From the NCBI RefSeq assembly GCF_052425735.1, contig NC_135763.1, forward strand, positions 35,278,001 to 35,342,000: a DNA stretch of 64,000 bases. Reading direction: 5' to 3'. The notes beneath the pieces are model-generated. The model made no database searches. It was not told the DNA's origin and saw only the letters and a program-made list of their open reading frames with translations. This stretch comes from Oculina patagonica. Taxonomy: Eukaryota. Positions 1 to 64,000 of this stretch are shown piece after piece; the first letter of the stretch is position 1, and the number at the start of each line of letters is the position of its first letter. The position numbers and the translations under genes are program-made.

Positions 1-69
1 TACAAATCGGAATGTTTAACTGCCCGAGTTAAGCAGCTGCATCAGGGAATTTTGTACGAGTTATTAGCC

Positions 70-927
70 ATGGAAGAAAAAAAGGACCAACAGTTGACCA
101 AAAAGGTACGCTTCGATTTGAACGAGGAGGTTTTTCTTATTCCAAGCAAGTGGGATCGACTAAGCAAATGCAAGACTACCAATGCAAGAATCATAGACGC
201 GATGGCGGGCAAACACAAAACTCGCACCGCCTTGGATCGCCGAATTGATGTCAAGGGTAAACAGAACAGAAACAGAAAAACACAAAACTTATCTACGTAC
301 GGCAAGCGCGATTCAAATCCTGAACTTAATGGAAAGCTTTCTGACAACGGCAGGCCGAATTCCACGCCCAATGTAAAGACTAACAGCGCCAGGAAGACTG
401 CACGGTATAAAGAAGGCAACGAAAATACAAACAGCGGGAATTCTACACTTCCCGTCGAAGGAAGGCTAAAGTTTTATCACCGCCCTCCGCAAGAGTTGCC
501 GAAACTAGATCTTGTTTTGCCTAAGATTCCGTACACACCTGATCTTAAAAAGGCAATCGAGAAAGCGCTTCAAAGATCTCGAAGCAGACCTACTTTGGAG
601 AGTGGATTGAACAATACAACTTTGGCTACACAAAAAAATAATTCAGAACTTTCAACTCCACTTCCAAAGGAAAAATGTGAGGGGCTTTTTCAAAGAAGGC
701 TTTCGGACAGTTCTATCAGAATAGGAGATGAAAAACCGATAGAAAAGAAAGAAAACCAAGTCATGCCCAGCGAAGCTAAATTTAGCGAACTTTCTTCTAA
801 TCTTGATGGTTGGAGTCCGTTCTCGGCGTGGAGTTCAAAAGATAGCACCTTGCGATCAAATTCGACAGCGCCTATTACACGAGGGAGATCTATGTCTTCT
901 CTTATACCAAGTAGCATTCTATATTAA
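70..927 (+). CDS. Cluster gene 1: disordered basic protein with N-terminal PP1-docking RVxF motif (KKVRFDLNEEVFLIP)
   Basis: Long ORF (track 52..927); first ATG at 70 in GCCATGG context. Low-complexity S/T/N/K/R composition; KKVRF at 100-114; LPKL and LPKI motifs; RRLS site. Confidence 0.75.
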   Translation: MEEKKDQQLTKKVRFDLNEEVFLIPSKWDRLSKCKTTNARIIDAMAGKHKTRTALDRRIDVKGKQNRNRKTQNLSTYGKRDSNPELNGKLSDNGRPNSTPNVKTNSARKTARYKEGNENTNSGNSTLPVEGRLKFYHRPPQELPKLDLVLPKIPYTPDLKKAIEKALQRSRSRPTLESGLNNTTLATQKNNSELSTPLPKEKCEGLFQRRLSDSSIRIGDEKPIEKKENQVMPSEAKFSELSSNLDGWSPFSAWSSKDSTLRSNSTAPITRGRSMSSLIPSSILY

Positions 928-1375
928 TGTTGTTTTAACCAGTAAGGTAAAATAACATTGCGTGTTTCGAACATTTGTACATATTATGGTGAAACAGCTA
1001 TTGTCCCCTTTGTTTTCTAAGCTGGGACATGTACCCTCACGGAAATTGATGTATTTGCTGTACAAACGTCTATTTCAAAATCATTTTGATGTAAAAATAG
1101 AAATCAAAGTTATGTTGTTGATAATTGTCTATAGAAAAAAGTTAACACTGTGTAGAGATTGAGCGCTAACGTTGGCGAAGTTTGAGAAGCCAGCTTGCTT
1201 TGTTTGGAAAACAAAAGATGAACTTGGACATAGTCTGATAGTAGTTTAGTTGCTTAAAACATCAGAAGAAAAGAATTATCTTATCACATGTATATTTGAA
1301 ATCAAATTATCAACATCACCTTAACATCAACACCACCAACACAGCTAGGTTTATCATTGTCATGTTGTTATTGTT

Positions 1376-1422
<47 letters not shown>
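1376..1422. repeat. (ATC)n microsatellite
   Basis: About 15 perfect ATC units. Confidence 0.95.
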
Positions 1423-1797
1423 GGCATTTCTAAACTGCCAAAAAAAGTTCTTGATAAACACGAGATGTAAGAGGAAAAGTTATAATTTAGTGTTAGCTTG
1501 GATGTAAAATGAATTGTTTTAAAGAAAATTTATTTTGAAATTTTATACATTATTAATGTAAAATAATTTGTTTTGATCTTCAGTCATATCTTGGGTCTCA
1601 GAAAGGAAGAAATTTATTGTAAATGATCTCGCAGAATTCCTTAAGTGTAAAATGAACCAATCTACAAATAAACAAAGAAAAACTAGTTATAATAAGTCAC
1701 TTTATACCAATTAGCTTCTGTTGTGCCAAGCCGTTCAGCCTGGATTCAAAGAATTGTCTGAGCCCTTAGTTTTATCAGGAACGTGCTCAGCAGCGCC

Positions 1798-1810
1798 GTT
1801 ACTTGGCAAC
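1798..1810. promoter_or_regulatory. RFX X-box-like site GTTACTTGGCAAC
   Basis: Matches the GTNRCN(0-3)RGYAAC-type X-box consensus; function untested. Confidence 0.3.
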
Positions 1811-2061
1811 GATAAGGAACTTCATGTTGAATGTCACGGCATGACGTGTTATCATGAATTGTTGTTTTGGATGGTACATGCTTGCGTGAGAAGTTTCGTC
1901 GTGCTCACGCGAGTTTGCCCTTTTAAAGTCCAATGCATTTACTAGGGTTAGGTTTCTTGAACCACTCGCTTGTTGTGATTGCTTATTAAACCATTTCTTC
2001 TCCTCTCTCTCCACGTACCCCTGCCATCGGTCCAAATACTAGAATAATAATGTGTCAAAAC

Positions 2062-2575
2062 TAAGCCTATCCCGATTGTGCTCGGCAACGTTTGAGCAAC
2101 TTTTTCCAATTTCGAGCAACGTTTTGCAATTTTAAGACCGAAGATTTTCGAAAGCTGTCCGAATGTTGTTCGAAGGACAAATGACATTTTTAAGCATGAA
2201 TCATCGAACTTTTCCAAAGATTAACGAAATTTGCCGAAGATTTCCGAGAAAGCTCAGAAGATGCTTCAAGTTTCGTCTCATTCAGCATGAAAAACTCGTC
2301 AGGAAACATGACGTCATCGGTATCTGCACGATTGTTCGTCAAATTTTGGTCTTAAAATGTTATTTAGATATTTCTGCTGCAGTTAAATTGCATGAAAATG
2401 CTTAGAAATCTTACCTTTAAAGGGAAATTAGCAAATAATTGAGAAATGTTTCTTATTTGAAATCAACACTTTGGATTTTTTTTGAGCAACTTTCGGAGAA
2501 CTTTATTTTAGCAACTTTTTGGCATTCCACTGAGCAACTTTCCAGCATTTCACGAGCACATTCGGGACAGGCCTT
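2062..2575. mobile_element. Non-autonomous hAT-type DNA transposon (MITE)
   Basis: Imperfect TIRs TAAGCCTATCCCGATTGTGCTC / GAGCACATTCGGGACAGGCCTT. Exact 8-bp flanking duplication GTCAAAAC (2054-2061 and 2576-2583). Repeated subterminal GAGCAACTTT motifs. Confidence 0.85.
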
Positions 2576-4464
2576 GTCAAAACTTTTCCCTAAGGGTTTT
2601 AGGGAGCCAGAGAAACATTGTGCATTATTTTCGGACAACAGAAGATTACAAGGGTTGACTTTATAACATCGATAAACTGCTGATTGCGGCGGGAATTAAG
2701 AGCGCAACACGTGCGAATATCTAGATCGTACGTGACAGCTCAGTTTTGCTTCAGTCTCGTCGTGTTCTTGTGGTACGCGCAAGGGGGCATGGGTTCTAGA
2801 CGTCTGTACGCCTTCTAGAATGAGTTGCAAGGCGTCTGTTGTGTAATTAGTGTACTCGATATTGGTGGATTAGCGGCTAATCTACATAACATTAACCTCG
2901 CAATCTACTCCATTTAGCTCTATTAATCAACATTTATCCGTTAAGTCTTCGTCAAAATATGTCCTTCTTTTTAATTTCCAGACAAAAATTTCCACTGAGG
3001 TGCGCGGAAACTTTGTGGGATTATGTCACGAAAGGAGAACGCAAATCTTGTAATTGTTGTGAACGTGTTTGGTGCTAAGTATGTTTTGATTTCAACAAAT
3101 TAAGGCTTGAAGTTATTAGTTAGCTAATTATAAAGGACGTTTGGGTATCTGTTGAATTATAAGTATGTCTTCGTTTCGCGAATATCGCCGCTAAAAAATG
3201 TTATCCCAGCGAGGTACTCCAAGTCATGATTTCAAGGTTACGGTCAGCAATGGACTGTTTTTGTTAAGGAAGTTTTGTTTCTAATGGTCAACAAAAGTTT
3301 TGCATTGTTTCTTTACGTGATAATTGCCAAGATACTAAAAGTTAAGCTTTGTTTTCAAAAAGAAAAGCTATAATTAATTGCGTATAAATTAGTTAATGCT
3401 AATTGTGAATGAGCTCAAACCTTAGACACTCAATACAAAGTTTCTTGGCTTTCGAATTTTTTGTTTTGTGGATGTTTCATTATACATGAAAAAACTCGAA
3501 GGAACTTTCAAGACTACAACGATATTTCACATAATCAAGTCAGAAACGACATCGGCTGCTAAAATAAGAAGGTCAAGGTACACTCTCGTAAGGCGAACAT
3601 CACTTGCGCATTTTATGATGTAATTGCGTCAGTCCAACCCACCACTTATCGTTTTTAACAAGCGAGAAACTCTTGAAATTGCGTGCTGTACACCTTACCT
3701 CTCCTCAAGGGAGCCCGTATTGACTGAGAGATAAATTGTGGTATTGACTTCAGCGTGATCTGTCAGAACATTATGCAACCTGGCGAGAGACAAAACAGTT
3801 GACACGTCTCTCAAATCATTTTTGCGTCTCTTGTTGCTAAGTAGTTGCGCAAGTTAACTCGTTAACAGCAAATTAATGGCAATTACACGATCAACCTTGG
3901 CAAGGAATCACGTATTATGGAGAGACAGAAGATACCAAAGCAAGAGTTAGCGATACTAGCAATTCTTTCGACGATGGGCTGGCCAAAGGCCACATGAAGG
4001 TAGTCAATACCACCAACCTTACGGCTCAGACAAAAGTTAAACAGTACATTATTATTTCCACAATAACTTCAGGTGGACAACAGTTCGTCTCAATTCATCA
4101 AGGAAACGAATCCATTCTTCTCCTAATCCAAGATTCTTTCGACGGTGTGTCCTTGAATTGTGAAGAAGCTTGGATTCCAGTCTTATAGCTTACGAAACTT
4201 GCAAGAATTCAGTGAGTTACACTGATTTCCAGGAATCAACGGGTCGTGTATGCTGGTGTATGTTATAAAGTTTATCTCCGTAGTTTCTCGAACATCGCAA
4301 GCTTTGTCGTTTACAGCTTACAAACTGGAAATCGCGAATAATGTTTTACAGCTTCAGCGATGTGGATTAAGTGAATAACAGCTGAGAAAAGTTGTGCTGC
4401 TATATACCGAGTTTATAAGGTAACTGTTTGTTTTCTTAAGTACACTTTGACATTATCAAGAGTC

Positions 4465-5715
4465 ATGGCAGATCTCAAAGAAGACGAATACGACTTATGC
4501 CATTCGAATGACAATTCGACAGACAGCAGTCAGTCATCATTACAAACAGTTCTTGTTACATTTCGTATCGACAAGCCCTCAGCTAAACACATCAAGCGAG
4601 TCAGATTCAACAGCTTGGTTGAAGTGAAATTTATTCCCAGACGCAAGAAAGAAAAGAAGAGAAAGAGCAGGCTTGAGGATGAGGACAAGGAAGATAAATC
4701 ATGTGCGGACAATGCCACAGAGAAAACGAATCACAAAGACAACCCTACTGACAGTAATGGAAAAGAAACAGATATTAAGGGTGAAGTGAGCGTTTGCGAG
4801 CAATGGGTTGCTAAGGCAACTGACAAAGTCCCTGTAACTGGACAAGAGGGTTCGTGCCCTGACAAGGATCCTCAGAAATTCGAAGCAGAGGTAGAGAACG
4901 TATTGGACAAACCGTCTTCGAATCCAGCTTTGAAGGCCGAAACCAACGGGACGGCGACAAGTTTGATACAAGAGCCCACAAATGAAGCTAGTGACCCAGC
5001 TAAAGTGTTCGCTGGTGTTCTCAAATCGCGAAGGACAGTTCGTGAGAGTTACACAACAAATAAAATAACGCTTGGAGAAGACTACATCGGGAATGCGATG
5101 CGACTGACTCCAGCGACATTTTCAATCACGCCAGCGATCCAATTTAATGAATTCCCGGCTCGAAATGCAAAGAGACAGAGCGTACATGAGTTTGGAACCA
5201 AGGCAGTCTGGCGCTTAGAGAAACAAGCTGTCAAATTTTGTCAGGAAGCTGAAGCGCTGATTACGCAAGTCACAGAAAAGAACGCCTATATTCAAGCGAA
5301 ATTAAAACAACATACAGAAACAGTTCTTCTTGCCGGAAATCAGAGACACACTTTTCTCAAGGAGTATGCACAAAGCTCCAGAAAACCGTCGGTTATACCA
5401 GGTATTCCCTCCCTCGGAAAACCTGTTAATCAAGATGTATTTGGTACTAAACCAGTTACGAGGTTTCCGTATATTAACCACAAGAAACAGCAAAGTATCG
5501 TGGGATTGAGCCCGAGGTCATCACCCTCTGAACTTTCCCTACCCCAGCTCTTGTTGCATGACGGGAATGGAGCGCGCAGTCCGCCTGCAACGACTTATGG
5601 GAGAGGGGGATTTACTGACAACAAGCTCGAGCAAGTGAGACCAGAAGAGGGTGCGAATGGGAAACTTTTCTTACATTACTCTTATGGAGCAGCAAAGAAG
5701 TTAGGATTAAGATAA
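4465..5715 (+). CDS. Cluster gene 2: disordered protein with RVxF-phi-phi-R motif (KRVRFNSLVEVKFIPRR)
   Basis: 422-codon ORF, first ATG at 4465. Motif at 4594-4644, followed by a basic NLS-like stretch; FPYI and LPQL motifs; AATAAA at 6197. Confidence 0.8.
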   Translation: MADLKEDEYDLCHSNDNSTDSSQSSLQTVLVTFRIDKPSAKHIKRVRFNSLVEVKFIPRRKKEKKRKSRLEDEDKEDKSCADNATEKTNHKDNPTDSNGKETDIKGEVSVCEQWVAKATDKVPVTGQEGSCPDKDPQKFEAEVENVLDKPSSNPALKAETNGTATSLIQEPTNEASDPAKVFAGVLKSRRTVRESYTTNKITLGEDYIGNAMRLTPATFSITPAIQFNEFPARNAKRQSVHEFGTKAVWRLEKQAVKFCQEAEALITQVTEKNAYIQAKLKQHTETVLLAGNQRHTFLKEYAQSSRKPSVIPGIPSLGKPVNQDVFGTKPVTRFPYINHKKQQSIVGLSPRSSPSELSLPQLLLHDGNGARSPPATTYGRGGFTDNKLEQVRPEEGANGKLFLHYSYGAAKKLGLR

Positions 5716-6089
5716 TTGGAAAACGGCTGTGGATTCAGTTTGTTTGCGGGTAGACTTCGAACATAACAAAGATAAATGTTGTGAGTAGCATCAATTGGCA
5801 AGGCCATGTTGCTTAAAAAGTGTGGCATCACATTTTACGAAATTATGCGAGTTTATAGACTCAACAGCAACTGTAACACGGACAAGAAAGACAACAATTT
5901 AAATGAGCCGTGGTTTTCAAAACAAGAAGTCCAGTTTTAATTCTCAGGAAAATAGTAAAGCAGTAGAGTTTCATCTGTGAGTACCCCAAATGCAAAGTTT
6001 TCACCTTAGAGTCGCTCCGTTTGTTGCTTAGCGACTTCCTTTATGTATCATCGCGGGTTCAGTCGAATTCCGACCGCATTGAAGTGTCA

Positions 6090-6103
6090 GTTGCCCCGGT
6101 AAC
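6090..6103. promoter_or_regulatory. RFX X-box-like palindrome GTTGCCCCGGTAAC
   Basis: Near-perfect X-box consensus, lying 3' of gene 2. Confidence 0.3.
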
Positions 6104-6472
6104 CAAAAGGAGATTAGTCTATTTTATGTTGTAGCAGAAACATTGATTTAATTAAGACTGAAAAATTAGTTATGTGTAGGGTTAAAAAGTGTGTACAATA
6201 AATTAAAGATGTTTATATAAACCTTTAAATTTCGTTCCAAGTCTATTTCTGTGTAACATTGAAATTGAATTTTGACCAGATCTACAAATCTACTATCCAC
6301 TTCACACAAAATCATAGATCTTCACGCAGGCAGGAGACTGCTGCTAGGTAGGTGATATTGTCTCGATGCAAGGCCAATATTTCAAATTACTCAAATGAAA
6401 TGTATGGCAACGAGTAACAAGAATATCATTTCAAGTTTGGAAGATCTACGGCTAAAAAACAAGGAAAACACC

Positions 6473-6474
<2 letters not shown>

Positions 6475-6504
<30 letters not shown>
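6475..6504. repeat. Poly-G tract
   Basis: About 30 consecutive G. Confidence 0.9.
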
Positions 6505-6505
<1 letters not shown>

Positions 6506-9500
6506 TAGATAAACACGATAGAGACAACTCAGTATCGTTATTGAGTATAACCACAAGTTCAAGTGTCGATATTGTCCAACTGGCCGATTGCTTACTGTTT
6601 TTCACCAATTTGAGTAATATCTTTGAGTGGGCATGAAATGACGGCACAACATCTTTCCCTCAGACAGTTACGATTTTTTAAGAGACATTGCTATAGTTCG
6701 ACCAGCCTCGAGCGCGCGCTTTTCTTCAATATATTTATAATATATTCACAGTGGTGACAATTAACAGCCAATCAGAGAAGAGGATTTTCTTTTCCGTGGG
6801 AATAGGATTTGGCTAACATTCTAATCAGGTTAGGTTCTTATGGTTAAAATACCGCATTGTGTTTTAGTATTAAGGAGTGTTATAGAGAGTTCACGTGCGA
6901 ATCTTTCACCGCATTAATATGTGCTCATGTACTTTTACCGAACAATCTTCACCCTAGGAGTGTCCATATTTTAAGCCACTCTTTTCAACGGTGCATGCAT
7001 GTCAGGATTGGTGGTCCGCTAGAGTAATATCTTGTCCACTTAATGTGTATGTGTGGGAAAATATTTGCCGAATTTTAAAAGCTTCTCTTGTCGGTGTAAC
7101 TCACCCCGCCAAACATCGACCTCCTAGTAGTACACCTTTGTCGGCCGCTTTGATAAATATCGGGCCCCTACTACTGAGTGTAAAATCAGTCTAGATACTT
7201 ATCACGTTTAGCTGTGTACAAAGCCTCGAAAACAAGATCAAAGATTTATTTTTTAAACTTGGCACTTCTTAGCTCTTTACAGCCGATTAGGGGTTTCCAT
7301 GTTTTCGCCAGTTGGCGAAAGTACAAACCGAACCCGCCTTAATTCGTATATTCGCTTACATTTTGCCGCCGAAGTAGGCAAGCTAGGCTCGATTTCCAGC
7401 CGCTTTTGCGGGAAAATAAGCCCGCGATCATAGCGGACTCGAGAAGACGAGACTGTTGACAGGCCTCGAAAGAACTCGATCAGAAAAGGTGACCGTGCGC
7501 AAACATTCCATGACCTGTTCTTACTGGCTGTTGTCACCAGTGGCCGAGAGGAAAGAAGTAGCAGCCTGTGATCGTTGTAGGTTAGTTTACACATCTCTTA
7601 AAACATTGCCCCTGTACTTTTCCTACGACCCTGTTCAAAAGGACTTGGGACACCCATTGAAACTGGGCGCAAAAACACACTTCGCTAAATATAATCCTAG
7701 CCTAGTTCTGAAAGTTAGCTTAGGAATGTTGTTATAATAGGCTATTTTTTTTATAAGTTACCCCCTTTTCCCAAGCAATGTTGATTGCGATGAAAGCGAT
7801 TTGGATGTCTAATACCAACATTGCACCGGTAGGGGGAAAGGGTAAGGGGAGAGGAGGCTGATGCGTCATTTTGACGAGCTATTGCATATTAGTGTCCCAA
7901 GAGTATCAACCAGGGGGTAGCCTGGTTATGCAGGGACAGTTGCAGATGCTTCTTTTTTTCCCTTGGGGTCTCTCCCTTTCATCTCAGCCCCTGATACTCC
8001 TGCTAGGGGGTATGCAAATTCTCCTTCGCTGTCTGTGCTCACCACAGGCTTGTCAGTGTAATCGCGTGATATTTTTAAGACCCTGGGCTCGTTCAGGCTA
8101 AGTGCTAATAATTTTGCAAATGCTTAGTTTAGTTTCCGTTATAATAGTAATCGATAACTTAAAACACCCTCAAGAATAAATTTGCTCAGACTTGTCGTTG
8201 CCGGTCATTTGCAACTCTCAAACTTCTGTTTTATTGCCCAGTTAAGGGCCACTCTTCGCAAGTTCCCCGTCAACTATAATGGCATTTTATTTTTAAGTGA
8301 GACACTAACATTCAACATCGAAATTTGTTGCGAGACAAGTTGAGCGCGCGGTAGTATTACGGGCAACACTCGTTCACTTGCGATTCAACAATTTGCGAAA
8401 CAAGTTGAACAAATTTTGCTCGTATACCGGGCCTATTAATCACCAGAGATGTTGAATTTGAAACAGTGTATTTTTTTAAAGTAATATTGGTTGACGCGTT
8501 AGTAAAATAAGCAAGCCCAGAGCATAACAAATGGCTAATTTATTTATAGCATGCAAGATTGATATAAATTTTCCTGTATTAATTTGATCATGGTTTGTAT
8601 AAAGGCTTTCATAGACTACACTACAGGTAATGACACGATTGGAAAATGAACGATCAGGGAAACTGGTGATTAGCACCCTGTTCACCGTCCGATTTCACGC
8701 CCCCCCCCCCCCCCTTCTCTTTCTTTTTGGAAAGCCGGCCTGAGATTAACTCGTGAGATTTAACATGCCGTCTGGCCGAATTTTGCGTGTCGTGCCTGAG
8801 TTCGCGTGATGTATCAAATTGTTTAGCTTATAGTCAATTGCGCTCAGTAAATAAATGTCCATTAGAAGCCATGAATCTTTCATAACAGTTTTACAATATA
8901 TTGATGTCGCTCACGCACGCTTACATTCCCGCTTCGCCATTTGCGCATGCCCCAACAAAACTAACGGAGATTTGAAGCTCCATATTGAGGTATTCAAGTA
9001 GTAATTTCCTAAGCATGAAGTTGATACAAAAGTAATGTTTTTAGTTTGAGTCAGTGCAAGTTTCACCTCACAATCATCTGCAGTACAAGTGCTATATTTT
9101 TGGACGTCGTTATGAGCACGGTTTATCGTTCAATATATACTCATAGCTCAAAATAGCCCGTGACAACTGCAACTGAGAATTTCAAAAATGCACCTGACTG
9201 GTTTACGTCTTTTAAAGGGCAATGTTTTAAATTTAACTGCTCAGTTTTGGAACTCGCTCTCGCATAAAATTTCCAAAACATAGCAGCACATGATTTAAGT
9301 ATAAATAAAAGCAGTTGTTTTGACGCAATTTGAGGCAAAGCGACAGGTGCGATGCACCCCAAGGCCACAATTTACGTTTATAAATAGTTGAACTTCTCTT
9401 TCGTCCAATATCGCCAAAAAATTTCAATTCATGTCGCGTGCCAGCGATATTGTACCCTGAGAGGCAGTCCAAACGATGAATGAATTTGACAAGTTACCGA

Positions 9501-11119
9501 TATAACATGCACTTGTGCATGGTTGTCGTTCACTTTTACGTACTATAACTTTGTATATATGTTGCTTTCGCGGAGAGACACGCTGTGTACTTGAATTTGT
9601 ATACGTACCTGCTGAAATTTTGACACAAATTCTGCGTACAACTAAGTAAGTATTCAAATTGTTTAGGCCGTCCCTTTTTTTCTCTGTTTGCCGTCGTCCG
9701 ACCGACCCAAATTTTGGAGTTTTCCAAAAAACAAGTTGTGATATTATTTTGTCGATCCAACCGACCGACCCAAAATTAGGGAACGCATGTGCTTTCGACG
9801 GTAAACGGAGAAGAAAAGGAGAAGACATTATCAGTTTTATGCTAAGGATGACCCTCTGCGATCAGGCCCTCTTTCCTCTTGCAAAAACATACCGACTTCT
9901 TCCACGCCTTCTCGCCGCAGCAGGTTTATTCAGTTCGGAGAATAACAAACAGATTAGACCTTTACTGAGCAAAATACAATTCAGCAAGGAACGAAGAGAT
10001 CTAATCAGTTACTTTTCAATTTTTCGGTTTCTTATTTATATAGAGGTCTAATATTGTTGGTCAACATTTCTCAACATTGAAAAAAATTTAAAATTGTAGA
10101 TCCAGTACAATATTTTTTTTCGATATTTTGGTCGCTCAATCTTGGTGATCTAGTTCGGGTGCCAATTGATGTTTTAAGTCACAGCAGGAATTTTTTTTAA
10201 CTTAAGCTCACGTAAACTTCGGCGCGCCTATTCTAGGGATCCGGGAACACGATTCCCACGCCGCCTAGAGATTAACCTTTTGTCGCTCTCTTGGCCGACC
10301 AGTTTTGCGACACGCGCTGAGCTTGTGAAAAAAGAAACACTTGTTTTTTTTTACGAAAACAACACTCGAGAGTTGCGCTTTTTTCTTGCATTACCTCTGC
10401 TACAAGAAACCTGTTTTTTTTTCCATTGTTGCAGCACATTTTCTTTTACATAAGGCACGTGCGCCGGCAAGCGATAGTCGCTTCTGTGTTTGACACGTGT
10501 GTCTATAACCTGTTATCGCAGACATCGGATTTCCTTGTTGTTCTAGAACAATTACTCCTTAGATGCACTAAATACGCTCAATAAACGTGCGTGGTTCGGC
10601 GATTGTGCGTTCTAATTGTTACACGTGTGTGGAGGAGACTGATTATTTGTTCTCATGAGAACAACACGACTTCTTAGTAAGATGTCGCTCCAAACAAATA
10701 CCTGTTAAATGATCAAATCGATGAACTGAAAGGGGTTCTTTTGCGACATAGCTGCCCTTCTACTACTGAGAGAGATTTTTGTACGAAAACGATCCCTGTT
10801 TTCGACGATCCTTGTTTTTAAAAAAAGATCAACAGTTTTGGTTACGTTCATCCAGTTAAGTAGTTTTAGCCAAGCCAATCGTAGAGATACCAGGATCAAT
10901 CGTTTAAACATTACAAGGCGCGGAGACCACCTTGTTTTTCAAGGTACGTACCAAAACTGCTATTGTGATTCAACCGAAAAGAGCTAATTACTTTCCTGAA
11001 ACGAAACTTATGCGGCTGTTTCTGAACAGCTGAAAGTTTAATTTACTTTTGAAGGCACAGTTGTGCCTTTCAAGTGTTTTACTGATGAGCAGACACGAAA
11101 ATTTCCTTTCTTCGTGTAG

Positions 11120-11131
11120 AGAACTGTTCAG
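11120..11131 (+). other. Putative 12-nt non-coding microexon (5' UTR of the ankyrin gene)
   Basis: Branch-like TTACTGAT, then pyrimidine tract TTTCCTTTCTTCGTGTAG|AGAACTGTTCAG|GTAAGT. An upstream donor AAG|GTACGT lies at 10944. Confidence 0.4.
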
Positions 11132-12420
11132 GTAAGTGTGTCGCCGAAAAACAAAAAACAAAGAACTTAAACACAAGCGGGGACCAGACAATTCCACACC
11201 CGCTTCCTACACTCTTTTGATCTTTGCGCAGCCGGTCACTCTGATCCAAGTCGGAGAAGGAAAACGCTAGGGAGGAAATATTATTAACGTCTGCACGCAC
11301 TGAGTAAAAAGGTGATGACTTAATTTGGCTGGAAAAGAGTCGACCTTTTTACCGACTACCGGAGGGATAGTTTTGAGGTTGATTTAAAACGGGGTAGAAA
11401 TCACGGACGCCTAGAGTTTGCTTTCAACCTAGCCTTAAAAAGCAAAACAAAGAAAACACAGGCGTCTCTTTCTCCTCCTTTCCCGAACAGGAAGTAGTTA
11501 AGATATCAACGGCTTCCTTTCATTCCCAAAATGACTTCCTTCAGTCTCCGCGCTCCTTCTACAACGCGTCATTTCCGGTTTGCTGTAAGTAGATTTGCAT
11601 AAGTGCATAATGGCAAATTAGGTTAAGACAAATACTGTTTAGTTCTTGTTTGAACCGATTGCGGTCACCAGAAATATTGTTTGAGAATTAAATGTGAAAG
11701 GTGAAACAATATTTGAACAACCGTTCAGAGCTTTTAGCACTTTCAAACTGTTGTTATGAGTTGTCAACCAGTTTTTCATTTTTAGACTTTTTGTTTTTTC
11801 ATCTCGGATGGGCGGAAGAATACAATACTTTGATTTATTATTATTTATTTTCTGAAAAGAACGCCCGTAGATGGTTGATTTTCAACATGCATCTTATTAG
11901 CAAGCTGTTTCTCTAGAAATGGCAGCAATCCAATCCACTCACAATGAAATTGAAAATTATGTAAACTCGAACATTTTAAGCTATAATTAGTTTTACCAAA
12001 ATTGCTCTTCGGATAGCTGTAAAAAGGGTATGAAACAAGCTAAAGCTCTTTCGGTTTGACCCAATGATGAAACAAAAGGGAAAAAAATAATAAAAATAAA
12101 CTGCGGTTACTGCGCCGTGCGAGCGCTCAACAATTCAGGAATTGTAATAACATTACAAATAGCCCTTGACGTCCTTGACGTAGTTTTACGGAAAAAAAAA
12201 TAAATAAAAGAAAAAAAAAATTACAAGCAGTGTTTTTGTCTGTTGCGCAAGTGTTCTGGATTCCCAGGAGAATTTTTTTTAAAACAAAATCGCTCGAAAA
12301 GTTGTTATGTTGTTATGATCCTTTTAGGCTTGTCCGAGGTGTTGATGAAAACTCGCCACCCGCCGTTTTCAAGTAAGGACAATATAGCATTACACAAACA
12401 AACGCGGGGTATTTAAGCTT

Positions 12421-12877
12421 GACCAATCACAGAGCGAATTACTACGTGGCCTTTTGGATGCATCTCGACCGCACAATGTATTCCGGCCACTGCATGTAAA
12501 TTTAAATCACTCCTGTGGGTTTTAGCGATCTGCTTCAGTAATTGTCGTGGAAAAGGTCGCAGTTGAATACATCAATATAATAGGACGCCTCCCGTCAAAA
12601 GTTGTAGGAAATCCGAGACAAATTAGCCAATTTTACGATTGTATTTCTCGTCGTCAGGTAAGCCGGTTACGTTATGTTTCGCCATCGTAAACTTTTTGTC
12701 CTTCTAGAATTCGGTGTCCAGCGCTAATTGCTTCTTTTTTCCGGAGTTTTATAAACCCCTTTGTTCTATTTTGAAAGGAATACAAACCGAGGCATGTTAC
12801 GAAATAATTCAGGTTTAGAAAGTTAAATTATCTCATGGCTAATCGATGCATCGTCAATATCTTCTCTCTTTCAACAG
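12421..12877 (+). promoter_or_regulatory. Putative proximal promoter, non-coding exon and 5' UTR intron (12658-12877) of the ankyrin gene
   Basis: CCAAT box (GACCAATCAC, 12421), TACGTGGC element, TATA-like AATATAA near 12574. Donor CAG|GTAAGC at 12658; acceptor CTTCTCTCTTTCAACAG at 12877. Confidence 0.5.
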
Positions 12878-12950
12878 GATCGCGGCTTGAATGAATGGTT
12901 GAACACCTTAATGAACACTCGTGGAAAGCTTTAATGCTTTCTTCTTCACT

Positions 12951-14102
12951 ATGAGCGCAGTGTTTCACCAAGCCGTGCTAGAGGGAGACACAACGAAAGT
13001 GAAATTTATATTGAAATATGGGCAAGGAATACGAGTGAATCAACCGAATAAATATGGCCTCACAGCTCTACAACAAGCATGTGTGGATGGAAATTTAGGA
13101 CTGGCGAACTTTCTTCTCGAGCGCGGAGCGGATTTGAGTCTTGTGGACTCCAATGGACGCACTGCGCTTCATCTCGCCTCTGAGCAAGGGCATTTAGACA
13201 TTGCTAGCTTGCTGGTGAATTCAGCTTGTGCTGATGTGAATGCAAGAAATGGCTGCGGACAAAAGGCGGTTGATGTTGCCGGTAACGACCAAGTCCGAGC
13301 GCTTCTTTCGCAAGCGATGCTCTCGGAGAGTTTCAAACAGAAATGTTCCTTCGCTCAAACCTTGGACGAAGGAGTGAGTTACGAGTTTAAAAACGTTCCA
13401 GGTTGGCGCTATTCTATCTCGAGCACGTCAACAGATTCTGGCGTATCTGAAGACTCTACATACAGCCACGATAGCGGTTATGATTCTAGATACCCAAGCA
13501 GGCATTATCAAGCCGCAAGTTATAATAATTACAGCTGTGGAAACCCTGAGCAAAACGATTATTATGTTACCGAAGCTACACCGTATTATCGCGATCAAAG
13601 AACTGACAAAGAGTTCATTTCTGCCCGGCGAGTAGAACCCTCTAATCACGCTATGTTGACAAAAAGTCATTCATTTACCGGCAGTCGACACGAATACAGT
13701 GTAAAATTGGAAAACCCGGTTGCGGTGGACAGCAAGCAGTCCCTGGGTGGCGAATCCGCGCGATATCGCAGACAACAAAAAATTCGCAAAGACCCTACAA
13801 GAAGAAAGACTGTGACCTTTGGCGAAAATGAATCGTATACTATTTCCCCTCGCGAGGAGCAGCGATATCCTAAGAGTTATTCGCTCAGTCGCCCGCCAAT
13901 TTCAAGCAGTAATAGACCCCCATTACCAGAGACATGGAGAGATTCAACAACCTATGCAACCCGGTTTACGCAGCCCAGGGAAGCAAGCTCCACAAAAGAC
14001 AAGGAAAGACGCTCATCCGTAGACAAGGGTGAAAACCCTCGGAAAGAGGGAAAGTCTAAAAAGCACATTCTATCAGGATTCTTGGAAAAATACGTACATT
14101 AG
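12951..14102 (+). CDS. Cluster gene 3: ankyrin-repeat protein (MYPT/PPP1R12-PPP1R27/NRARP-like repeats) with disordered tail carrying RVxF and a DSGxxS degron
   Basis: Ankyrin consensus segments GLTALQQACVDGN, GRTALHLASEQGHLDIA and GQKAVDVA. RRKTVTF at 13800-13820; DSGYDS at 13470-13487. First in-frame ATG at 12951; AATAAA at 14751. Confidence 0.9.
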   Translation: MSAVFHQAVLEGDTTKVKFILKYGQGIRVNQPNKYGLTALQQACVDGNLGLANFLLERGADLSLVDSNGRTALHLASEQGHLDIASLLVNSACADVNARNGCGQKAVDVAGNDQVRALLSQAMLSESFKQKCSFAQTLDEGVSYEFKNVPGWRYSISSTSTDSGVSEDSTYSHDSGYDSRYPSRHYQAASYNNYSCGNPEQNDYYVTEATPYYRDQRTDKEFISARRVEPSNHAMLTKSHSFTGSRHEYSVKLENPVAVDSKQSLGGESARYRRQQKIRKDPTRRKTVTFGENESYTISPREEQRYPKSYSLSRPPISSSNRPPLPETWRDSTTYATRFTQPREASSTKDKERRSSVDKGENPRKEGKSKKHILSGFLEKYVH

Positions 14103-16174
14103 CTAACGTTTAGATGATGTTATTTTCACTGCATAAATTATGAATATAGCGTCCTCGAGTTGGCATAATATCAGCTTGATTTTTTTTTGCCCAGAAAATC
14201 ATTCAGCTGTAAAAACGTACATATTTGATCCTGGAGATTTTTGAAATATTAGCGTATTTTATTTTCTGAGGAAAGCTTGTATATATCATTGTACGTGATT
14301 GTAAATTGTCAAACTAAATTTTGATATTTTAAATTTCATATTTGGAATTTTGAATATTCGGTGATACATATCTATTTATATAAGATGATGTAAACAATAT
14401 GTGTGCAGCTGCAATTTTATTTAAACATTTCCCAAGAGTTGTTTTGAGCTTTGTCGGTTTTTAAATATCTTAGAACGTCTTTCGGTGAAGTATTCCAGTT
14501 ACTGTATTTCTTTTCAAGGATTTATGGATGATATTACGATATTTAAATATTCCCAAGCCTTAATTTATCCATGAGGTGTAGTATAAACTATGATGCCAAG
14601 ACGCCGAATACTTGATAAAAAAATTTAACTCTTAATTATACCAGAAGTTGATTGTATTTTTGAGAAAACGTGGCCTACCATTCATTTCTACCTACAATAC
14701 TGAATATCACTTTTGAAAACGTACGCTATATATGATTGTGATAAAAAAGAAATAAATGGAATCTTATTATGAAATGAATAATTTATTGTATTCTCATGTT
14801 ACAACGCGATATTCTCTTTATTTTGGCTTCTGAACTAGAAACGCCAAAACAGAATCAATAAACTCCACAGCATTTATTAGGAAGCGGTCCAAAAAGATCC
14901 TGGTAATTAGAAGATGCAAATGTTTGCTTGAGAGTCCTCGAGGTAAATACGCGGCAAGGCGTTCAGTTTTTTAATCAACATAACTTTAAACTGAGGTAAT
15001 ACAACTTTCACTGCAGAAGCTATTAGTTTTCAGTCGTTTTTGGTGTTAGTGCATCGATCAAACGCGCCACTTTTTTCCTTGGTCGCTTTTTAAGAATGAC
15101 TTTTTCTTGTTACTCCGTATATTTATGCGGAATAAACAATGATTTTGCAGTCGGTAAAACACAATTGTCCTTTGATATGCAGTCATTTTCAAGTGGATGC
15201 TTTCTTACCCTCTTAAGTGCCGTGGGATAATGGCGTTCAGTTACTATTGATACCAAATCTTTGCTCTTTTTAATGCGTTTTCGGTGTCTGTATGTTAGTG
15301 TAGTCCAATTTTCTCACGAGTCCAAAGTTTTAGGTTTTATTTACCCTATTTGGTTTCCTGTTTTTATATGCAAATAATTTTTAAAACAAAAGGTTCACCC
15401 TTTTGCTTAATCGCAAGAGTAAACAGCCCTTTCCGCCTTCAATTTACCGACAAAAAATAATGAACAAAGCAAACTACGTAGGTTGCCTTATTTAATCAAC
15501 AAAATTACTGAAGCTTATCTTTTTCAACAGCGGGCTTTACTATACAAGTCAATGCGGTGATTGTATCGGTTACTTTGAAAGTTAAAAGTCTAAATTAAAC
15601 GAAGATGGCAACATGCTTAAACCTCTATAGCTTGACTTGAAATGGTTGTTTTTAAAAGAAAGTTCTGGCATTGTGGCAATAGAGACAATAGCACCCTGTC
15701 CTCCCCTCTCGGTTGTTCTTGGTGTGGGGCAAAAGAAACGCAACCTACGTTAGTTCCCAGGGTCTTTCTCTCTCTCGCTGGGAACGAAAGGTTACGAGGT
15801 TTTGAGGAGCAGGGTTGGGGGTTGTTGGGGCCCTCCCTTCCCCCCATTTTCTTTTTTTTTTGTTTTTTTTTTTTTTTTTTTTTTTTTGTTTTTCAGAAAT
15901 AAACCAAGGGAATATGAATTCTTTTGAAAAAATGTATGCCAAGCAAGCCACTGTTACTGTAGCCTGTGTATTTGAAGCCGCCCCCCTCGCCTAAAACATG
16001 GCGGGAGGGAGGGAGGGGAGGGGGGAGGAGAGACGTTTGCGCCGCTTATCGCTCCGGATAAATAAGTTTGGGTTTGAGACCCGGCCCTGGCCGGGGCCAC
16101 TGTTTTTCAGCAAATAACTTTGCCTTCCAAGTATCCCTGGCTCCTCCTTATAGCAAAAAAGGTCATTAATGGCT

Positions 16175-16325
16175 TCTTCTTCTGACTGGTTAGAGCGCCC
16201 AACCGGTATCTGTTTATTTGTGAAACTTTTATGGAGGCCATTGGGTTCGATTCCCGTCGGGAACTCAGCATTATTCTTTGTCCCAAGCTCGTGTCATGAT
16301 GTTGAAAAATACATCTTTATTAACA
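16175..16325 (+). mobile_element. Degenerate tRNA-derived SINE
   Basis: A-box-like CTGGTTAGAGCG and B-box GGTTCGATTCCC followed by a non-tRNA tail; no closed cloverleaf. Confidence 0.55.
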
Positions 16326-17659
16326 CTACTTTAGTTGAAAGTGACCATGATTAGATATCGTGGCGTAAGGTTAGGTTAGTGACTTGATATCGTATGAAAT
16401 CGCAGTAGATCGCACTTTTGATTGGCTACTTGCGAATTCTTGGGTACGGTAAGCCGCCGAAACGTACCAAAAAGGAATGATAAGGTCTAAATAGCAGTCG
16501 ACGACAATATTAATAATCGATAACAATTAATTGATTGACATCGGAAATCGATTACCAAAAAAATGTTTAAAAAAAAAACAGGCGGCGCGGGCAGTAACTT
16601 CTCTTTTCTGAAGACCTCTGTACTTTTTCTATCACTTATAACGAAGGGAAGTTTATGAGAGATAGGAAAACAACCAATTTGCCTGCGGGAATCATCCAGG
16701 GCTTCAGTAGTTTTCATCGCAATTCAGTGTGAGACTACACAATAAAGCTAGAGCCTCTCATGAGTTCTTGAGGGAGATGTTCAATAGAAAGGCTCTTTTT
16801 GTACTGAAGCTTAAAAGAAGCAAAAACCAGATGTTTTTCTAGTACGATGACTGAGATCCTGAACGATAAATTGTTTATAATAAGCGCAAACACAAGAATT
16901 TGTTCAAACACCGCACCCTGTGCTTGCGCTCAGTTGTGTTTCACTGAGTATGTTTGTAAGGACCTCTGTGCTTGCGTTGCTGCTGAACACTGAGCTATCA
17001 TGCACTCTTAATTCAGTTTATGCGATTCTCACTGATACAAAAAGAAATGATCACAAAGGGTCGTTAAAAAACAATGGATCACACTTTAAAATATTATGGC
17101 TTTGATTTCATCGCGCTTGTGTAGTATTTAGAACTTAAATATTGATGAACCCAGAAAAAGAAAAAGGTTCGTCCACTATGAAATCGTGGTTTCGATTGTG
17201 AATCGAAAATCAGGTATTAAAAGAAACTTTGAATAGTTCTAGATAAAGACTGAACCATTCTTATTATGATCACATGCATAGCTATATGAAATCTCGGTTA
17301 TTGTTTTTTTTTATAATTTTACTGAATAGGAAGACTATGGTTACCAAAAATAATATTTTATTCATTCGATAGAAACCGCAAGTAAAAGTGTTTGTAGTTT
17401 TTCTATAGGTTACTATAAAGCACAAAAAAAATAAGCGTTAAGCACGTAGGGATTTTACATGTAAAAGAACTTACGAAGTGGGTAGTAGAGTTCAAATGGA
17501 TTTAAACTGTACACCTCAGAATTAATTTTCTTCTTTCAAGCCAGTTTATGTTTTTGAGAACTATAATCTGAAAATTTGCTCGTTTTGAGAGTAACAAGCT
17601 GCGATTCTACTCTGAAAAAGGATTAATTTTGTAAGATCGGTAATTAATAGCTGACAACT

Positions 17660-18664
17660 ATGGCTGCCTCTCGCGACGTTTACTCCGAAGACGACAACTT
17701 TCTCATTGGGGACGATTTCAGCACAGATCGTCACCGCCGAGAGGCAAGGCAACTTCATCGCAGCGAATTTAAAACAATTCGTCGCGAAGCTCATTTCGCA
17801 AGGTACAGAAACTCTTTTCTAAAATGTGATTTAGATCAAACAATTGATCGAATTGAACAGGGAAGGCGTTTGAGATCGGCAGAACTTGAGCGTGCAAAAG
17901 CTGCTATTACGAAGCAAGCTGAAAGTAGAAGTAAAGTTAGCCGTCATAGACTAAATGAAAACGATACAAAGATGTATTCTGATACGAAATCAAATGGAAA
18001 ACTTGTCAGCAATGTTTCGACGAATAGGGAGGCTAAAACCAAAGATCTTGGCACTGAAAGCCGATTGACAAGACAAAGCCAGCAAGGTTTTAGAAACAGC
18101 ATTACTACGTTAAGTTTGTCGCGCGCGTCTTCAGTGACAGGAAAACGCGCATGTGATTTGGCGGGAGAAATTAGGCAAGTAACTCCCTCGATGAGCACGG
18201 GCAATGGTAAAGCTAGCTCACTGGAAAATCATTCAGAAAACGCTGGAACGGCAGACGAGAAGGAATTTGAGATGAAGATCCCCGCTTCTGTTTCGGAAAC
18301 TAAATCGGATTCGGAGTGGAATTCAGCAGCAAAGAGCCCATCAGCTAAATCTGTTATCGAAAAGACTTCTCTTTTGAACCGAAGAAAGGGCAGTGCAACT
18401 AGTTTTCAGGATACAGACGCCAAGAAAATACAAACCCAGTCCGCACACGAACGGTGGATGTGGAAGGAGTTTGATAAGATAATGAAAGGTTTTTCGGATT
18501 TCCTGCAGATTGAGCATAAATCAGTCAACTTGAGAAGCGAGGCTGCTGTAGACAAAGAGACGAAGCTAAGGCCACCTCAAAATGTAAAGCGTAATTCCCT
18601 CAATACTCTAAGTCCACTATACTTTCGTCATGGAATTTCTGATCAAATAGCTTTTCGTTTTTAG
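17660..18664 (+). CDS. Cluster gene 4: disordered protein with N-terminal coiled-coil segment
   Basis: 334-aa ATG ORF. NSFLKCDLDQTIDRI coiled-coil motif shared with genes 6 and 7; RRKGS and KRNS sites; C-terminal amphipathic WMWKEFDKIMKGF. Confidence 0.8.
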   Translation: MAASRDVYSEDDNFLIGDDFSTDRHRREARQLHRSEFKTIRREAHFARYRNSFLKCDLDQTIDRIEQGRRLRSAELERAKAAITKQAESRSKVSRHRLNENDTKMYSDTKSNGKLVSNVSTNREAKTKDLGTESRLTRQSQQGFRNSITTLSLSRASSVTGKRACDLAGEIRQVTPSMSTGNGKASSLENHSENAGTADEKEFEMKIPASVSETKSDSEWNSAAKSPSAKSVIEKTSLLNRRKGSATSFQDTDAKKIQTQSAHERWMWKEFDKIMKGFSDFLQIEHKSVNLRSEAAVDKETKLRPPQNVKRNSLNTLSPLYFRHGISDQIAFRF

Positions 18665-19958
18665 AGTGCTATTGCTGCCAACGTTTTATCAATGGGCGAC
18701 AAGTTTCGACGGATTATTTAATTGGATCACAATCTTCCACTTATTTTCTCTGATTTGCTGCGTATGTATAGACTCTCAGCTCTACCACGAAACATCATCC
18801 AAATGTTACTCATCAGTAACGGTTTTGTAAAACAGTGCATGCAAACTCTAGAAATGGCGAAAACGCCCTAGTAAGCGTGTACGTCTTTCAATGTCTACTG
18901 TTCAAGATGTCTGCAAACTTGTCGATGTAACATGGGTTTGTCTTGGTACCGCCTTTTTGGCGCCACCCCACAGCATCAGATGCTGGCCTTCAAGAGCGCT
19001 TCTACTGCATGAACGGACACCTCCCGTAAGCACACTTTGTGCCGAGGTCTCAGCCACAGACAAACACTACATTTTTAACCTCCCATAAGCGGACACTTTT
19101 TCATGGTCCCAAGGGTGCCGGTTGCCAACCGATTCTCCACTAGCTGGTGTTGTTCTCGGCAACGCTTGTAAATATCCAACTGGTTTGGCTCCTGCCAGCT
19201 GTTCTATGTTCATAGTGTTTTAGATTTGGTAACACTGGTTTTGTTAAGTCCCATAAGGGGAGTGATCAATTAAGATTTTTTGTGTGTGCTGTTCACGCGA
19301 GGTTCTATAGTTTTGAGGTTCCTTTTAATATTTCCGGCATGCATCTACTGCATCAAGCTATGACAGTTGAATATGGAATCTCTTTCCTGTATTTTAGCAT
19401 TTCGCTTTTATAAAGCTTGAATTTCAATAGTTTTATTCCGATGCTAATCAGCGAATATTGAAACTCTAGGATAAAAAGCTTTATTTTTCCAGCTTAATGG
19501 CAGCAATCTATCCCAACCTTCCCAAATCTTCCGTTAACAAATATTTTTTTACCTTATGTTATATCATTTTGACGTTGTTTTGATAGAAAGAAAATCTTGA
19601 ACTTCGAATAATGGATAAATAGATAGCATGACTTTGTTCTGTCTTCTTTGCACATCTGATAAGTAGAATTTAGGTTCTATATCTTGGACAGCGATGCTCA
19701 CGCGAGTTTTCTCGGCTTGGCGTATTAAAGTGCACACGAACGGATTGGAGCGCGAGCTCCAACACTCACTGATGAGGAGATGTCACGAATAGAAAAGAAA
19801 CGATCGGCTCAGTACTCTTCTTTAAATTCTAATAAATAGTATATGAGTAATCAGAAGTACCCGGTTCGAAGTGATAAATTTCGATTTCAAAATAGCAAAG
19901 CAGCATCAAATTTATGGACACGTATTTCAAGGACGCTAGACTTGGTTTTCCTTGATAA

Positions 19959-20633
19959 AGCGGTTTTCAAAAGAGTGTTGTAAAACCAAAACCAAAGTAA
20001 CTACTCTGGTGAATGATAAAAGACACAAACAATCTTTGCATTTTTATCAATTGATCCGAGTCACGATTGGGTTTTTGATGGGTTTAATTCTGATGGGTTG
20101 AGAAAGAAAGGGGCACTATTTTGTTTCGTATCAACAGTGCCGTAGCAAGGGGCGGGGCCGGGGGGGGGGCCCGTGCCCCCCCCCAGTTTTTTTTCCCAAA
20201 AAGTAAAAACAGACCTGTATAAAATGTTGAAAATACAATTTTATCTCCCGAGAGGTTTAAAACAATAAACATTTGTACTTCTTTTCATTTTTTAACGTAT
20301 GTAGGGTGATGCACAACAATATTAAACAGCCAAAAACTAAAACAAACCAGAAATCGTGACAACAATGTGAAAAAATGTCTCAAATTCGCAATAAGCGCAA
20401 ATCACAAATAGCTTTTGGAGAGCGCTGGAAATAGCATTTCCAAGCCTCTAGATTTCAAAATTTTCTGGGAGGGCATGCCCCCAGACCCCTCTAGCAGCTC
20501 GCGCCTCCGGCGCTCGCGTACCCCCCCCCCCCCACTTATTTTACTCTTGCTACGGCACTGATCAATCATCGGGCGTACTAATGCAAAACCAAAGCAAAAG
20601 CGATTTACTTTTGGCACTCAAGTGAAAAACGCT
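19959..20633. mobile_element. Older MITE (TIR AGCGGTTTTCA..GAGTG / CACTCAAGTGAAAAACGCT) interrupted by a younger element
   Basis: Imperfect terminal inverted repeats; internal AAAACCAAAG motifs on both sides of the insertion. Confidence 0.55.
20135..20560. mobile_element. MITE with perfect 15-bp TIR CAGTGCCGTAGCAAG
   Basis: TIRs at 20135-20149 and 20546-20560; 5-bp flanking direct repeat ATCAA. Confidence 0.85.
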
Positions 20634-20969
20634 CCATTAAAATGGGAATCAATGTATAGTCAGCAGATTTAAATTAAGGCTTTTTGACGTGTTGCCTTTT
20701 ATAGAGGCACTGCTTGATCAAAGGTGTTACAGAATGTAAATTTTAATACAGTTTTAACTTACTTTTTAGTTTTCAAAAATATTGTAACGGTTACTTTTGA
20801 AAATGTATGTTGCTTACATACGAACATACGAAACGTTAAGTTTAGTATAAATGCATTGTTTTGTCTTGTTATCACCGCTGTTTGCTTTATAGCTACGATG
20901 GCCTATTAAAATAAAGACGAAACTCTGATTTGTAACTGGCATCCAGTCCACCTCTGACTAGCGCAGTCA

Positions 20970-20982
20970 GTATCCTAGCAAC
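20970..20982. promoter_or_regulatory. RFX X-box-like site GTATCCTAGCAAC upstream of gene 5
   Basis: Consensus match about 390 bp upstream of ATG 21365; TATAAAA near 21318. Confidence 0.35.
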
Positions 20983-21364
20983 AAATTGATTATCCTTGCC
21001 TCTTGATGTTCATTGACTGACCGGCCGCGTGTGAATTGACAACAAACAGATTATATTCAGCCATAAACAATAAACGTTGTCAACCAGAAATAGTTAATAA
21101 TTTATTCAGGCATAAGAGCTTCTTTGTCTATCTGAATTTTCAAGCTTGTCAGTGGATTTACAAGTTGTGGACGAATTACTTTTCAACTCGTTTGCATTTT
21201 TACGGTTTTTGCACTCTAAAGTGACAAAGTTCTGCTACTTTTGACATGGATGGTTTTTAATATGGTGGATTATTAATTATTGGAGTTTATATTAACTGAG
21301 TTAAACACAAACGCGAGTATAAAAGTCTCGCACCGTGAAAACCGTCAACACGACGCTTTCAAGC

Positions 21365-21946
21365 ATGAACTTGGCCGACGGACGCTCCGAAGTCTCGCTA
21401 TCTCCAACCCGAAGACAGAACAGATCTAGAGCGCATTCAGAACCGTTTAGAACTCGTAAAACTCGTTCGGTCTGGAATTCATCGAGGAATTCGGGTTCGC
21501 CAGACTCGCGACAAACTAAATCATGCCGCTCTGAGATCGACATGACCTTGATGAACGAGCAAAACAGAGAGAAGCTCATCGAAACGTTTTTACCCGATCT
21601 GAGGAAGAATCACACTCGAATGGGGTTCCTGCATCGTGTAAGGCCGTTTAATCTCAATCAAGAGAAGCTGAAGACTGTACAAATTCGCGCAAAAACCGCC
21701 TCGTACAACAGGGACCTTCGCGAACATTCAGACATATCTTTCGGCTGTGGTAGAAAGGCCGCAAACAGCATAACTCCGCGGCCTAGATGGGCTGTGAAGC
21801 CTATACCCATGAACTCAGCGAACGACAGACTCTGCCCTGATGCTCCGCCGCAAATGGTAGCGTTTGTGAAACGACAGCAATGGAATTACAGTGATGGTAG
21901 ATTATCTCTTGACAGACCACTGCCGAAGAGATCACTTGACAAGTAG
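21365..21946 (+). CDS. Cluster gene 5: Arg/Ser-rich disordered protein
   Basis: ORF 21335..21946, first ATG at 21365 just after a TATA-like box; FLPDL motif, RSRAHS; GC content higher than the flanks. Confidence 0.7.
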   Translation: MNLADGRSEVSLSPTRRQNRSRAHSEPFRTRKTRSVWNSSRNSGSPDSRQTKSCRSEIDMTLMNEQNREKLIETFLPDLRKNHTRMGFLHRVRPFNLNQEKLKTVQIRAKTASYNRDLREHSDISFGCGRKAANSITPRPRWAVKPIPMNSANDRLCPDAPPQMVAFVKRQQWNYSDGRLSLDRPLPKRSLDK

Positions 21947-23951
21947 ATACGTACTCGTGTTACCCGGCCGGGTTTCACAGGATGAACTGATAAGTGTGGA
22001 CGGTTATCCATGTTATCTAATCAGGAACAGATAAATCAGTGGAAAGGTTCACGAGAGATAACTGCAACTTATCAAAGAAGATGAAGAAGAAGTGCTGAAA
22101 ACGTTTGTTTGTTATATTCGATGTGATGTCAGCTGTCTTGGAGATTAAGGAATGTTTTCATAGCATTATTAAGAATTTACGAACTTTTATCATACTGAAG
22201 GTCGGGAACAGCGCTTTCTGAACAGAAGCTAACAGAATATTGTTGCTCATTTATGACGGAATGTTACTTATAGGACAGAAAAGGTGATCTCACGGCACAT
22301 ATATCTGTGGGGAAATTAACGCTTGAATTATTGACTAATCAAAGTACTATGTACACTGTACCCGGGACTGTACAATTATTACATATAATTTTTTCCTCTT
22401 GTTTATATATATTGGGCAGGTGTGTACGACACTAAAATAATAAAGATACACTTTATTACAAACTTTTGAAATGGAGCCCATTATGACGGCTCCTGCTGTT
22501 ATCTTATGATTCTTATGGGGCAGAATTCTAAACCAAAGGTCCAAGCGCGTAGCTGAGGTTTTTGGAGGGTGTTCGTATTTTCGTTTTTAGGGGTTATTAA
22601 ATAAGAAAGGGTAACTTCAATGCTGTCATTCAGCACAGTGTTGTATCCTGGAAAAGGGACCTTTGTCCAGAGGATACAGTCACTCAGGGTTTTTTTAGGT
22701 TTTTAGCGGGTGCAAAAAGACGTCTTTATTCTCTTGAGTGTAAAGAGAAGTACGTGCCACCAAAGTCTCCGACTTTAAAGTAAAGTGAACGCTTTCTTCC
22801 TTGTAAAACAATGAATAGGATGCACTTGAAAATGCTGGTTTCCTGAGAGAGTGCTGCAAAGTGCTTCGAGGCATGTGATTGGTCCGTCTCTGACCACCTT
22901 GACTTTCTAAAGGCAAGTCTACGGACCACCGTACTAAAACTGTGACGTGATGACGTCAAATAAGTCACGATCAGTTTATTCAAGCAGAGTAAAGTCGATT
23001 GAAGGCGCTTCTACGCCAGACAACAGCCTTAAGTCACAGCCCGCAAATGTTCTTTCCTCCCTAACTCTATTTCAGTAAGGATAGAAAGTCGAAAATAACA
23101 ACACCCAAGGCAGTAGGAACACCCTACACTCAGTGTACTTTAACTGGAGGAATCATAGTGAAAAATAAATATTCTGGGGGACAGTAATATGGATTGAAGG
23201 TTGCAGACGTGACTAGCAGACAAAATGCATGCCCGAGTGCACGTATTCTGTGTAAATTCGAGTGGCCTACTTAACGGGTCACTAGCTAGCTATTTGCCAC
23301 TCGTGTATCCAAACACGCGCCCAATTAATTATAGTGAAAATTGGACTCTCTTTTCCTCGTTATCCTTTAAGTTTTATTGCTTTAAACGAGATTAAGTTTA
23401 CCAAAGGTTTATGAGCTATTATTTACAAGGCTTGCCATTTGTTTACGTTTTTCATTATTTTTGTCTTGGAAAATGGAAAATTAATTTTTTCTCGTCATTC
23501 GGAGTATGGTTTCTTTAATGTCTTTAAGTTTTATTATAATAGATTATAATAGAATGAATTAAAATTATGTTAACCCAATATGACTACTGAGGCTTTATAT
23601 GACTGCAATGTGGCTTGATATTTTCCTATGTATTAAATTACTCAGACATTTTCATTAAGAAGACAAACCGTTGGTTTTGAATATCTTTTCAGCCTAAATT
23701 ACGAGCTAACATGTTTTTCGCGTACGACTTAAAATATTTGGCAAAATAAGTTATGGGAACGAAAAGCTATCTGTATATATACACATACTGCAAATGATAT
23801 TTTACATACATTTTCATATATAAGGAAACTTTTGTTTTACGGAAGGTTTAACCTGTTTTTTCGAATTCATGCAGATATATACCTATCTAAATAATTAATT
23901 ATTTTAAGCAATGTTTGAATTTCACAAAAAGACTTTCTCGAAGGACTCATT

Positions 23952-24749
23952 TCACCGCGTATAGCGAATTCTGTCCGGAGAAACTCGTTTTGTTCTTGAA
24001 TTTCTTCGTTGTTGTTTAGGCTCTCGAATACTCTTCGTCTCACTCAAACACTGCTCAAGTTTCATAAACCTTGGATCATCGAGACATTTTTGCGTTTTTT
24101 CTCGAGAAAGTTTTAGCATTTCTGGTACACTTGGCTGTTTTCGAAGCGGTGGCTTTCTCTTAGACAAAGCAGCGGGTTCTCGAAATGCTCCTTCGTTAGC
24201 GTGAATTGGCGGTAACTGATTCGGAGCTAAGTCTTCTAACTCAGGTGCTTGAGTGCCTGAAAGTTTTTTCCTGCTGCCGGCCACCGGGTTGGCGCTGGCT
24301 TCGTTTGATGGTCTATTTTGAACTGCTAATCGAACAAGCGTTATCGCCTTTTCCCAACGCCCCTTCGCCGCTTTGTTATGCCCTACGACTTCACCACCCA
24401 GGTTTGCGTGATTTGTCTCCAAGTTCGTAGCTACAATTGATCTTTTCCTTGCATCAATCGGCGGTAACTGCTCGCTACCTTGAGCATGTTTGCTTTCTCG
24501 ACGGTCAGGGAGCGTTCGCGGCCTTTCTTCGGACGCCGAAACTTGTTTCGTGGCAAATTCTAACTGTCTGTAAGTCATGTACTTATCCTGCCTGAATTGA
24601 TGTTTAGATAAAGTGTCTAAGCGCGTGTTGAGGGCCCGATCTTCGTAGGCATTCTCCTTGAGTATTGCGTTTCCAACCTTGTTCTTTAGCCGCATTTCGC
24701 CAGTCTTGCTGATTCTAATGAGCGGGTATCTTGACGAACTCACACTCAT
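23952..24749 (-). CDS. Cluster gene 6: coiled-coil + 2x LPPI + CaM-binding-like helix + DPRF motif
   Basis: 265-aa ATG ORF containing ENAYEDRALNTRLDTL, QLPPID, QLPPIH, KGRWEKAITLVRLAV and DDPRFMKL (DPRF at 24066-24077). Confidence 0.85.
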   Translation of the reverse strand: MSVSSSRYPLIRISKTGEMRLKNKVGNAILKENAYEDRALNTRLDTLSKHQFRQDKYMTYRQLEFATKQVSASEERPRTLPDRRESKHAQGSEQLPPIDARKRSIVATNLETNHANLGGEVVGHNKAAKGRWEKAITLVRLAVQNRPSNEASANPVAGSRKKLSGTQAPELEDLAPNQLPPIHANEGAFREPAALSKRKPPLRKQPSVPEMLKLSREKTQKCLDDPRFMKLEQCLSETKSIREPKQQRRNSRTKRVSPDRIRYTR

Positions 24750-25780
24750 CTTGAATCAATGGCCGCGACTTCTAGAGATGCCTCAAATCATGGGCAATAT
24801 TTTCCGTGCCCCGTATCAGTAATCCCAAGAAAAGACCGCGAACCTCTACGAAATCTTTGAATACCTTTTCGTATTAGCGGATGTGATGTGACAAGGTCCG
24901 GTTTTGTTGTTGCGAAACTGGATCCGTTTGCCCAGAGGCTCTTAGCATAAAAGTTCACTGTACCGCAGACTGTTGATCTTAACCACATTAAACTACTTCA
25001 AGGCGTTTTAAAAAATTTTACGTTTCCTCAGATAAGACAGATCTGATCGCGAATGTTTGATAAACACACCATCAAGAACAAAGCTCCAATAAAATACATC
25101 CCGGGTGATTTGTTTGCTTAAGACTTCGCTTTGCATATACCGTCATTGAATAATTTGAATTTCTAAAACGATATGCATTTTAGCAGGTCCCGGGAGACTA
25201 CAATGGAAAAGAATAAAGCGCATTAATGGATCTTTAGAACGCTTTCATCGCATTAGGAATGCGAAGAGTGCGAACAAAGCTTGAAATGATTGGGTTTTAA
25301 AAGTTTCCCGTAGTTTTCAAGACGTTTCACTTGTCAGGAAAAAATTATCTCGACACGACGTTTTTATTTGCTTATAACTAAGTGCGAATTTTTCATTAAC
25401 ACTTCCATTGTCACCATTATGAATTGTTTATTTAATTAGGATTTATCAGCGACAATATTCTCAACGGCGCAAACATTGTGCAGGATTTTAGGATTCCGTA
25501 TATCTTTACCAACATTAAAACCTTTCTTTTAACTGCCCGAGGCATAGCAGACCACATATGCGTGAAATTGGTGGCACGTGAGAAGATTTAATGAGGTGCA
25601 AGCTTGGTTCGCGTGGGCAAGCCTTCTCTTTGACTGAAGGGTGAACGAACTTTAGAACTTTATTGAGGTTTATTGACAAAAGGCAAGCTAGGACGTGCTA
25701 AAATTACACAGAAATAGACCCGTTTTCAGCCGTTTCGAGAGGTGACTTCACAAAATCATTGTCTGTTTCTGTCACGTTTA

Positions 25781-26344
25781 GGGCCTGTTTATATGGAGGA
25801 GAGTTGTCCCTGGTAGGAGGGTACCCTCCATACCGAGCCACCCCAGGCGAGAGAGTTTTCATACGTTTCTTTATAAAGAGCCAAACTGTTTATATGAGAA
25901 ATTGCAAAGTTGGCTCGGGGGGCAGGGTGACCCTGGGTGGAGGGTCACTCGCTTTGATGGTGGGGTGACCCTGGGGAGCGAGCCAACTTTTTCCATATAA
26001 ACAGTTTGGTATTTTTGCCTCGCCTACCAGGGACAAGTTGACACATACGGAGCATGCGCAAACGCTAAAATCAGCAAAAACAAAATTGCAAATAAATGAA
26101 ATCGAAGTCGGTGGTAAATTAGTCCAAAAAATGGTCTTGGTCGACGATTCAGCGTTCCTGATTTTAGAAAAAGCAGCCATAATAGATGTTTCAAAACAAC
26201 TCTTGCCAGTCTTTGAACCGAGAGGGCCAAGTTTTGGCTCGGTCAACAGGGACAACTTTTACATATAAACGCTCGTTAAAAGATGACTCGGGGGAGAGGG
26301 TAACCCTCCTACCAGGGACAGCTCTCTTCCATATAAACAGGCCC
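25781..26344. mobile_element. PIF/Harbinger-type MITE
   Basis: Long TIRs GGGCCTGTTTATATGGA.GAGAG.TGTCCCTGGTAGGAGGG at both ends; 3-bp TTA target duplication. Confidence 0.85.
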
Positions 26345-26422
26345 TTAGTCGCACTTGGGCGTTTAAAAAGAGAGATGGGGGTGGGGGCGCTCATGCTTAT
26401 AAATTGTAGTGTAAGTAAGTAA

Positions 26423-26831
26423 GGCCCGGTTCAGACGCCGATCTTATTCATGAACCGAACTTAATTCCTTGAATTAAGTACATGAAAAGATCGGCGTCTG
26501 AATCAAATTAGAACACTATTTCAATTTGGAACGGCTCACCCGTTCTTCCCGCCTGGCTTGGCCGAGAGTTTCGCCTGTGGAACGCCTTTGGAACGGCTTT
26601 GATTCGGACGCCGTACTTTTCATGTGCCGATCCTAATTCATAAATTATTATAATGTATTTTGACTGGTTTTATTGGAACTGTATTTGGAACGGCTTCGGA
26701 ACGGCCAATGAAAGTACGGCGTCTGAAGTCAAGAGGCGTACTTTTTTGTCATTTTGGGAGCCCTCGGTCACAAATCGGCGACACAATTGAGTTCGGAAAC
26801 TTCATGAAAAGTTCGGCGTCTGAACCGGGCC
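26423..26831. mobile_element. PIF/Harbinger-type MITE
   Basis: TIR GGCCCGGTTCAGACGCCGA / TCGGCGTCTGAACCGGGCC; TAA target duplication (26420-26422 and 26832-26834). Confidence 0.88.
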
Positions 26832-29800
26832 TAAGAATCTTTATTCAAGTACCAGCCCTTATATTACTGGGAACAATAAAAAAAATAGTCACAGTAAAAA
26901 AATATATCATAATCGGCCGCTTAAACTTTTAAATAATTCTTAAAATTTGCAAGAATAAAAGATTAAACGAATCGAAATACATACAATTAAAAATAAATAT
27001 ATTAATTGAAATCATGGCACGCTGGGTGTAAAATAGATAGCAAGAGGCACAATTGCTGTCAGCGTCCAGTTATGAGATTTTTCTGTAGTTTGATGCCCGA
27101 TGCACGGTTTATTTCTTTTGGAGCCCCAAGGAAAATTTCTGCTATATTTGGGCAAAGTAATGGCGCTCTGAAGCTTTTTTTCTCTGTTACTCAACCTTGT
27201 AATTCAATATATTTAACCTGCCCGCTTTAGTCCGCGTAATTCCGTAGCATTACGCGGACTTAACAGGTAGAGAGGTTTATGCCCTGCATCAATTTTGAAA
27301 AGCTTCTGCCTGCATATATATGTCAGTCATAATTAAAGGTGAGCCATTCTTTTGTTGTCAGTATGAATATTGGCCGTTTGACAACTGTCGGCAATAAAGG
27401 ATGTCCTTTAGCTATATAGCTAAAATTCCAGTCCAATTGTCAGTTATCTGGTACAACACATCTAAGAGCCTCTTTGCAATATCAAAACAAATGGGATTGT
27501 ATGGCAATATTATAAGTAAGTATCGGATGTCAGTGAAAATCTTGGCCTTTTGTTAACCAAAGAGGTGACTCAGTAGAATAAAGCAAGTCACAAACTACGG
27601 CGTCATCTTGATGTGCAGCTAAATTCTCCGAACTAACTTCAAAAGAAATGTGTGACAATAAGTTAGAGGAATTTACATTTCGATAACTGTAAATTGCGGC
27701 TAACCTGTATGTCGTATTTTCCACTTTCACAAATGTACTTTAAACCACCACGAAGATTAATACCCAATGACCAATGAGATATCTTGACACAATTTAACCA
27801 GACGCAGTAACACGATTTCTGGTAATATGATAACAAATACAGTAATTTGCATCTCTGTCCTAAAAATAATGAATCCATAACGTCATTTTCATCAATTTCA
27901 GAAGTCGCGACACTTTCGTGATTTGCTTCACAGATTAAACAAAGCGATAAACCGCGAAATCTCATTCCGGAAATTTGTGTTTTTAAGGAAAGGAGAGATT
28001 ACAAACTCACCACAAAACTAATCCACATTGATAATGAACAGTCCCTCCCTTTAATTTCACCCTTTTTCTTTTCTGTCTGTTCACGTCAGTCACAGGTAAA
28101 TGCCATATGGTTTCTTTCGTGATACCTGCTTCGTCAATTTAATATTTGCCTTCCAACCGAAAATGTAAATAATTATTTATTTGGTATACTGGTTGATTTT
28201 GTTTAACCTTTTAAACTGCATCAATATCAAGTAGCCGCAAAGAAGCAATTTTTGAAAATTAAACAAATCAATCCGGAAGTGGCGACTGAATCGCTCGTAA
28301 GAGAGGCTTTCGCTCGCCCTAGCTCCTTCATTGTCACGTTACGTGCGGAAAAAATTGGCAAGTTTTTTCAAGCTTGTCGTTCGTAATTCGTCTATCTTCG
28401 TCAGTTGAAACCATCCTTGTTTATTTTTGGGTTGTTATTACTCCTTTGGTGATTTTCCATGTTAGAAAGCTGTTATTTGAGGTTTCCTTCAATTTATAAC
28501 TAATCAGAAAAATGACTGTGTAATTGCTCCTTTAAATATAGACGCTCGGATAACTCAGTGTTTCGATTTCCAGACCCTGGATGACTATCTAAGTTATTCC
28601 GCTAAGCTATATCACTCTTTCACTCACCAAAACTGTTGATTTTCCGCTTCGACCGAACTGGCTTCTACCAAATTAATTTGGTCTTTGTCAAATCATTTAA
28701 ATGAAATCTCTCTGCGCCGAGTAATCTTTCGCTGATGATCATTTTGTACAGACAGGAGTAGAGATTATAGAAGATAATCAACAAAGCGATATTGTCCTGA
28801 TGTACCAGATTTTAACATGAAAACAAACAAAGTATGGCCGCTGGTATTTAACCTGCGGTCAGGAAAGAACGCCTGATCGCATGTTAGCTGGTATTGAGTC
28901 ATGCGATCTCAGTTTCTCGTAAACAAAGGAAATTGCATACGTATTTTATACGGGAAGTAAATAAGCGCACGGTGTTTACAAATACAAAGTAGTAATATAC
29001 TACACCATATTTGCATGAGAAATGCGCACCATTATTAACTGAGCAAGCAGCTATTCACTTTGCAGACTTTGCCGCGCAACTATCCAATAACAGGACAATA
29101 AAAGACAATGCTGTGTAAGCCATCGAACAAAAGGCATACAATCGGTGTTTGAATGTCTTTTCGGCATTTACTTATTGTCAATGTTTTTTTTCTTGCGATG
29201 AAGACGCTCGACAACATCTCGTCTCTCATCAGTGAAGTGCTAAATGCTAAGCTTGTTACCCTTGTGGGCAACTTGTCACCCCGATATCAACACCGTGATT
29301 AATTTCACTGTGATATTTGCGCCAGCGGTATTTAAGGTCGCCAGTCATTAGCCTGGGAGTCTGTACGCATTGTTGAGCACTGTCGGTGCATCTCTTCAAA
29401 GGTTACAGAGGTTTTGGACGAAACAACACGGAAAAATTCGGTCGAGTCACGGACTGTTGATGTGAGTTTCGAACCAGAGACGACAAAACAGCGCTCGCAG
29501 GTGAACGCTGTTAGAAGGGGGTAGAAGAAGCCAGCCTAGGAGGACATTGTTGCACATTTAATGACCATTCTGCGTGACAAATCAGTTTCTCTGAATATAG
29601 TCTGCAATTTAGCAGCCCATCGTTATTGTACTCGAAGGCGAAAAGCGTGGGTTTGGAATAGAAACAAAACAAGAGTGTCAACACTTGAAACGAAGTACTA
29701 CAAGCACGGAACGGAGGAAATGGAGGAAACATTGTCGGAGAGGTGCACACAGTTGTTTTCAGCGATTAAAATACTTTGGATTATCCTGGATCACAATCAT

Positions 29801-29815
29801 GTTGCTTTAGGCAAC
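29801..29815. promoter_or_regulatory. RFX X-box-like site GTTGCTTTAGGCAAC immediately upstream of gene 7
   Basis: Palindromic GTTGC..GCAAC ending 34 nt before ATG 29849. Confidence 0.35.
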
Positions 29816-29848
29816 GTTTTGTTTAATTACTAAAAGACCCTAAAAGTC

Positions 29849-30763
29849 ATGGATTTTGAAGGCGCAAGACGGAACGCGGACGAGAGACTCAATCAAGAGC
29901 TTATTAGAATCCGCAATCTTCCGAAACGAAGCAAGATCAAAATAGTCAACAAGTACGGCTTGAAACATGCGAGTCACACCAACGCAGGATTGCTGAAGGA
30001 ATTAGAGATCAACCTGGGTGTCATTTCTCGAGAAAAGAAGAGGGTGGCCAACGAATGTGATAAAAGACAGAGAGACTTTACTGAAATTCAAAGGAAATCT
30101 CTGTCGAAATTTCTACCTCCTTTAGCACAGGAAGAAGAAGAAGTCGAAAAACAAACGATTAAGAGAAAACCGCAAAGACAGCAAAGAAGCACTGCTGTTT
30201 TGGATCAAACACCAATGTGGTTGAAAGGTCGAAGGGAGTCAATAAGTGAAAAGAAAAGAGAAATTCTTTTAGACTTGACTGCAAAGAGCAAGGAGAGAAC
30301 GTTTAAAATTATTTCTAAGAACAACAAAAAGACCTCTATTGGGGTGCCGTTGCCGCCTATTCGTGATTCTGAACTCGAGGAGGATGCATGGATAACTCGA
30401 CTAAATCATCCGCGGAAAAACGCATTTGCTGGGAGTTGCTTCCCGTTTTTGCTAGCAGAAGAAAACGAAAATGAAAGAGACCAAGAGAAATATCACGGGA
30501 AAAGACTGCATCAGAATCAACAATGGCCACATCCTCCGCCAAACAAAGACAGTGCAAATTTGAAAGCAAGAACGTTTCGAGGCACTGTCTACGAAAAGGT
30601 TCTTAAAATGCCAGATCCCGCTAAAATCCCTCACCTAAATCCTAGAGACCCTAAACTTTATCAAGTTGTCATGAAAGTTCGGAAACGAAAGGTTTCCAAA
30701 TTAGAAAATTCGGATGCAGTCGTTGCACGAAAGAATACCGTGTTCACAAGACACTGGAAATGA
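29849..30763 (+). CDS. Cluster gene 7: coiled-coil + LPPL/LPPI disordered basic protein
   Basis: 304-aa ATG ORF containing TNAGLLKELEINLGVI...RQRDF, FLPPL, PLPPIRDSELEE, RRES and RDPKL. Confidence 0.85.
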   Translation: MDFEGARRNADERLNQELIRIRNLPKRSKIKIVNKYGLKHASHTNAGLLKELEINLGVISREKKRVANECDKRQRDFTEIQRKSLSKFLPPLAQEEEEVEKQTIKRKPQRQQRSTAVLDQTPMWLKGRRESISEKKREILLDLTAKSKERTFKIISKNNKKTSIGVPLPPIRDSELEEDAWITRLNHPRKNAFAGSCFPFLLAEENENERDQEKYHGKRLHQNQQWPHPPPNKDSANLKARTFRGTVYEKVLKMPDPAKIPHLNPRDPKLYQVVMKVRKRKVSKLENSDAVVARKNTVFTRHWK

Positions 30764-33257
30764 TTATAAGAAAAATTTCCTCCGGGAAAAAGAAACAGGC
30801 ATAATTTAATCCTGGGTGAAATAACTCAAAGTTAGTTCTTCCTGTTATTCCGTTACTAGAGTAAACGCGGCTGTAAAATCAATTATTCAAGAATTTTAAT
30901 GTTGCGTTTGTGTCTGGGAGGAAGTCGTTCATCGGATATATTTGAACAGTGAATGACGCCAGAGTGTTGCGAAAGAAATACATCTCTGGCTTCGCAGATT
31001 TTGCTGAATTTTGCACCAAATAGAGTTTTAAATTCAAATCGTTTAGGGGTATCAAATGGTCTTTGCGGCTTTGGTGCGGCGTTTTTTTTTTGCGGCACGG
31101 CATTGACAAAATTTTCCTTGCGGCACGGCATTGACAAAAATTCCTTCGCCCCCCTTTTAAAAAACCTTTTTCCAAAAAACCGCCGCCTTAAGGGGGGGCA
31201 AAAAAAACCACACAAATTTCCCAAAAAAATTTTTTCCCCCTTTCGGCAACCCCCCCACGTTTATGGTCAAATCTGTAAGTAAATCCAAAAATCGAAAAAT
31301 GCGTGCTACTTCAACATTATTCTGTGAAAGCAGAAGCAGACGATATCACTTTTACTATTTCTTTTTAGTAACATACGGAAAATCAATGAGGAAATATGGC
31401 TATTGTTAGAGGTTTTCTCGGAATAAATTGAACCGATCAAATGCCCACTTTCGAGCACTTTGTCCAAAAGATTAATTGTAATTGGCCATTCATTGTGCCA
31501 ATGTAGCTTGAATCTTATCTATAAACTGTAATATGTACGAGAAATTGTCTGGATTAACTGATATCGCCTGTGTTCTTTATCTTGTTGGAAGAAATGAAAA
31601 TACCGGTGAATATTATAACAGTTGTTGAAATTGTTAAGTATGACCTATAATGCAACATGTGACGGTTTTCGCATCGGTGTCAAATTCAGTTTTAATACCT
31701 TCATCTTTCATCTTCTTTTGACCTCCTTTACACGCTGCTTTAACAATGGCAAATTCTGTGAGCCTTTGTTATTTAAACGCACCAATAATTCACAGAATCA
31801 CCCCTAAATAAAAAAGCGCCTTTAATATTATTTTGGATGTATGAACTAAAGCAGAAACCGCCTGGGAAACCGACAAAGTGAAATGCGGGCCGGGTAGGCC
31901 AGATTACCGACTGGCGTTCATCTTTAACAACGTCCAATCAATTTATGTAAGCAAAATACATGAGAAACATGTTATAAATGATAATAGGAAGTTAACTTAC
32001 CTGCGTTTCTTTGTATTTTTGAGGCCGTATTTTAGTTATTTACACATGTGTAGCTAAATGTTTGCCTAGAACTGCTGTACGGGCAGTATGAATGAAAGCC
32101 ACTTAAATAGTATCTCGTGTTTCATCTGTAACCATCATTAATTAATTTATTAAAAGTACAAGTTATTAATATTAATCGTTAAAGATGAAACACGAAAATT
32201 TATCCTTCAACTTGCAGACTCCCAAGTCAAAATATAAAATTGTTTTCCGTCAATAATGAATCAAATAAAACTGAAATTACATTTTGGGTACATGGTTGCA
32301 TAAAGTTTGCGCGCTTCAGTCGCTTGAGGTACGTAAAATAACGACGGGCAACCCATGGAAGTTCGACCAGTGTATTTGAAATGGAAATCAATCCAAAAAA
32401 ACTCCCAGCAAACAGGTATTTATCTTTTTTTATTTCTTTCTATGCTTTTACCTGTTTACTTTATTATTTTTTTTTTGTTTGTTTGATATTATTTTACGAG
32501 GAGTCAAAATTTGCTCTTACAATTTGCTACAATACAGTGTCAGGGTTCTCAAGCGTCTTTCTTTGAGGTGAAAGAAATGCCAAAAATGTGCTCTAGATCG
32601 AATAAGAGAACTGCATTTTCCCTGATGTATTAAAATAGTTTTTAGGTAGTCCACAGCAGCGACTGTTTCAAATGGTTCTCAAATCTATCAGAGTTACTTT
32701 CATCCCTATAAATAGGATCGAAGTGTAAATAATATAAACGGGTTCGGGACCGGAAGGTATCGATTTTTTTGGATTGAAATAGCCGAGTCAGAGAGCACGT
32801 CAAATTAAGTTGATCAGTCGTGCACCAAGTGGTGGCGACTATGTATAACAGAAAGGTCATCAGTCAGGCATGTAGATACCGGAACGTGCACTCTTTCAGC
32901 CACTCCAATAGCCCCCTAAAGGTAAATACGAATCAACAGAGTACATGGAATAAACTCTTTGTCGGTGCGCTGTCTGCTAGAAAAGAGTCTGGCGGAAACA
33001 AGCAAAGAAATACTAGTAAACTGTATTCGGAATAATTTCCACAATTTCAGGAGTGATTCTAGTTGCAGTTACAGAGGTGCAATTTTGCCAAGCGAGAGTT
33101 GGAGTGCCCTAGACTTGCCTATAAGTCGAGCTCACAGAGCGCGAAGCGCGGGGTCTACTACCACCAAACCGGAAACGAGAAGCAAACGACTTTGAGAAAG
33201 TCTAGGACTGCCCATGATTGCGAGTCCCCAACTTGAATGAAAGATTCCTTGTACCGG

Positions 33258-33824
33258 CTATCGTGCACTCCGAAGTTGCATAATTGTGTATCGCGAGTGA
33301 AGCTGTGCAGGTTTTGAGATATCTAGAACGGCTGTAGTCCCCGAACGTGTATCATTGCCATTCAATATCTCAGGCTGCTTAGACTGCTTAAGATCACGTT
33401 CCAAGCCTCTAGAGAAAGCTTGAAACTTTCTCTCTTCTTGAGTTCTAAAACTCCCATACGTCGCCTTATTAAACACAGGCGCGGCTACATCGGCACCCTT
33501 ATTTCCCAGTATATAAGGAAGGTATTGACTTGGCGTAGTTCGTCGTTCCATGGGAGTCGCACTTTTATTTTTGATGCTGTTTCCATCGTGAATTGTCTTT
33601 GTTTGAATTATGTCGACAGAGTTAACTCTCGTCAATCGCAGAACCTCCCGTGATGCCAGCCTTTCGGGTTCGCGCAAACTTGGGTTGATTATTTTGTCTG
33701 CATTTACCGCCTGTGCGTTTATGACCTTTATCCTGTCATTGTAGCAAAGTCTATAAGGTGTTCTTTTCTCGTTATTATCAAAATCAACAGCACATTCTTG
33801 GTCAAACTTTAAACTTGAATCCAT
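33258..33824 (-). CDS. Cluster gene 8: disordered protein with LPYI motif
   Basis: ORF 33258..33854, first in-frame ATG at 33824; YLPYI and RRTT. An out-of-frame upstream ATG near 33870 makes the start uncertain. Confidence 0.6.
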   Translation of the reverse strand: MDSSLKFDQECAVDFDNNEKRTPYRLCYNDRIKVINAQAVNADKIINPSLREPERLASREVLRLTRVNSVDIIQTKTIHDGNSIKNKSATPMERRTTPSQYLPYILGNKGADVAAPVFNKATYGSFRTQEERKFQAFSRGLERDLKQSKQPEILNGNDTRSGTTAVLDISKPAQLHSRYTIMQLRSAR

Positions 33825-35977
33825 GGTCCGAGTGATATTTTCTTCGTCGTTCAAAATTTTGATCGTTCATTAATATAAAGCAATGCCTTGGCGAATTAAA
33901 CGAGACACCTATTCAGTGTTATTCTAATTAACCGAACTGATTTTTTTTATTGAGTGCACTTGATTGGTCGGCTAGGGACAATTGACAGTTAAGTCATAGC
34001 CGCAAGCTTTAATTGGCTTTTAAGAGTACGTAATGGCAAAGGTCTTGGGTTAGTCTACATGCAAATTGAACATTTTTTGCAACATATTTCTACTGCTATT
34101 TTAAATTGCCTCGGATTGAGAGAAAAATTGTTGTCTTTAATTTATGATCATGCAGGGATAGTTTAATTAATTACTCCAGCGAGAGCAAGAGTGAAGTTAA
34201 TAAACTTAACTGCTGTTAAAGAATTAATGTATCAGGAGATTAGTCTCCAAAGAAACTATTATCCTGCGCCGGCAGGCAAAAGAAAACATTTAGTTTATTA
34301 TCGATCAACTATATGAAATTGTAATCACCACCGTCTGAAATTCACAGGTGAATTTTTGACATGTAGCTTTTGGAAGATTGTTCACCGTATGAAGGGAGCT
34401 TCTTTTTTAATCGAAAACTACACAAGATGATTACCTTTAGTAATCAACTAAACTTCATACACTTGAGAGATTACATTCGTTACGATGTTAGTATAACAGT
34501 AGTCTTCTGAAAATCGACCTACTCGGACTTTGTGCGAAAAACCCAGCCGTGTTAACTTTAACAAGTTTATCACTGCTATGAAGGGAGTTTTAATTTTCTG
34601 CTAGTATCGTTGCTTATTTTTAGATTAACACTTAGCTTTAGTACTCTTGTTTTTTTATCTTCACCGAGACGTAAAGAGAATAAAAGATTTGATGACACTT
34701 TGAAAAGGAGTAATCCAGATTTTACCATATACATTGATACCAAGCAAACGACCGCCACTCAATAAATGCATCGTTCTGTGAATATAAGAAGGGAAGGGAT
34801 ATGGTAATAACGTTAACCGTGGACACTGAACACAGGAGCTTTAGAGGTTAATTAAGTTATAACTCTATGCCTCTCTTTTACAGATCACAAACAAATAAAT
34901 GAACTTTTGTTTAGAGCCTTTATTGTTTGGCCACTTGATAAGTATGGACCCAAGGGAGCAGAACTGAGGTAGGAATTAACAATGTTTTGGCTTTGCTGAG
35001 AGATATGCAAACACCAAAGCTTCACCGGGTCGGTGCAGGCAAACTCTATTGTACACTATTATCTTCTTGCAAAAGAAATCAGGCATAGTTTTATTCCAAA
35101 AACTAACCTTTATCTAACCTGCCCAGATATAGGGACAACGTTCAATTTTGTTGTTTTATGATATTATTAATTGGAAGCTTAGAGAAAATCCGTTTTCAAT
35201 CATTCAACCACTTAACTAGCACAGTAAGTTTTAGGAGAATTTGCCTAGAGAAAGTACAACTAAACGCAATGTTTTCAGGGTTTTATTTCTATATTACACT
35301 ATTACAATTGATCAAGCACCTAGTGAGACTATCCTGTTGCCAGTCTATTTAAATAAAGGCCCAGCTGGTTTAAAAGATAATTGTGCTAGATTCACTCAGT
35401 TGTTACTCTCCCGTGCATATCGGTGACACTGGAACCAAAACGAATAACTTGAAGCCCCGGTCTTGAAGAATTAAAAGTTCACACTGTATCATATACTCTA
35501 TTAAACTCAATCATTTCTGTCAGCTGCCACTACTCCGCTATACTAACACGGACAGGTTTACTTTATCCTCGTGGAAGACGTAAAACTTAATTATACGTGG
35601 CGTAGAAAGGACGGAGAAGAGAGGTAAACGAACGCGAAGCGCAGAAAATGATAGCGCGTTTTGCGTGGATCATTTTCCTCCTTTTCTCACGGCCTTTCGG
35701 CACCAGCCACGTGCCCATTGACAGTTCAATTGGTGTACGCGTTAATAAGAGTCGAGGTTGATAAAGTTTTATACGGCCACTTTACCTTGTTGAAACTGAG
35801 TAGCCTTTATACTGCCTAAAATTCGCAGAAACACACTGAGTGTGTTTCTGTGAATCTTAGGAAAAAAAAGAAAAACTAACCAGACTTTGAGCTGGCAGTT
35901 CTATGATTCACATCTAAAATAACAACCTTTGGCTTAATTAACTGTACATGAACGTAGGTTAAAACATTTACATATAG

Positions 35978-36481
35978 TTATAGTCTCTGATTAACAACGT
36001 TAAGGTTTGTCAACTTTGGCAGTTTTAATCTCACAGATTGTGACTCTGTCTCTCTTCTAGGTTCACTGCGTTCACTGTTCGTAAATCCATTCTCTTCGCC
36101 TTCCAGATTATCGTTTCTGAGCGCTAAAGAACATCCGTAATGGTGAGAAGTTGCTTTGTTCTCTTCGCCAGAACGACCATTGTTGGTACGAATTTCGTCT
36201 GATAACAATTCACTACCTCCAGTATTGTACATTGCTCTATGTGCTTCTGGATTCGTAATGCAAGGAAGTTCGTAAATTGGCGGGAATAGAAGTTTGTTGG
36301 TTGCGTTATTTGGGCGTTTGTTGGCAGCTATGTCTTCATTCCGTTCGCTAAATGGAGCAATATCTCTCCAAGTACACATTTGTCTTTGTCGATTCTTCTG
36401 TAAGCGCTCCAATTTTTTCGGCTCGATTTTACCATAAGAGATGCAATGGCAAAATTTCTCACTTCTCTTCTTGTTTCTCAT
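35978..36481 (-). CDS. Cluster gene 9: disordered protein with FPPIYELPCI and LKLPKL motifs
   Basis: ORF 35978..36490, ATG at 36481; three [LF]Px[IL] motifs. Confidence 0.6.
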   Translation of the reverse strand: MRNKKRSEKFCHCISYGKIEPKKLERLQKNRQRQMCTWRDIAPFSERNEDIAANKRPNNATNKLLFPPIYELPCITNPEAHRAMYNTGGSELLSDEIRTNNGRSGEENKATSHHYGCSLALRNDNLEGEENGFTNSERSEPRRETESQSVRLKLPKLTNLNVVNQRL

Positions 36482-38186
36482 CGTTTTCAACCTGATAATA
36501 TTAAATTGTCAATAAATCTTAGCTTGGTCTCTGCGTTTTCGCTTAGTGTTTTTACTTATTATGCAACCATGCGGTCGAAGGATGTCTTTTTGCTTTGCGG
36601 AATCAACTCTCTGAATAAGAGACAGTAATGTTCACTGTTTCTCTTTCTACGTTAAACTGAGCACTGTGACGCTGTCAAATTGATAAGCAGTTTTGTCTAT
36701 GGTTCTTGTAACAAACGCTTCCCTTTTTCGACGAGATTTGGTCAGCTGGTTAATCCTTTCGCTGCAGTCATCCAAAAATGCGAGTAACTAAAACTTGCGT
36801 TTTAAGGCTTCATAATATGTCTGAGACCAAAGTAAACGGATTGAATGATGAGTGAACTATTACACGTTTGGTAGCCAGTGCCTCAGATTCTTCGATCGAC
36901 TTCACTACTTCATGATTTTCATGTACATTCGTGCCACAGATGACGATATATGGATCAGCAGGTCGGTGCCAATTTAAAGTGGAATAGTGGTTTGTTTGTG
37001 CGCAATTGTTTGTACATTCATATACACCAGATAAAAGAGTGGAGGCCTCATTTGTCCAAACTGCGTCAGTAGAATTAAAACTAATCCCGCGTGATCATCA
37101 ATTCTCGCTGATGTCTTTGTTTCACTCGTAACCAAGAAAACATACCTGACCGAATCACATTAAATTTTAATTTTGCGTTAAATCTGCAAAGCGGAAGACA
37201 TTAAACGAAACACAATGATAATGAACCAAATACATCACGGAAGTATAAACTACAGATTTCTAAAGACGGATATCGTCCAGACTGACATTGGCTCCAGCTT
37301 AAGTTAAATCGATGAATTGTTGGTTATGAAATTTGTCATAACTTATTATAAAATTTGTCATAACTTGGAAGGCAATTTTCAATATATATGGATAGAAATT
37401 ATGTTTTTTTCTTCAAAGAGAACTTTGCCGCCGACATATGCATAGATAAGTTGAATTGGCATATTTTCAACGTATACGTCAAGGGAAAATTAAATAATTA
37501 TTCCGCTTTTCAGCTAGCCTGCGAGAGCATCCGACTTTTTATTGCTTTTGTCCGAAAAAAACAGGATGGTCTCACAGGCTACTTTTCAGCACGATGTCAT
37601 CATGATTCAAAATAAAAATATTTTTTTAGGGTTTTAAAAACTTTAAATCTTAATTGCTTTTGATTTTTGTTTCTAAACAACGACAAAGTTCTTAGCAGGC
37701 ATTTATCTGAAAGCAAATGAAACCAATGTCAGGTTTAAACTAATCTTAATTTCAAATTTGGATACAATTCTGCCGAAAAATAGTTTAAACAATGAACTGG
37801 AAAATTATTGGTTAAAAATTGCAAGAGCAAGACAAACGAAATACCGCAAAGCAAATGTTCAGGAGATTCTAGAAAAAAATGTCAGGTAAATGGAAAAAAA
37901 TAATAACAGTAACAATCAAGACAAGAACTTCAAATGACATAATTCATTAGAAAACTTTTATGACCAGAGGAAGAAAAAATTGATACCAGATTATTGCCTT
38001 GACCTGAGTGGGTTTTTCTCTTTCGTGAAAATGATGGTTTCTCATTTGATGACGCCAGAAGCTTTCTGTAATCATGGAAACCGGTTTTTGTAAATCAAAG
38101 TTGACAATGAACGTTCGCCACGCGTAACTACTTATAAGCGTCAATTTTCAAGGAATTAACGGGAAAAAGGTTTTGTAAAGGCGTTC

Positions 38187-38791
38187 ATGGAGAATAAATC
38201 GTCAAGGAAATTGCCGGATAAACATGGCGGAAGGCACGAATTCGAAAGTGAGAATTATCACAGCGAAAACAAAACTACTACTGTTGATAATAACCACAAG
38301 AGCGATCAAACAAGCTCCCAGCATACGTCTGGCCGCGCAATCTCAAATTTTCGACACTTAGTTAATGTTTATCACACCATTGAGAAGAATGGTTTCACAG
38401 TTGATAGTAAACCATCCCAAGATGCTCCAGACAATTCTGACACGGAATGCGAGTCTAATGATGAAACACAAGATCACAAGAGACGAGTTGTGTTAAAGGG
38501 AGCCGATTCAAGCGAAAGGGACTCTTGTGTTCTCAGCGAATCTGTCAACGTCGTTCGTATTTTTATGAAAGGAATCCATTACTCGATCCGAGATTTACCC
38601 GCCTTATCGAGCAACTTGTTCCTGTGAGGAATGGGATACAAGTAGACAAGAAGAAGTTTTCCTCTGTAAGGAAAGAAAACGTTTCTGATAATAGCGACGG
38701 AATATGCTTCAAAGACCTCTGCCTTAACGAAACTTGTCGGTTAGTGTTTAAAATCATGAATAAGGGGAATGATGATCATCCCAAGAAATGA
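38187..38791 (+). pseudogene. Cluster gene 10: DPRF-family member split by a frameshift (pseudogene or assembly error)
   Basis: Frame 1 (38187..38627) has SNFRHLVN. The family motif LDPRFTRLIEQLVP (38582-38623) is in a different frame, open from 38465 to the stop at 38791. Confidence 0.7.
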
Positions 38792-38895
38792 AATGTGCAT
38801 GCGACAAAATTATTAATTTTAGTGAAATGTTTAAGCTTGCTATATGTTAATCAAGTTCATAATGCACGCGGGAAACAAGGAGAGCACGAGAGATA

Positions 38896-39315
38896 CCCTG
38901 GAGGGAAGTACTCCCATAAATTTTGGATAGGGGTGGGTCGCGAAGGTTCTTAAACCCTGACCCTATTTAAGGATAAAGAAAAGAAAAATTGATACCCTTT
39001 TTAAGGCCCAAAACCGAAAAATGACACCTTATTCAAGGGGAGGAGAAGCGTTCCATGACGACCCAAATAACGGCTAACCGCGCACGACAAAACACAAATC
39101 TTTATAAAATTGCTTTACTAATACTCGTACGGATAGTTCAGTGTTAAGATACCTGTTTTTTCGTTCGGGGCGTTTATTTTAGCTGATAGAATTTAGGTAC
39201 CCTATCTAAGGATCACACCGGGAGCACAACGCCAAATGGAGCAAAAACCATACCCTATCCCGGCCAGACGCACATACCTATATAGCCCATATATGGGAGT
39301 ACCCCCTCCCCCGGG
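38896..39315. mobile_element. MITE with CCC.GG..GTACTCCCATA termini
   Basis: CCCTGGAGGGAAGTACTCCCATA at left; TATGGGAGTACCCCCTCCCCCGGG at right (imperfect TIR). Confidence 0.6.
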
Positions 39316-40261
39316 GGAATCAGTCTCGAACTGATTGCCATGAAAGTGAAAATTTAAAGTTTCTGTGTTTCTAATTTAACGAAATAGTCCGCAAAATTAG
39401 CACACGTTAGTCACCAACACTGAGCCGTTAGACGAACGAACGAAGTTGCAGAAGAGACCAAGGTTGTTTATCATTTACAAAAACAAAAACAAAAACAAAA
39501 AATTCTGGAAATTTCTGCTCGGAATTTCCGTTCGGTCCTCTTTAAAGATTCCCCGGAGAACCCGCCTTTTTTGTTGAGGCACAAAACTTAACATGGCCGT
39601 TAATAGCAGTTTACGAATTTCCATTTGGAACGTCCCAACTAGGAAAACAGAATACCTGTTCTCGATAATTTAAAAAAGCTGAGTACATTGATTTTTATTC
39701 ACTAGCCCTTTATTCGTTAGTTATTGTTTAATCAGAAATTGCATCACTTGTAACATATTGTATAACTATAAGGTTCAGTTGCAAGAGATCTTTGAGTTTT
39801 TCAAAGATCCCACACATTACTAATAAAAAAATTACAATAAATGGGCGCTTTTTCAAGTTACATTTGCCATCCTTAATATTACAGTCTTGTGCACATCTAT
39901 GTAAATGATGCTGTATTTGCTGTATATTTATCTTAAGCAAGTTTTTATGCCTATAATAAAATGTTTTATTTGTTAGATTTTCTGATAGATTGTTTCTTAT
40001 TTGTGCTCCTCTGTATCTTTCCTGCAATTTTAGCGCCAGGATACTGGCGATGCAAAGTTTTTGCTTAAAATCGGGGACTCGGTGACTCTAGATAAACGCT
40101 AGATTGCAATTCGACCGAAACGTATTAACAGACTAATTCCGCTGAGTGAGGTAAATAAATGATCACGGAATTTCTAATGAGCCATTAACCGAGGTGGGAA
40201 TATGACGTAATCTTCAAGAGCCAATTGATATGTATGTATTAACACATTTCGACTGTTTTGT

Positions 40262-40480
40262 GGGAGCCCTGGTAGCCTAATGCTTAGTTGGTTGGACTTC
40301 GTATATTGAGAGTTGGTTGTTCGAGCCTTACTAGGGCCCGAGTCACCCGAGTGTTGTGTTCTCACAGTACTCTATCTACCGAGAGGTATAAATAGGCACC
40401 GACGAAATGACAGTGCCGGCAACCTGACAGAATGCTGCGTGTCGACGTCTGTGATAGAGCAACATCCCATCCGGAGGGAG
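40262..40480 (+). mobile_element. Degenerate tRNA-derived SINE remnant
   Basis: GGTAGCCTAATG..GTTCGAGCC boxes followed by a GTGTTGTGTTCT..GGTATAAATAGGCACC core-like segment. Confidence 0.45.
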
Positions 40481-40589
40481 TAACTTGAGTTTGGCCGCGA
40501 CAACTTCATACTACTTGAGTTAAGCGTCCACGTTTTGAGCTACCATGTTCCGTAAAAGAATGCAGACACGGTATTTTTAACATGCATGT

Positions 40590-41291
40590 TTAGCAATCAA
40601 TAGGTGCCATAGGTGTCAGTGAGCGTAACAGGCTTTGAAATCTTGGGTCAAGTTTTGCATCCAATGATGAAAGTTGACTCTTTACTTCGACAGCCTTTGA
40701 TATTGTACTGGGCCGTACATTGGAATGATTGGATCTTCCTCTTGCAGGAATCGAGTCCGCACCTCTACGGCTCATTACGCTAGCTACTCCATTTGAGGAC
40801 TCCTTCAGTTTGAATTCTTTTACCGTTTGGTGAGTTTCTAAGTTTTTCATCCAAATGAAACTCTCAGACTTCTTTTCTCTCGTGTTAAAGAGTTTAAGCT
40901 TTCCAATGCTTAATACTTTTCTCGTCGGTTCGTTTTTCCAATAACTTATGCTAACGGGACTCATTCTCTCTAAGTATTCTAAATATCGTAACTTTTCTCT
41001 GTGAAACTTCCAGCCATTCAGCTTCCTTTCTTCAGCTCCGTCCTTCTTGAGTTTAGCAAGACCCTTTACTTTCTCTAATCGTTCCTCCTTCGTTAGATTT
41101 TTGTCAGCACAATCCTTACGCTGTTCACTTATCTCATACATTAATGGACGATTCCTCGCTATTTGCACGAACCTCAGAACTTTGAGAAGTTTGTTCACAA
41201 CATGTTGAAACGATTTTCTTCTCTTTGGTTTCGGCCAAACAGGCGAAACATGCACAACAGATTTAGAATTTGAACTTAATAACTCTGCCAT
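40590..41291 (-). CDS. Cluster gene 11: HVxPxWP / CaM-binding-like helix / DPRF family
   Basis: ORF 40590..41336, ATG at 41291; HVSPVWP-KRRKSFQHVVNKLLKVLRFVQ; LDPRFQSLLRSLTP (DPRF at 40638-40649). Confidence 0.85.
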   Translation of the reverse strand: MAELLSSNSKSVVHVSPVWPKPKRRKSFQHVVNKLLKVLRFVQIARNRPLMYEISEQRKDCADKNLTKEERLEKVKGLAKLKKDGAEERKLNGWKFHREKLRYLEYLERMSPVSISYWKNEPTRKVLSIGKLKLFNTREKKSESFIWMKNLETHQTVKEFKLKESSNGVASVMSRRGADSIPARGRSNHSNVRPSTISKAVEVKSQLSSLDAKLDPRFQSLLRSLTPMAPIDC

Positions 41292-42291
41292 ATTAAAAGC
41301 TTTTTCGTACACGGCGAGGTCGAGTAATGAAAACACGACTACTTATCACGAAGGCCCTTTTATTTACCAGATGTACGTGTATTGGACTGACATCATAAAT
41401 TTGGCTTAATCCTTTGTAGCATTATGTTTTGGTAATCCTCATTAAATATGCTGTTGTCTTCTAATGTTTTAACGCTCATTTAAATAAAAAATATTGGTGA
41501 CGCAAATGAAGTAAGCACGTAATATGATTTAGACATTTATGAGTCAAACTGGCAAACAATTTCGCACGACTTTATCAGTATATATTGCATCTTATCAAAG
41601 ACCTTTGGTAATAAGGCTTACCTCTTGCGTTTGTTTGATCTTAAAACATCAAAGTTAGTTTCAATATCCACAAATGAAGGGTCTAATTGTAAAGACCAAA
41701 ACAGGTCATATGAGGAGCACATGCTCATATTTCACCGGAATTACTAGACTTTTGCGGAATGCAGATAACTAATAGCCCTTGTATAAGGCTTTTACAGAAG
41801 ACTAAAAACTCAGTTAAGTTAGTATGATAGGAATACAAAACATTTTGTATTTTGGATTGTAAATTCAGCACTGTACTCGCCTCTTCCAAAAGTAAATGTA
41901 CCTTTGCATAACAATCTCGTGTAAGTCCAAAGAGAATAATAGGTCAGGTGACTTAAACTGGTTCCCAGGGCCTTCGAGTCTCTTATTCGTCCCAGAGGCT
42001 GTTTGGTGTGGGGACCAGGGGTAGGGGTGGAATGAAAAGGGGCCTAAGGGAGCTGCGGTCATAAGTTTAGCTGTTTATAATCGATCTATGCCAATTTTGG
42101 AATACGTCACAATTTGAATTTTTAAATGAAAATACTCTTTTATTATATCACGTACAGCACGTTTTTGTAATAAAATTGCGTCAAACAAAGTTATAACTAT
42201 GTCAGCAATTACACAGTTCATTTTGGCATTTTTGACAGGTGTTTTAGTAACCACGGCTAAGCTTAGCAACAATCTTTCTTTGGTTCACTTG

Positions 42292-43176
42292 TTAAATGTA
42301 AAAGGTAGTTGGAACATTTTTCTCGTTGTACTTTGGCTCCATGGTTTCCAGCCATTTCTCATGCAAACTCTTCCCACTTAATCTGCTTTGTAAAGTTCTT
42401 TCTCTCCCTTTAGTCGAACTAATGTTTCGACCCGTACCTATGTTTCTGAATTCTGTTTCACTTCTGTTTGACGGGGGTACAAGAGATGTCAGCAATCGTT
42501 CGAAGCGAGGGTCATTAACTGGCCGTTTAGCTTCTTTGTCGTTTCTGTATATTTGTGGCAAATAAATCGCATCATTTCTTTGTGGAAAACCAACCTCGTC
42601 CTCATTACTTCGTCTGGGCGTATGAGCCTTGCTAAGGTTTCTATGTTGATCTTTCGTTGATGTACTATCCTCAATTTTCAAAGTATCTCGGAGTTTCTCG
42701 GTGGTCATTTGCAAGTCTCTTATGAGCGTTTGGCTTGCGAAATTGTTTGAATTTCCCTTGGTGACGACCATGCTCGTTCTAGGTAGTTTTTGCCATTCTC
42801 GTAACTTGCACCAAGCGTTTTTCTTTCTTTCTTCCCTGAGAAAGGCCTCCATTTGAATCTCGTAAATGCGCTGATGTTTTTTCCTTTGTTCCTCGTGAAA
42901 ATTTCTGGTGAGAGTTACGATATTGTCTTCATCGTCCACCTTCTCGGCCACTTCCGACACGAAATCTTTGAAAGTCGGATTTATACTTTGTAGAAATTTA
43001 AAAAGGATCATTTTATTTCGCACGAGCCGCCGGAAATTTGCTCGTCTCGCTTTCACATTTTCAATTCTCTTCTCTGGAGGCCAAATCGGAGTAACATGTG
43101 GAATTAAAGGGAAAATGACTTCTTCTGTGCTGTTCAAGTTCATTGCAATTATTTCCCTTCTTGATTGCACCGCCAT
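42292..43176 (-). CDS. Cluster gene 12: tandem paralog of gene 11
   Basis: ORF 42292..43197, ATG at 43176; HVTPIWP, RRANFRRLVRNKMILFKFLQ, YLPQIY, NDPRFERLLTSLVP (DPRF at 42502-42513). Confidence 0.85.
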   Translation of the reverse strand: MAVQSRREIIAMNLNSTEEVIFPLIPHVTPIWPPEKRIENVKARRANFRRLVRNKMILFKFLQSINPTFKDFVSEVAEKVDDEDNIVTLTRNFHEEQRKKHQRIYEIQMEAFLREERKKNAWCKLREWQKLPRTSMVVTKGNSNNFASQTLIRDLQMTTEKLRDTLKIEDSTSTKDQHRNLSKAHTPRRSNEDEVGFPQRNDAIYLPQIYRNDKEAKRPVNDPRFERLLTSLVPPSNRSETEFRNIGTGRNISSTKGRERTLQSRLSGKSLHEKWLETMEPKYNEKNVPTTFYI

Positions 43177-46100
43177 ATTTCTTAATATACTTTTCACTTC
43201 GCGGGAGAGAGATTAATATATTTGCGTCCAGAAGCTATTGTTCAAAATCTGCTTAGAAACAAAAGCCCCATTATAAAGACAATAATTTAGCAAAGACCAG
43301 CTAGGTCAATATGAATTTACACTGTTTGGCGTCCAATAATTTTTTCCTAAGATTATAGGTTTTTGTCGGTGTTGTATTTTGTTGTGTTCGTTAACAGCAA
43401 TTACTTTAACAGATTTCGATTAACGTAGTATCAATAAAACTAACGAACAAACTCATGTGATTGGCGGAAAGCAAACTTTAGACCATGGTTCACTTATCTG
43501 GTGTCGCAAAAGCAAATAAAACTTTAATAATATTTTCTTGGTAGGCGCATTATTTCAGAACTGTTATTTGCACGTCTAACAATTAATTACAATAATTCAC
43601 GGACGAAATTCAATAACACTCTTGTGCGAACAAATTTTGTTGTGAAATTAATGTTATGGCGAGCTTCCAAAAAATGAAAACAGTATTTTTCAGTAAGAAA
43701 TTTTGTTATTTTATCTATCTCACAATTTTAGCACAAGCTTAATTCAGAGCCTTTCAGTGTTAAAAACGCCTTTCAATGTTAACATGATCGGACTACTGAA
43801 CAATGGATTAAATTATTTATATTCTGTCAAGTTCCGCTCATTTACTTTCGTCTGTTCTGGGTCGCCTCTGTGTCGCTCTGCTAACTAAAATTTTCCTTAA
43901 ACTTAAATTCAGTTCGATGCTTTTAAATTGCCCAAATTACCGGCCAAAAACTATAATGCGTGGATTGCAGGTGGCATGCACTGAATAAAATAGCTTTCGT
44001 GCATGGAAGAGACAGAATTTTAAATTTTGACAGTATCTTTAAAAAAGTTTGACAGTACCCTTTTTGACAGTATCTTTAAAAGGGGCTTTATCACGAATTT
44101 TAACAGATTTTTGAACAGCTAAAATTTATATTTGTGTCGTAGAAACATAAAAATAACATGAAAATATTAAAGGACCGCAGCCACCACACCTTCACACTCG
44201 GAATATTTTATCTTTTTACATTTTTACCCGTCGAAGGCTGTAGTTCAAACAGCCGAAAGCTTGTATTTTTAAAGTTTTTAAGCCAGAGATCGTTTTCAAA
44301 ATTTTATAATAAAAATAACAGTCCATTTCTATTGACAACTGCTTTATTAGAGCACTGAAACTGTAGTTAATAAGCGTCTTTGGCTGCAGATGGCTAGGAT
44401 AGAAATGAATTACAACTTGAAAAATTGAGGCTAAATGTTCAAGTTAAAATCAATAATATTACATTCTACTAAAATTAAAATAAAAAGTTGGATAATCTAA
44501 TAATCTTAATCCTAATAATCTTAGACATCATGTAACACAGCGTTGAATTTCCCAACTCGGTTTTTTAAAATCACCGCTTTGTCATAGCGAATAAGCTGGA
44601 CTGTGAGTCCACACGAAACATTCTTGGAAAAACGATTCTAATTAACTGAGAAATGCATTCCCAACGCCATGGATACTTTTTATTTTGCTGCAAGGTCGTT
44701 TGTTTTTATTTTCTATAACAATGCACTCGACGTAAACCTTGAGAACATTAGTAAGGGAACCTTCCCCCAGCTATGTGGTTTTGACACACTTATAAAGTTT
44801 TTCATTCATTAGCGAATCTCCACAATAAGAAATAAAACGAAATGTAGTGGATCAAGGGATCAACCGTCTTCTTGTTTATAAAGTGTACTGTCTTGACAAT
44901 GAGCTCCACATAGTTGCATGGGAGGTGGGGGTTAACGAAAAATTAAATTTCTAGAAGGTATGCATGGATTTGCGATTGTTATTTAGCAACCCTTTGCTCA
45001 CGAAATGCCCTATAACCTCCTGAGAGAAGCCCTTTGACCTCTACGCGAGGCGGGGCTTTTGGCTGAAGCAAATTTTGCGGTGGCTTTGGGGTGGCTTTAG
45101 TTAATTGTCCGTGTTTAAAAGAAATTTGTTCTAATTGGTAAGAAAACGATTTTGATTAAAAACATACTGAGTAAATCACCTGGAAGCTATATACTGTATA
45201 CAAGGGTCAAGTGTAAAATACTCAGAGATTATGTGCTCTTATTGGTCTATTCATTTCATCACTGAAGCAATAGACTACGCATTTCAAAAGAGACAATTAC
45301 TTTATTTCACATAATCAGTAAAAGAATACACATATCGATAAAAAGATTAAGAGCTTAAAAAAACACAGATGTTATCCTTATATAAAAAAGTAAATAAAAT
45401 ATCTTTGTGTTGGCGAGAATGGCGTCTTAAAATCATTTCATCTAGGTAGCCTTTGCTCTAAATCATTTCAATGATCCCTCATCGTTGCTAAAACCTATTT
45501 AGGATGTTGAAATGACTCACGAAAATCTCTCTTATCTTACTAGCCTATGGCTCGTCATTTAACACTAAACTCCGCTTATCTAGTGTTTTTAAGCTAACAT
45601 CACTCATAATCACGGTGTGGATAAATCATAAATTACGTAATCTAATACTTAAACTAATTTGGGGACACATCAATAGACAGATATAAACACTAAGCAGCGT
45701 TCTTCATTTGTTCCGTACTGTTGTATTGGTTTTTTGTTGTTTCACTAGGAGACCAAGCAAAGTATAGAAGAGCTTTAAAAAAGAACGTTAAGCATAGTTA
45801 TATGTTAATGAACGGTTGCCTCCCTTTCCACACTTTGAAATCCCATATATGGCAACCTATCTGGCTGCCAGGTTATTCTTAGACTACGTATAAATAGAAA
45901 TGCTGTTTTCCGGGCATCATTTTGAATTATATTTCTTCTGTTTTGCTGCATCGTAAAACAATGCTTTTAAAAACATAGAACGGTTTTTCTTAATTTATTT
46001 TTCAAATATACCGACCACCCACAGCTGTTTTCGTATGCCAACAATTGTTTCGATTTAATAACGAATCCTAATCCCTGTGTTTTCCGATTATCAAAACACG

Positions 46101-46615
46101 ATAATCTGCTGAAACAGAACCAGCTAGACGTTTATCTGTCTGGCGTTCTCCCGTAGCGTTTTTATAAAAGTTTGCGGTGAAAACAACATTGCATAATAAA
46201 ATAATGATGTCTTGAATGAAAGCTTGAAATTGGAAGTCGTGCAGCGCGCATGCGTCGTCATTCATGCAACAACATCTGCCGTTTTAAAATAGATTTCCTT
46301 AGTGTTGTTTACAAGAAATTACGACGGGGGAAGCAATACAAATTTAAGCAAAACTCGGCTGTGTTTAGTCCTGTTTCGCGTAAATTACGAAGAGAAACCG
46401 TTTGCGTGAGGTAGGTTTAATAGCATAAATGGAAGATAATTATATCTGTTGAGGTGTCAAAGATAGGTTATGTATATTGTCTAATTTTTAAATAGCGCCT
46501 TGAAAATTGATACATTCAAATCACACATAGCATTATTTGCATGGTGTAACAGCGCCGGTCAATAGCCTTATGTATATTTGCATTTATGATCTTTTGAAAG
46601 GAAGTTTTTGCAAGT

Positions 46616-47464
46616 ATGGGCAAGAAAAAAACAAAGGGACATCGAAAGGCATCTCGCAGTGACAAGCGAATGCAAAAACTTTACAACGATGCGATAAAAG
46701 AAGTAAAGAAAAGAAATATTAACTTGGACGACTTGCCGGCTAAAAACGCTGACGATGTCGATGAAGCCAGCGAGGAACGTGAGGAGGACGAGCACCTTGA
46801 CACACAGAAGACGAGAAAAAAGCCAAAACAAGTCCTCAAAGAAACACTGACGAAACAAGAACAGTTAAGAAAGCCTAGAGTTTCACTTTCTGTACCGGTG
46901 TCAAAGCTCGTTCCTTTCAAACCAGATGAAAAAGGATTAGAATTTCCTAGAGACTTCCGCCGAGACCCAACATCTCTATCGTGGATTCCGCGTAATTCGC
47001 CGGGATTCCCGCTGTTTGCACCTGAACAATACAATGCAAGACGATCACCCAGTTCTGAATATGGTGATGAATTTGAGAAAACTATTTCTTGCAATGATCT
47101 CCCTGCACAAAGCAATGATCTAAGCGTCGACGAAATTTTGCAGGTGTTGCCTCTTCGTATTGGGGACGAAGACAGTGAGTGCCTGCCAGAGGCGAGCACC
47201 CGCTCATCACAGCTCCCGCCAATTTACCGTCAAGATTTATGGCAGGAAACTATGCGCCGAGCGTCAACGTCTTCGCGCTCAATTCCCGCCAAACAGGACG
47301 CGTGGAGCATTCGTGATCCAGCGTCATTGATGGTTGGGAGACAAGAGCTTTATTCAAGAGAAAAATTCAGGTCAACCATCAGTCTCGCTGAGAGACGATT
47401 CCGCTTGAGAGCTGCAAGCTCCAGCGCCGTGTTGCCTTCAAGGGACGAATGTTTTAACCTATAA
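46616..47464 (+). CDS. Cluster gene 13: disordered protein with LPPI motif and RRxS sites
   Basis: 282-aa ATG ORF; basic N-terminus, acidic patch, QLPPIYR, RRAS, RKAS. Confidence 0.8.
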   Translation: MGKKKTKGHRKASRSDKRMQKLYNDAIKEVKKRNINLDDLPAKNADDVDEASEEREEDEHLDTQKTRKKPKQVLKETLTKQEQLRKPRVSLSVPVSKLVPFKPDEKGLEFPRDFRRDPTSLSWIPRNSPGFPLFAPEQYNARRSPSSEYGDEFEKTISCNDLPAQSNDLSVDEILQVLPLRIGDEDSECLPEASTRSSQLPPIYRQDLWQETMRRASTSSRSIPAKQDAWSIRDPASLMVGRQELYSREKFRSTISLAERRFRLRAASSSAVLPSRDECFNL

Positions 47465-47943
47465 AAGATACCGGCTGTAGTGTAATTATGGGCGAATTTT
47501 ACTTAGGAGTTCCTCTATTTGTAACCAAACGTCTACCCTACAAATGGTGATGCATACTGTCCCATGCCACTACTGGAACAACGCAATCACAGTATGCAAC
47601 ACTGGTACTGACAAGAAAATAAAAGACAACGGTCGCTTCCAGTGGATTCACGGAGTGATTCTAAAATTTTTACTTTTAACTCATAACGTTTTTAAATCCA
47701 GCTATGTTCATCTGATAAACAACTCCTTTCAGATTTTTACAGTGTGTACAGCAACATATATAGCCAACCTTCTTTCTCATTTTACTGATAACTCGGAACT
47801 CTGGAACTCTCTACCAAAGGCTTATTTTAATTTTTTCTAGTCTATAAAACGTTGTATATGTTATTTACTATTGTAATATTTACTTCTGTTATATATTAGT
47901 TTATTTGAAAGGGCAATGGGAATTTTGATTTAAAAATTTTCAA

Positions 47944-47996
<53 letters not shown>
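47944..47996. repeat. (CAT)n microsatellite, possibly the tail of a LINE remnant (WNSLP near 47800)
   Basis: About 17 CAT units; a degenerate ELWNSLP peptide upstream. Confidence 0.85.
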
Positions 47997-49660
47997 GTCA
48001 ACACTGTTCCAACTCAGTGATGATTTCTTATCTTCAATCTTCAAGGTCAATATTGACTTAAAATTCCGGTAGAAAAAAGTCGTATTTACTTGGGCGTTTC
48101 TTAGTCTTCACAATAATTGACAGAATAATGTTAATAACAAGCAATCAATCTCTAAAATTCGGAAAGTTTCTTAACTTAATGTAACTAACTCACGGATTGA
48201 AGGCAAATTTAGACATACGAAACGGCCACCGAATTGAGTGATATATAAATAAAACCAGTAAAAACATTGAAAGAACATTTCAATATAACGCAGCAAATAC
48301 AAATAAAGGGCACAACGGCAAACATTTAAGAAGATTAAAGCACATTGCAATATGGGCTTTTGTAAAACTGCTAGGCTTTGGACCTATTTGTTTGTAATGA
48401 AGCTATGGTTTTGCCATTTAGATACGTAGGAGCAATTTCTAATAAAACTGGGCGTGTGATAAAACAATACATCTCCATTCAAGACCTTGGAGAAAACTGA
48501 TAGGACTCCGTATGGACTCAAGATGAAGAAATACTAGTGGCTTCATCTTTAGTAAAAAGTGTGTGGGGGTTTATTAAAGATGACCCTTTTTTAATAATAC
48601 TCAGACTTGTTTTTAAATAAAAAAATAAATAAGTATAAGTACCTGATTACTGCAGTACGTTTCTGAGCAAGCTTGGATAAAATTGCGGAAAGCGGAAAGG
48701 ATGAAAAGAACGGTGTGCTGACAGAGGACCCACTGGGTGTTTCGGTCGGAAAAGAATTCCCTTACGTTGTTTTACAAACCAGTTAAAAGTACGAGAGGAT
48801 TTTTATGCAAGTCAAGTTTATTAGTTTATAAGGTTTTTGTTCTATTAAGATGACACAATTTCTGTTAGTAAAGACGTCATATGACGTTGTTAAATCCGCC
48901 ATCTTGGATTTCACTATTTTCTCTCAGTCTGAAAATAGTGGAAACTGATACAAAATCAAGCCAGAATGCTAAATGAAATATATAAAATGTGCTTATTCTG
49001 CACTCCTTCATAAGAAGACTGGAAAAATTAAAGAATTATGTCAAAAAAGGCGAAATTTGGCCAAACTTGCAGCCTTAATGCGGTTGCCAAGACAGCGTCA
49101 AAAATCAATAACACACAGAGGGATTTGTGAACATTGAAAATTGCAAAAAAAAACCTAGAAAGAGGGGGCGTCCAAAGTCAGTATAACGGTAATTCCTCAT
49201 ACCCATAGCTTTAAGAGCACCTCAAATAACGGCTGTTTCTAAGTTTTTTCAAATTGATGGCAGTTACGGTCACACCAGGAAATTAGATTTTAAAACAGTG
49301 CTATGGAGAAAGAGTGCATTTTACTACCGAGTTGAATTATTGAAATACAATATCAAATGCAAAATATTTGGAGGGAATGCTTCTTTTTGCCCCATGCTGG
49401 GCAAGTTAGTTTCTACAATATGTGACTGGATTGTTTCGACAGTCTGCGCAGTTGATCTTTAAAAAATGCCCGAATACAAATACAGAAGCATAAAGAATTA
49501 GGAAGATATTTTTAAATCTGATCGATCAATTAATTACTGCAATAATAAATTTACTTACAAAGACTGATTCAATCTGAAAACGATGTCAACAATGTTTATT
49601 ACTGCTTTTGAAGTATTCCCTTAAGACCATTCCTTAACTTATTGCATGCCTCCAGTTGCG

Positions 49661-50653
49661 TCAGTGGGTGGTTAGTTCAAAGTGAATCTTTCTGGTTTTC
49701 TTGCTGCAATCCTTCACAGAATTCCTTTCCCCGTCGCCATCTCGCGTGCCATTCACGTCTACGGGACGATCAAATAACATTTTCTTCTTGATCAACACTG
49801 GTGCCCAATAAACTTGGTATTTTTTGCCGGCAACTGTACCAGTCTTCTTGTCTCTGCATTCATAAACGCTTTTACCGAATCTTGATTGCAGATAATTGTT
49901 AAACTTTTTGCTTGAGTTGGCGTAAGCGGACTTAACGCGATATTCAGTTTTGTTAATTGACGGAAACGAATCTTCGTATGAGTCTCCATGGAAACGCTCT
50001 TTCACGAGGTCAACGGCACTTTGTTTGGTTAATTTCTTCGTTTGGACATCGCTGTGGTCTTCAATGACAACTTTTATGTGGCTTTTTGGCAAATCGTTAC
50101 TGTCATCGCTTGAATCTGGCCTAGAACCCTGTTCACCTGTCGATGCTAGCTTCTTTCCTTCCACGACAAGAGTTTTAATTGGCTGGTCTTCAGTGATTGA
50201 CAGTGCTTGTAAATCAGGAATGCAAGGAAGTCGAAACTTGTGTTTTGTCACCCTCGCTTGTACGTAGGTACATCCAGGTGCCGAGCTTGATCGCTTTCTC
50301 GTCAAAATGCTGTTTTCAATTTCGTTGACCTTTACGACATCTTTATCCATCGCTATGAGTTTGGGAAATGCGCTCGACTCAGCCGGCGAGTTGGTTGCCA
50401 ATGGCAACATCTCTGTCAATGACTTGAGTCTGCTGTTTTGTCCCTTCCGCGGCGGTCGCCAAATCTTTTCATCGATTACTGCTTGAGATTTCTTTTGTTT
50501 CTCGGCGTTTTCTTTTCCATACTCTCCTATGATTTTCTCATTTATTGAGCTAGAAATGCCTTCCGAGTCTTCGGGATCTTTAGGCTGTGGTAGTTTCACT
50601 TGTAAACACTCTTTAGAATCCAGACGAACCTTTCTAATTGACAAGAAACTCAT
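49661..50653 (-). CDS. Cluster gene 14: disordered protein with C-terminal RVxF (RKIHF) and LPCI motif
   Basis: ORF 49661..50713. Acceptor TTCTTTGCAG at 50666 precedes ATG 50653; putative 5' UTR intron 51145-50666 (AG|GTAAAC). RKRSSS, FRLPCIPD, RKIHF at 49679-49693. Confidence 0.8.
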   Translation of the reverse strand: MSFLSIRKVRLDSKECLQVKLPQPKDPEDSEGISSSINEKIIGEYGKENAEKQKKSQAVIDEKIWRPPRKGQNSRLKSLTEMLPLATNSPAESSAFPKLIAMDKDVVKVNEIENSILTRKRSSSAPGCTYVQARVTKHKFRLPCIPDLQALSITEDQPIKTLVVEGKKLASTGEQGSRPDSSDDSNDLPKSHIKVVIEDHSDVQTKKLTKQSAVDLVKERFHGDSYEDSFPSINKTEYRVKSAYANSSKKFNNYLQSRFGKSVYECRDKKTGTVAGKKYQVYWAPVLIKKKMLFDRPVDVNGTRDGDGERNSVKDCSKKTRKIHFELTTH

Positions 50654-53334
50654 TTGAATGGTTTCCTGCAAAGAAATGAAGCATTTGCGGTTATGCGGTT
50701 TCCAGGCGGCCACTATATTACATTGTTAAAAATATTCTACACAATTTCGGATTAATATAAAGAAAAATTGATTTCTTAAAAATCAACCATAACTAACGAG
50801 AAAACAAATGGAAAATGTAAACAAAAACAATCTGAATATTAGGCCATTCACTAAGAACCAATCTAAAATAATTATTTGTTTTCCACTCCATAACAACATT
50901 GCCCGCAGTGCTCGCTGAAAGTCGATGACCATGACGATGTGGTAATAATCATTTAAAAAGACTCCGTTTGACTCCGTGAAATAACAAATCCAAAAAAGCT
51001 TCGATGTTGTTCTCAGTCACCAACGATTTTTTTTCATAAAAGTTATTTTTGCAGACCATCGAAAGCGTCTGTAATTTAGGGCTACGTTTGAAGCGTGCAC
51101 ACAGACAAGAACATAACATCATAAAAGCATAACAAGAAAGTTTACCTTTTCTTGAAAACTTCACTTCCAGCCACAAATTGAAATTCAGTCGCCCAGTTTT
51201 CGTATGCTTCGGGCAATTAAAGCGAGTTCTTACTCCAGCTATCCAAAGACGCCAACTCTTTAGTATCGGTACTTTCACCGTCGCGAACCCAGCGCCTCCG
51301 TTAACTCCACGCTTTAATTTGTCGACATGTAACTGAAAGTGGTTATAGCTACGACTGAAAGCTTTGATGGCCAGCGAACACTGATAATTCTGTTGCAGAT
51401 GAGCCTCATTAAGTTCATTTAAATTTGTTTCATCTGCTCGACAAGTAGATAATTAGTACTGAACACCTTTGAATGAGTTGCTGCCAAAATTCAACTCCTG
51501 TTTATTATTTCTACGAATTTCTAATAAACGCATTTCAGGAAAAGACTTTAAAATTGAAGATCGGTTTTCTTCGTCTTTGCATTGAAGAGTCAATTGATTT
51601 AGACTAAATTCAAACATATTAGTTAAAAATGTCAATCAAATGCTCTTTTAGTGTGTGTTTTTGCTGCGTTTTTACCCATATTTCATCTATATTTACCGAG
51701 CAGGTGGCATTGGTGCGAGATTTGATTGGCTCAGAGTGTTTTGCAGTGAACAACGCTGTTATTACAAGAAACAATTACTGCAGTTTGTTAGCAGTGTTTG
51801 AGCGTGGGTTATTGAATCCGATTGACCGAACGGTAAACTTCAAAGAGACATCAAATTATCACAAAACAAATACCGTCCGTTTCATGTAATGAGTGTGTTT
51901 TTTTCTCTAGAATGAGACTAACAACGGAAGGCTGTCCTTCTAAGATTGTTGTTCCACCTAAATCAACTTCACGAAAAATCCCCTTCACATAAATTTGTTC
52001 TCCATCTATATATAGGAGTCCTCCCTACTTGTAAGTTTAATATCAAAAGGTAGAAAGAGAAGAAAAGGAAAATGCGAATCTTAAACAAATATTTAAATAC
52101 TTACAAATACTCGACTTTAAAGAAAGGACTTTTAAAGTACATGATTGTTGGAAGTAAATTAACCATGGGCACATATGTTCGTTTGTATTTTTTTATTTCA
52201 ATTTTATTGGCCGTTTAAAGGCGAATATAAAAGCTGCTTTGGCTATTAAAAACAATATAGGTTATGGTTATTTTCAGATTAAACAAGGCAAATAAAAGAT
52301 TTAACCTAGGCTACAACGTTTTGATTAATAAGTCGCGCTTGTTCAAATAAAATCACGGTACAATTTTGGCCGGTTTCGGCGATAAATTAATATAGATAGC
52401 TACAGAGCATGCGTAATTTTGTCAATAGACCTCTTCAGCTTCGTTTGTTTGTTGTCCTATTTCAGACCTCGTGATGTTACCCTTGAGAATTGTTTTTTTT
52501 CAAATTCAAACAACTTTACGTGAAACTGAATGAATGATTTCCAGATAGACAAAGGAAAATTCTCTGAAGAGCATCACAAGATCTGAAATGAGGGGGTGAA
52601 TCTGTAACCTGAATTTCAGACGTCCCTCTCTGGGCGACCAGCTAGTTAATGTGCAGATCCGTTATTTTTTTGGGCAAATTCCTCAATCCGCTACTATTTT
52701 CTTTCAAATCAAAATCTATATTACTTGAAAACTAAATGTTGTATATTTTCAATGCAACTGACGGAAGCTGTTTTTTCTGCCAATCTGTTTAAAAATGTTT
52801 CGTTTTATTGCCTGTTTTTGCGACAATTCCGCCAACAAACCGACGAAGACCGATCCGAATTTCGTTTAGAATCCACGGTCAGAGCTTCCTGACATGAAAA
52901 GTCCGGAATCCGGGCCAAAATTCTCAGCTAATTAGCGTTCCACCGTACTGCACTGAAATCTGCGAATCCACTAGTCTCCCCAAAAAACGGCTGCAAAGGA
53001 GACTACGAATCCGCTCAAGTTTGAAGGATTGTTGACTCGTGGCCAGTCTGTTCAGACTTTTTTCAGTGCTACTCTTGATAATGTGTTTGCATTTTATTAC
53101 AAAAAGCTACCAAAATAGCGAATATTACAAAAACACCTCTTTGAGCCGAGGTAGCTATATTTGATGTTTTTTTAGTTATATTAGATGTCGTTCTTTCATA
53201 GCAGCTTTGTACTAGAACAGAGCGCTGCGCTAGTTGTTGTGCCCAGTCCCACTTCTGTATCAGTGTCAGCGAGATACTCGAGCGACCAACTCATTTCTCA
53301 ACACCAGAACCTCTGGTCCACTAAGTCCACTGGT

Positions 53335-56300
53335 CTAATAAAGTGTCAACGACGGGAGAAGTAGTCTTTCAAAATCTGAAAAGGTAACATAGAACCTCCG
53401 TTTAAAATATATTCACTCGAATTTATATGTTGCGAACAATGTCATGGATTGTTGCGTGGGTAAGGCAGTAGGGTATCAAAAAGATGATTCCAACTTTTGT
53501 TGTTTGCTACTATAATCTATGGCAGACCCAATACCTAATGGCTGCTTAAGCCAAAATTTAAACTGACATGTATCGTGCAACTGGTATGGCTGTCGTGCAG
53601 AAGGTTAAAAATAACTTATTATGCAGAGAGCCGTATACATGGGGAGACTCTTTCTAACACGTGGCCTCTTTGAGGTTGCGATTGAAGATGTTTTCCTGAA
53701 AGAAACATTGTTAAAGTTTTAAAAAGACTAAAGTGTAGCACAAGTACCTTCGTCTTTGACAAAACCATTATTATCGTGGTCTGCAAAATCCACTATTTCC
53801 TGTACTTCCTCCTCAGTTATTTTCTTCCCATACCATATGTGCAGCGCCTCCTGTATTTCACTGACGGGCACGTGACCTTTCTGTTCCGGATCGAACACGT
53901 TGTAGACACAGGTTACCTCGGTTTTCTCCTGTTGGTCTGCTACAATCTCCTCCAGGAACTTGATAACCTCACTGAAGGTTATTGTTGGTTTGTCTAAAAA
54001 AGTATAAAATTTATTTTGAGTAGGTGATGTTCAAAAAGGCTGGTTGATCCTGCAGGTTTGCCTAAGGCTTGCATTTGGTCGATTGCCGTACGCATAGATC
54101 ACTTCACTTATAATTAAATACCTGAAGAAGAATTGACGTGAATTCAATATTTTCTTCTCTCTATTTCAAACTAAAAACAAGTCTTCAAAACAAATTTTTA
54201 AAATACAACAAAGAAAATTGTACCGCTATTACTACCACAGAAGCATGCATGCGCGTATGCCATAGCCCGTATTATAATTCTAGTGATGTCTTTTCTGTAC
54301 CTGCTAACTCCAGTTCATTCAGGTAGTCCCAAGCCTCTGCTTTGTGAATGTTGTAGCCCAAATTTCTGAGTAGCGGGAACAAAAACTTGAATTGTATCTT
54401 ACCAGTGGCATTCACGTCAAACATGGAAAACGCTTCTTCGAATACTGTACGAAAGAAAAGATAACAACAACGAAAAAAAAGTAAGTAACCGTCAAGCTCT
54501 GAGCTGAGAAAGCCGTCACAGACTCAAGCCGAGGTCAATACCCTCCTTTCTTTTATACATAATCTGCATTTTTCTTTGGACTTTCTTTGGGAGAACTGAA
54601 ATCACGAATTGATTGCGTTCTATTAATTTAATTTCATCACTAAGATGCGATTCAGGCGTTTAATTCTAATCTCGATGACATTTTTGTACTTCAATCACTG
54701 TCTAGTGCATGGAACGGCAAACCGTTATAATTCAAACTAGAGTGAATTTATTTATTTTCCGAGGAACATAAGAGAGTGGAACGCACTTCCTGCGGCGATT
54801 GTTGAGTCTGACTCTCTTGCGTGTTTCCAGTCTGGACTGCGCGATTACCTAGGTAGCGATTAAAAAAGTACGTGCGGCGTGTTTGCTCATTTATTTTTAT
54901 TTATTTAGTTGTTTACCCATAGTTATCAATTTAGCTTTCCTATTTTAGAATTTTTCATTTATTATATATGTATATATTGTATTTTACCTATTTTAACTGA
55001 CTGTTAGGGCTTTGGCAATAAGTCAAATCATTATGTTGAGACGTTGGTGTGATATTCGAATGGACTTTTACCGACTTAATAAAATGTAGATGTAGATGTA
55101 GAAAAAGTAAGATTTTTTTTTCTAGTTTAGAGGAGAATTGAAGAGGGTTGCTTTATATATGTCATTTCGGCATACCTTCCATGTGCTCTTTTGTGAATAC
55201 CACTTTCTTCCCCGTGTCTTCATCATCACAATACATTGAGAATGCCTCGTTTACTCTTTGCTGAAAGGCAATATTTCAGTAGTATACATAAGGGAGTATT
55301 TTTATATTCTGATATATTACCGTTACTTCAATCTTTTCCAGTTGAGAGTACACATCCGTTTTCTGGCTCAATCGTATTATACGAATTTTCTAAATGGTAT
55401 ACCAACCAATCTTACTTCCTAACATAAAGCACCGCACCGGCTAACATAAAACAACCACGGGCACCTTTTAACGGGGTATTGACAAATTTAAGGGTTCCTT
55501 ATTGATCTTTCAAGAACTTGAAGACGGTAATAAAAAATATTTTAAACTTTAGGAGGTGAACTTTAAGTCTGCCATCTTCTTTCTCACTCGGCTCGCGATA
55601 GCTGTTGACATACGTACTCTTATTGGACTCACTGTTAATAAAGGCAACCGCTACTTTATCTGTAAATTACCTCTCTTTGTTGAGCTCTCTTGACGGAAAA
55701 TTTCAGATGTCCTTCTGCTTGCTTTAGGGCATGCATCACTTCCATTGCGTATTTCAGAGAAGCTTTACCCAGGTAGAAATCGTTGATCTAAAGTAAATCA
55801 TTGACATGTATCTTTTCATCATAGCAGGCCACGACGGAGGGGAACTTTGAACGAATAATTTTTTTTCATTATTTATTAAAGTGCGGAATAAAAGTTTCTA
55901 GATAATGTATGAATTGAAATATTTTTATTCTACCGCCAATATCTTATCGCCAGGGAATAGCTTTCCTTCTGCAATACTTTTGCGTCTGACATTTGCCACA
56001 AATATTCCCGGAACACCTTCACTGTTGCCGTCGGTTTTCTGTCCTTCTACTAACTGGATCCCAAGCTTGGTGGAGTTTTCTCCTGCTGTAACACAGATTG
56101 AGAAGGAAATAAGAGATAACTACAAATGAGGTCCACAGGTAGCGTGGTGTTTAATTAATTTCTGGTTCATCATCTCTTGGCGTTTAAATTTTTGGTTAGT
56201 CGTCCTACGGGAGATTTACACTTACAATTTTTTTAATACTGGCTTCAGCCGACAGCAGCCACGAAGTAATGTCTCACAATGTCTTTTCTTAAGTTTAGTC

Positions 56301-59251
56301 CATAGCCATAGGTTTGCAGCTTTTTCATGAAAATATTCAGCTTGGCGAGGTTTTTATGCGAGTGATGCGCATGTTTAACTAATCATATCATAGCTTTCAA
56401 GAAACCTAGGCTAGCTTCGGGGTTAATGTCCAGATAAAACAAAAAAAAAAACAAAAACAAAAAAACAAACAAACAAACAAACATAAAAACGAAAAAAATA
56501 ACAATTTTAATTGTTGTTTAACTTTTCCAATGGTCGTATTTTACAGAAAAAGCCATTAAAGATTTGTCCATAAATTTGCATGCATTCAATGCATGATTCC
56601 AACTCAGTGCTTAACAGATTTATAACTTAAAACCTTAGAAATGTTCACAATTAATTAAACTAAAGATTAAAAAAAAAAAACCTTTAATGTGTTATAGAAA
56701 CCTCTAATACCCCAGACCTGATCCTGGTGTAGTGATTATTTCGACAGTCTCAATCTCCGCTCGCTGCTCACTCTGACGGCGTCGCAGATTATTTAGAATT
56801 TTCTTTCTAACTTGAAGATCCAATGTGGTCTGCGGAAATAAAATAGATGATAAAACGGTGATATAAAAATACACGCTCATAGTCTGTTTACAGACCCGCA
56901 ATTTTCTCTCAAGTTCGTCGAGAGTTTGGAAGCAAGATATACTGAACCGCGGGGAATCTGAACGATTGCCAACGCAAAGGCAGAAGGAGACACGATCATA
57001 AACGAAGGGCCTAAACCAGACGTTTGCCATACATGAAGCAAGATCTTGCAAGGGGGTTCTGGGAGCGGTGATCAGAGAATCAATGTGACTGTTTCACTAT
57101 ACAGAACGACAACAAATACGCCAAGTTTTCAATATGTAGAATATTTAACTTAATATAGAGCTATCTACTCGCCGATGTTCAGCGGCGAGGTAGTCCTGTC
57201 TGTATAATAAGGAAATTCAAAACTCGTCGATGTTCAGCGGCGAGGTAGTCCTGTCTGTATAATAACAATATCCTTATTATACAGACAGGACTACCTCGCC
57301 GATGATCATCGGCGAGTGTTCCGTTCTGTATATCAGTGAAATGTAGTAATCACAGATTATTACATTCACATAAAATACAATTTCTCTATAGATATAAACA
57401 TTCACATAATATGTGACTGTATGTACACCCTTCTGGGAGCATACCCTCGAGAAAATTTAAAATCAAGAAGCTCTGGAACTCTTTCTTCGACATTTTTCAT
57501 AAGGTATTTCTTGAGAAAAATCAATCTAGTTCAACTTGGGATTTTTTCCCAACAGAACATATTTTGTTTTTAATTTGGGGTTAAAATGAAGACGAGACGA
57601 GTGCCTCGTCTTGCCTATTGCTAGTTACGGCCCTGATAAAAGCCAGCAGAGCTGATGAAGTTGCGTTAATATGTCTGAAATGTTATTTACAATTATAAAT
57701 TTGTAAACGTATTTTAAACAGTTATTGGATGAGGTTTTTGTGATATCCGGAATAATCAAGGTCGAGATAAGTGTTATCAGCCGAAGCCGAAGGCTGAGGC
57801 TGATAACACTTACAGAGACCTTGATTATTACGGATATCACAAAAACCGAATTTAATAATTGTTTTATTATACATTGTTTTTCTGGAAAAAATAAGGACAA
57901 AACGACTACAACCGTTCTACTAATTCCTACTTGCCGTCTTGCTTTTGAATGCTTTTCTCTCAAAGTATTCGTGGAATAGTTCCTCCGCAATCTTTGTCGG
58001 TCATTTTGTGTTTTCCGAGAATTATATTGTCCAGCAATTTTTCAATTTAGGTTAATGTTTTCCTCGGTTGAAGAAGCGAATCGACGAACTATGAATTTCC
58101 TTCGCTGTCAGATGTGTCCCACATTCCTCTCGGAAATCATGCATTGCGCGCCCAACCTACAGATTAGTGAATAATCTGCTAGCAGATTATTCACTAATCT
58201 GTAGGTTGCGCTGATTCTCAGAATTAACTGTAGGCTCTTAGCCAATGAGAAGACAGATAGTGACTACAATGTATAATAAACTTAGTAATTTAGTTTAGAA
58301 AGAGCATCAAAAAGCTAAAATTAGGCAACTTGTAATTAAAAGTTTCGATTAAGTTTGCTCCTAGTCTTTGCCACTTTTTTAATTGTAATCATGAGCATCC
58401 ATCAATTTATGGTACCCGAAGAATCTTCTTCCCCAGTTGAAGGTCCAATGTGCTCTGCAGAAATAAACACGATCAATCAGTACATTAGCTGTTTGAGTTG
58501 TTATTTTTCTTACTCTGACTTTGTAAATGTTTTTTCCTCAAGGTAAGGAAGAATATCGCAGAGCAAAAATGGAGCAATTTGCATCTTGAATTTCTTCCTA
58601 CAGTCTACAGAATTTAAAAGCCGTGGGGAAAACCCTATTTATACGAATAGTCACAGTTGTTACGGCCCACGTCTACAGTTAGCCTAATTCGACTGCGGCT
58701 CATCCTAGTTGTACTTAAAGGGGCCCGTGTGTTATATCCAATTCGGATAAAGGCGGTGTTACACGGGACAACTTGCAATAACGATTTTTTGCGCACAATG
58801 TTGTGCGAAAAATCGAACTGAGGACGATTTTTCGCACAATTTTTGACTCAGCAACACGATGCGAATTTTTAAACCCAAGTCAAAAACTCGCAACGTGTTG
58901 CCAACATTCAGTGTTGCGCCAAAAATAAAATCGTTGTTCCAAGTTGTACCGTGTAACACAATCTTAAGTCGAGGTGTAATTTAAATCACATCGGCCCTAA
59001 ATGCACATTAAAATAATTTATATGCAGGACGCTCTTACCTTGGTTTCTGTTTCACAATCTTTCGATCTTCTTTTACGCTTTTTGTAAATTCTAACGGTGG
59101 TCAAAATGGCAATAACAATCCACAGCAACAAGACACATGCTATGAACCCGAAGAACAGTGTGTAGGCTACAATGTTGTGTGGGTTTTTGAGTGATTCTGC
59201 GGCTTCCTTTTCGTCATTGTGGCCTGCAAGTTTGGCAAGGAAGGAACCCAT
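53335..59251 (-). CDS. Single-pass transmembrane protein with PDZ domain and calmodulin-like four-EF-hand region (~369 aa, 8 coding exons)
   Basis: Hand-spliced exons 59251-59039, 56829-56718, 56085-55934, 55787-55671, 55260-55176, 54444-54301, 53993-53748, 53375-53335; all GT-AG and phase-compatible. TM IVAYTLFFGFIACVLLLWIVIAILTTV + KKRKRR. PDZ KLGIQLV..GIFVANV..GKLFPGDKILAIND..LKFSVKR. EF region EAFSMFDVNATGKI..LLRNLGYN..VFDPEQKGHV..ITEEEVQEIVDFADHDNNGFVKDEDF. Confidence 0.85.
54700..55101 (+). mobile_element. LINE (CR1/L2-like) 3' remnant in an intron
   Basis: ORF2-terminal peptide EWNALPAAIVESDSLACFQSGLRDYL (54774-54863), then AATAAA and a (TGTAGA)n tail. Confidence 0.6.
57092..57341. 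repeat. Fold-back element with two direct copies and one inverted copy of a 44-bp hairpin unit
   Basis: Units at 57167-57210 and 57222-57265, inverted at 57274-57317; outer inverted repeat TATACAGAACG. Confidence 0.75.
57716..58278. mobile_element. Palindrome-rich non-autonomous element
   Basis: About 150-bp imperfect hairpin at 57716-57866 centred on AGCCGAAGCCGAAGGCTGAGGCT, and a perfect 56-bp palindrome at 58153-58208. Confidence 0.65.
58407..58454 (-). other. Duplicated alternative exon of the TM-PDZ-EF gene (STLDLQLGKKILRVP*)
   Basis: Acceptor TTTATTTCTGCAG; peptide and DNA homologous to the start of exon 56829 (TTLDLQVRKKIL); same phase 0. Confidence 0.65.
58751..58964. mobile_element. 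Harbinger-like MITE
   Basis: TIR GTGTTACACGGGACAACTTG..AACGATTTT / AAAATCGTT..CAAGTTGTACCGTGTAACAC, flanked by TAA. Confidence 0.7.
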
Positions 59252-61229
59252 GCTGAAATGAGGTACAACACATGGACATTACTGCAAGAAGATACAAAAC
59301 CAAAAATGACATAAAAAACCAAGTTTGAAAGTTTGAAAGCAGCACGCCAGCAAGAATAGTCTTGACGTGGGTCTCAATATTGGACCTCACACGTTAGTAC
59401 GGTACACTAAGGAACGTCACTATTTGTCATACAACCTGTTAAAATACTATAAGTAAAAAGGTAAATGACTACCAGATATGGAAAAAGGCCAACATTAATG
59501 GCTGGACTGAAGATTTTTAGACCATTATAATTTTAAGGGTGAAGTTTTTCTGGGATGGCGTTGCTCTGGATGGGAGAGATGACGCGTAGCCATCCAAAGA
59601 CGTTTCTATAAACAATCCTTAACACCGGTTGTTGGTGTTTACATTTTTTATAGAGCAATGCAACGACATTGGCCTAAAAATGTAGTTTAACCACATAGTT
59701 AAAATTTTTAAATGTAGTGAGAAATACGGCGCAACAGGAATTAGATTTCTTTTGCATTTATAGTAATAAGTTTAGTTAGTCTATTATTTAATGGCAGGTC
59801 CACACCAGCCTTATGGTTGCCTTACCGGACCTGCCTCGACAAAAAATTATGTATGTATGTAGGAAATTGTGGCGCTGTTTTTATGCCGGGGGTCAGTAGT
59901 CACCGGAGATGCAGGAAAATATACAAGGCAATTTAGTTTTCTAGTACTATGGGAAGAAAACTGATCATTTATTCCGCACCTGGGTGCATTTTCTATTGCA
60001 AAATATTATGCAGTGTTTTGAAATTTTTTCTTTCACCTCTCTTGTTTTGCTTTTTTGGAAACCTCGTTTCTTACCCTCCCTTCTCCCGTTCTCCTAGACC
60101 TCTCACCTCGCCTCCTCCACGCCACTTTTGACAGTTATTTGTCTAATTCCATCAGAAACGTTTTTCAAGTTGGTGTTTCTATTGTGCTGGGATATTCCGC
60201 AAATAATTTAACATTTCAATGATTAACAGTTTTTCTAAATGGCACGGAACAAATGTGATAATCATTTCAGTTTAATTTTGTCTTTTGAATGGAAACATAC
60301 CATGGAAACGTTATATATGTAAAAATAAAACGTAAAAACCTTGTTTATCATAATAATTGTTTGTTTTTGTTATCACGATAATTTCAGTTTTTCTGTGAAT
60401 AAAAACTTTTTAAGACACATAGGCATTCTCTGTAATTTTGTAGTCTTTCCCCGGTGCAATTTGCGGAACATTTTTCGCTCTACGCACTTTTAAATTTTAG
60501 CAAAATTTTTCAATGTACATCACTTTGTAATTAAAAAAAAATATCGATTTTTTTTTTTACAAAAAGATATTTTGTGATTATTGGTGACACTGTCGTTTGA
60601 CACTGTGTGGTCAATAGCAGTCAATTTCTTATTTAAGGGCAGACAGTTCTATATTATAGATACGTACAACTTAGTGTTATCAAGATCACGTGTTCGGGCT
60701 GACAGTTATTAATTTGCAAACGATAATTTGAATTTTCTGCCCTCATCACGTAAATTTACATTTTCTGAAAAAGAATCGTAAATGCTTCCAACGTACTCAA
60801 AATTAATGAAGAAAGTTTAAGCTTAAACAAAACTTTCACTAATAACTGTGAAGCAAAGATAATAATATTCGACGCGCAAAATCAAAGTATTGTTACAAAT
60901 CACATGTTGTCAGACTGGTCACTATTCGTGAGTACCTCGGACGAGTTTTTATGTTAAGTACCTTTTGTCAACCTTTTAGTTATGAGAGCCTTCGTGAGAA
61001 GTGTTTATCAGGGAGGTCCAAAGTTGGCGTTACAATTTCTTGGCCACCGAATTCGGCATTTACTTGCGACAATTCTTTGTCCCGCTTATTGCGAAGTCCT
61101 CCTGAAAATATTGTCACTTGCTTGACTTCCCGTCATAAGGAATTTCTGACGTAAGGTAAATAACGCAAACGTTTCATTGTTTGCATTTGCCCTATAGGCA
61201 CACCGTCACAGAGACAAAAATACCGTGCT

Positions 61230-61293
61230 TGTGATTGGCTCTCAAGTTTGTAAGCCATTTCAAGTCAATGTCACGAGATTGTATCTTAGCAAC
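61230..61293 (-). promoter_or_regulatory. Putative promoter of the TM-PDZ-EF gene (CCAAT box and X-box)
   Basis: GATTGGCT (CCAAT on the minus strand) near 61233 and GTATCTTAGCAAC at 61281-61293; possible non-coding first exon donor GAG|GTACTC near 60935. Confidence 0.35.
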
Positions 61294-62310
61294 GTTCATC
61301 CTCTGCAAAAATGAACTCCTACATAAGCGCTATTAGCTTTGGCTAAAGTACATATCGACAAGATACGCACTTGCGTTCGGCTTATCGGCGGCTTGTAGAT
61401 TCATCTTTTTCTTTCTTTTTCGCTCCAACAACCGATTAAAAAGCGACAAGGTAAACGACAAAAAATTGGTTGAGCACAATAAGCGTGAGTGGCCATATTA
61501 AAAGTGAATTGAATTGCTTTTAGCAATGACAATTATGTATCTTTAATTGAAATGAAATTCAAAACAAAAATTCACACTTGCGTTTACCACGCATTTATAA
61601 ACTTTCTCACAATTGGTTAGATCAGTTTTTGTAAATAGCAGTTTAAACAGCCGGAAAGAAAAAATCCAAAGGCGAGCCGACGTTAAGTAATATTATCACA
61701 ACCAATATCGAGCAATCAAACGCATTTTCACTTTCTAAATGCATTTTAAACTGCCACTTGCATAGATTTAACCGATATAAATTCAATTCGAATATGATAT
61801 ACTTATATTTAGCGTTCAGAGCCAGAAATTAGTTACAGCCTAAAAAATAAAAAGTAATGCAATTCATTCATATTCATGTACGGGAAAGTTGGGAAATTTA
61901 CAAAAAAATCAAATAGGTACCGCGGTATCTTCGCCATACATATTGAAAGATTCTTGAAATTACAGGTTGTTTAAGGGTCAGAATGGATTCTCATTTTCGT
62001 AAATACTAAAGCGTACCGAAACACTCACGTGAAATGTGTGGTAACGTCAGGAAACTGTGCTCATAGGATTGAAATTGTTTCAAGGCTGGGTTAATATAGT
62101 GTCTTTAATCCATTTTTTTGCTTCAAAAGAGAGGGAGCTCATAACCCGCAGGACCTTTTCAATTCCGGGGTCCTTCTCCAAACCTAGGGCAAAAGAGGTA
62201 GGCAATATGAAGCATGTAGTCACAGGCAGATATGTGCAAATTGGAAAATATGTGAATGTTCAGTTTTGTCTGCTTCAATAATTTTATTATACGTGTTGTC
62301 AAAAGTTTAT

Positions 62311-62545
62311 CTGGCGCAGGGGTGAGAGCGCTCGTCTCCCACCAATGTGGCCCGAGTTCGATTCCCGACCTGGCGTCATATGTGGGTCGAGTTTGTTGTT
62401 GCTTCTCGTCCTTGCATCGGGGGTTTTTCTCCGGGTCCTTCAGTTTTCCTCCCTCCACAAAAAACCGACACTTCTAAATTCCAATTCGATCGGGAATCCG
62501 AGGGCCACAGGTTTGTTAGTCCCAAGACTATTAAGTGCTAATAAT
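62311..62545 (+). mobile_element. tRNA-derived SINE with V-domain-like core
   Basis: A box TGGCGCAGGGG, B box GAGTTCGATTCC, core GGTTTTTCTCCGGGTCCTTCAGTTTTCCTCCCTCCAC. Confidence 0.8.
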
Positions 62546-63859
62546 TTATTATTAGCACTTAATAGTATTTAAATCGGCATATATATTTAAACGGCTTGGT
62601 GATAATAACTATCGGTAGTGCTTTCAGCATTATGCAATGCCAAATTACAATATTGTTATTCAAAGCACCAGCACACTGGTAAACACCGGACACATGATCG
62701 CAACTAAACAAATAAACATTAACAATCATCGTAAGTTAACAAAGGAATACTTTTCAAAGCAGGTTTGTTATAGAGCAGTAGACCGAGTATATACAAGTGG
62801 GTCAAAGGATTTACCAAAAGTCGGGAATATTTCGCGATAGCTTAAGATTGGGTGCTCGTGCTTGTTTCAGTGTGTATCACGCGACGTAACCTCTTTGAAG
62901 AGCTAGCTATAGGTGTCTAGTACATGTATTCCAGGGAGTAAAATTGGAAATAACTTTTACAGTTGTCAAAGAGAAAGACGTGTACTGGGAATAAAGCCAG
63001 GCTGACTTGTAAGTATATAATGCAGTAACTTTAGAGCACTTAATACATGGGTCCTCTTGATTTGTGGAAAATCCTAAGTCGGCGACAACTATCATGGGTG
63101 GTCGAAAAAAGGCCTGAGGAGATAAGTTTTTGTTCCCACTGGATTTTATTTTTTAGCTTATATTCACAATTATGCTAATCAGAAAGTTCACCATAATTGG
63201 CTATCTTTAAAACCTACTATTACCAACGAGATTCTCATTGGGTGAAAATGTGTCAGAGGAAATTACTTTCAGACAGCTGTTACTCTTAGGAATAAACACT
63301 GTATCATTATTTACGAGACTGAAGTAAAAAAAAAAAGTCTCTCTTAGACAATGAACTGGCTTCGGCTCACTTCGGCAAGTGATGGGAATACGGCGCTGAA
63401 CAAACTAGAACAACCAGCTATGTATACAGAGCAGGAGTGGATAATAGCATCGTTTTTGCGTCAACCAAGTATAAAGGACTATTTATTGTAGAGCTCTTAC
63501 TGATAATATTCCTCCAAGAAAGGCCCACATTCAGAAAATGCAATGTCCTAAAACATACATATTGTTCAAGTTTAAACAGAAATATTCAGAAAAATAACAG
63601 CTTGAGAATAAGATTGCGCCACATCTTATATTTTAAGTGTAAGTTGCGATTACTGAAAACGATATCATATTGGAAATAAATAACTCGCCGTCCCAGCTGA
63701 ATGGACTAGTATCTTAACGAAGGAATCATGTTTATGAAAACTTTACTTTTCGAATAGTTAATATTTCAATGATTTCACATTTAAATTAAAAGACATGAGT
63801 GCTATTTTTGCTAAATTAGAGGTTTTCACAAAAATAAGATCTTGATGCTTGCATGAAAA

Positions 63860-64000
63860 CATCAAAACATTTATAATAGTGAATGTGTGTCCAGCAGTAG
63901 CAGTGAAATATATATATGATAAGTGCAAATGCGGCCTTACACTACTGAAGACCTGAAAAAAATTTTCAGGCTCTGAGCGGGAGTCGAACCCACGACCTTT
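63860..64000 (-). mobile_element. tRNA-derived SINE truncated by the window end
   Basis: Minus strand reads AGGTCGTGGGTTCGACTCCCGCTCAGAGCCTGAAAATTTTTTCAGG (B box/T-arm followed by a non-tRNA hairpin). Confidence 0.6.

Follow-up and report, generated by a model that had tools for sequence, protein, structure and literature searches.

A bounded block of fourteen genes for basic proteins with recurrent peptide motifs, largely conserved in order among anthozoans

The window analysed here, a stretch of 64,000 nucleotides of the Oculina patagonica genome, carries a row of 14 open reading frames (ORFs) that spans positions 70-50653 (~51 kb), uses both strands and encodes products of 146-416 aa. All the long ORFs listed by the initial annotation were present, at a measured spacing of 1-8 kb; genes 1-9 of that annotation are called g01-g09 here, and genes 10, 11, 12, 13 and 14 are called g9b, g10, g11, g13 and g14. 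The single coding exon proposed for each gene was found for 13 of the 14, which are single open frames, but not for g9b, in which the frames overlap out of frame. The neighbouring genes are multi-exon, as had been described for one neighbour: MRP-L47 and a RUN-domain gene on the left, and on the right an EF-hand gene assembled from short exon-like ORFs. Since multi-exon genes adjoin g01, the array ends there and does not extend leftwards as had been suggested. The region is a bounded block of 14 genuine protein-coding genes.

At the left end of the block, g01 (70..927, + strand) encodes a basic protein of 285 aa whose N-terminal KKVRF...EVFLIP combines RVxF with a hydrophobic pair and which also has LPKL/LPKI, and g02 (4465..5715, +) encodes a 416-aa protein with KRVRF...EVKFIP. 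The g03 product (12951..14102, +) consists of N-terminal ankyrin repeats (residues 1-125) and a disordered tail, and is 47-48% identical to that of the gene adjoining g04 in Nematostella, with RR[KR]TVTFGE retained. Conserved blocks at the N-terminus (FLIG..RRE.RQ) and C-terminus (WMW..FD..LYF[KR]HG) characterize the 334-aa product of g04 (17660..18664, +), which has orthologues in syntenic position in ctgA and Nematostella. The best conserved member is g05 (21365..21946, +; 193 aa), with about 53% identity to anemone and an invariant FLPD[LI]R. For g06 (23952..24749, -; 265 aa), in which both LPP[IL] sites are invariant and are accompanied by a basic helix and a DPRFxKLExCL module, 47 homologues were found, including Nematostella XP_001637082. 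The N-terminal 100 aa of the g07 product (29849..30763, +; 304 aa) are conserved, with 59% identity in Nematostella, as is VPLPPI.D. Syntenic orthologues of the 188-aa g08 protein (33258..33824, -) are 33% identical in ctgA and 26% in Nematostella, and g09 (35978..36481, -; 167 aa), with a conserved L[FL]PPI, has one in ctgA. The DPRF group includes g9b (38187..38791, +), g10 (40590..41291, -), which is a paralogue of g11, and g11 itself (42292..43176, -; 294 aa), whose product contains FPLIPHVTPIWP, a basic helix, LPQIY and DPRFERLL. At the right end, g13 (46616..47464, +; 282 aa) has a conserved LPP[IL]Y[RK] and syntenic orthologues of 33-37% identity in ctgA and L005, and g14 (49661..50653, -; 330 aa), also with syntenic orthologues in ctgA and L005, has a conserved R[LF]Px[IL] and RRSxSAP.

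Several lines of evidence bear on the reality of these genes. Exact ORF products, that of g02 among them, were found in NCBI assembly records, and the NCBI model ACROYT_G023667 merges g10 with g11. The dN/dS ratio was 0.15 for g01 (against a 97%-identical relative) and 0.27 for g11, and both genes are under purifying selection. Contigs from four RNA-labelled runs covered g05 and g06 colinearly and without splice joints, over about 21100-22460 (unspliced) and 22084-25104, respectively, and their coverage dropped nearly to zero in unique sequence on either side (20782-21169 and 25244-25631). One of the RNA-labelled runs contained 62% of the words sampled from 21000-25000 versus 6% of those from 40000-44000, which argues that the run holds RNA and not contaminating DNA; that g10 and g11 are barely present in a run rich in g05 and g06 also speaks against tight co-expression. 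In g9b, the ATG ORF (38187-38627) and the frame with the DPRF module (38465-38791, containing DPRFTRLIEQLVP...ICFKDLCL) overlap out of frame, and no convincing intron was found that reconciles them, whereas the ctgA counterpart is a single continuous frame running from Met through the DPRF module to the matching C-terminal block.

We found that demonstrable common ancestry within the block is limited to four genes. BLASTP of the block proteins gave g10 and g11 as the sole significant pair (E 6e-5; hhalign P 8e-8), and only this pair and a local match between g06 and g11 stood out among 78 profile-profile comparisons, in agreement with the earlier observation that the proteins are not globally alignable. 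The g06 and g9b products are tied to g10 and g11 by one C-terminal module, LPxI...DPRFxxLxxxL, and, judged from their sequences, the four share the order basic helix, LPxI, DPRFxxLxxxL; these are the genes in which the DPRFxxL motif had been noticed. The remaining genes are separate families, each having its own orthologue. The initial annotation had proposed a single family, expanded in tandem and since diverged everywhere but in its interaction motifs, but each gene has long private blocks of 20-140 aa that are conserved with its orthologues, and the coiled-coil signature said to be common to genes 4, 6 and 7 was not significant in profile-profile comparison. Apart from ankyrin-repeat families for g03, the block proteins had no Pfam matches, and profile searches against all PDB chains gave no relatives other than generic ankyrin proteins for g03. 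No bilaterian relatives were found, a profile search of 1.84 billion proteins with g11 returned only 14 representatives, and every named one of the 34 g11 homologues is coral-like. The families thus seem to be restricted to anthozoans.

The main new result is the conserved gene order. For 11 of the 14 genes, order and orientation are the same in Nematostella and/or two further deep anthozoan lineages. The Nematostella order (g11-like, DPRF gene, g08, g07, g06, g05, g04, g03) matches that of Oculina exactly; L005 has, in this order, g14(+), g13(-), g11(+) and g10(+); and ctgA reads g14 g13 g11 g10 g04 g05 g06 g07 g08 g09 g9b, with orientations preserved within each of two sub-blocks and with g14-g13-g11-g10 relocated as one unit. 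The Desmophyllum counterparts of g05, g06 and g11 bear the locus tags 006344, 006345 and 006350, respectively. The genes flanking the block differ from species to species. The array is therefore old, as had been proposed, with orthologues that are syntenic in Nematostella and the two further lineages: the block is ancient and has kept mostly the same order in sea anemones over hundreds of millions of years. No distant orthologue of g01 (within the loci fetched) or of g02 was detected, so that these two are only putative members of the ancient block.

The proteins are of one physico-chemical type. Strong basicity (pI 9.0-11.1) and hydrophilicity characterize every one of the 13 complete products, none of which has a signal peptide or membrane span. 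AlphaFold models were made for two of them, and neither has a globular fold: g05 was predicted without a fold (pLDDT 46) despite its identity to anemone, and g06 (pTM 0.22) as isolated helices at 24-73, 127-144 and 208-237 in otherwise disordered sequence. The g06, g10 and g11 proteins have conserved basic amphipathic helices, so that the helices described as resembling calmodulin-binding ones do exist, with calmodulin binding putative only.

Within this sequence, the motif [LF]Px[IL] had been noted in 10 genes, and we found it enriched there, with 20 instances versus 2.7+/-1.6 and with 5 [LF]PPI versus 0.07 expected, the background being composition-preserving shuffles rather than natural disordered proteins of the genome. 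In an unbiased reduced-alphabet scan, hP.h was the top pattern (28 versus 10), and its z of 5.2 exceeds 4.11, the 95th percentile of the maximum z over 400 shuffles, among which the largest value was 5.43. Exact four-residue patterns were shared no more widely than in shuffles, and the signal therefore exists at the degenerate level only. Motif positions were retained in 89% of distant-orthologue cells versus 50% where those residue types occur outside the motif, and 11 of 16 testable [LF]Px[IL] instances were retained. This hydrophobic-Pro-x-hydrophobic peg, with the core LPP[I/L], is common to eight gene families and forms a conserved island within variable disordered sequence. The pattern of retention indicates that selection maintains both the LPxI and the DPRF motif. 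The peg matched none of the catalogued docking motifs tested.

The other motifs were less distinctive. RVxF occurs in genes 1, 2, 3 and 14, as had been reported, but four genes versus 2.1 expected from shuffles is within chance (p 0.15); the g03 site (RRKTVTFGE) is invariant from coral to anemone, whereas the RVxF-type RKIHF at the C-terminus of g14 is not conserved. The invariance of the g03 site makes PP1 docking by g03 credible at the level of sequence. Basophilic sites of the form R[RK]x[ST], which were claimed for nearly all genes, were present in 11, with marginal enrichment both in genes (6.6 expected, p 0.02) and in sites (17 versus 9.2, p 0.0135).

Since eight otherwise unrelated genes carry a conserved peg, they probably dock on one partner. 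In the explanation that we favour, with a probability of roughly 0.5, the block encodes proteins that are deployed together, fold when they bind and share a candidate docking partner that reads the LPP[I/L] peg. The proteins would act together, and docking would probably be tuned by phosphorylation at basophilic-kinase sites, for which g14 (RRSxSAP) and g06 (R[RK]R[ST], following its first LPPI) provide conserved candidates. PP1 may be recruited through the RVxF of the ankyrin protein g03, and perhaps through those of g01 and g02, and joint regulation of the whole block may be the reason why gene order has been retained.

An unlikely alternative is that these are lineage-specific structural proteins lining a cytoskeletal lattice, such as ciliary or flagellar microtubules in ciliated coral epithelia or sperm, with the peg as a repeated lattice contact and not a signalling motif. 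Very basic, extended, strongly conserved proteins with no predicted fold resemble proteins that fold on a lattice, and the word depths of the g05/g06 contigs, about 13-210 in the four RNA-labelled coral-sample runs, accord with this. The nearest language-model neighbours are testis and cilia families (CIMIP4/TEX33, CFAP77, SPATA6, DUF5528 and DUF5520), but these are weak (0.71-0.83) and within the range reached by shuffled proteins. The window contains six X-box-like GTTGCC...RGYAAC palindromes versus 0.43 expected, but half of them fall within coding sequence and such sites are not enriched at orthologous loci. Core axonemal proteins are ancient, unlike these seemingly anthozoan-restricted families, and neither Pfam nor the PDB chains, which are expected to include axoneme structures, yielded a relative.

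Somewhat less likely again, the genes may have no common function and be unrelated orphans held together passively, as regulatory-landscape bystanders or in a low-rearrangement region, with hPxh a general property of such disordered sequence. Most members lack detectable homology to each other, no common upstream DNA word was found for the block genes, and g05/g06 and g10/g11 are unequally represented in one run. Passive retention, however, sits poorly with a motif that is selectively retained in eight families and tops an unbiased scan, with the one unusual type common to all members, with a block that stayed while its flanks changed between lineages, and with the joint relocation of four genes in ctgA. 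The model of the initial annotation, in which the proteins would be phosphatase adaptors switched by cAMP and Ca2+ and used in combination, with predicted assignments of RVxF to PP1, [LF]Px[IL] to PP2A-B56, the basic helix to calmodulin and RRxS to PKA, is the least likely: it gains from the conserved g03 site, the RVxF and hydrophobic pairs of g01 and g02, the conserved helices and the mild enrichment of R[RK]x[ST], but RVxF is not enriched, whole private blocks and not motifs alone are conserved, and the acidic residue that LxxIxE has at position 6 is absent from 9 of the 10 conserved instances of [LF]Px[IL], which speaks against the PP2A-B56 assignment.

The epidermal differentiation complex, KRTAP and SCPP are vertebrate clusters in which genes with one coding exon encode disordered proteins, and the coral block resembles them in its compactness, its many small one-coding-exon genes with low-complexity or disordered products, common motifs and conserved synteny. 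Those clusters are duplication-grown paralogue arrays of extracellular or cornified structural proteins, whereas the members of this anthozoan block are mostly without detectable kinship and are all basic and predicted to be intracellular. Like PP1 interactors, g01-g03 have [RK][RK]V/TxF in disordered sequence, followed shortly by a hydrophobic pair in g01 and g02. MYPT/PPP1R12 proteins are PP1-interacting ankyrin regulators in which RVxF precedes the ankyrin repeats; g03 likewise joins ankyrin repeats to a conserved RVxF, but its RVxF lies about 170 residues after the repeats, its PP1 binding is putative, and no named PP1 regulator emerged as its orthologue. ANKRA2 and RFXANK use an ankyrin-repeat groove to read a PxLPxI/L motif, according to Xu et al. 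2012 (Sci Signal 5:ra39) as cited in PMC5655499. The peg shares with those ligands the core L-P-x-[IL] in disordered sequence, and the block itself contains an ankyrin gene, but the first proline of the motif, at position -2 from the leucine, is absent from every conserved instance, and the g03 ankyrin domain has no specific similarity to ANKRA2 or RFXANK. With PP2A-B56 LxxIxE, the peg shares the L/F-to-I/L spacing and a favoured proline at position 2, but g09 alone has the defining acidic residue at position 6 (FPPIYE), and its ctgA orthologue does not retain it. Microsyntenic blocks of non-homologous animal genes are known as genomic regulatory blocks and co-regulated clusters, and as in these, the order and orientation of unrelated genes have long been preserved while the flanks changed. 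A typical microsyntenic block combines a developmental regulator with intron-rich bystander genes, whereas the coral block consists of small, mostly intronless, lineage-restricted genes whose products are of one physico-chemical type and share a peptide motif.

The window is part of a chromosome of the stony coral Oculina patagonica recorded at 38.5 Mb, and its genes were called by an ORF scan with the standard code. All 14 genes of the initial annotation were recovered where it had placed them: g01 (70-927, +), g02 (4465-5715, +), g03 (12951-14102, +), g04 (17660-18664, +), g05 (21365-21946, +), g06 (23952-24749, -), g07 (29849-30763, +), g08 (33258-33824, -), g09 (35978-36481, -), g9b (38187-38791, +), g10 (40590-41291, -), g11 (42292-43176, -), g13 (46616-47464, +) and g14 (49661-50653, -), where g9b, g10 and g11 correspond to its genes 10, 11 and 12. 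The proposal that each has one coding exon held for 13 of the 14, which are single uninterrupted frames, and failed for g9b, where the ATG ORF (38187-38627) and the frame with the conserved C-terminus (38465-38791; DPRF/ICFKDLCL) are out of register and overlap at about 38465-38627. A splice-site search found no credible intron or splice sites in g9b. The g9b-like gene on ctgA, a contig from a distant anthozoan, has one open frame running from a Met through the DPRF module (DPRFxxLxxxL) to the same conserved C-terminal block; because that frame is continuous and no intron is credible, the g9b break is probably either a real frameshift or an assembly or sequencing error. The 14-gene block is bounded on both sides. 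Multi-exon MRP-L47 and RUN-domain genes were found 10 kb to its left, so the array does not continue leftwards as had been suggested, and a multi-exon EF-hand gene lies to its right. A 134-aa ATG ORF outside the 14 genes was also observed at 9424-9828 (-), within the 7 kb that separate g02 from g03.

For nine genes the NCBI assembly lists a product identical to the ORF translation; the named cluster members there are ACROYT_G023667 and ACROYT_G023668, and other public assemblies hold near-identical copies. Comparison of g01 with a 97%-identical relative gave 25 synonymous and 15 non-synonymous differences (dN/dS 0.15), and for g11 the dN/dS, measured on a 92% relative, was 0.27. In four RNA-labelled runs, each from a different study, contigs covered about 21100-25100 colinearly, individual contigs reaching across 22084-25104 and 23371-24928, and coverage dropped to roughly zero over the unique flanks (20782-21169 and 25244-25631). 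These colinear contigs and empty flanks show that g05 and g06, the two genes checked, are transcribed without splice joints. One of these runs held 62% of the sampled words of 21000-25000 and only 6% of those of 40000-44000, as would be expected of RNA rather than contaminating DNA. On either side of the two genes, the stretches 20394-20781 and 25632-26000 had very high word depth (hundreds to 22000) in RNA-labelled runs, with many loose ends, and look like expressed or high-copy repeats. The present annotation leaves the block genes as unnamed 'hypothetical proteins' and has merged two of them at least once: ACROYT_G023667 (442 aa; 40590-43176, -) runs from most of g11 across the intergenic space into the last 190 residues of g10, and looks like a mis-fusion because the orthologues are two separate genes. 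Upstream of g11, a 436-bp stretch (44092-44527) was rejected as an intron, its boundaries not being GT-AG; a contig from a related coral (L002/L003), 92% identical, lacks it, and it is an insertion or deletion between species.

A profile search with the g11 family returned only 14 representatives among 1.84 billion proteins, none of them outside this gene group, and the two most distant matches were traced to their genomic loci, a metagenome scaffold (L005) and ctgA, a 716-kb contig of ENA assembly ERZ25073755 merged from four stretches. The L005 order, g14(+) g13(-) g11(+) g10(+), is that of Oculina, with the same orientations, read from the opposite strand. Eleven block genes were found on ctgA in two sub-blocks, the first consisting of g14(+), g13(-), g11(+) and g10-like(+), and the second of g04(+), g05(+), g06(-), g07(+), g08(-), g09(-) and g9b-like(+), with a COesterase gene ahead of the first and an MMP-like gene after the second; internal order and orientation are preserved in both, and the four-gene sub-block g14-g13-g11-g10 has been relocated as one unit. 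The Nematostella vectensis order, tested for g03-g08 plus the g9b-like and g11-like genes, is g11-like(+), DPRF gene(-), g08(+), g07(-), g06(+), g05(-), g04(-), g03(-), an exact match to Oculina. These genes lie on OW051987.1 at 1.683-1.704 Mb, g06 being LOC5516978. Nematostella and Oculina share 47-48% identity in g03, 53% in g05, 47% in g06, 59% at the g07 N-terminus and 26% in g08, and the current Nematostella models of g03, g05 and g06 are single-exon, those of g04 and g07 having one intron each. Between its g07 and g08 orthologues, Nematostella carries a 649-aa intronless gene annotated 'proteoglycan 4' (L013:3707-5656), with nothing equivalent to it among the Oculina genes of the block. 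Of the Desmophyllum locus tags, OS493_006344 matches g05, 006345 matches g06 and 006350 matches g11, in agreement with the same block there. Orthologues of g01 and g02 were not seen at L005, on ctgA or at the Nematostella locus, the last of which was covered as far as g03.

The flanking genes differ between species, with MRP-L47/RUN and EF-hand genes in Oculina, COesterase and MMP genes on ctgA, and COesterase and L7Ae genes at L005, and there were no cross matches between them; hence it is the block that is conserved, not the neighbourhood. The g06 tree has three deep clades (stony corals, Nematostella-like and ctgA-like). The block is ancient, its order having been kept across three deep anthozoan lineages that include stony corals and Nematostella. 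The initial annotation had already called the array old, and the orthologues standing in Oculina order and orientation in Nematostella, on ctgA and at L005 bear this out.

It had also described the array as one tandem-expanded family, and here homology extends to the DPRF subgroup g06, g9b, g10 and g11 only. All-vs-all BLASTP of the 14 products gave g10-g11 as the sole significant pair (25% identity over 232 aa, E 6e-5). When family alignments built from orthologues were compared by hhalign in 78 pairs, g10-g11 again stood out (P 8e-8), together with a local g06-g11 match of 29 columns over LPxI...DPRFxxL (P 4e-4). A basic amphipathic helix, LPxI and DPRFxxLxxxL follow each other in the same order in all four genes, which are for this reason plausibly old paralogues. 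Neither BLASTP nor hhalign gave a sign of common descent among the other ten genes, and the similarity of g01 to g02 over 15 residues (KxVRF...EVxxIP) is not significant. The first g11-like ORF on ctgA (L004:10001-11467; 488 aa, P0063) was observed to end in a second g04-type C-terminus (WMWDRFD...LYFKHG), which probably arose by local duplication or fusion adjoining the true g04 orthologue.

The products are nonetheless of one physico-chemical type. The 13 complete ones have pI values of 9.0-11.1 and GRAVY values of -0.7 to -1.15, and none of the 13 has a signal peptide or hydrophobic span. Pfam matched only g03, with three to four N-terminal ankyrin repeats, leaving 13 of the 14 proteins without a match, and found nothing when the sequences aligned to g05 and g06 were scanned as well; profiles of the g06 and g11 families drew no match from the PDB, and g03 gave generic ankyrin matches only. 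ESM Atlas neighbours of g11, g05 and g13 were discarded, their scores (0.69-0.83) lying in the range reached by shuffled proteins. No named bilaterian relatives of the block genes were found, and no paper was found that names the Nematostella accessions of the block or the metagenome sample ids, or that describes such a cluster. The AlphaFold models of g05 and g06 contain no globular fold. That of g06, from a 13-sequence alignment, has isolated helices at 24-73, 127-144 and 208-237 with the rest disordered (pTM 0.22), and g05 shows about 53% coral-anemone identity over 180 residues, yet has a pLDDT of 46 and no fold. Judging from the two proteins modelled, the block proteins appear to conserve far more than motifs but not to be folded alone. 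Strong conservation without an independent fold is characteristic of proteins whose folding takes place on a partner or lattice.

Motif counts were judged against 2000 composition-preserving shuffles. The short motif [LF]Px[IL], with core LPP[I/L] and called the peg here, had been noted in 10 genes; it occurs there in 20 instances against 2.7+/-1.6 expected, a count reached by 0 of the 2000 shuffles, and [LF]PPI occurs five times against 0.07 expected. The recurrence of DPRFxxL was likewise upheld, with three instances, plus one in the other frame of g9b, against 0 expected. Because these motifs had been picked after seeing the data, an unbiased scan was run over every four-position pattern in an eight-class residue alphabet with 400 shuffles. 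Its top pattern was hydrophobic-P-x-hydrophobic (28 vs 10), whose z of 5.2 exceeds the 95th percentile for the highest z of each of the 400 shuffles (4.11) and falls short of the largest shuffle value (5.43); hydrophobic-P-P-hydrophobic came third, and exact four-residue motif discovery gave nothing beyond shuffles. The two LPP[IL] sites of g06 do not vary among 13 species, amid otherwise unalignable sequence, and all 14 sequences of g05 keep FLPD[LI]R. Distant orthologues also retain VPLPPI in g07, L[FL]PPI in g09, LPP[IL]Y[RK] in g13, R[LF]Px[IL] in g14, and FPLI and LPQI in g11. Altogether 11 of 16 testable instances were retained, and peg positions were kept in 89% of distant-orthologue cells, compared with 50% when residues of these types were counted at other places in those proteins. 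The scan and the retention in distant orthologues show that the peg is genuine and is maintained by selection in eight families that are otherwise unrelated.

A bounded, ancient block of mostly intronless genes, whose products are of one physico-chemical type and mostly carry a selected peg, is thus near-certain as a description. What is new is a conserved microsyntenic cluster of about a dozen mostly unrelated orphan genes with disordered products and a common peptide motif; in animals, few clusters of genes without homology to each other are conserved, and those that are usually point to regulation or function in common. We propose that the block products act together, docking or folding on one common partner through the LPP[I/L] peg, that phosphorylation and PP1, via g03 and perhaps g01 and g02, would modulate this docking, and that the block may have been kept together through regulation as a unit. 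We give this package as a whole a probability of roughly 0.5, and its mechanistic part is much weaker than the descriptive part. The block gives a tangible way into a group of 'hypothetical proteins', most with a conserved docking peg, and a single LPP[I/L] reader domain, if it exists, would constitute a new motif-domain pair. The idea of a common partner is directly testable in Nematostella, a genetically tractable animal that shares the block.

Regulation was approached through upstream sequence and RNA runs. No shared upstream 8-mers beyond shuffles were found in 35 orthologous promoters, and g10/g11 are poorly represented in the run rich in g05/g06. RFX X-box-like palindromes (GTTGCC, 0-3 bases, RGYAAC) number six in the window, where Markov simulations predict 0.43, all inside the block, at about 1795-1809, 4806-4819, 6090-6103, 13275-13286, 29800-29814 and 50394-50408. 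One of the six precedes the start codon of g07 by 35-49 nt, and three are coding. There is no enrichment at the orthologous loci on ctgA and in Nematostella, with one site each, and RFX X-box or ciliary regulation was rejected because of this and of the coding sites. Together, the scarcity of g10/g11, the lack of a shared upstream word and the X-box pattern weigh against tight co-regulation or a known partner. The best placed of the other explanations, although itself unlikely, is a structural role in which the products line a lattice, for instance in cilia; conservation without a fold fits a lattice as well as a partner, and the X-box-like sites, half of them coding and not enriched at orthologous loci, count against cilia. 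Passive conservation, in which the order persisted with no common function, we consider less probable again; the poor showing of g10/g11 beside g05/g06 speaks for it, and the selected peg in eight otherwise unrelated families speaks against it.

Modulation of the docking by phosphorylation and PP1 would draw on the kinase and RVxF sites. RVxF was scored as [RK]-x(0,1)-[VI]-{P}-[FW] in a disordered region, and the four genes named for it do carry it (g01 KKVRF, g02 KRVRF, g03 RKTVTF, g14 RKIHF). There are seven overlapping matches in these four genes against 2.7 matches and 2.1 genes expected (p 0.04 and 0.15); RRKTVTFGE of g03 reads the same in Oculina and Nematostella, and both distant orthologues of g14 lack its site. 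The reported RRxS/RKxS sites are in excess, R[RK]xS being observed 13 times vs 5.8 in shuffles (p 0.003), but their pattern class (basic-basic-x-polar, polar being S, T, N or Q, which contains RRxS) was fifth in the unbiased scan and not significant family-wise. Conserved basophilic sites include RRSxSAP in g14 and, in g06, an R[RK]R[ST] stretch that follows the first of its LPPI sites, and conserved basic helices are FRRLVRNKMILFKFLQ in g11 and RWEKAITLVRLAVQNR in g06, the latter modelled as helix 127-144. These features would suit the PP1/B56/CaM adaptor kit of the initial annotation, which we regard as improbable, as the RVxF gene count has a p of 0.15 and the pegs lack the acidic residue of a B56 site. 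PP2A-B56 binds LxxIxE, and position 6 is acidic in only one of ten conserved pegs, FPPIYE of g09, where it is lost in ctgA; B56 docking by [LF]Px[IL] was therefore rejected.

A last idea, by analogy only and very improbable, is that the block comprises its own adaptor and clients, the g03 ankyrin repeats reading the pegs of eight neighbours and the g03 RVxF bringing PP1 to their basophilic-kinase phosphosites. If true, the reader, the phosphatase recruiter and the substrates would have been one genomic unit since before the coral-sea anemone split. The peg itself was rejected as an ANKRA2/RFXANK PxLPxI/L motif, whose first proline, two residues before the L-P-x-[IL] core, is found in no instance (as in EQLPPI, NQLPPI, VPLPPI, SQLPPI and FRLPCI). 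The known system that the idea resembles is nevertheless this one, with the reading of PxLPxI/L by ANKRA2/RFXANK as the analogue of the proposed reading of LPP[I/L] by the ankyrin repeats of g03.

Follow-up and report, generated by a model that had tools for sequence, protein, structure and literature searches.

Three neighbouring intronless genes of Oculina patagonica encode otherwise dissimilar proteins with a conserved RVxF-phi-phi motif of the PP1-docking type

The window, by which we mean the whole 64,000-nucleotide stretch of Oculina patagonica DNA analysed here, begins with three intronless genes (g1, g2, and g3), each of which encodes a candidate PP1-docking string. The features referred to below, with positions counted from the first nucleotide of the window, are as follows.

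70 to 927, plus strand: g1, intronless open reading frame of 285 amino acids, no Pfam family
100 to 159, plus strand: candidate docking string of g1, KKVRFDLNEEVFLIPSKWDR (KKVRF-DLNEE-VFLIP-SKWDR), residues 11 to 30
694 to 714, plus strand: RRLSDSS of g1, a conserved PKA-type candidate phosphosite, from ortholog conservation
4465 to 5715, plus strand: g2, intronless open reading frame of 416 amino acids, no Pfam family
4594 to 4644, plus strand: candidate docking string of g2, KRVRFNSLVEVKFIPRR (KRVRF-NSLVE-VKFIP-RR), residues 44 to 60
12951 to 14102, plus strand: g3, intronless open reading frame of 383 amino acids, with ankyrin repeats at the N terminus and then a long variable tail
12963 to 13250, plus strand: ankyrin-repeat domain of g3 (Pfam Ank_2, Ank, Ank_4, and Ank_5 matches)
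13413 to 13457, plus strand: conserved block of g3, SISSTSTDSGVSEDS, the best-conserved window of the whole protein
13803 to 13853, plus strand: candidate docking string of g3, RKTVTFGENESYTISPR (RKTVTF-GENES-YTISP-R), residues 285 to 301
49679 to 49693, minus strand: RKIHF of gene 14, from the translation, 8 residues before the stop of open reading frame 49661 to 50713

The reading frame of g1 is also open upstream, as far as the start of the window. A Pfam scan of all 13 long open reading frames of the window (E up to 1) gave no domain except the ankyrin repeats of g3, and no additional intronless open reading frame with the motif was found in the 20 kb of sequence upstream of the window. 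In AF2 models of the proteins alone, g1 was mostly disordered (mean pLDDT, 52.8) with a single helix at residues 157 to 171, and g2 (mean pLDDT, 41.4) was disordered apart from a single helix at residues 245 to 286; the motif regions of both were without secondary structure and of low pLDDT. The tail of g3 around its motif was gappy and variable in the ortholog alignment. Contigs from runs guessed to be RNA were colinear with the window over positions 1 to 1350 (g1), with none over 1400 to 2000, and contigs from likely RNA runs spanned about 3524 to 6000 (g2); g1 and g2 are thus likely transcribed, the library type of the runs being a guess. A search of papers by Nematostella accessions and by RVxF plus cnidarian terms retrieved nothing relevant.

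A sequence-only reading of this DNA had proposed that g1, g2, and g3 carry an RVxF-phi-phi-R signature, extended and with similar spacing, and the three peptides were indeed read exactly at the positions given above. Their spacing turned out to be identical: in each protein the Phe of RVxF is followed by 5 residues, 4 strand residues, and a Pro at F+10, with the hydrophobic strand at F+5 to F+9. All three motifs are flanked by basic residues on the N-terminal side and acidic residues on the C-terminal side, as expected of RVxF sites. The cores KKVRF (g1), KRVRF (g2), and KTVTF (g3) match the loose, the Hendrickx, and the strict Meiselbach RVxF patterns, the last being [HKR][ACHKMNQRSTV]V[CHKNQRST][FW]. 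Strict matches were confined to g1, g2, and g3 among 15 open reading frames, the remaining 12 open reading frames of the window of at least 120 amino acids having none. When each protein was shuffled 20,000 times, a strict match turned up at least once with a probability of 0.013 for g1, 0.048 for g2, and 0.033 for g3, and a strict match with a phi-phi pair 5 to 8 residues further on with a probability of 0.002 for g1 and 0.008 for g2; g3 of O. patagonica, with its YTI, fails the phi-phi regular expression. The loose RVxF expression was found in 17 to 36% of the shuffles of the three proteins. RVxF is a degenerate motif, which is a point against reading g1, g2, and g3 as PP1 partners.

The Arg of the proposed signature fared less well than the remainder. 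In g1, R30 lies at F+15 and is preceded by the invariant W28, and g2 and g3 have an Arg at F+11 or F+12 only, so that an Arg element is plausible in g1 only (W-D-R at F+13 to F+15). What stands in all three is RVxF-phi-phi, the strand of g3 being conserved within stony corals only. None of the three proteins has a Trp motif near F+20. Two further candidate elements were rejected: a second regular-expression match in g3, KVKF at residues 16 to 19, falls within ankyrin repeat 1 (Pfam Ank_2) and is therefore read as structural and not as a docking site, and SSILY at the C terminus of g1, weighed as a possible SILK-like element, has Tyr in place of Lys or Arg as its last residue and lies C-terminal to RVxF.

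Conservation of the motif in orthologs was borne out in every family, the motif being invariant in 22 to 24 orthologs per family and retained in Nematostella, whose orthologs are A7REQ8 for g2 and two proteins of 287 and 366 amino acids. Within the disordered sequence of each family, no stretch is better conserved than the motif, and synonymous changes inside it far exceed nonsynonymous ones. A word-based search gave 46 homologs of g1, all from stony corals; in 24 orthologs K12, V13, R14, F15, D16, L17, E20, F22, I24, P25, K27, W28, D29, and L31 were invariant, and the best-conserved 20-residue windows of the whole protein start at residues 11 to 12. The g1 string is retained in Nematostella, with 10 synonymous and 3 nonsynonymous differences over 22 codons. 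An exhaustive profile search for g2 gave 17 representatives only, including Nematostella A7REQ8. Its motif ranks first among the conserved windows of the protein, K44, R45, V46, R47, F48, N49, S50, V52, I57, and P58 were invariant in 22 orthologs, [RK]VRFN[SN]LVEVRFIP was kept by all 5 of the distant homologs fetched, and the comparison with Nematostella over 15 codons gave 10 synonymous differences and 1 nonsynonymous difference. Orthologs of g3 extend to sea anemones. From corals to anemones R284, R285, T287, V288, T289, F290, and G291 were invariant, and among 9-residue windows RRKTVTFGE ranked first in the tail and second over the protein as a whole; inside the motif there were 5 synonymous changes to 1 nonsynonymous change. 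The Y[TFY]I part of the strand is kept in stony corals only, not in sea anemones. These alignments support strong purifying selection on the three motifs from stony corals to sea anemones, and the families appear, as far as found, to be restricted to Hexacorallia.

For gene 14, the RKIHF that had been noted at its C terminus is present and matches the Hendrickx pattern, though not the strict Meiselbach pattern. Its proposed role found no support: in a chromosome walk in one species, the syntenic Nematostella ortholog had no C-terminal RVxF, an absence that is weak evidence because that C terminus overlaps a tandem repeat.

The description of the three proteins as otherwise dissimilar was upheld by hhalign, in which the family profiles match at the motif only (22 to 26 columns). 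The linkage of the genes is old, spanning stony corals and sea anemones: g1 and g2 are adjacent in Nematostella, g2 and g3 are neighbors in another distant contig, and the order from g3 to g14 is largely retained in Nematostella. We weighed whether g1, g2, and g3 arose by ancient tandem duplication of a single PP1-binding gene, of which the docking motif alone outlived the divergence. The adjacency of the three genes, their common strand and lack of introns, their old linkage, the single register with Pro at F+10, and the motif as the sole match between families all fit such an origin. Against it, hhalign assigned negligible probabilities (1.3% and 0.07%), and in g3, which has ankyrin repeats, the motif lies toward the C-terminal end, whereas it is N-terminal in g1 and g2. 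On this evidence we consider common descent rather unlikely.

Modeling of a complex with PP1c, which the sequence-only reading had suggested as a check, was carried out for g1 only, with controls that contained no RVxF. The complex of g1 (residues 1 to 50) with PP1c (residues 1 to 305) reached an ipSAE of 0.94 in 3 runs, versus 0.00 for the best control; of 78 solved complexes 51 attain that mark, as do 2 of 108 mismatched pairs. Between runs, at least 64% of contacts were in common, and the partner pLDDT was at least 55. In the model, V13 and F15 sit in the RVxF pocket, and residues 19 to 24 occupy the phi-phi strand site, paired with PP1 residues 293 to 298. Residues 11 to 26 of g1 contact PP1 residues 169 to 170, 243 to 244, 262, 289 to 301, 75, and 79, plus 25, 72, and 271, all of them RVxF, phi-phi, or Arg-pocket residues according to the literature. 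The last confidently placed g1 residue is 26, although PP1 residues 25, 72, and 271 lie in the interface. Solved PP1-peptide complexes have possibly been memorized and the controls lacked RVxF, so the ipSAE of 0.94 is to be read as likeness to such complexes rather than as binding. In both of the coral's own PP1c genes, the encoded groove segment is the canonical ...ETLMCSFQ.

The reading that we favor, and rate as fairly likely, is that g1, g2, and g3 are three unrelated, largely disordered Hexacorallia proteins, each recruiting PP1c through a conserved RVxF-phi-phi motif. Because the motif is both conserved and standard looking in all three, they are probably new lineage-specific PP1 partners of the RVxF-phi-phi type, with binding predicted; they could equally be regulatory or targeting subunits, PP1-recruiting substrates, or inhibitors. 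In such a complex, the RVxF pocket of PP1 would receive Val and Phe from [KR][KRT]V[RT]F, the Phe would be followed by a linker of five acidic or polar residues, and the next four residues would extend PP1 strand beta14 as a beta-strand at the phi-phi(xF) site; in g1 the conserved W-D-R may then reach the Arg pocket. The holoenzyme would be guided by the rest of the protein, namely, the ankyrin repeats of g3 and the helix of g1 and of g2. Alternatively, PP1 might work in cis on phosphosites of its own partner, RRLSDSS in g1 and SSTSTDSGVSEDS in g3. In the former, R209 and S212 are invariant, with conservation of at least 90% at R210, L211, D213, S214, and S215, which would suit a candidate phosphosite serving as a target in cis. 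The conserved block of g3, in which S155, S157, S158, S160, T161, D162, S163, G164, and V165 are invariant in 22 sequences, may be a phosphosite cluster resembling a degron of the DSG type.

A different function for the same string would be binding of the [KR]V[RT]F-strand-Pro element to a partner other than PP1, or a structural or localization role, the likeness to PP1 ligands being coincidental. The conserved blocks of g1 and g2 exceed a minimal RVxF-phi-phi, reaching L31 in g1 and including in g2 an invariant stretch upstream of the motif (S.L.T.L...K..K); the flanks are rich in K and R, which would allow a role in nuclear import, and the PP1 model covers one of the three proteins (g1). Yet three unrelated proteins have reached the same strict PP1 consensus in the same register, the V and F needed by PP1 are exactly the invariant positions, and g1 was placed in the PP1 grooves with high model confidence, and we judge such a function unlikely. 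A wider proposal, which we would call a long shot, makes the three proteins the PP1-recruiting arm of an ancient coregulated Hexacorallia cluster of some 14 intronless genes for disordered proteins, forming a cell-type-specific phosphoregulation module. If true, a cell type such as sperm or ciliated cells would have its own dedicated PP1 adaptors; we know of no other case, in any animal, of PP1 regulator genes forming a conserved cluster. Basic proteins of low complexity might match a degenerate pattern by chance, as the frequency of the loose expression in shuffles and the lack of RKIHF in Nematostella gene 14 might suggest; for g1, g2, and g3 this is very improbable given the strict-pattern probabilities and the conservation of their motifs from corals to anemones despite heavy synonymous change, whereas RKIHF of gene 14 may be such a match.

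The specificity of PP1 is set by hundreds of docking partners, and to our knowledge nearly all of those characterized come from vertebrates, yeast, or flies. Recruitment of PP1 by g1, g2, and g3 would, if true, add three cnidarian-lineage partners without a bilaterian counterpart recognizable by sequence, and g3 joins ankyrin repeats, a PNUTS-like KTVTF candidate site, and an adjoining invariant cluster of putative phosphosites. If binding were confirmed, the three proteins would offer entry points to coral phosphatase regulation and an example of one exact docking register common to three unrelated disordered proteins. Since Nematostella orthologs exist, a tractable model is available for testing the idea.

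Comparison with known PP1 partners began from little overall similarity. The Pfam scan gave no homology of g1, g2, or g3 to PHACTR, neurabin, GADD34, or PNUTS. The atlas look-up for g1 had best values of 0.76 and 0.75, below the lead threshold and so given no weight as evidence, one of these being a yeast "GLC7-interacting protein 1" cluster; that for g2 gave no usable match, and that for g3 led to ANK clusters of a generic kind. The g1 motif region had no match in a PDB sequence search, and a PDB match of the g3 motif region to a designed repeat protein was dismissed as spurious and additive.

Phactr1 has LIRF at residues 519 to 522, phi-phi EVAD at 527 to 530, and Y534-x-R536 at F+12 to F+14, and the Trp motif of strings of this type lies about 20 residues past the RVxF Phe. 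Its phi-phi strand begins at F+5, as in g1, g2, and g3, and W28-D29-R30 of g1 (F+13 to F+15) resembles Y534-x-R536. Unlike Phactr1, the three proteins have no Trp motif near F+20 and lack RPEL, PDZ, and PP1c_bdg domains altogether, and after the Pro g2 and g3 show generic basic residues only. Ankyrin-containing PP1 subunits (MYPT1/PPP1R12, PPP1R16, PPP1R27, and ASPP) resemble g3 in pairing ankyrin repeats with RVxF. In MYPT-type subunits, RVxF is directly N-terminal to the repeats, whereas the candidate motif of g3 (residues 286 to 290) lies about 170 residues C-terminal to them, in a disordered tail, and its N-terminal KVKF is buried within repeat 1.

In NIPP1 (PPP1R8), RVTF is followed by an acidic linker of five residues, a hydrophobic pair (II), and then NP; this is the shape of TVTF-GENES-YTI-SP in g3, which differs in having no FHA domain. 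PNUTS (PPP1R10) has the core KTVTW, with a Phe motif at W+12 and an Arg motif at W+19; the Arg motif, at F+14 in Phactr1, contacts PP1 D71. The strand of g3 at F+5 to F+8 and its first Arg at F+11 differ from this arrangement, and g3 has ankyrin repeats instead of TFIIS-N or any other PNUTS domain. The resemblance of g3 to PNUTS lies in the docking string itself: KTVTF is KTVTW with F for W, and it is likewise preceded by a basic flank and followed by an acidic linker and then by aromatic or hydrophobic strand residues.

Three neighbouring intronless genes, g1 to g3, all within the first 14 kb of the window, carry candidate docking strings for protein phosphatase 1 (PP1), namely, KKVRF, KRVRF, and KTVTF; RKIHF in gene 14 had been proposed as an added PP1 motif.

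70-927, plus strand: g1, long single-exon ORF, 285 aa
4465-5715, plus strand: g2, long single-exon ORF, 416 aa
12951-14102, plus strand: g3, long single-exon ORF, 383 aa
49661-50713, minus strand: gene 14, translation ending in ...RKIHFELTTH

The nearest named homologs were found in Desmophyllum, Montipora, Acropora, and Stylophora, in keeping with a stony-coral origin of the DNA. Ankyrin repeats at the N terminus of g3 were the sole Pfam family recognized; g1, g2, and ten other long ORFs matched none. The true start of g1 may lie upstream of position 70, since the frame is open back to base 1 (positions 1-69), the annotation of one close ortholog (P0122) includes a comparable N-terminal extension of 42 residues, and an RNA-like contig reaches 246 nt past the window start; most orthologs, though, start at MEEKK. 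Contigs from three presumed-RNA runs were colinear over 1-1350 and ~3520-6000, with 1400-2000 and 2600-3000 empty, and those of a fourth run fell in every bin; this coverage fits unspliced g1 and g2 transcripts, with library types guessed rather than recorded. A high-copy repeat with many rearranged joints lies between g1 and g2 (2000-2600; summed contig depth of ~14,000 in one run versus ~20 in the flanks).

The peptides claimed for g1 to g3 were exact translations of the DNA, and their spacing, described as similar, proved identical: the RVxF Phe (F), 5 residues, a 4-residue strand, and Pro at F+10. Among the 15 window ORFs of at least 120 aa, the strict RVxF pattern (Meiselbach) was matched by exactly g1, g2, and g3. 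RKIHF of gene 14 includes the spinophilin core, KIHF, and matched the looser pattern (Hendrickx) only; the syntenic Nematostella ortholog, identified by ...YLQARFGRS..., had no RVxF at its C terminus, a weak negative since this end overlaps a tandem repeat (L098 18954-19894) open in several frames. Gene 14 was not counted.

Conservation in orthologs, which the sequence-only reading had named as a check, was evident from stony corals to sea anemones, with RVxF kept in all three families. In 24 g1 orthologs with overall identity as low as 33%, K12, V13, R14, F15, D16, L17, E20, F22, I24, P25, K27, W28, D29, and L31 were invariant, as were K44, R45, V46, R47, F48, N49, S50, V52, I57, and P58 in 22 g2 orthologs; the motif window ranked first or second by conservation in both. 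In 22 g3 sequences, sea anemones included, R284, R285, T287, V288, T289, F290, and G291 were invariant, and RRKTVTFGE was the top 9-residue window of an otherwise gappy tail, ranking second over the full protein; further downstream, Y[TFY]I was retained within stony corals only. An exhaustive profile search with g2 returned just 17 representatives among 1.84 billion proteins, and the five most distant full-length homologs, including Nematostella A7REQ8, all kept [RK]VRFN[SN]LVEVRFIP. The Nematostella g1 ortholog retains KKVRFDLNHEVFFIPTKWDRLS. Synonymous differences between coral and Nematostella motif codons (10/22 in g1, 10/15 in g2, and 5/9 in g3) far exceeded nonsynonymous ones (3, 1, and 1, respectively), so that selection acts on the peptide, not the DNA.

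AlphaFold2 with ortholog alignments predicted g1 and g2 to be disordered except for helices at residues 157-171 and 245-286 (mean pLDDT, 52.8 and 41.4, respectively); the motif regions had no structure of their own, consistent with a short linear motif. The suggested complex model with the PP1 catalytic subunit (PP1c) was made for g1. The coral genome contains at least two canonical PP1c genes (groove-forming exon, ...ETLMCSFQ); because these are intron-split, the model used a PP1-beta-like ORF, present at full length on a metagenome contig (L017:355-1356; E = 1e-212 to PDB 1s70_A), instead of the coral's own. The model of g1(1-50) with PP1c(1-305) reached an ipSAE of 0.94 in 3/3 runs (best control, 0.00, all controls being without RVxF); of 78 solved complexes, 51 attained that mark, as did 2 of 108 mismatched pairs. 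Runs had at least 64% of contacts in common and a partner pLDDT of at least 55. Confident contacts joined V13 and F15 to PP1 169-170, 243-244, 262, and 289-293, the RVxF pocket, and residues 19-24 to 293-298, 75, and 79, the beta14/phi-phi site. PP1 25, 72, and 271, equivalents of the Arg-pocket residues P24, D71, and P270, were also at the interface, g1 being confidently placed only to residue 26. Since many PP1-peptide complexes are already solved, the score signifies likeness, not binding. We propose that g1 to g3 probably encode new RVxF-phi-phi-type partners of PP1; that the same string serves some non-PP1 partner is unlikely.

An ancient tandem duplication, with all similarity lost except the motif, may account for the shared string. 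The motif was the sole similarity between families in profile-profile comparison (g1 versus g2, 26 columns, E = 0.039; g1 versus g3, 22 columns, E = 0.69; both of negligible probability), bearing out the description of the proteins as otherwise dissimilar, and the architecture of g3, unlike that of the other two, counts against duplication. Shuffling (20,000 per protein) gave the strict pattern with probabilities of 0.013 (g1), 0.048 (g2), and 0.033 (g3), falling to 0.002 (g1) and 0.008 (g2) when a phi-phi pair was also required 5-8 residues further on; genome-wide, three such weak matches in a row would not be extraordinary, so the case depends on conservation, and chance matching is excluded for g1 to g3.

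The linkage of g1 to g3 goes far back. The Nematostella orthologs of g2 and g1 are 4 kb from each other and occupy opposite strands, and on another distant contig 11 kb separates those of g2 and g3, which share a strand; in several corals, orthologs were reported on contigs of one identical size. The Nematostella g3 ortholog, on the same chromosome as g1-g2 but 13.8 Mb away, is followed by orthologs of g4 to g14 in preserved order. In its entirety, the window is therefore an intronless gene cluster for disordered proteins that has been conserved over great evolutionary depth; no further member was found in the 20 kb upstream of g1. The cluster comprises ~14 genes (noted over 12951-50713) for K/R/S-rich proteins that, the ankyrin repeats of g3 apart, match no Pfam family. 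Its orthologs (g3 to g8, a DPRF-motif gene, g11/12, g13, and g14) occupy ~40 kb of Nematostella OW051987.1 (~1.67-1.71 Mb; loci L090, L094, L097, and L098), where order and relative orientation are preserved, with one inserted 649-aa gene that has an apparent signal-like hydrophobic start. DPRFxxL (ADPRFKGLMEKLVP, EDPRFVQL) and HVxPxWP followed by KRKMILLKF (24066-43176) recur in the Nematostella orthologs (L097 1028-1816 and 3347-3949; L090 19142-19948), which marks both as ancient short motifs; many cluster proteins also contain LP[PKQ]I, a further recurring element.

The three proteins might target PP1 to other proteins, undergo dephosphorylation in cis, or inhibit PP1. Action in cis is attractive because of the invariant RRLSDSS (g1) and SSTSTDSGVSEDS (g3); speculatively, PP1 brought by the nearby KTVTF might act on S-x-SSTSTDSGVSEDS of g3. 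This invariant block (13413-13457), more conserved than the ankyrin repeats, looks like a phosphodegron of the DSG type or a priming cluster for CK1/GSK3. The conserved PKA-type RRLSDSS of g1 (694-714) and its almost invariant extreme C terminus, IP.SILY (910-924), are kept in Nematostella.

In Phactr1, the string comprises LIRF (519-522), phi-phi (527-530), Y534-x-R536, and W542; in PNUTS, it comprises TVTW (398-401), F413, and R420. The strand of g1, g2, and g3 begins at F+5, as in Phactr1. Of the RVxF-phi-phi-R signature originally claimed, RVxF-phi-phi was supported in all three, whereas an Arg element is plausible, from its position, in g1 only: the invariant W28-D29, then R30 (F+13 to F+15), lies one residue off the Phactr1 Y-x-R. 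In g2, a generic K/R run from F+11 is all that is Arg-like after the strand, and g3 carries R at F+11 and again, with poor conservation, at F+15. No Trp was found near F+20 in any of them. Paper searches found no report of g1 to g3. What is unusual is one identical register in three unrelated neighbours, together with conserved linkage. We propose that they would act in the manner of docking strings of the NIPP1, PNUTS, or Phactr type; they fall outside those families, having no domains in common with them and no Trp motif. The kind of docking is already known, and g1 to g3 are themselves new members.

What the first reader, a model, noticed from the sequence alone, without database searches (positions are those of the whole stretch)
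24066..42513. Unassigned C-terminal motif DPRFxxLxxxL(V/T)P shared by four genes
Seen: LDDPRFMKLEQCLSE (gene 6), LLDPRFTRLIEQLVP (gene 10), KLDPRFQSLLRSLTP (gene 11) and VNDPRFERLLTSLVP (gene 12); a weaker RDPKLYQV in gene 7. The pattern is an N-capped amphipathic helix (F, L+3, L+7) in the C-terminal part. I cannot assign it to a known linear motif. Four matches in otherwise divergent proteins imply selection for a common binding partner (inference).
Basis: seen in the sequence. Interest (0 to 1): 0.7.

Follow-up and report, generated by a model that had tools for sequence, protein, structure and literature searches.

The report
DPRF helix of coral orphan proteins
The shared DPRFxxLxxxL block is real: it marks an undescribed family of small, mostly disordered proteins in corals and sea anemones, it is kept almost unchanged while the rest of each protein drifts, and what it binds, if anything, is still unknown.

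Summary
Observation confirmed. Four exact DPRFxxLxxxL blocks lie at the stated places. None appeared in 200 simulated windows, and 4 of the genome's 81 strict pattern matches fall within 18 kb.

The block is nearly invariant in orthologues: about 30 stony corals for gene 12, and corals, sea anemones and more distant unnamed relatives for gene 6. All six Arg and all six Leu codons are used at the fixed positions, so selection acts on the protein. AlphaFold2 puts it in a short helix that starts at Asp-Pro, inside otherwise disordered chains. Pfam, PDB, the ESM Atlas and the literature give no match.

The four proteins are not independent. Genes 11 and 12 are paralogues. The same genome holds four more carriers elsewhere. 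One of them (pC) joins a gene-6-type N-terminus to a gene-12-type "LVP" ending. So the sharing is probably inherited within a fast-evolving single-exon family, not convergent.

A common binding partner is plausible but untested. Gene 7's DPKLY block is conserved but is not recognised by the motif profile. In this assembly gene 10 carries a 2-bp frameshift just upstream of its motif.

Moderately interesting: a new family signature of unknown function.

The parts
23952..24749 (-). Gene 6: complete single-exon ORF of 265 aa, the most conserved DPRF-family member. It has an N-terminal hairpin plus a long helix, two invariant LPP(I) sites and a basic GRWEKA helix. The DPRF block is at residue 225.
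   Evidence: ORF. There are 47 homologues, reaching Nematostella at 47% identity. Alignments are. dN/dS is 0.07. AF2 model.
24039..24077 (-). Gene 6 motif DPRFMKLEQCLSE. D, R, F, L+6 and L+10 are invariant in 23 homologues.
   Evidence: AF2 helix 226-241 has pLDDT 72-78.
38187..38627 (+). Gene 10, N-terminal reading frame. In this assembly it ends prematurely because of 2 extra letters near 38550.
   Evidence: Three runs lack 2 letters at 38550. The DNA alignment with intact orthologues is. dN/dS of this part is 0.69.
38525..38791 (+). Gene 10, C-terminal reading frame. It carries the motif and an invariant Cys-rich tail (ICFKD.CLNETCRLV.KIMN).
   Evidence: dN/dS of this part is 0.09.
38585..38623 (+). 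Gene 10 motif DPRFTRLIEQLVP.
   Evidence: Orthologues have DPRFTRLIEQLVP (L001), DPRFTRLLERLVP (L003) and DARFQQLVMRLVP (L002).
40590..41336 (-). Gene 11: ORF of 248 aa and a younger paralogue of gene 12. It is absent from the most divergent coral locus, L002.
   Evidence: BLASTP against gene 12 gives 25% identity over 232 aa, E 6e-6. Orthologues are present in L001 and L003 but not L002. dN/dS is 0.39-0.47.
40611..40649 (-). Gene 11 motif DPRFQSLLRSLTP.
42292..43197 (-). Gene 12: ORF of 301 aa. It has an HVTPIWP block, a basic helix and a long helix, with the DPRF block at residue 229.
   Evidence: 30 coral orthologues. Alignment A1. dN/dS is 0.20-0.24. AF2 model.
42475..42513 (-). Gene 12 motif DPRFERLLTSLVP. 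D, P, R, F, L, L and P are at least 90% conserved in the alignment.
   Evidence: AF2 gives an isolated helix at 230-239.
30647..30679 (+). Gene 7 (ORF 29849-30763) block DPKLYQVVMKV. It has the same acid-Pro-basic-hydrophobic start and the same i, i+3, i+7 spacing, and it is conserved. It is not recognised by the DPRF profile, so its relationship is unresolved.
   Evidence: L002 has DPKFYHVVMKV and Nematostella has EPRLRKVVLMA. The motif HMM gave no hit and the family profiles gave E above 0.1.

Best explanation
The DPRFxxLxxxL block is the signature of an undescribed, fast-evolving family of single-exon genes in corals and sea anemones. The encoded proteins are small, basic and mostly disordered.

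The block forms a short amphipathic helix of two to three turns. Asp acts as the N-cap and Pro is the first helix residue. Phe, Leu+3 and Leu+7 lie on one face. In about half the members the helix is closed by (V/I/T)-Pro.

The four window genes share the block because they descend from a common ancestor through tandem and dispersed duplication. At least four more carriers exist in the same genome, two of them 3 Mb away on the same chromosome. Everything else in these proteins has diverged, while the helix has stayed under strong purifying selection.

The most likely role of such an isolated, conserved helix in a disordered chain is docking onto a folded partner that the family members share. 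The partner is unknown.

Shown: the motif is real, it is conserved, selection acts at the protein level, a helix is predicted, there is partial homology among carriers, and there is no existing annotation. Inferred: a single origin for all subfamilies, and a docking function.
For: Reality and non-randomness.

Conservation:
- Gene 12 family: D229, P230, R231, F232, L235, L239 and P241 are at least 90% conserved.
- Gene 6 family, including Nematostella and six distant relatives at 26-33% identity: D, R, F, L and L are invariant.
- A 27-sequence motif alignment across all subfamilies has D, R, F, L, L invariant and P at least 90% conserved.

Protein-level selection: all six Arg codons and all six Leu codons occur at the fixed positions. 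dN/dS is 0.07-0.47, and the motif-bearing part of gene 10 has 0.09 against 0.69 for its N-terminal part.

Structure: the AF2 models are largely disordered (pTM 0.24 and 0.19). Helices start at residues 226 (gene 6) and 230 (gene 12), immediately after the Asp.

Family relationship:
- Genes 11 and 12 are paralogues.
- hhalign of the gene 12 profile against the gene 6 profile aligns only the 34-column motif region.
- Four further carriers, pA to pD, sit in ORFs of 178-338 aa.
- With the motif removed, the gene 6 profile still finds pC (E 5e-8) and the gene 12 profile finds pB (E 4e-4).
- With the motif present, both profiles find all carriers and none of the ten non-carrier genes in the window.

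No annotation: Pfam, PDB, Atlas and papers.
Against: Outside the motif, gene 10 shows no detectable similarity to any other carrier, and the gene 6 and gene 12 families align only over 34 columns (hhalign probability 10%). A single origin for all subfamilies is therefore not demonstrated.

No binding partner was identified or tested. The helix could instead serve folding or self-association. pLDDT for the gene 12 helix is only 55-63.

I obtained no RNA evidence. The three runs that hold the stretch are contigs of unknown library type and are probably DNA. That the genes are real rests on conserved intact ORFs, dN/dS below 1, and RefSeq or GenBank gene models in Montipora, Nematostella, Pocillopora and Desmophyllum.
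Confidence: 0.6

Rival explanations
1. Convergent short linear motif. Unrelated proteins independently acquired DPRFxxLxxxL because each needs to bind the same partner.
For: Outside the motif region, most carrier pairs have no significant similarity. Gene 10 in particular has none.
Against: The shared block is long and specific: five invariant positions over 11 residues, plus a frequent L(V/I/T)P ending. Six of the eight carriers lie within 3 Mb of one chromosome and four within 18 kb. Genes 11 and 12, gene 6 and pC, and gene 12 and pB are demonstrably homologous beyond the motif. pC combines the gene-6-type N-terminus with the gene-12-type ending. Tandem duplication followed by fast divergence of disordered sequence explains all of this more simply.
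Confidence: 0.12
2. The helix is structural or self-associating rather than a docking site for another protein. It might pack against the preceding helix, or mediate oligomerisation of the family members.
For: In gene 6 the block follows directly on another conserved helix (208-224), giving a helix-kink-helix. The proteins also contain long helices that could form coiled coils.
Against: The upstream helix is conserved only in the gene 6 family. In gene 12 the DPRF helix is isolated between disordered segments. pTM values of 0.19-0.24 give no sign of a compact fold. I could not inspect contacts in the models.
Confidence: 0.15
3. The block is an ATG8/LC3-interacting region (LIR): an acidic residue, then F-x-x-L.
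Against: That expression is very permissive. LIR cores bind as extended strands and usually sit among acidic residues. Here Pro and a basic Arg directly before the Phe are invariant, Leu+7 is invariant, and the segment is predicted helical. None of these features is explained by a LIR.
Confidence: 0.04
4. Chance matches or non-coding sequence.
For: Genome-wide, the degenerate DNA pattern is no more frequent than its control. Most matches elsewhere lie in short open stretches.
Against: There were 0 matches in 200 simulations against 4 observed. The matches are clustered within 18 kb. They lie in complete ORFs that are conserved across species with dN/dS below 1.
Confidence: 0.01

Closest known systems
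Short helical docking motifs of disordered proteins (MoRF-type linear motifs), for example the paxillin LD motif LDxLLxxL and the ESCRT-III MIM1 motif (D/E)xxLxxRLxxL(K/R). Both consensus strings are recalled from memory.
   Same: An acidic helix-capping residue is followed by a two- to three-turn amphipathic helix with three hydrophobic positions on one face. The helix lies in a disordered, C-terminal region and is conserved while its flanks drift.
   Different: The spacing and the fixed residues differ: here Phe, Leu+3 and Leu+7, with invariant Pro-Arg before the Phe. None of 27 motif sequences matches either consensus. No MIT or FAT-type partner is implied.
Nuclear-receptor box and related FxxLL / LxxLL helices (recalled from memory)
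   Same: Some members read FxxLL (genes 11 and 12, pC, pD).
   Different: Only 8 of 27 sequences have FxxLL and 1 of 27 has LxxLL. The gene 6 family has Glu or Gln at that position, so it is not a family-wide feature.
Ku80 core helix PRFQRLFQCLL (PDB 1jeq and others)
   Same: It is the best match of the motif profile among all PDB chain sequences.
   Different: E is 0.5, which is not significant. The Asp is missing, and the segment belongs to a folded domain of an unrelated DNA-repair protein. I treat it as chance.
Other orphan single-exon coral families with a conserved short motif, such as the PKI-like RRNA(I/V)C family reported by this scan elsewhere in the same genome (note s1-310655, unchecked)
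   Same: Both are small, conserved but unnamed cnidarian proteins, encoded by clustered single-exon genes, whose only strongly conserved part is a short block.
   Different: The motif and the genes are different. There the motif resembles a known inhibitor site. The DPRF block has no known counterpart.

Membership tests
Any Pfam-A domain or family | Score above the gathering threshold for a curated profile | tested here: not met
   Ten window proteins gave no hit below E 0.1. All 17 members of the gene 6 alignment gave only scattered single-member hits at E of 0.009 or worse.
DPRF family (defined here) | D-[P]-R-F-x-x-L-x-x-x-L in the C-terminal third of a complete ORF of about 180-340 aa | tested here: met
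   Met by genes 6, 10, 11 and 12 and by pA, pB, pC and pD, and by 27 of 27 representative sequences. In gene 10 the ORF is interrupted in this assembly.
DPRF family (defined here) | Detectable homology outside the motif among all carriers | tested here: inconclusive
   Significant for genes 11 and 12, gene 6 and pC (E 5e-8) and gene 12 and pB (E 4e-4). Not significant for gene 10, or between the gene 6 and gene 12 families.
DPRF family (defined here) | Gene 7's DPKLY block is the same motif | tested here: inconclusive
   The spacing is the same, and the block is conserved in L002 and Nematostella. The motif HMM and the family profiles do not detect it.
ESCRT-III MIM1 | (D/E)xxLxxRLxxL(K/R) at the extreme C-terminus | tested here: not met
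   0 of 27 sequences match. The motif lies 17-72 residues from the C-terminus.
Paxillin-type LD motif | LDxLLxxL | tested here: not met
   0 of 27 sequences match.
Calcineurin docking motifs | LxVP or PxIxIT | tested here: not met
   L.VP matches 1 of 27 and PxIxI(T/S) 0 of 27. The frequent ending is L-V-P without the spacer residue.
PP1 RVxF docking | [RK]-x(0,1)-[VI]-{P}-[FW] | tested here: not met
   0 of 27 motif segments match. The RVxF-like strings seen in the window are in genes 1-3, not in the DPRF genes.
ATG8-interacting region (LIR) | Acidic residue, then [WFY]xx[LIV], bound as an extended strand | tested here: inconclusive
   The generic regular expression matches 24 of 27 sequences. 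The segment is predicted helical, with invariant Pro-Arg and Leu+7. Binding cannot be tested with these tools.

The most novel reading that the evidence does not exclude
DPRFxxLxxxL is a previously unrecognised class of helical docking motif. Through it, a whole battery of disordered cnidarian adaptor proteins would plug into one conserved hub protein, for example a phosphatase, an EF-hand protein or a trafficking module. The genes are partly clustered on one chromosome, next to other motif-bearing orphan genes in a block of microsynteny that is conserved between coral and sea anemone. That block would then be a co-evolving signalling gene neighbourhood.
Probability: 0.2. Interest if true: 0.65.

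Novelty: new variant of a known kind. Interest (0 to 1): 0.4.

Why it matters
Cnidarian genomes are full of unnamed single-exon genes. This work turns a handful of them into a defined family with a sharp, testable signature: five invariant residues kept from stony corals to sea anemones and beyond.

A short synthetic peptide, with F/L mutants as controls, is enough to look for the partner. Nematostella has a clear orthologue (A7RU42 / LOC5516978) and offers a genetic model. If a partner is found, the motif could be added to linear-motif catalogues, and it would annotate at least eight genes per coral genome.

If no partner exists, the family is still a clean example of how disordered paralogues decay down to a single conserved helix.

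Tried and rejected
- Pfam scans of ten window proteins and of 17 gene 6 homologues found nothing.
- ESM Atlas feature searches with gene 12, gene 6 and the gene 12 motif segment gave best scores of 0.75-0.82 to unnamed clusters, which is the range shuffled sequences reach.
- PDB sequence searches: the gene 6 profile gave no hit. The motif profile gave only a non-significant Ku80 match.
- Exhaustive HMMER search with the gene 6 profile over 1.84 billion representatives gave only 14 hits, all family members. There was no link to a named family.
- A word-indexed search restricted to the motif region of P0026 produced only 4 candidates, all close orthologues. That tool cannot reach motif-only relatives.
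- Protein searches of the window's own genome with genes 6 and 12 found only the query genes. The paralogues were found through a degenerate DNA pattern instead. That pattern misses members with variant motifs such as DARF or DSRF.
- 31 further pattern matches were inspected and rejected as short open stretches or unrelated genes, for example an ANF-receptor-like ORF in L013.
- Literature: 'DPRF motif', 'DPRF' and the Nematostella accession numbers returned nothing relevant.
- Expression: the only runs holding the stretch are low-coverage contigs of unknown type, so no statement on transcription is possible.
- Complex prediction was not used, because I had no specific partner to claim.
Full report
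**1. What is in the sequence**

The window is eukaryotic DNA of about 39% GC with sparse, complete ORFs. Earlier notes of this scan call it a stony-coral genome. The protein matches to Desmophyllum, Pocillopora, Montipora and Nematostella agree with that.

They sit in these ORFs:
- gene 6: 23952-24749(-), 265 aa
- gene 10: 38525-38791(+), C-terminal piece
- gene 11: 40590-41336(-), 248 aa
- gene 12: 42292-43197(-), 301 aa
- gene 7: 29849-30763(+), 304 aa

**2. More than chance**

In 200 Markov simulations of the window, DPRFxxLxxxL never occurred, against 4 observed.

In the whole 529-Mb assembly, the back-translated pattern is no commoner than its reversed control: 122 against 121, of which 81 have true Arg codons. 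So the genome is not enriched in the motif. Yet four of the 81 lie within 18.4 kb. My own Poisson estimate gives about 0.003 expected per such stretch.

**3. Conservation**

*Gene 12.* It has 30 orthologues in stony corals, down to 39% identity. In the alignment D229, P230, R231, F232, L235, L239 and P241 are at least 90% conserved, while the surrounding 60 residues are poorly conserved.

*Gene 6.* It has 47 homologues, reaching the sea anemone Nematostella at 47% identity. An exhaustive HMMER search of 1.84 billion representatives added six more distant relatives of unknown taxon, at 26-33% identity, and nothing else. Across all 23 aligned sequences D, R, F, L+6 and L+10 are invariant.

*Genes 10 and 11.* Syntenic loci from three other corals (L001-L003) keep the block in both genes. 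The exceptions are that the most divergent coral has DARF in gene 10 and lacks gene 11 altogether.

*Level of selection.* At the invariant positions, all six Arg codons, all six Leu codons and both Asp and Phe codons occur. Selection is therefore on the peptide, not on a DNA or RNA element.

Pairwise dN/dS values (dS is partly saturated):

| Gene | dN/dS |
|---|---|
| gene 6 | 0.07 |
| gene 12 | 0.20-0.24 |
| gene 11 | 0.39-0.47 |
| gene 10, whole | 0.41 |
| gene 10, motif-bearing C part | 0.09 |
| gene 10, N part | 0.69 |

**4. Structure**

AlphaFold2 was run with the family alignments.

- Gene 6 has mean pLDDT 64 and pTM 0.24. The model has a small hairpin and a long helix (23-74), a basic helix (125-144), and a helix-kink-helix (208-224 and 226-241). 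The second of these helices starts right after D225, with pLDDT 72-78. The rest is disordered.
- Gene 12 has pLDDT 54 and pTM 0.19. The model has two long N-terminal helices and an isolated 10-residue helix at 230-239, which is exactly PRFERLLTSL.

In 14 of 27 representative sequences the helix is ended by (V/I/T)-Pro.

**5. Are the carriers independent?**

They are not.

- Genes 11 and 12 align end to end: 25% identity, E 6e-6, with the motif at the same place.
- I inspected pattern matches elsewhere in the genome and found four further carriers in complete ORFs:
  - pA: C6 at 32.35 Mb, 330 aa, DPRFQKLISCLVP
  - pB: C6 at 32.37 Mb, 178 aa
  - pC: C3 at 29.53 Mb, 193 aa, DPRFRKLLQNLVP, with a haplotig copy
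  - pD: C11 at 7.79 Mb, 338 aa, DPRFTNLLDTLTP
- The other 31 inspected matches are noise.
- Six of the eight carriers lie within 3 Mb of chromosome C6.

Profile searches give this picture. With the motif present, the gene 6 and gene 12 family profiles each detect all carriers and none of the ten non-carrier genes of the window. With the motif cut off, the gene 6 profile still finds pC (E 5e-8, N-terminal region) and the gene 12 profile finds pB (E 4e-4, long-helix region).

pC thus combines a gene-6-type N-terminus with a gene-12-type LVP ending. In contrast, hhalign of the two family profiles aligns only a 34-column segment around the motif (E 0.003, probability 10%), and gene 10 has no detectable similarity to anything outside the motif.

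My reading is one old gene family whose disordered parts have diverged beyond recognition, about 65-70% likely. Convergent acquisition is possible but less economical.

**6. Known motifs and domains**

- Pfam gives nothing.
- PDB sequence searches give nothing significant. The best motif match is a Ku80 core helix at E 0.5.
- Atlas look-alikes are unnamed and score in the noise range.
- No paper in the library mentions the motif or the Nematostella accessions.
FxxLL matches 8 of 27.
- A generic LIR expression matches 24 of 27. It is very permissive, and it does not explain the invariant Pro, Arg and Leu+7 or the predicted helix.

So the block is not part of an annotated domain. As far as these tools and my memory reach, it is not a catalogued linear motif.

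**7. Gene 7**

DPKLYQVVMKV has the same acid-Pro-basic-hydrophobic start and the same i, i+3, i+7 hydrophobic spacing. It is conserved as DPKFYHVVMKV in a distant coral and EPRLRKVVLMA in Nematostella. Neither the motif HMM nor the family profiles recognise it. It may be a distant cousin of the motif or an unrelated capped helix. I leave it open.

**8. Gene 10 in this assembly**

The N-terminal frame (38187-38627) and the motif-bearing frame (38525-38791) are offset. Contigs from three runs, one of them nearly identical to the window, all lack 2 letters at 38550. Frame arithmetic shows that their absence joins the two frames. Orthologues are intact. This is either a consensus error or a very recent frameshift allele.

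**9. Mechanism and verdict**

The best-supported explanation is a family-inherited, strongly constrained, short capped amphipathic helix in disordered proteins. Its most likely function is as a docking element for a shared but unknown partner.

The structural reading is supported. The inference of a common partner is plausible but rests on conservation rather than on four independent occurrences.

No RNA evidence could be obtained. Gene reality rests on conserved intact ORFs, dN/dS below 1, and existing gene models in four species.

The finding is a genuinely undescribed family signature of moderate interest. It becomes more interesting only if a partner is found.

Noticed in passing
window 12921-33854; L050:1-20807: Microsynteny is conserved between coral and sea anemone. 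A 20-kb Nematostella locus holds homologues of window genes 3 (ankyrin repeats plus an RVxF-like TVTF string), 4, 5, 6, 7 and 8 side by side. All are unannotated proteins. A gene 5 homologue also sits next to the most distant gene 6 relative (L026).
   Followed up: partly
window 38540-38556: Gene 10 is frameshifted in this assembly. Contigs of three public runs lack 2 letters at about 38550, and orthologues in three corals are intact.
   Followed up: yes
window 6265-6297 (-): The motif HMM gives a 24-bit hit, DSRFVDLVKIQ, in a 51-codon open stretch with no ORF around it. It may be a decayed family member or a chance match.
   Followed up: partly
window 517-528, 24204-24215, 24456-24467, 30350-30361, 36275-36286, 42550-42561, 47213-47224: There is a second recurring short string, LP(P/Q/K)I, often followed by Tyr, in genes 1, 6 (twice, and there L-P-P is invariant across the family), 7, 9, 12 and 13. 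It also occurs in the extra-window carriers pA to pD as LPKI, LPLI or LPPI. I did not test whether it is enriched over chance.
   Followed up: partly
window 42997-43098 (-) and 41166-41258 (-): Genes 11 and 12 share an invariant H-V-x-P-x-W-P block followed by a basic amphipathic helix (RRxxF(R/Q)(R/H)hV). Gene 6 has a comparable GRWEKAITLVR helix (AF2 helix 125-144), and gene 10 orthologues have RTFRRVIV. These look like calmodulin-binding-type helices, but nothing was tested.
   Followed up: partly
window 38680-38780 (+): The gene 10 tail ICFKD(I/L)CLNETCRLV(F/Y)KIMN, with three Cys, is almost invariant in four corals. It is a second conserved block of unknown role.
   Followed up: no
window 38885-39415: This is a repeated element. 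Contig depth is about 600-3000 in all three runs, against under 40 for the flanks, with many loose ends and joints.
   Followed up: no
window 52-927, 4447-5715, 12921-14102: Genes 1-3 carry RVxF-like strings (KVRF, RVRF, TVTF), each followed by a hydrophobic pair. None of the DPRF genes has such a string.
   Followed up: no

What the first reader, a model, noticed from the sequence alone, without database searches (positions are those of the whole stretch)
53335..59251. Hidden gene with unusual TM + PDZ + calmodulin-like architecture beside the cluster
Seen: eight phase-consistent GT-AG exons give a ~369-aa protein. It has a short N-terminus without a signal peptide, one TM helix followed by KKRKRR (C-terminus inside), a complete PDZ domain and a CaM/myosin-light-chain-like region. 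EF loops 1-3 are degenerate (DVNATGKIQFKF, ELADKPTITFSE, DPEQKGHVPVSE) and loop 4 is near canonical (DHDNNGFVKDED). I know of no characterised family with this domain order. Inference: a membrane-tethered Ca2+ sensor and scaffold that could recruit PDZ-ligand channels or receptors. It is also a candidate partner for the CaM-binding-like helices encoded next door.
Basis: partly seen in the sequence, partly recalled or inferred. Interest (0 to 1): 0.8.

Follow-up and report, generated by a model that had tools for sequence, protein, structure and literature searches.

The report
Coral membrane PDZ–calmodulin-like gene
This is a real, transcribed stony-coral gene, already annotated but uncharacterised, whose protein joins a membrane anchor, a PDZ domain and a mostly calcium-blind calmodulin-like domain; I found this arrangement only in stony corals.

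Summary
The gene is real. One 1807-nt contig carries the TM, PDZ and EF exons together. It is not hidden: the 382-aa product is identical to RefSeq "uncharacterized protein LOC144657100 isoform X1" of Oculina patagonica. The NAGNAG variant is isoform X2.

Pfam confirms one PDZ domain. Residues 233-375 align with the whole of calmodulin (E about 1e-21). The gene is single copy. Full-length orthologs occur in Orbicella, Stylophora, Porites, Montipora and Acropora, all named "uncharacterized" or mis-named "Calmodulin". I found no relative outside stony corals and no paper.

EF loops 1-2 are dead in every ortholog and EF3 varies. The one conserved loop, EF4, always has Asp at position 12, the type that favours Mg2+ over Ca2+. 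The protein therefore looks more like a membrane-anchored scaffold with a light-chain-like module than a Ca2+ sensor. Structure and complex predictions were uninformative, and the partner claims remain untested. This is a lineage-restricted new domain combination of moderate interest.

The parts
60962..60993 (-). 3' end of a non-coding 5'UTR exon (donor GT at 60961-60960). If colinear with the 157-nt contig overhang it extends upstream to about 61118.
   Evidence: The X7 contig runs 157 nt beyond 59254. Its first 30 nt match 60964-60993 with 1 mismatch. The donor was read. An in-frame TAA lies 18 nt upstream of the ATG.
59039..59252 (-). Coding exon 1 (ATG at 59251). It encodes aa 1-71: the conserved N-terminus MGSF/WxAKLAG, the hydrophobic anchor at aa 27-53, and the basic cluster KKRKRR.
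   Evidence: Kyte-Doolittle peak 3.08; flank charges -1 and +5. Junction 59039|58454 is present in X6 and X7.
58416..58454 (-). It is a local duplicate of the start of exon 2b, including its acceptor.
   Evidence: Joints in X6 and X7. Direct repeat D1: 48 nt, 83% identical, 1625 bp apart. Present in RefSeq isoforms X1 and X2.
56718..56829 (-). Coding exon 2b (aa 85-121). It encodes the basic helix TTLDLQVRKKILNNLRRR and the first PDZ strand, and ends at the weak donor CAG|GTCTGG.
   Evidence: Junction 56718|56085 in X7. An alternative donor at 56702 in X6 runs into a TAG stop.
55934..56085 (-). Coding exon 3, the N-terminal half of the PDZ domain with the KLGI carboxylate-binding loop. It has a NAGNAG acceptor (56085 or 56082).
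   Evidence: Pfam PDZ, E 3.3e-6, on this exon alone. Both acceptors are seen. Isoform X2 lacks A122.
55671..55787 (-). Coding exon 4, the C-terminal half of the PDZ domain (helix alpha-B and the last strand).
   Evidence: Junctions in 3-4 runs. Pfam PDZ spans aa 126-202 of the full protein.
55176..55260 (-). Coding exon 5, the highly conserved linker (REQRVNEAFSMYCDDEDTGKK...) between the PDZ and calmodulin-like domains.
   Evidence: Junctions in all 4 runs. The linker is 73% identical on average among orthologs.
54301..54444 (-). Coding exon 6, carrying EF-hand 1 (degenerate loop) and the start of EF-hand 2.
53748..53993 (-). Coding exon 7, carrying the EF-hand 2 loop, EF-hand 3 and most of EF-hand 4.
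   Evidence: Pfam EF-hand_7, E 1e-8. Junctions in all 4 runs.
53335..53375 (-). Coding part of the last exon. It encodes the end of EF4 and the invariant C-terminal tail FERLLLPSLTLY, with the TAG stop at 53337-53335. From the contig's own coordinates, the 3'UTR continues to about 52837 or beyond.
   Evidence: (X7 record 18).

Best explanation
SHOWN. This is a single-copy, expressed gene with 10 exons, 9 of them coding. It is LOC144657100 of the stony coral Oculina patagonica. It encodes a 382-aa protein with this order of parts:
- a conserved 26-aa N-terminus
- one 27-residue hydrophobic anchor followed by a strongly basic stretch
- a basic helix, duplicated in this lineage
- a divergent PDZ domain
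- a very conserved linker
- a complete four-EF-hand calmodulin-like domain
- an invariant C-terminal tail, PSLxLY

The family is conserved exon for exon in both major stony-coral clades and has no characterised member.

INFERRED. The anchor acts as an uncleaved signal-anchor, with the short N-terminus outside or in a lumen and the rest in the cytosol (positive-inside rule). This tethers the PDZ and calmodulin-like modules to a membrane surface. The protein works as a membrane-bound scaffold or adaptor. The PDZ domain captures C-terminal tails of membrane proteins. The calmodulin-like domain acts mainly as a Ca2+-independent helix-binding module, like a myosin light chain or apo-calmodulin. It has at most one metal site (EF4), of the Asp-12 type that favours Mg2+ or binds Ca2+ weakly.
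For: Gene and transcript:
- Exon borders and translation check out.
- Every junction is seen in spliced contigs, and one 1807-nt contig spans exon 1 to exon 8.
- The 5'UTR carries an in-frame stop.
- The product is identical to XP_078373520.1.
- The gene is single copy.

Domains:
- Pfam PDZ scores 32.6 bits against a cut-off of 23.2, and EF-hand_7 scores 53.8 against 30.
- Residues 233-375 align with calmodulin residues 5-146 at E about 1e-21.
- The KLGI loop is invariant at L129, G130 and I131.

Anchor: the Kyte-Doolittle peak is 3.08, the N-flank charge is -1 and the C-flank charge is +5.

Conservation:
- Orthologs of 366-382 aa occur in Orbicella, Stylophora, Porites, Montipora and Acropora.
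- The gene tree recovers the robust and complex coral clades.

EF loops: EF1 and EF2 lack ligands in all orthologs. EF4 keeps D1, D/E3, N/D/T5 and G6, with Asp at position 12 throughout. The meaning of Asp-12 comes from PMC2873350.
Against: - No experiment or expression map exists for any member, so location and partners are unknown.
- Both AlphaFold2 runs were poor (mean pLDDT 52 and 53, PDZ below 50). The folds therefore rest on sequence profiles only.
- The PDZ domain is divergent; its best solved relative has E 8.5e-5.
- The conserved N-terminal MG fits the N-myristoylation pattern in 9 of 10 sequences. If that site is used, it conflicts with an N-out topology.
- EF4, and EF3 in Acropora (DRDQEGHVPINE), could still give real Ca2+ sensitivity.
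- The test of the helix against the calmodulin-like domain gave no verdict.
Confidence: 0.55

Rival explanations
1. One reading: a true membrane-tethered Ca2+ sensor. Ca2+ binding to EF4 (and EF3 where it is intact) opens the C-lobe and switches partner binding or PDZ scaffolding.
For: EF4 keeps acidic or polar ligands at positions 1, 3 and 5 and Gly at position 6 in nearly all orthologs. EF3 is near-canonical in Acropora. The whole domain is colinear with calmodulin.
Against: EF1 and EF2 are dead everywhere. EF3 has Lys, Ile or Thr at position 5 in most species and Ala at position 12 in one (P0002). EF4 has Asp-12 in all orthologs, a type reported to favour Mg2+ (PMC2873350). In Stylophora EF4 is further degraded (DEENTGFCREQD). 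A lone site without a paired functional EF-hand usually binds weakly (my own knowledge).
Confidence: 0.25
2. A self-binding module. The invariant C-terminal tail PSLxLY-COOH docks into the protein's own PDZ groove. In cis this would auto-inhibit the protein; in trans it would build head-to-tail arrays on the membrane. This could coexist with the scaffold model.
For: The tail is the most conserved segment (93% mean identity), with P377, S378, L379, L381 and Y382 invariant, and it is kept in L008. The residue aligned with the PDZ alpha-B1 position is a nearly invariant Leu (L183). That would suit a hydrophobic residue at position -2, which is V, M or I in the Acropora, Montipora and Porites sequences and in P0153 (the alignment to PSD-95 is my own inference).
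Against: Position -2, the class-defining ligand position, is the only variable residue of the tail (T, V, M, I or K). Tyr at position 0 is unusual for PDZ ligands (my own knowledge). The AlphaFold2 models did not dock the tail; there it has pLDDT below 50. The tail could instead simply cap the last EF helix.
Confidence: 0.2
3. A different membrane anchor. The N-terminal Gly2 is myristoylated, and the hydrophobic stretch forms a monotopic or hairpin anchor with both ends in the cytosol, as in NADH-cytochrome b5 reductase. It would not then be a bilayer-spanning type III helix.
For: The N-terminus MG[SL]WxAK is conserved, and the PROSITE-type pattern G-{EDRKHPFYW}-x(2)-[STAGCN]-{P} is met in 9 of 10 sequences, L008 among them. 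F34 and G35 are invariant inside the hydrophobic stretch.
Against: A stretch of 27 hydrophobic residues without a central Pro or a polar break fits one spanning helix better than a hairpin. One transcript-derived ortholog (P0153) starts MSFGTW, with no Met-Gly. The pattern is short and matches often by chance.
Confidence: 0.2
4. An artefact: the TM, PDZ and EF exons belong to separate genes, or the open frame arose by chance.
For: None was found. Only the weak donor at 56717 and an unproductive alternative donor at 56702 hint at noisy splicing.
Against: One contig spans all coding exons. The same architecture occurs in at least 8 named coral species and is independently annotated. Intron positions and phases are conserved in L008.
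Confidence: 0.02

Closest known systems
Calmodulin (e.g. PDB 1CLL-type chains; best solved relatives)
   Same: Four EF-hands in the same order and spacing. Residues 233-375 align with calmodulin residues 5-146 at E about 1e-21.
   Different: Three of the four loops lack the Ca2+ ligands, and the fourth has Asp rather than Glu at position 12. The domain is fused to a PDZ domain and a membrane anchor and carries an extra invariant six-residue tail.
Calneurons / CaBP7 and CaBP8 (PMC3062558, PMC6372560, PMC2873350)
   Same: Calmodulin-like proteins held on a membrane by one hydrophobic helix, with the EF-hand domain in the cytosol and only some EF-hands active.
   Different: Calneurons are tail-anchored at the C-terminus, have no PDZ domain, have active EF1-2 and inactive EF3-4, and are a vertebrate family. 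Here the anchor is N-terminal and EF4 is the only conserved site. There is no sign of common descent beyond the EF-hand superfamily.
Myosin essential light chains / apo-calmodulin bound to IQ motifs (my own knowledge)
   Same: Calmodulin-fold modules with degenerate loops that bind helices largely without Ca2+. This is what the domain most probably works like.
   Different: No myosin and no strict IQ motif is present. The juxtamembrane LQVRKK helix only partly fits [ILV]QxxxRGxxx[RK]. Binding was not supported or refuted.
Membrane-anchored single-PDZ proteins such as SYNJ2BP/OMP25 and PDZD8 (my own knowledge)
   Same: One PDZ domain held at a membrane surface by a single hydrophobic helix, acting as a tether or adaptor.
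   Different: SYNJ2BP is tail-anchored. PDZD8 carries SMP and C1 domains. Neither has EF-hands. No sequence relationship was found beyond the PDZ superfamily; the best solved PDZ relatives are InaD-like and Dishevelled, E 1e-4 to 1e-3.
PDZ scaffolds that bind a separate EF-hand protein, e.g. INAD-calmodulin or whirlin-CIB2 (my own knowledge)
   Same: A PDZ scaffold combined with a calmodulin-type module at a membrane.
   Different: In those systems the two are separate polypeptides. Here they are fused and membrane-anchored.

Membership tests
PDZ domain (Pfam PF00595) | Profile score above Pfam's gathering threshold | tested here: met
   32.6 bits against a cut-off of 23.2, aa 126-202. Orthologs score 35.7 and 38.2 bits.
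PDZ domain (Pfam PF00595) | Carboxylate-binding loop x-Phi-G-Phi before strand beta-2 | tested here: met
   K128-L129-G130-I131, with L129, G130 and I131 invariant in 10 orthologs. L008 has VLGV.
PDZ domain (Pfam PF00595) | Six-stranded beta-sandwich with two helices | tested here: inconclusive
   The AlphaFold2 secondary-structure order fits, but pLDDT is below 50 over the domain. No fold search was attempted on such models.
Calmodulin / calmodulin-like EF-hand proteins (PF13499) | Two pairs of EF-hands colinear with calmodulin | tested here: met
   phmmer against PDB: query residues 9-151 of the 225-382 fragment align with calmodulin 5-146, E 1e-21 to 1e-20. Pfam EF-hand_7 scores 53.8 bits.
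Calmodulin proper (Ca2+ sensor) | Four canonical 12-residue loops with ligands at positions 1, 3 and 5 and Glu at 12 | tested here: not met
   EF1 is DVNATGKIQFKF (Phe at 12). EF2 is ELADKPTITFSE (Ala at 3, Lys at 5). EF3 is DPEQKGHVPVSE (Lys at 5). EF4 is DHDNNGFVKDED (Asp at 12). The same pattern holds in the orthologs.
Calneuron / CaBP7-8 | C-terminal tail-anchor helix after the EF-hand domain | tested here: not met
   The only hydrophobic stretch is at aa 27-53, N-terminal to all domains. The C-terminus is the polar/aliphatic tail PSLTLY.
Type III (N-out, C-in) signal-anchor membrane proteins | A single long hydrophobic helix, no cleavable signal peptide, and more positive charge on the C-terminal flank | tested here: met
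   19-residue Kyte-Doolittle peak of 3.08 at aa 32-50. N-flank charge is -1 and C-flank charge is +5. The helix starts 26 residues from the N-terminus.
Type III (N-out, C-in) signal-anchor membrane proteins | Experimentally determined topology | not testable with these tools
   Needs protease protection or glycosylation scanning.
IQ motif (light-chain / apo-calmodulin binding helix) | [ILV]QxxxRGxxx[RK] consensus | tested here: not met
   L89-Q90-V-R-K-K94 fits the first half. Position 7 is Ile and the second basic residue is one place out of register. L008 lacks the LQ altogether.
N-myristoylated proteins | N-terminal M-G-{EDRKHPFYW}-x-x-[STAGCN]-{P} | tested here: met
   The pattern is met in 9 of 10 family sequences. 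Whether the site is actually modified cannot be tested here.

The most novel reading that the evidence does not exclude
This may be a stony-coral invention: a membrane-anchored PDZ-calmodulin-like adaptor that arose at or before the origin of Scleractinia. It would couple the divalent-cation state at a specific membrane (for example of calcifying or symbiont-hosting cells) to PDZ-bound transporters or channels. It would then be a lineage-specific part of coral Ca2+ handling.
Probability: 0.1. Interest if true: 0.7.

Novelty: new variant of a known kind. Interest (0 to 1): 0.4.

Why it matters
Stony corals build reefs by moving large amounts of Ca2+ across epithelia, and few coral-restricted components of membrane signalling are known. 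This family combines three common modules in an order not seen elsewhere in my searches. It is single copy and expressed. It has been kept exon for exon since the split of the two major stony-coral clades, which argues for a maintained function. It is a clean candidate for a first functional study: where it sits, which cells express it, and what its PDZ domain binds. On the other hand, PDZ and EF-hand domains are among the most often reshuffled animal domains, so a new combination is not a surprise in itself. Nothing yet ties the protein to calcification or symbiosis.

Tried and rejected
1. AlphaFold2 on the full length with 10 orthologs gave mean pLDDT 52. On residues 106-382 with 14 orthologs it gave 53. 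Both are too poor for fold searches or for judging domain contacts, so none were run.
2. Complex prediction, juxtamembrane helix (66-112) against the calmodulin-like domain (228-382): score 0.01, no verdict. This counts neither for nor against binding.
3. ESM Atlas by features returned only a generic EF-hand cluster at 0.83, below the useful range.
4. A search with the PDZ+linker region alone found only orthologs.
5. Ten of the nearest non-family EF-hand relatives of 290-430 aa showed no PDZ in Pfam. A family PDZ profile hit none of the 150 nearest EF-hand relatives outside the family.
6. Paper searches found nothing relevant. I tried the domain combination in corals, twelve gene and protein accessions and three sample accessions. 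The held supplements of the Stylophora cell atlas (PMC8162421) do not contain XP_022805426, so no cell-type assignment was possible.
7. The two nearest single-exon ORFs (49664-50713 minus strand, 46616-47461 plus strand) have no Pfam family.
8. I rejected the GenBank 396-aa start (14 extra residues). The RNA contig's 5'UTR exon carries an in-frame TAA.
9. I rejected the acidic di-leucine reading of DFERLL. It lies in the last EF-hand helix, and D370 is loop position 12.
Full report
THE OBSERVATION

All have GT-AG borders and consistent phases. They give a 369-aa product with the KKRKRR cluster and the four quoted EF loops.

I laid Logan contigs of four runs from four studies on 53300-59290. 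They are labelled "RNA?", but their contigs skip the introns precisely, which shows spliced RNA.
- The five junctions from exon 8 to exon 3 are present in three or four runs each.
- The weak donor (junction 56718|56085) is used in X7.
- X6 shows the NAGNAG alternative at 56082. It also shows an alternative donor at 56702 that runs into a TAG.
- X7 record 18 (1807 nt) carries exon 1 through exon 8 in one molecule.

First, in X6 and X7 exon 1 is joined to a 39-nt exon (58454-58416), and that exon is joined to exon 2b. The aligner placed the second joint 2 nt off the canonical sites (56831|58418). This is explained if those animals read CAG where this genome has CGG; length and frame are unchanged either way. 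The small exon encodes STLDLQLGKKILR. It is a local duplicate of the start of exon 2b, acceptor included (48 nt, 83% identical).

Second, the X7 contig continues 157 nt beyond the acceptor that lies 1 nt upstream of the ATG. The first 30 nt of that overhang map to 60964-60993, which end in a GT donor. The exon carries an in-frame TAA 18 nt upstream of the ATG, so the start codon is well supported.

IDENTITY

An exhaustive HMMER search with exon 7 gave full-length relatives. A word-indexed search with one of them returned a 382-aa protein that is letter for letter my nine-exon translation. It is [quoted passage not shown], XP_078373520.1/XP_078373521.1, on a 38.5-Mb chromosome. That fits the window's position on contig C6.
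- Isoform X2 (381 aa) lacks A122, which is the NAGNAG variant.
- A GenBank model (KAL9971177.1, 396 aa) adds 14 N-terminal residues. The RNA contig does not support them.

So the gene is annotated, not hidden, but nobody has characterised it.

DOMAINS
- On the full protein, Pfam gives PDZ at 126-202 (32.6 bits, cut-off 23.2) and EF-hand pair families (53.8 bits).
- Against solved structures, residues 233-375 align with essentially all of calmodulin (5-146) at E about 1e-21.
- The PDZ domain is divergent. Its best solved relatives are InaD-like and Dishevelled PDZ domains at E 1e-4 to 1e-3.
- The hydrophobic stretch at aa 27-53 has a Kyte-Doolittle peak of 3.08, an N-flank charge of -1 and a C-flank charge of +5. 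By the positive-inside rule this predicts a short N-terminus outside and the domains in the cytosol.

FAMILY

Orthologs of 366-382 aa with the same Pfam content occur in Orbicella faveolata, Stylophora pistillata, four Porites species, two Montipora and four Acropora species. All are "uncharacterized", or are mis-modelled entries named "Calmodulin".
- An unnamed ENA genome (L008) encodes the gene with the same eight coding exons and phases.
- A maximum-likelihood tree recovers Stylophora+Oculina+Orbicella against Porites+Montipora+Acropora, with L008 on a long branch beside the latter group. The gene therefore predates the split of the two major stony-coral clades.
- The gene is single copy in this genome.
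- No named hit lies outside Scleractinia.
- None of the 150 nearest EF-hand relatives among 1.84 billion representatives carries this PDZ domain. A search with the PDZ+linker region finds only orthologs.
- Exon 2a is present in Oculina and Orbicella only. A close relative's transcripts (P0002) lack it.

WHAT THE CONSERVATION SAYS
- The most conserved parts are the C-terminal tail FERLLLPSLxLY (93%), the PDZ-EF linker (73%) and the N-lobe (69%).
- EF1 never has an acidic residue at position 12. EF2 has Ala, Thr or Ser at position 3 and Lys at position 5 throughout. EF3 varies: Lys, Thr, Ile or Glu at position 5, and Ala at position 12 in one sequence.
- EF4 keeps D1, D/E3, N/D/T5 and G6. It has Asp at position 12 in every sequence, including L008.
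- Substitution of Glu-12 by Asp is reported to diminish Ca2+ binding in favour of Mg2+, and CaBP1 EF1 is constitutively Mg2+-bound (PMC2873350).

The module is therefore closer in kind to a light chain or apo-calmodulin than to a Ca2+ switch. Weak Ca2+ sensitivity is not excluded.

OPEN FEATURES
- The N-terminus MG[SL]WxAK fits the N-myristoylation pattern in 9 of 10 sequences. If used, this clashes with an N-out topology.
- The tail could be a ligand for the protein's own PDZ domain. The residue aligned with alpha-B1 is a near-invariant Leu. However, ligand position -2 is the only variable residue of the tail.
- The LQVRKK helix is only IQ-like, and it is not kept in L008.

PREDICTIONS THAT DID NOT HELP

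Both AlphaFold2 runs gave mean pLDDT of about 52-53. The helix against calmodulin-like complex test gave no verdict.

CONTEXT

Three downstream neighbours, at 46.6, 42.3-43.2 and 38.5 kb, are colinear with ORFs downstream of the L008 ortholog. The neighbourhood is therefore old.

VERDICT

This is a real and correctly located gene, with one small exon and the 5'UTR missed. The domain combination is genuinely unusual and restricted to stony corals, and it is already in the databases without a function. The best reading is a membrane-anchored PDZ scaffold with a largely Ca2+-independent calmodulin-like module. Interest is moderate.

Noticed in passing
window 57500-58300 (intron between exons 2a and 2b): Near-perfect palindromes lie at 57716-57864 (73-nt arms), 58150-58211 (31-nt arms) and 57167-57320 (nested 47-51-nt arms). 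Summed RNA-contig depth over 57500-58300 reaches the hundreds to thousands, with many loose ends. They look like MITE-type repeats transcribed from many genomic copies.
   Followed up: partly
window 38465-47461 versus L008:12931-17746: Three neighbouring ORFs are colinear, in the same relative orientation, with ORFs downstream of the ortholog in a distant unnamed coral genome. They are 46598-47461 (+), 42295-43212 (-) and 38465-38788 (+), at 39-53% identity. The 350-aa ORF at 49661-50713 has no counterpart there. None of the ORFs tested has a Pfam family.
   Followed up: partly
window 56702-56717: One X6 contig uses a donor 16 nt downstream of the main weak donor. The extension reads into a TAG, so this isoform would end after the juxtamembrane helix. 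It is probably splicing noise.
   Followed up: no
window 58417 (exon 2a, last codon): The X6 and X7 contigs appear to read CAG (Gln) where this genome has CGG (Arg84). Orbicella also has Gln at this position. Many laid contigs are only 95-99% identical, so these runs may come from other populations or sister species.
   Followed up: no
G000:C6:17898505-17917460 (loci L003-L006): Four EF-hand exons lie within 19 kb on the same chromosome, each about 30% identical to exon 7. This is a tandem cluster of calmodulin-like genes unrelated to the gene studied here.
   Followed up: no
protein aa 207-248 (window exons 5-6): The linker repeats the start of EF-hand 1: NEAFSMY followed by an acidic DDEDTGK stretch, 24 residues before FEEAFSMFD. 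This looks like a degenerate fifth half-EF-hand and is highly conserved. It may glue the PDZ domain to the calmodulin-like domain.
   Followed up: no
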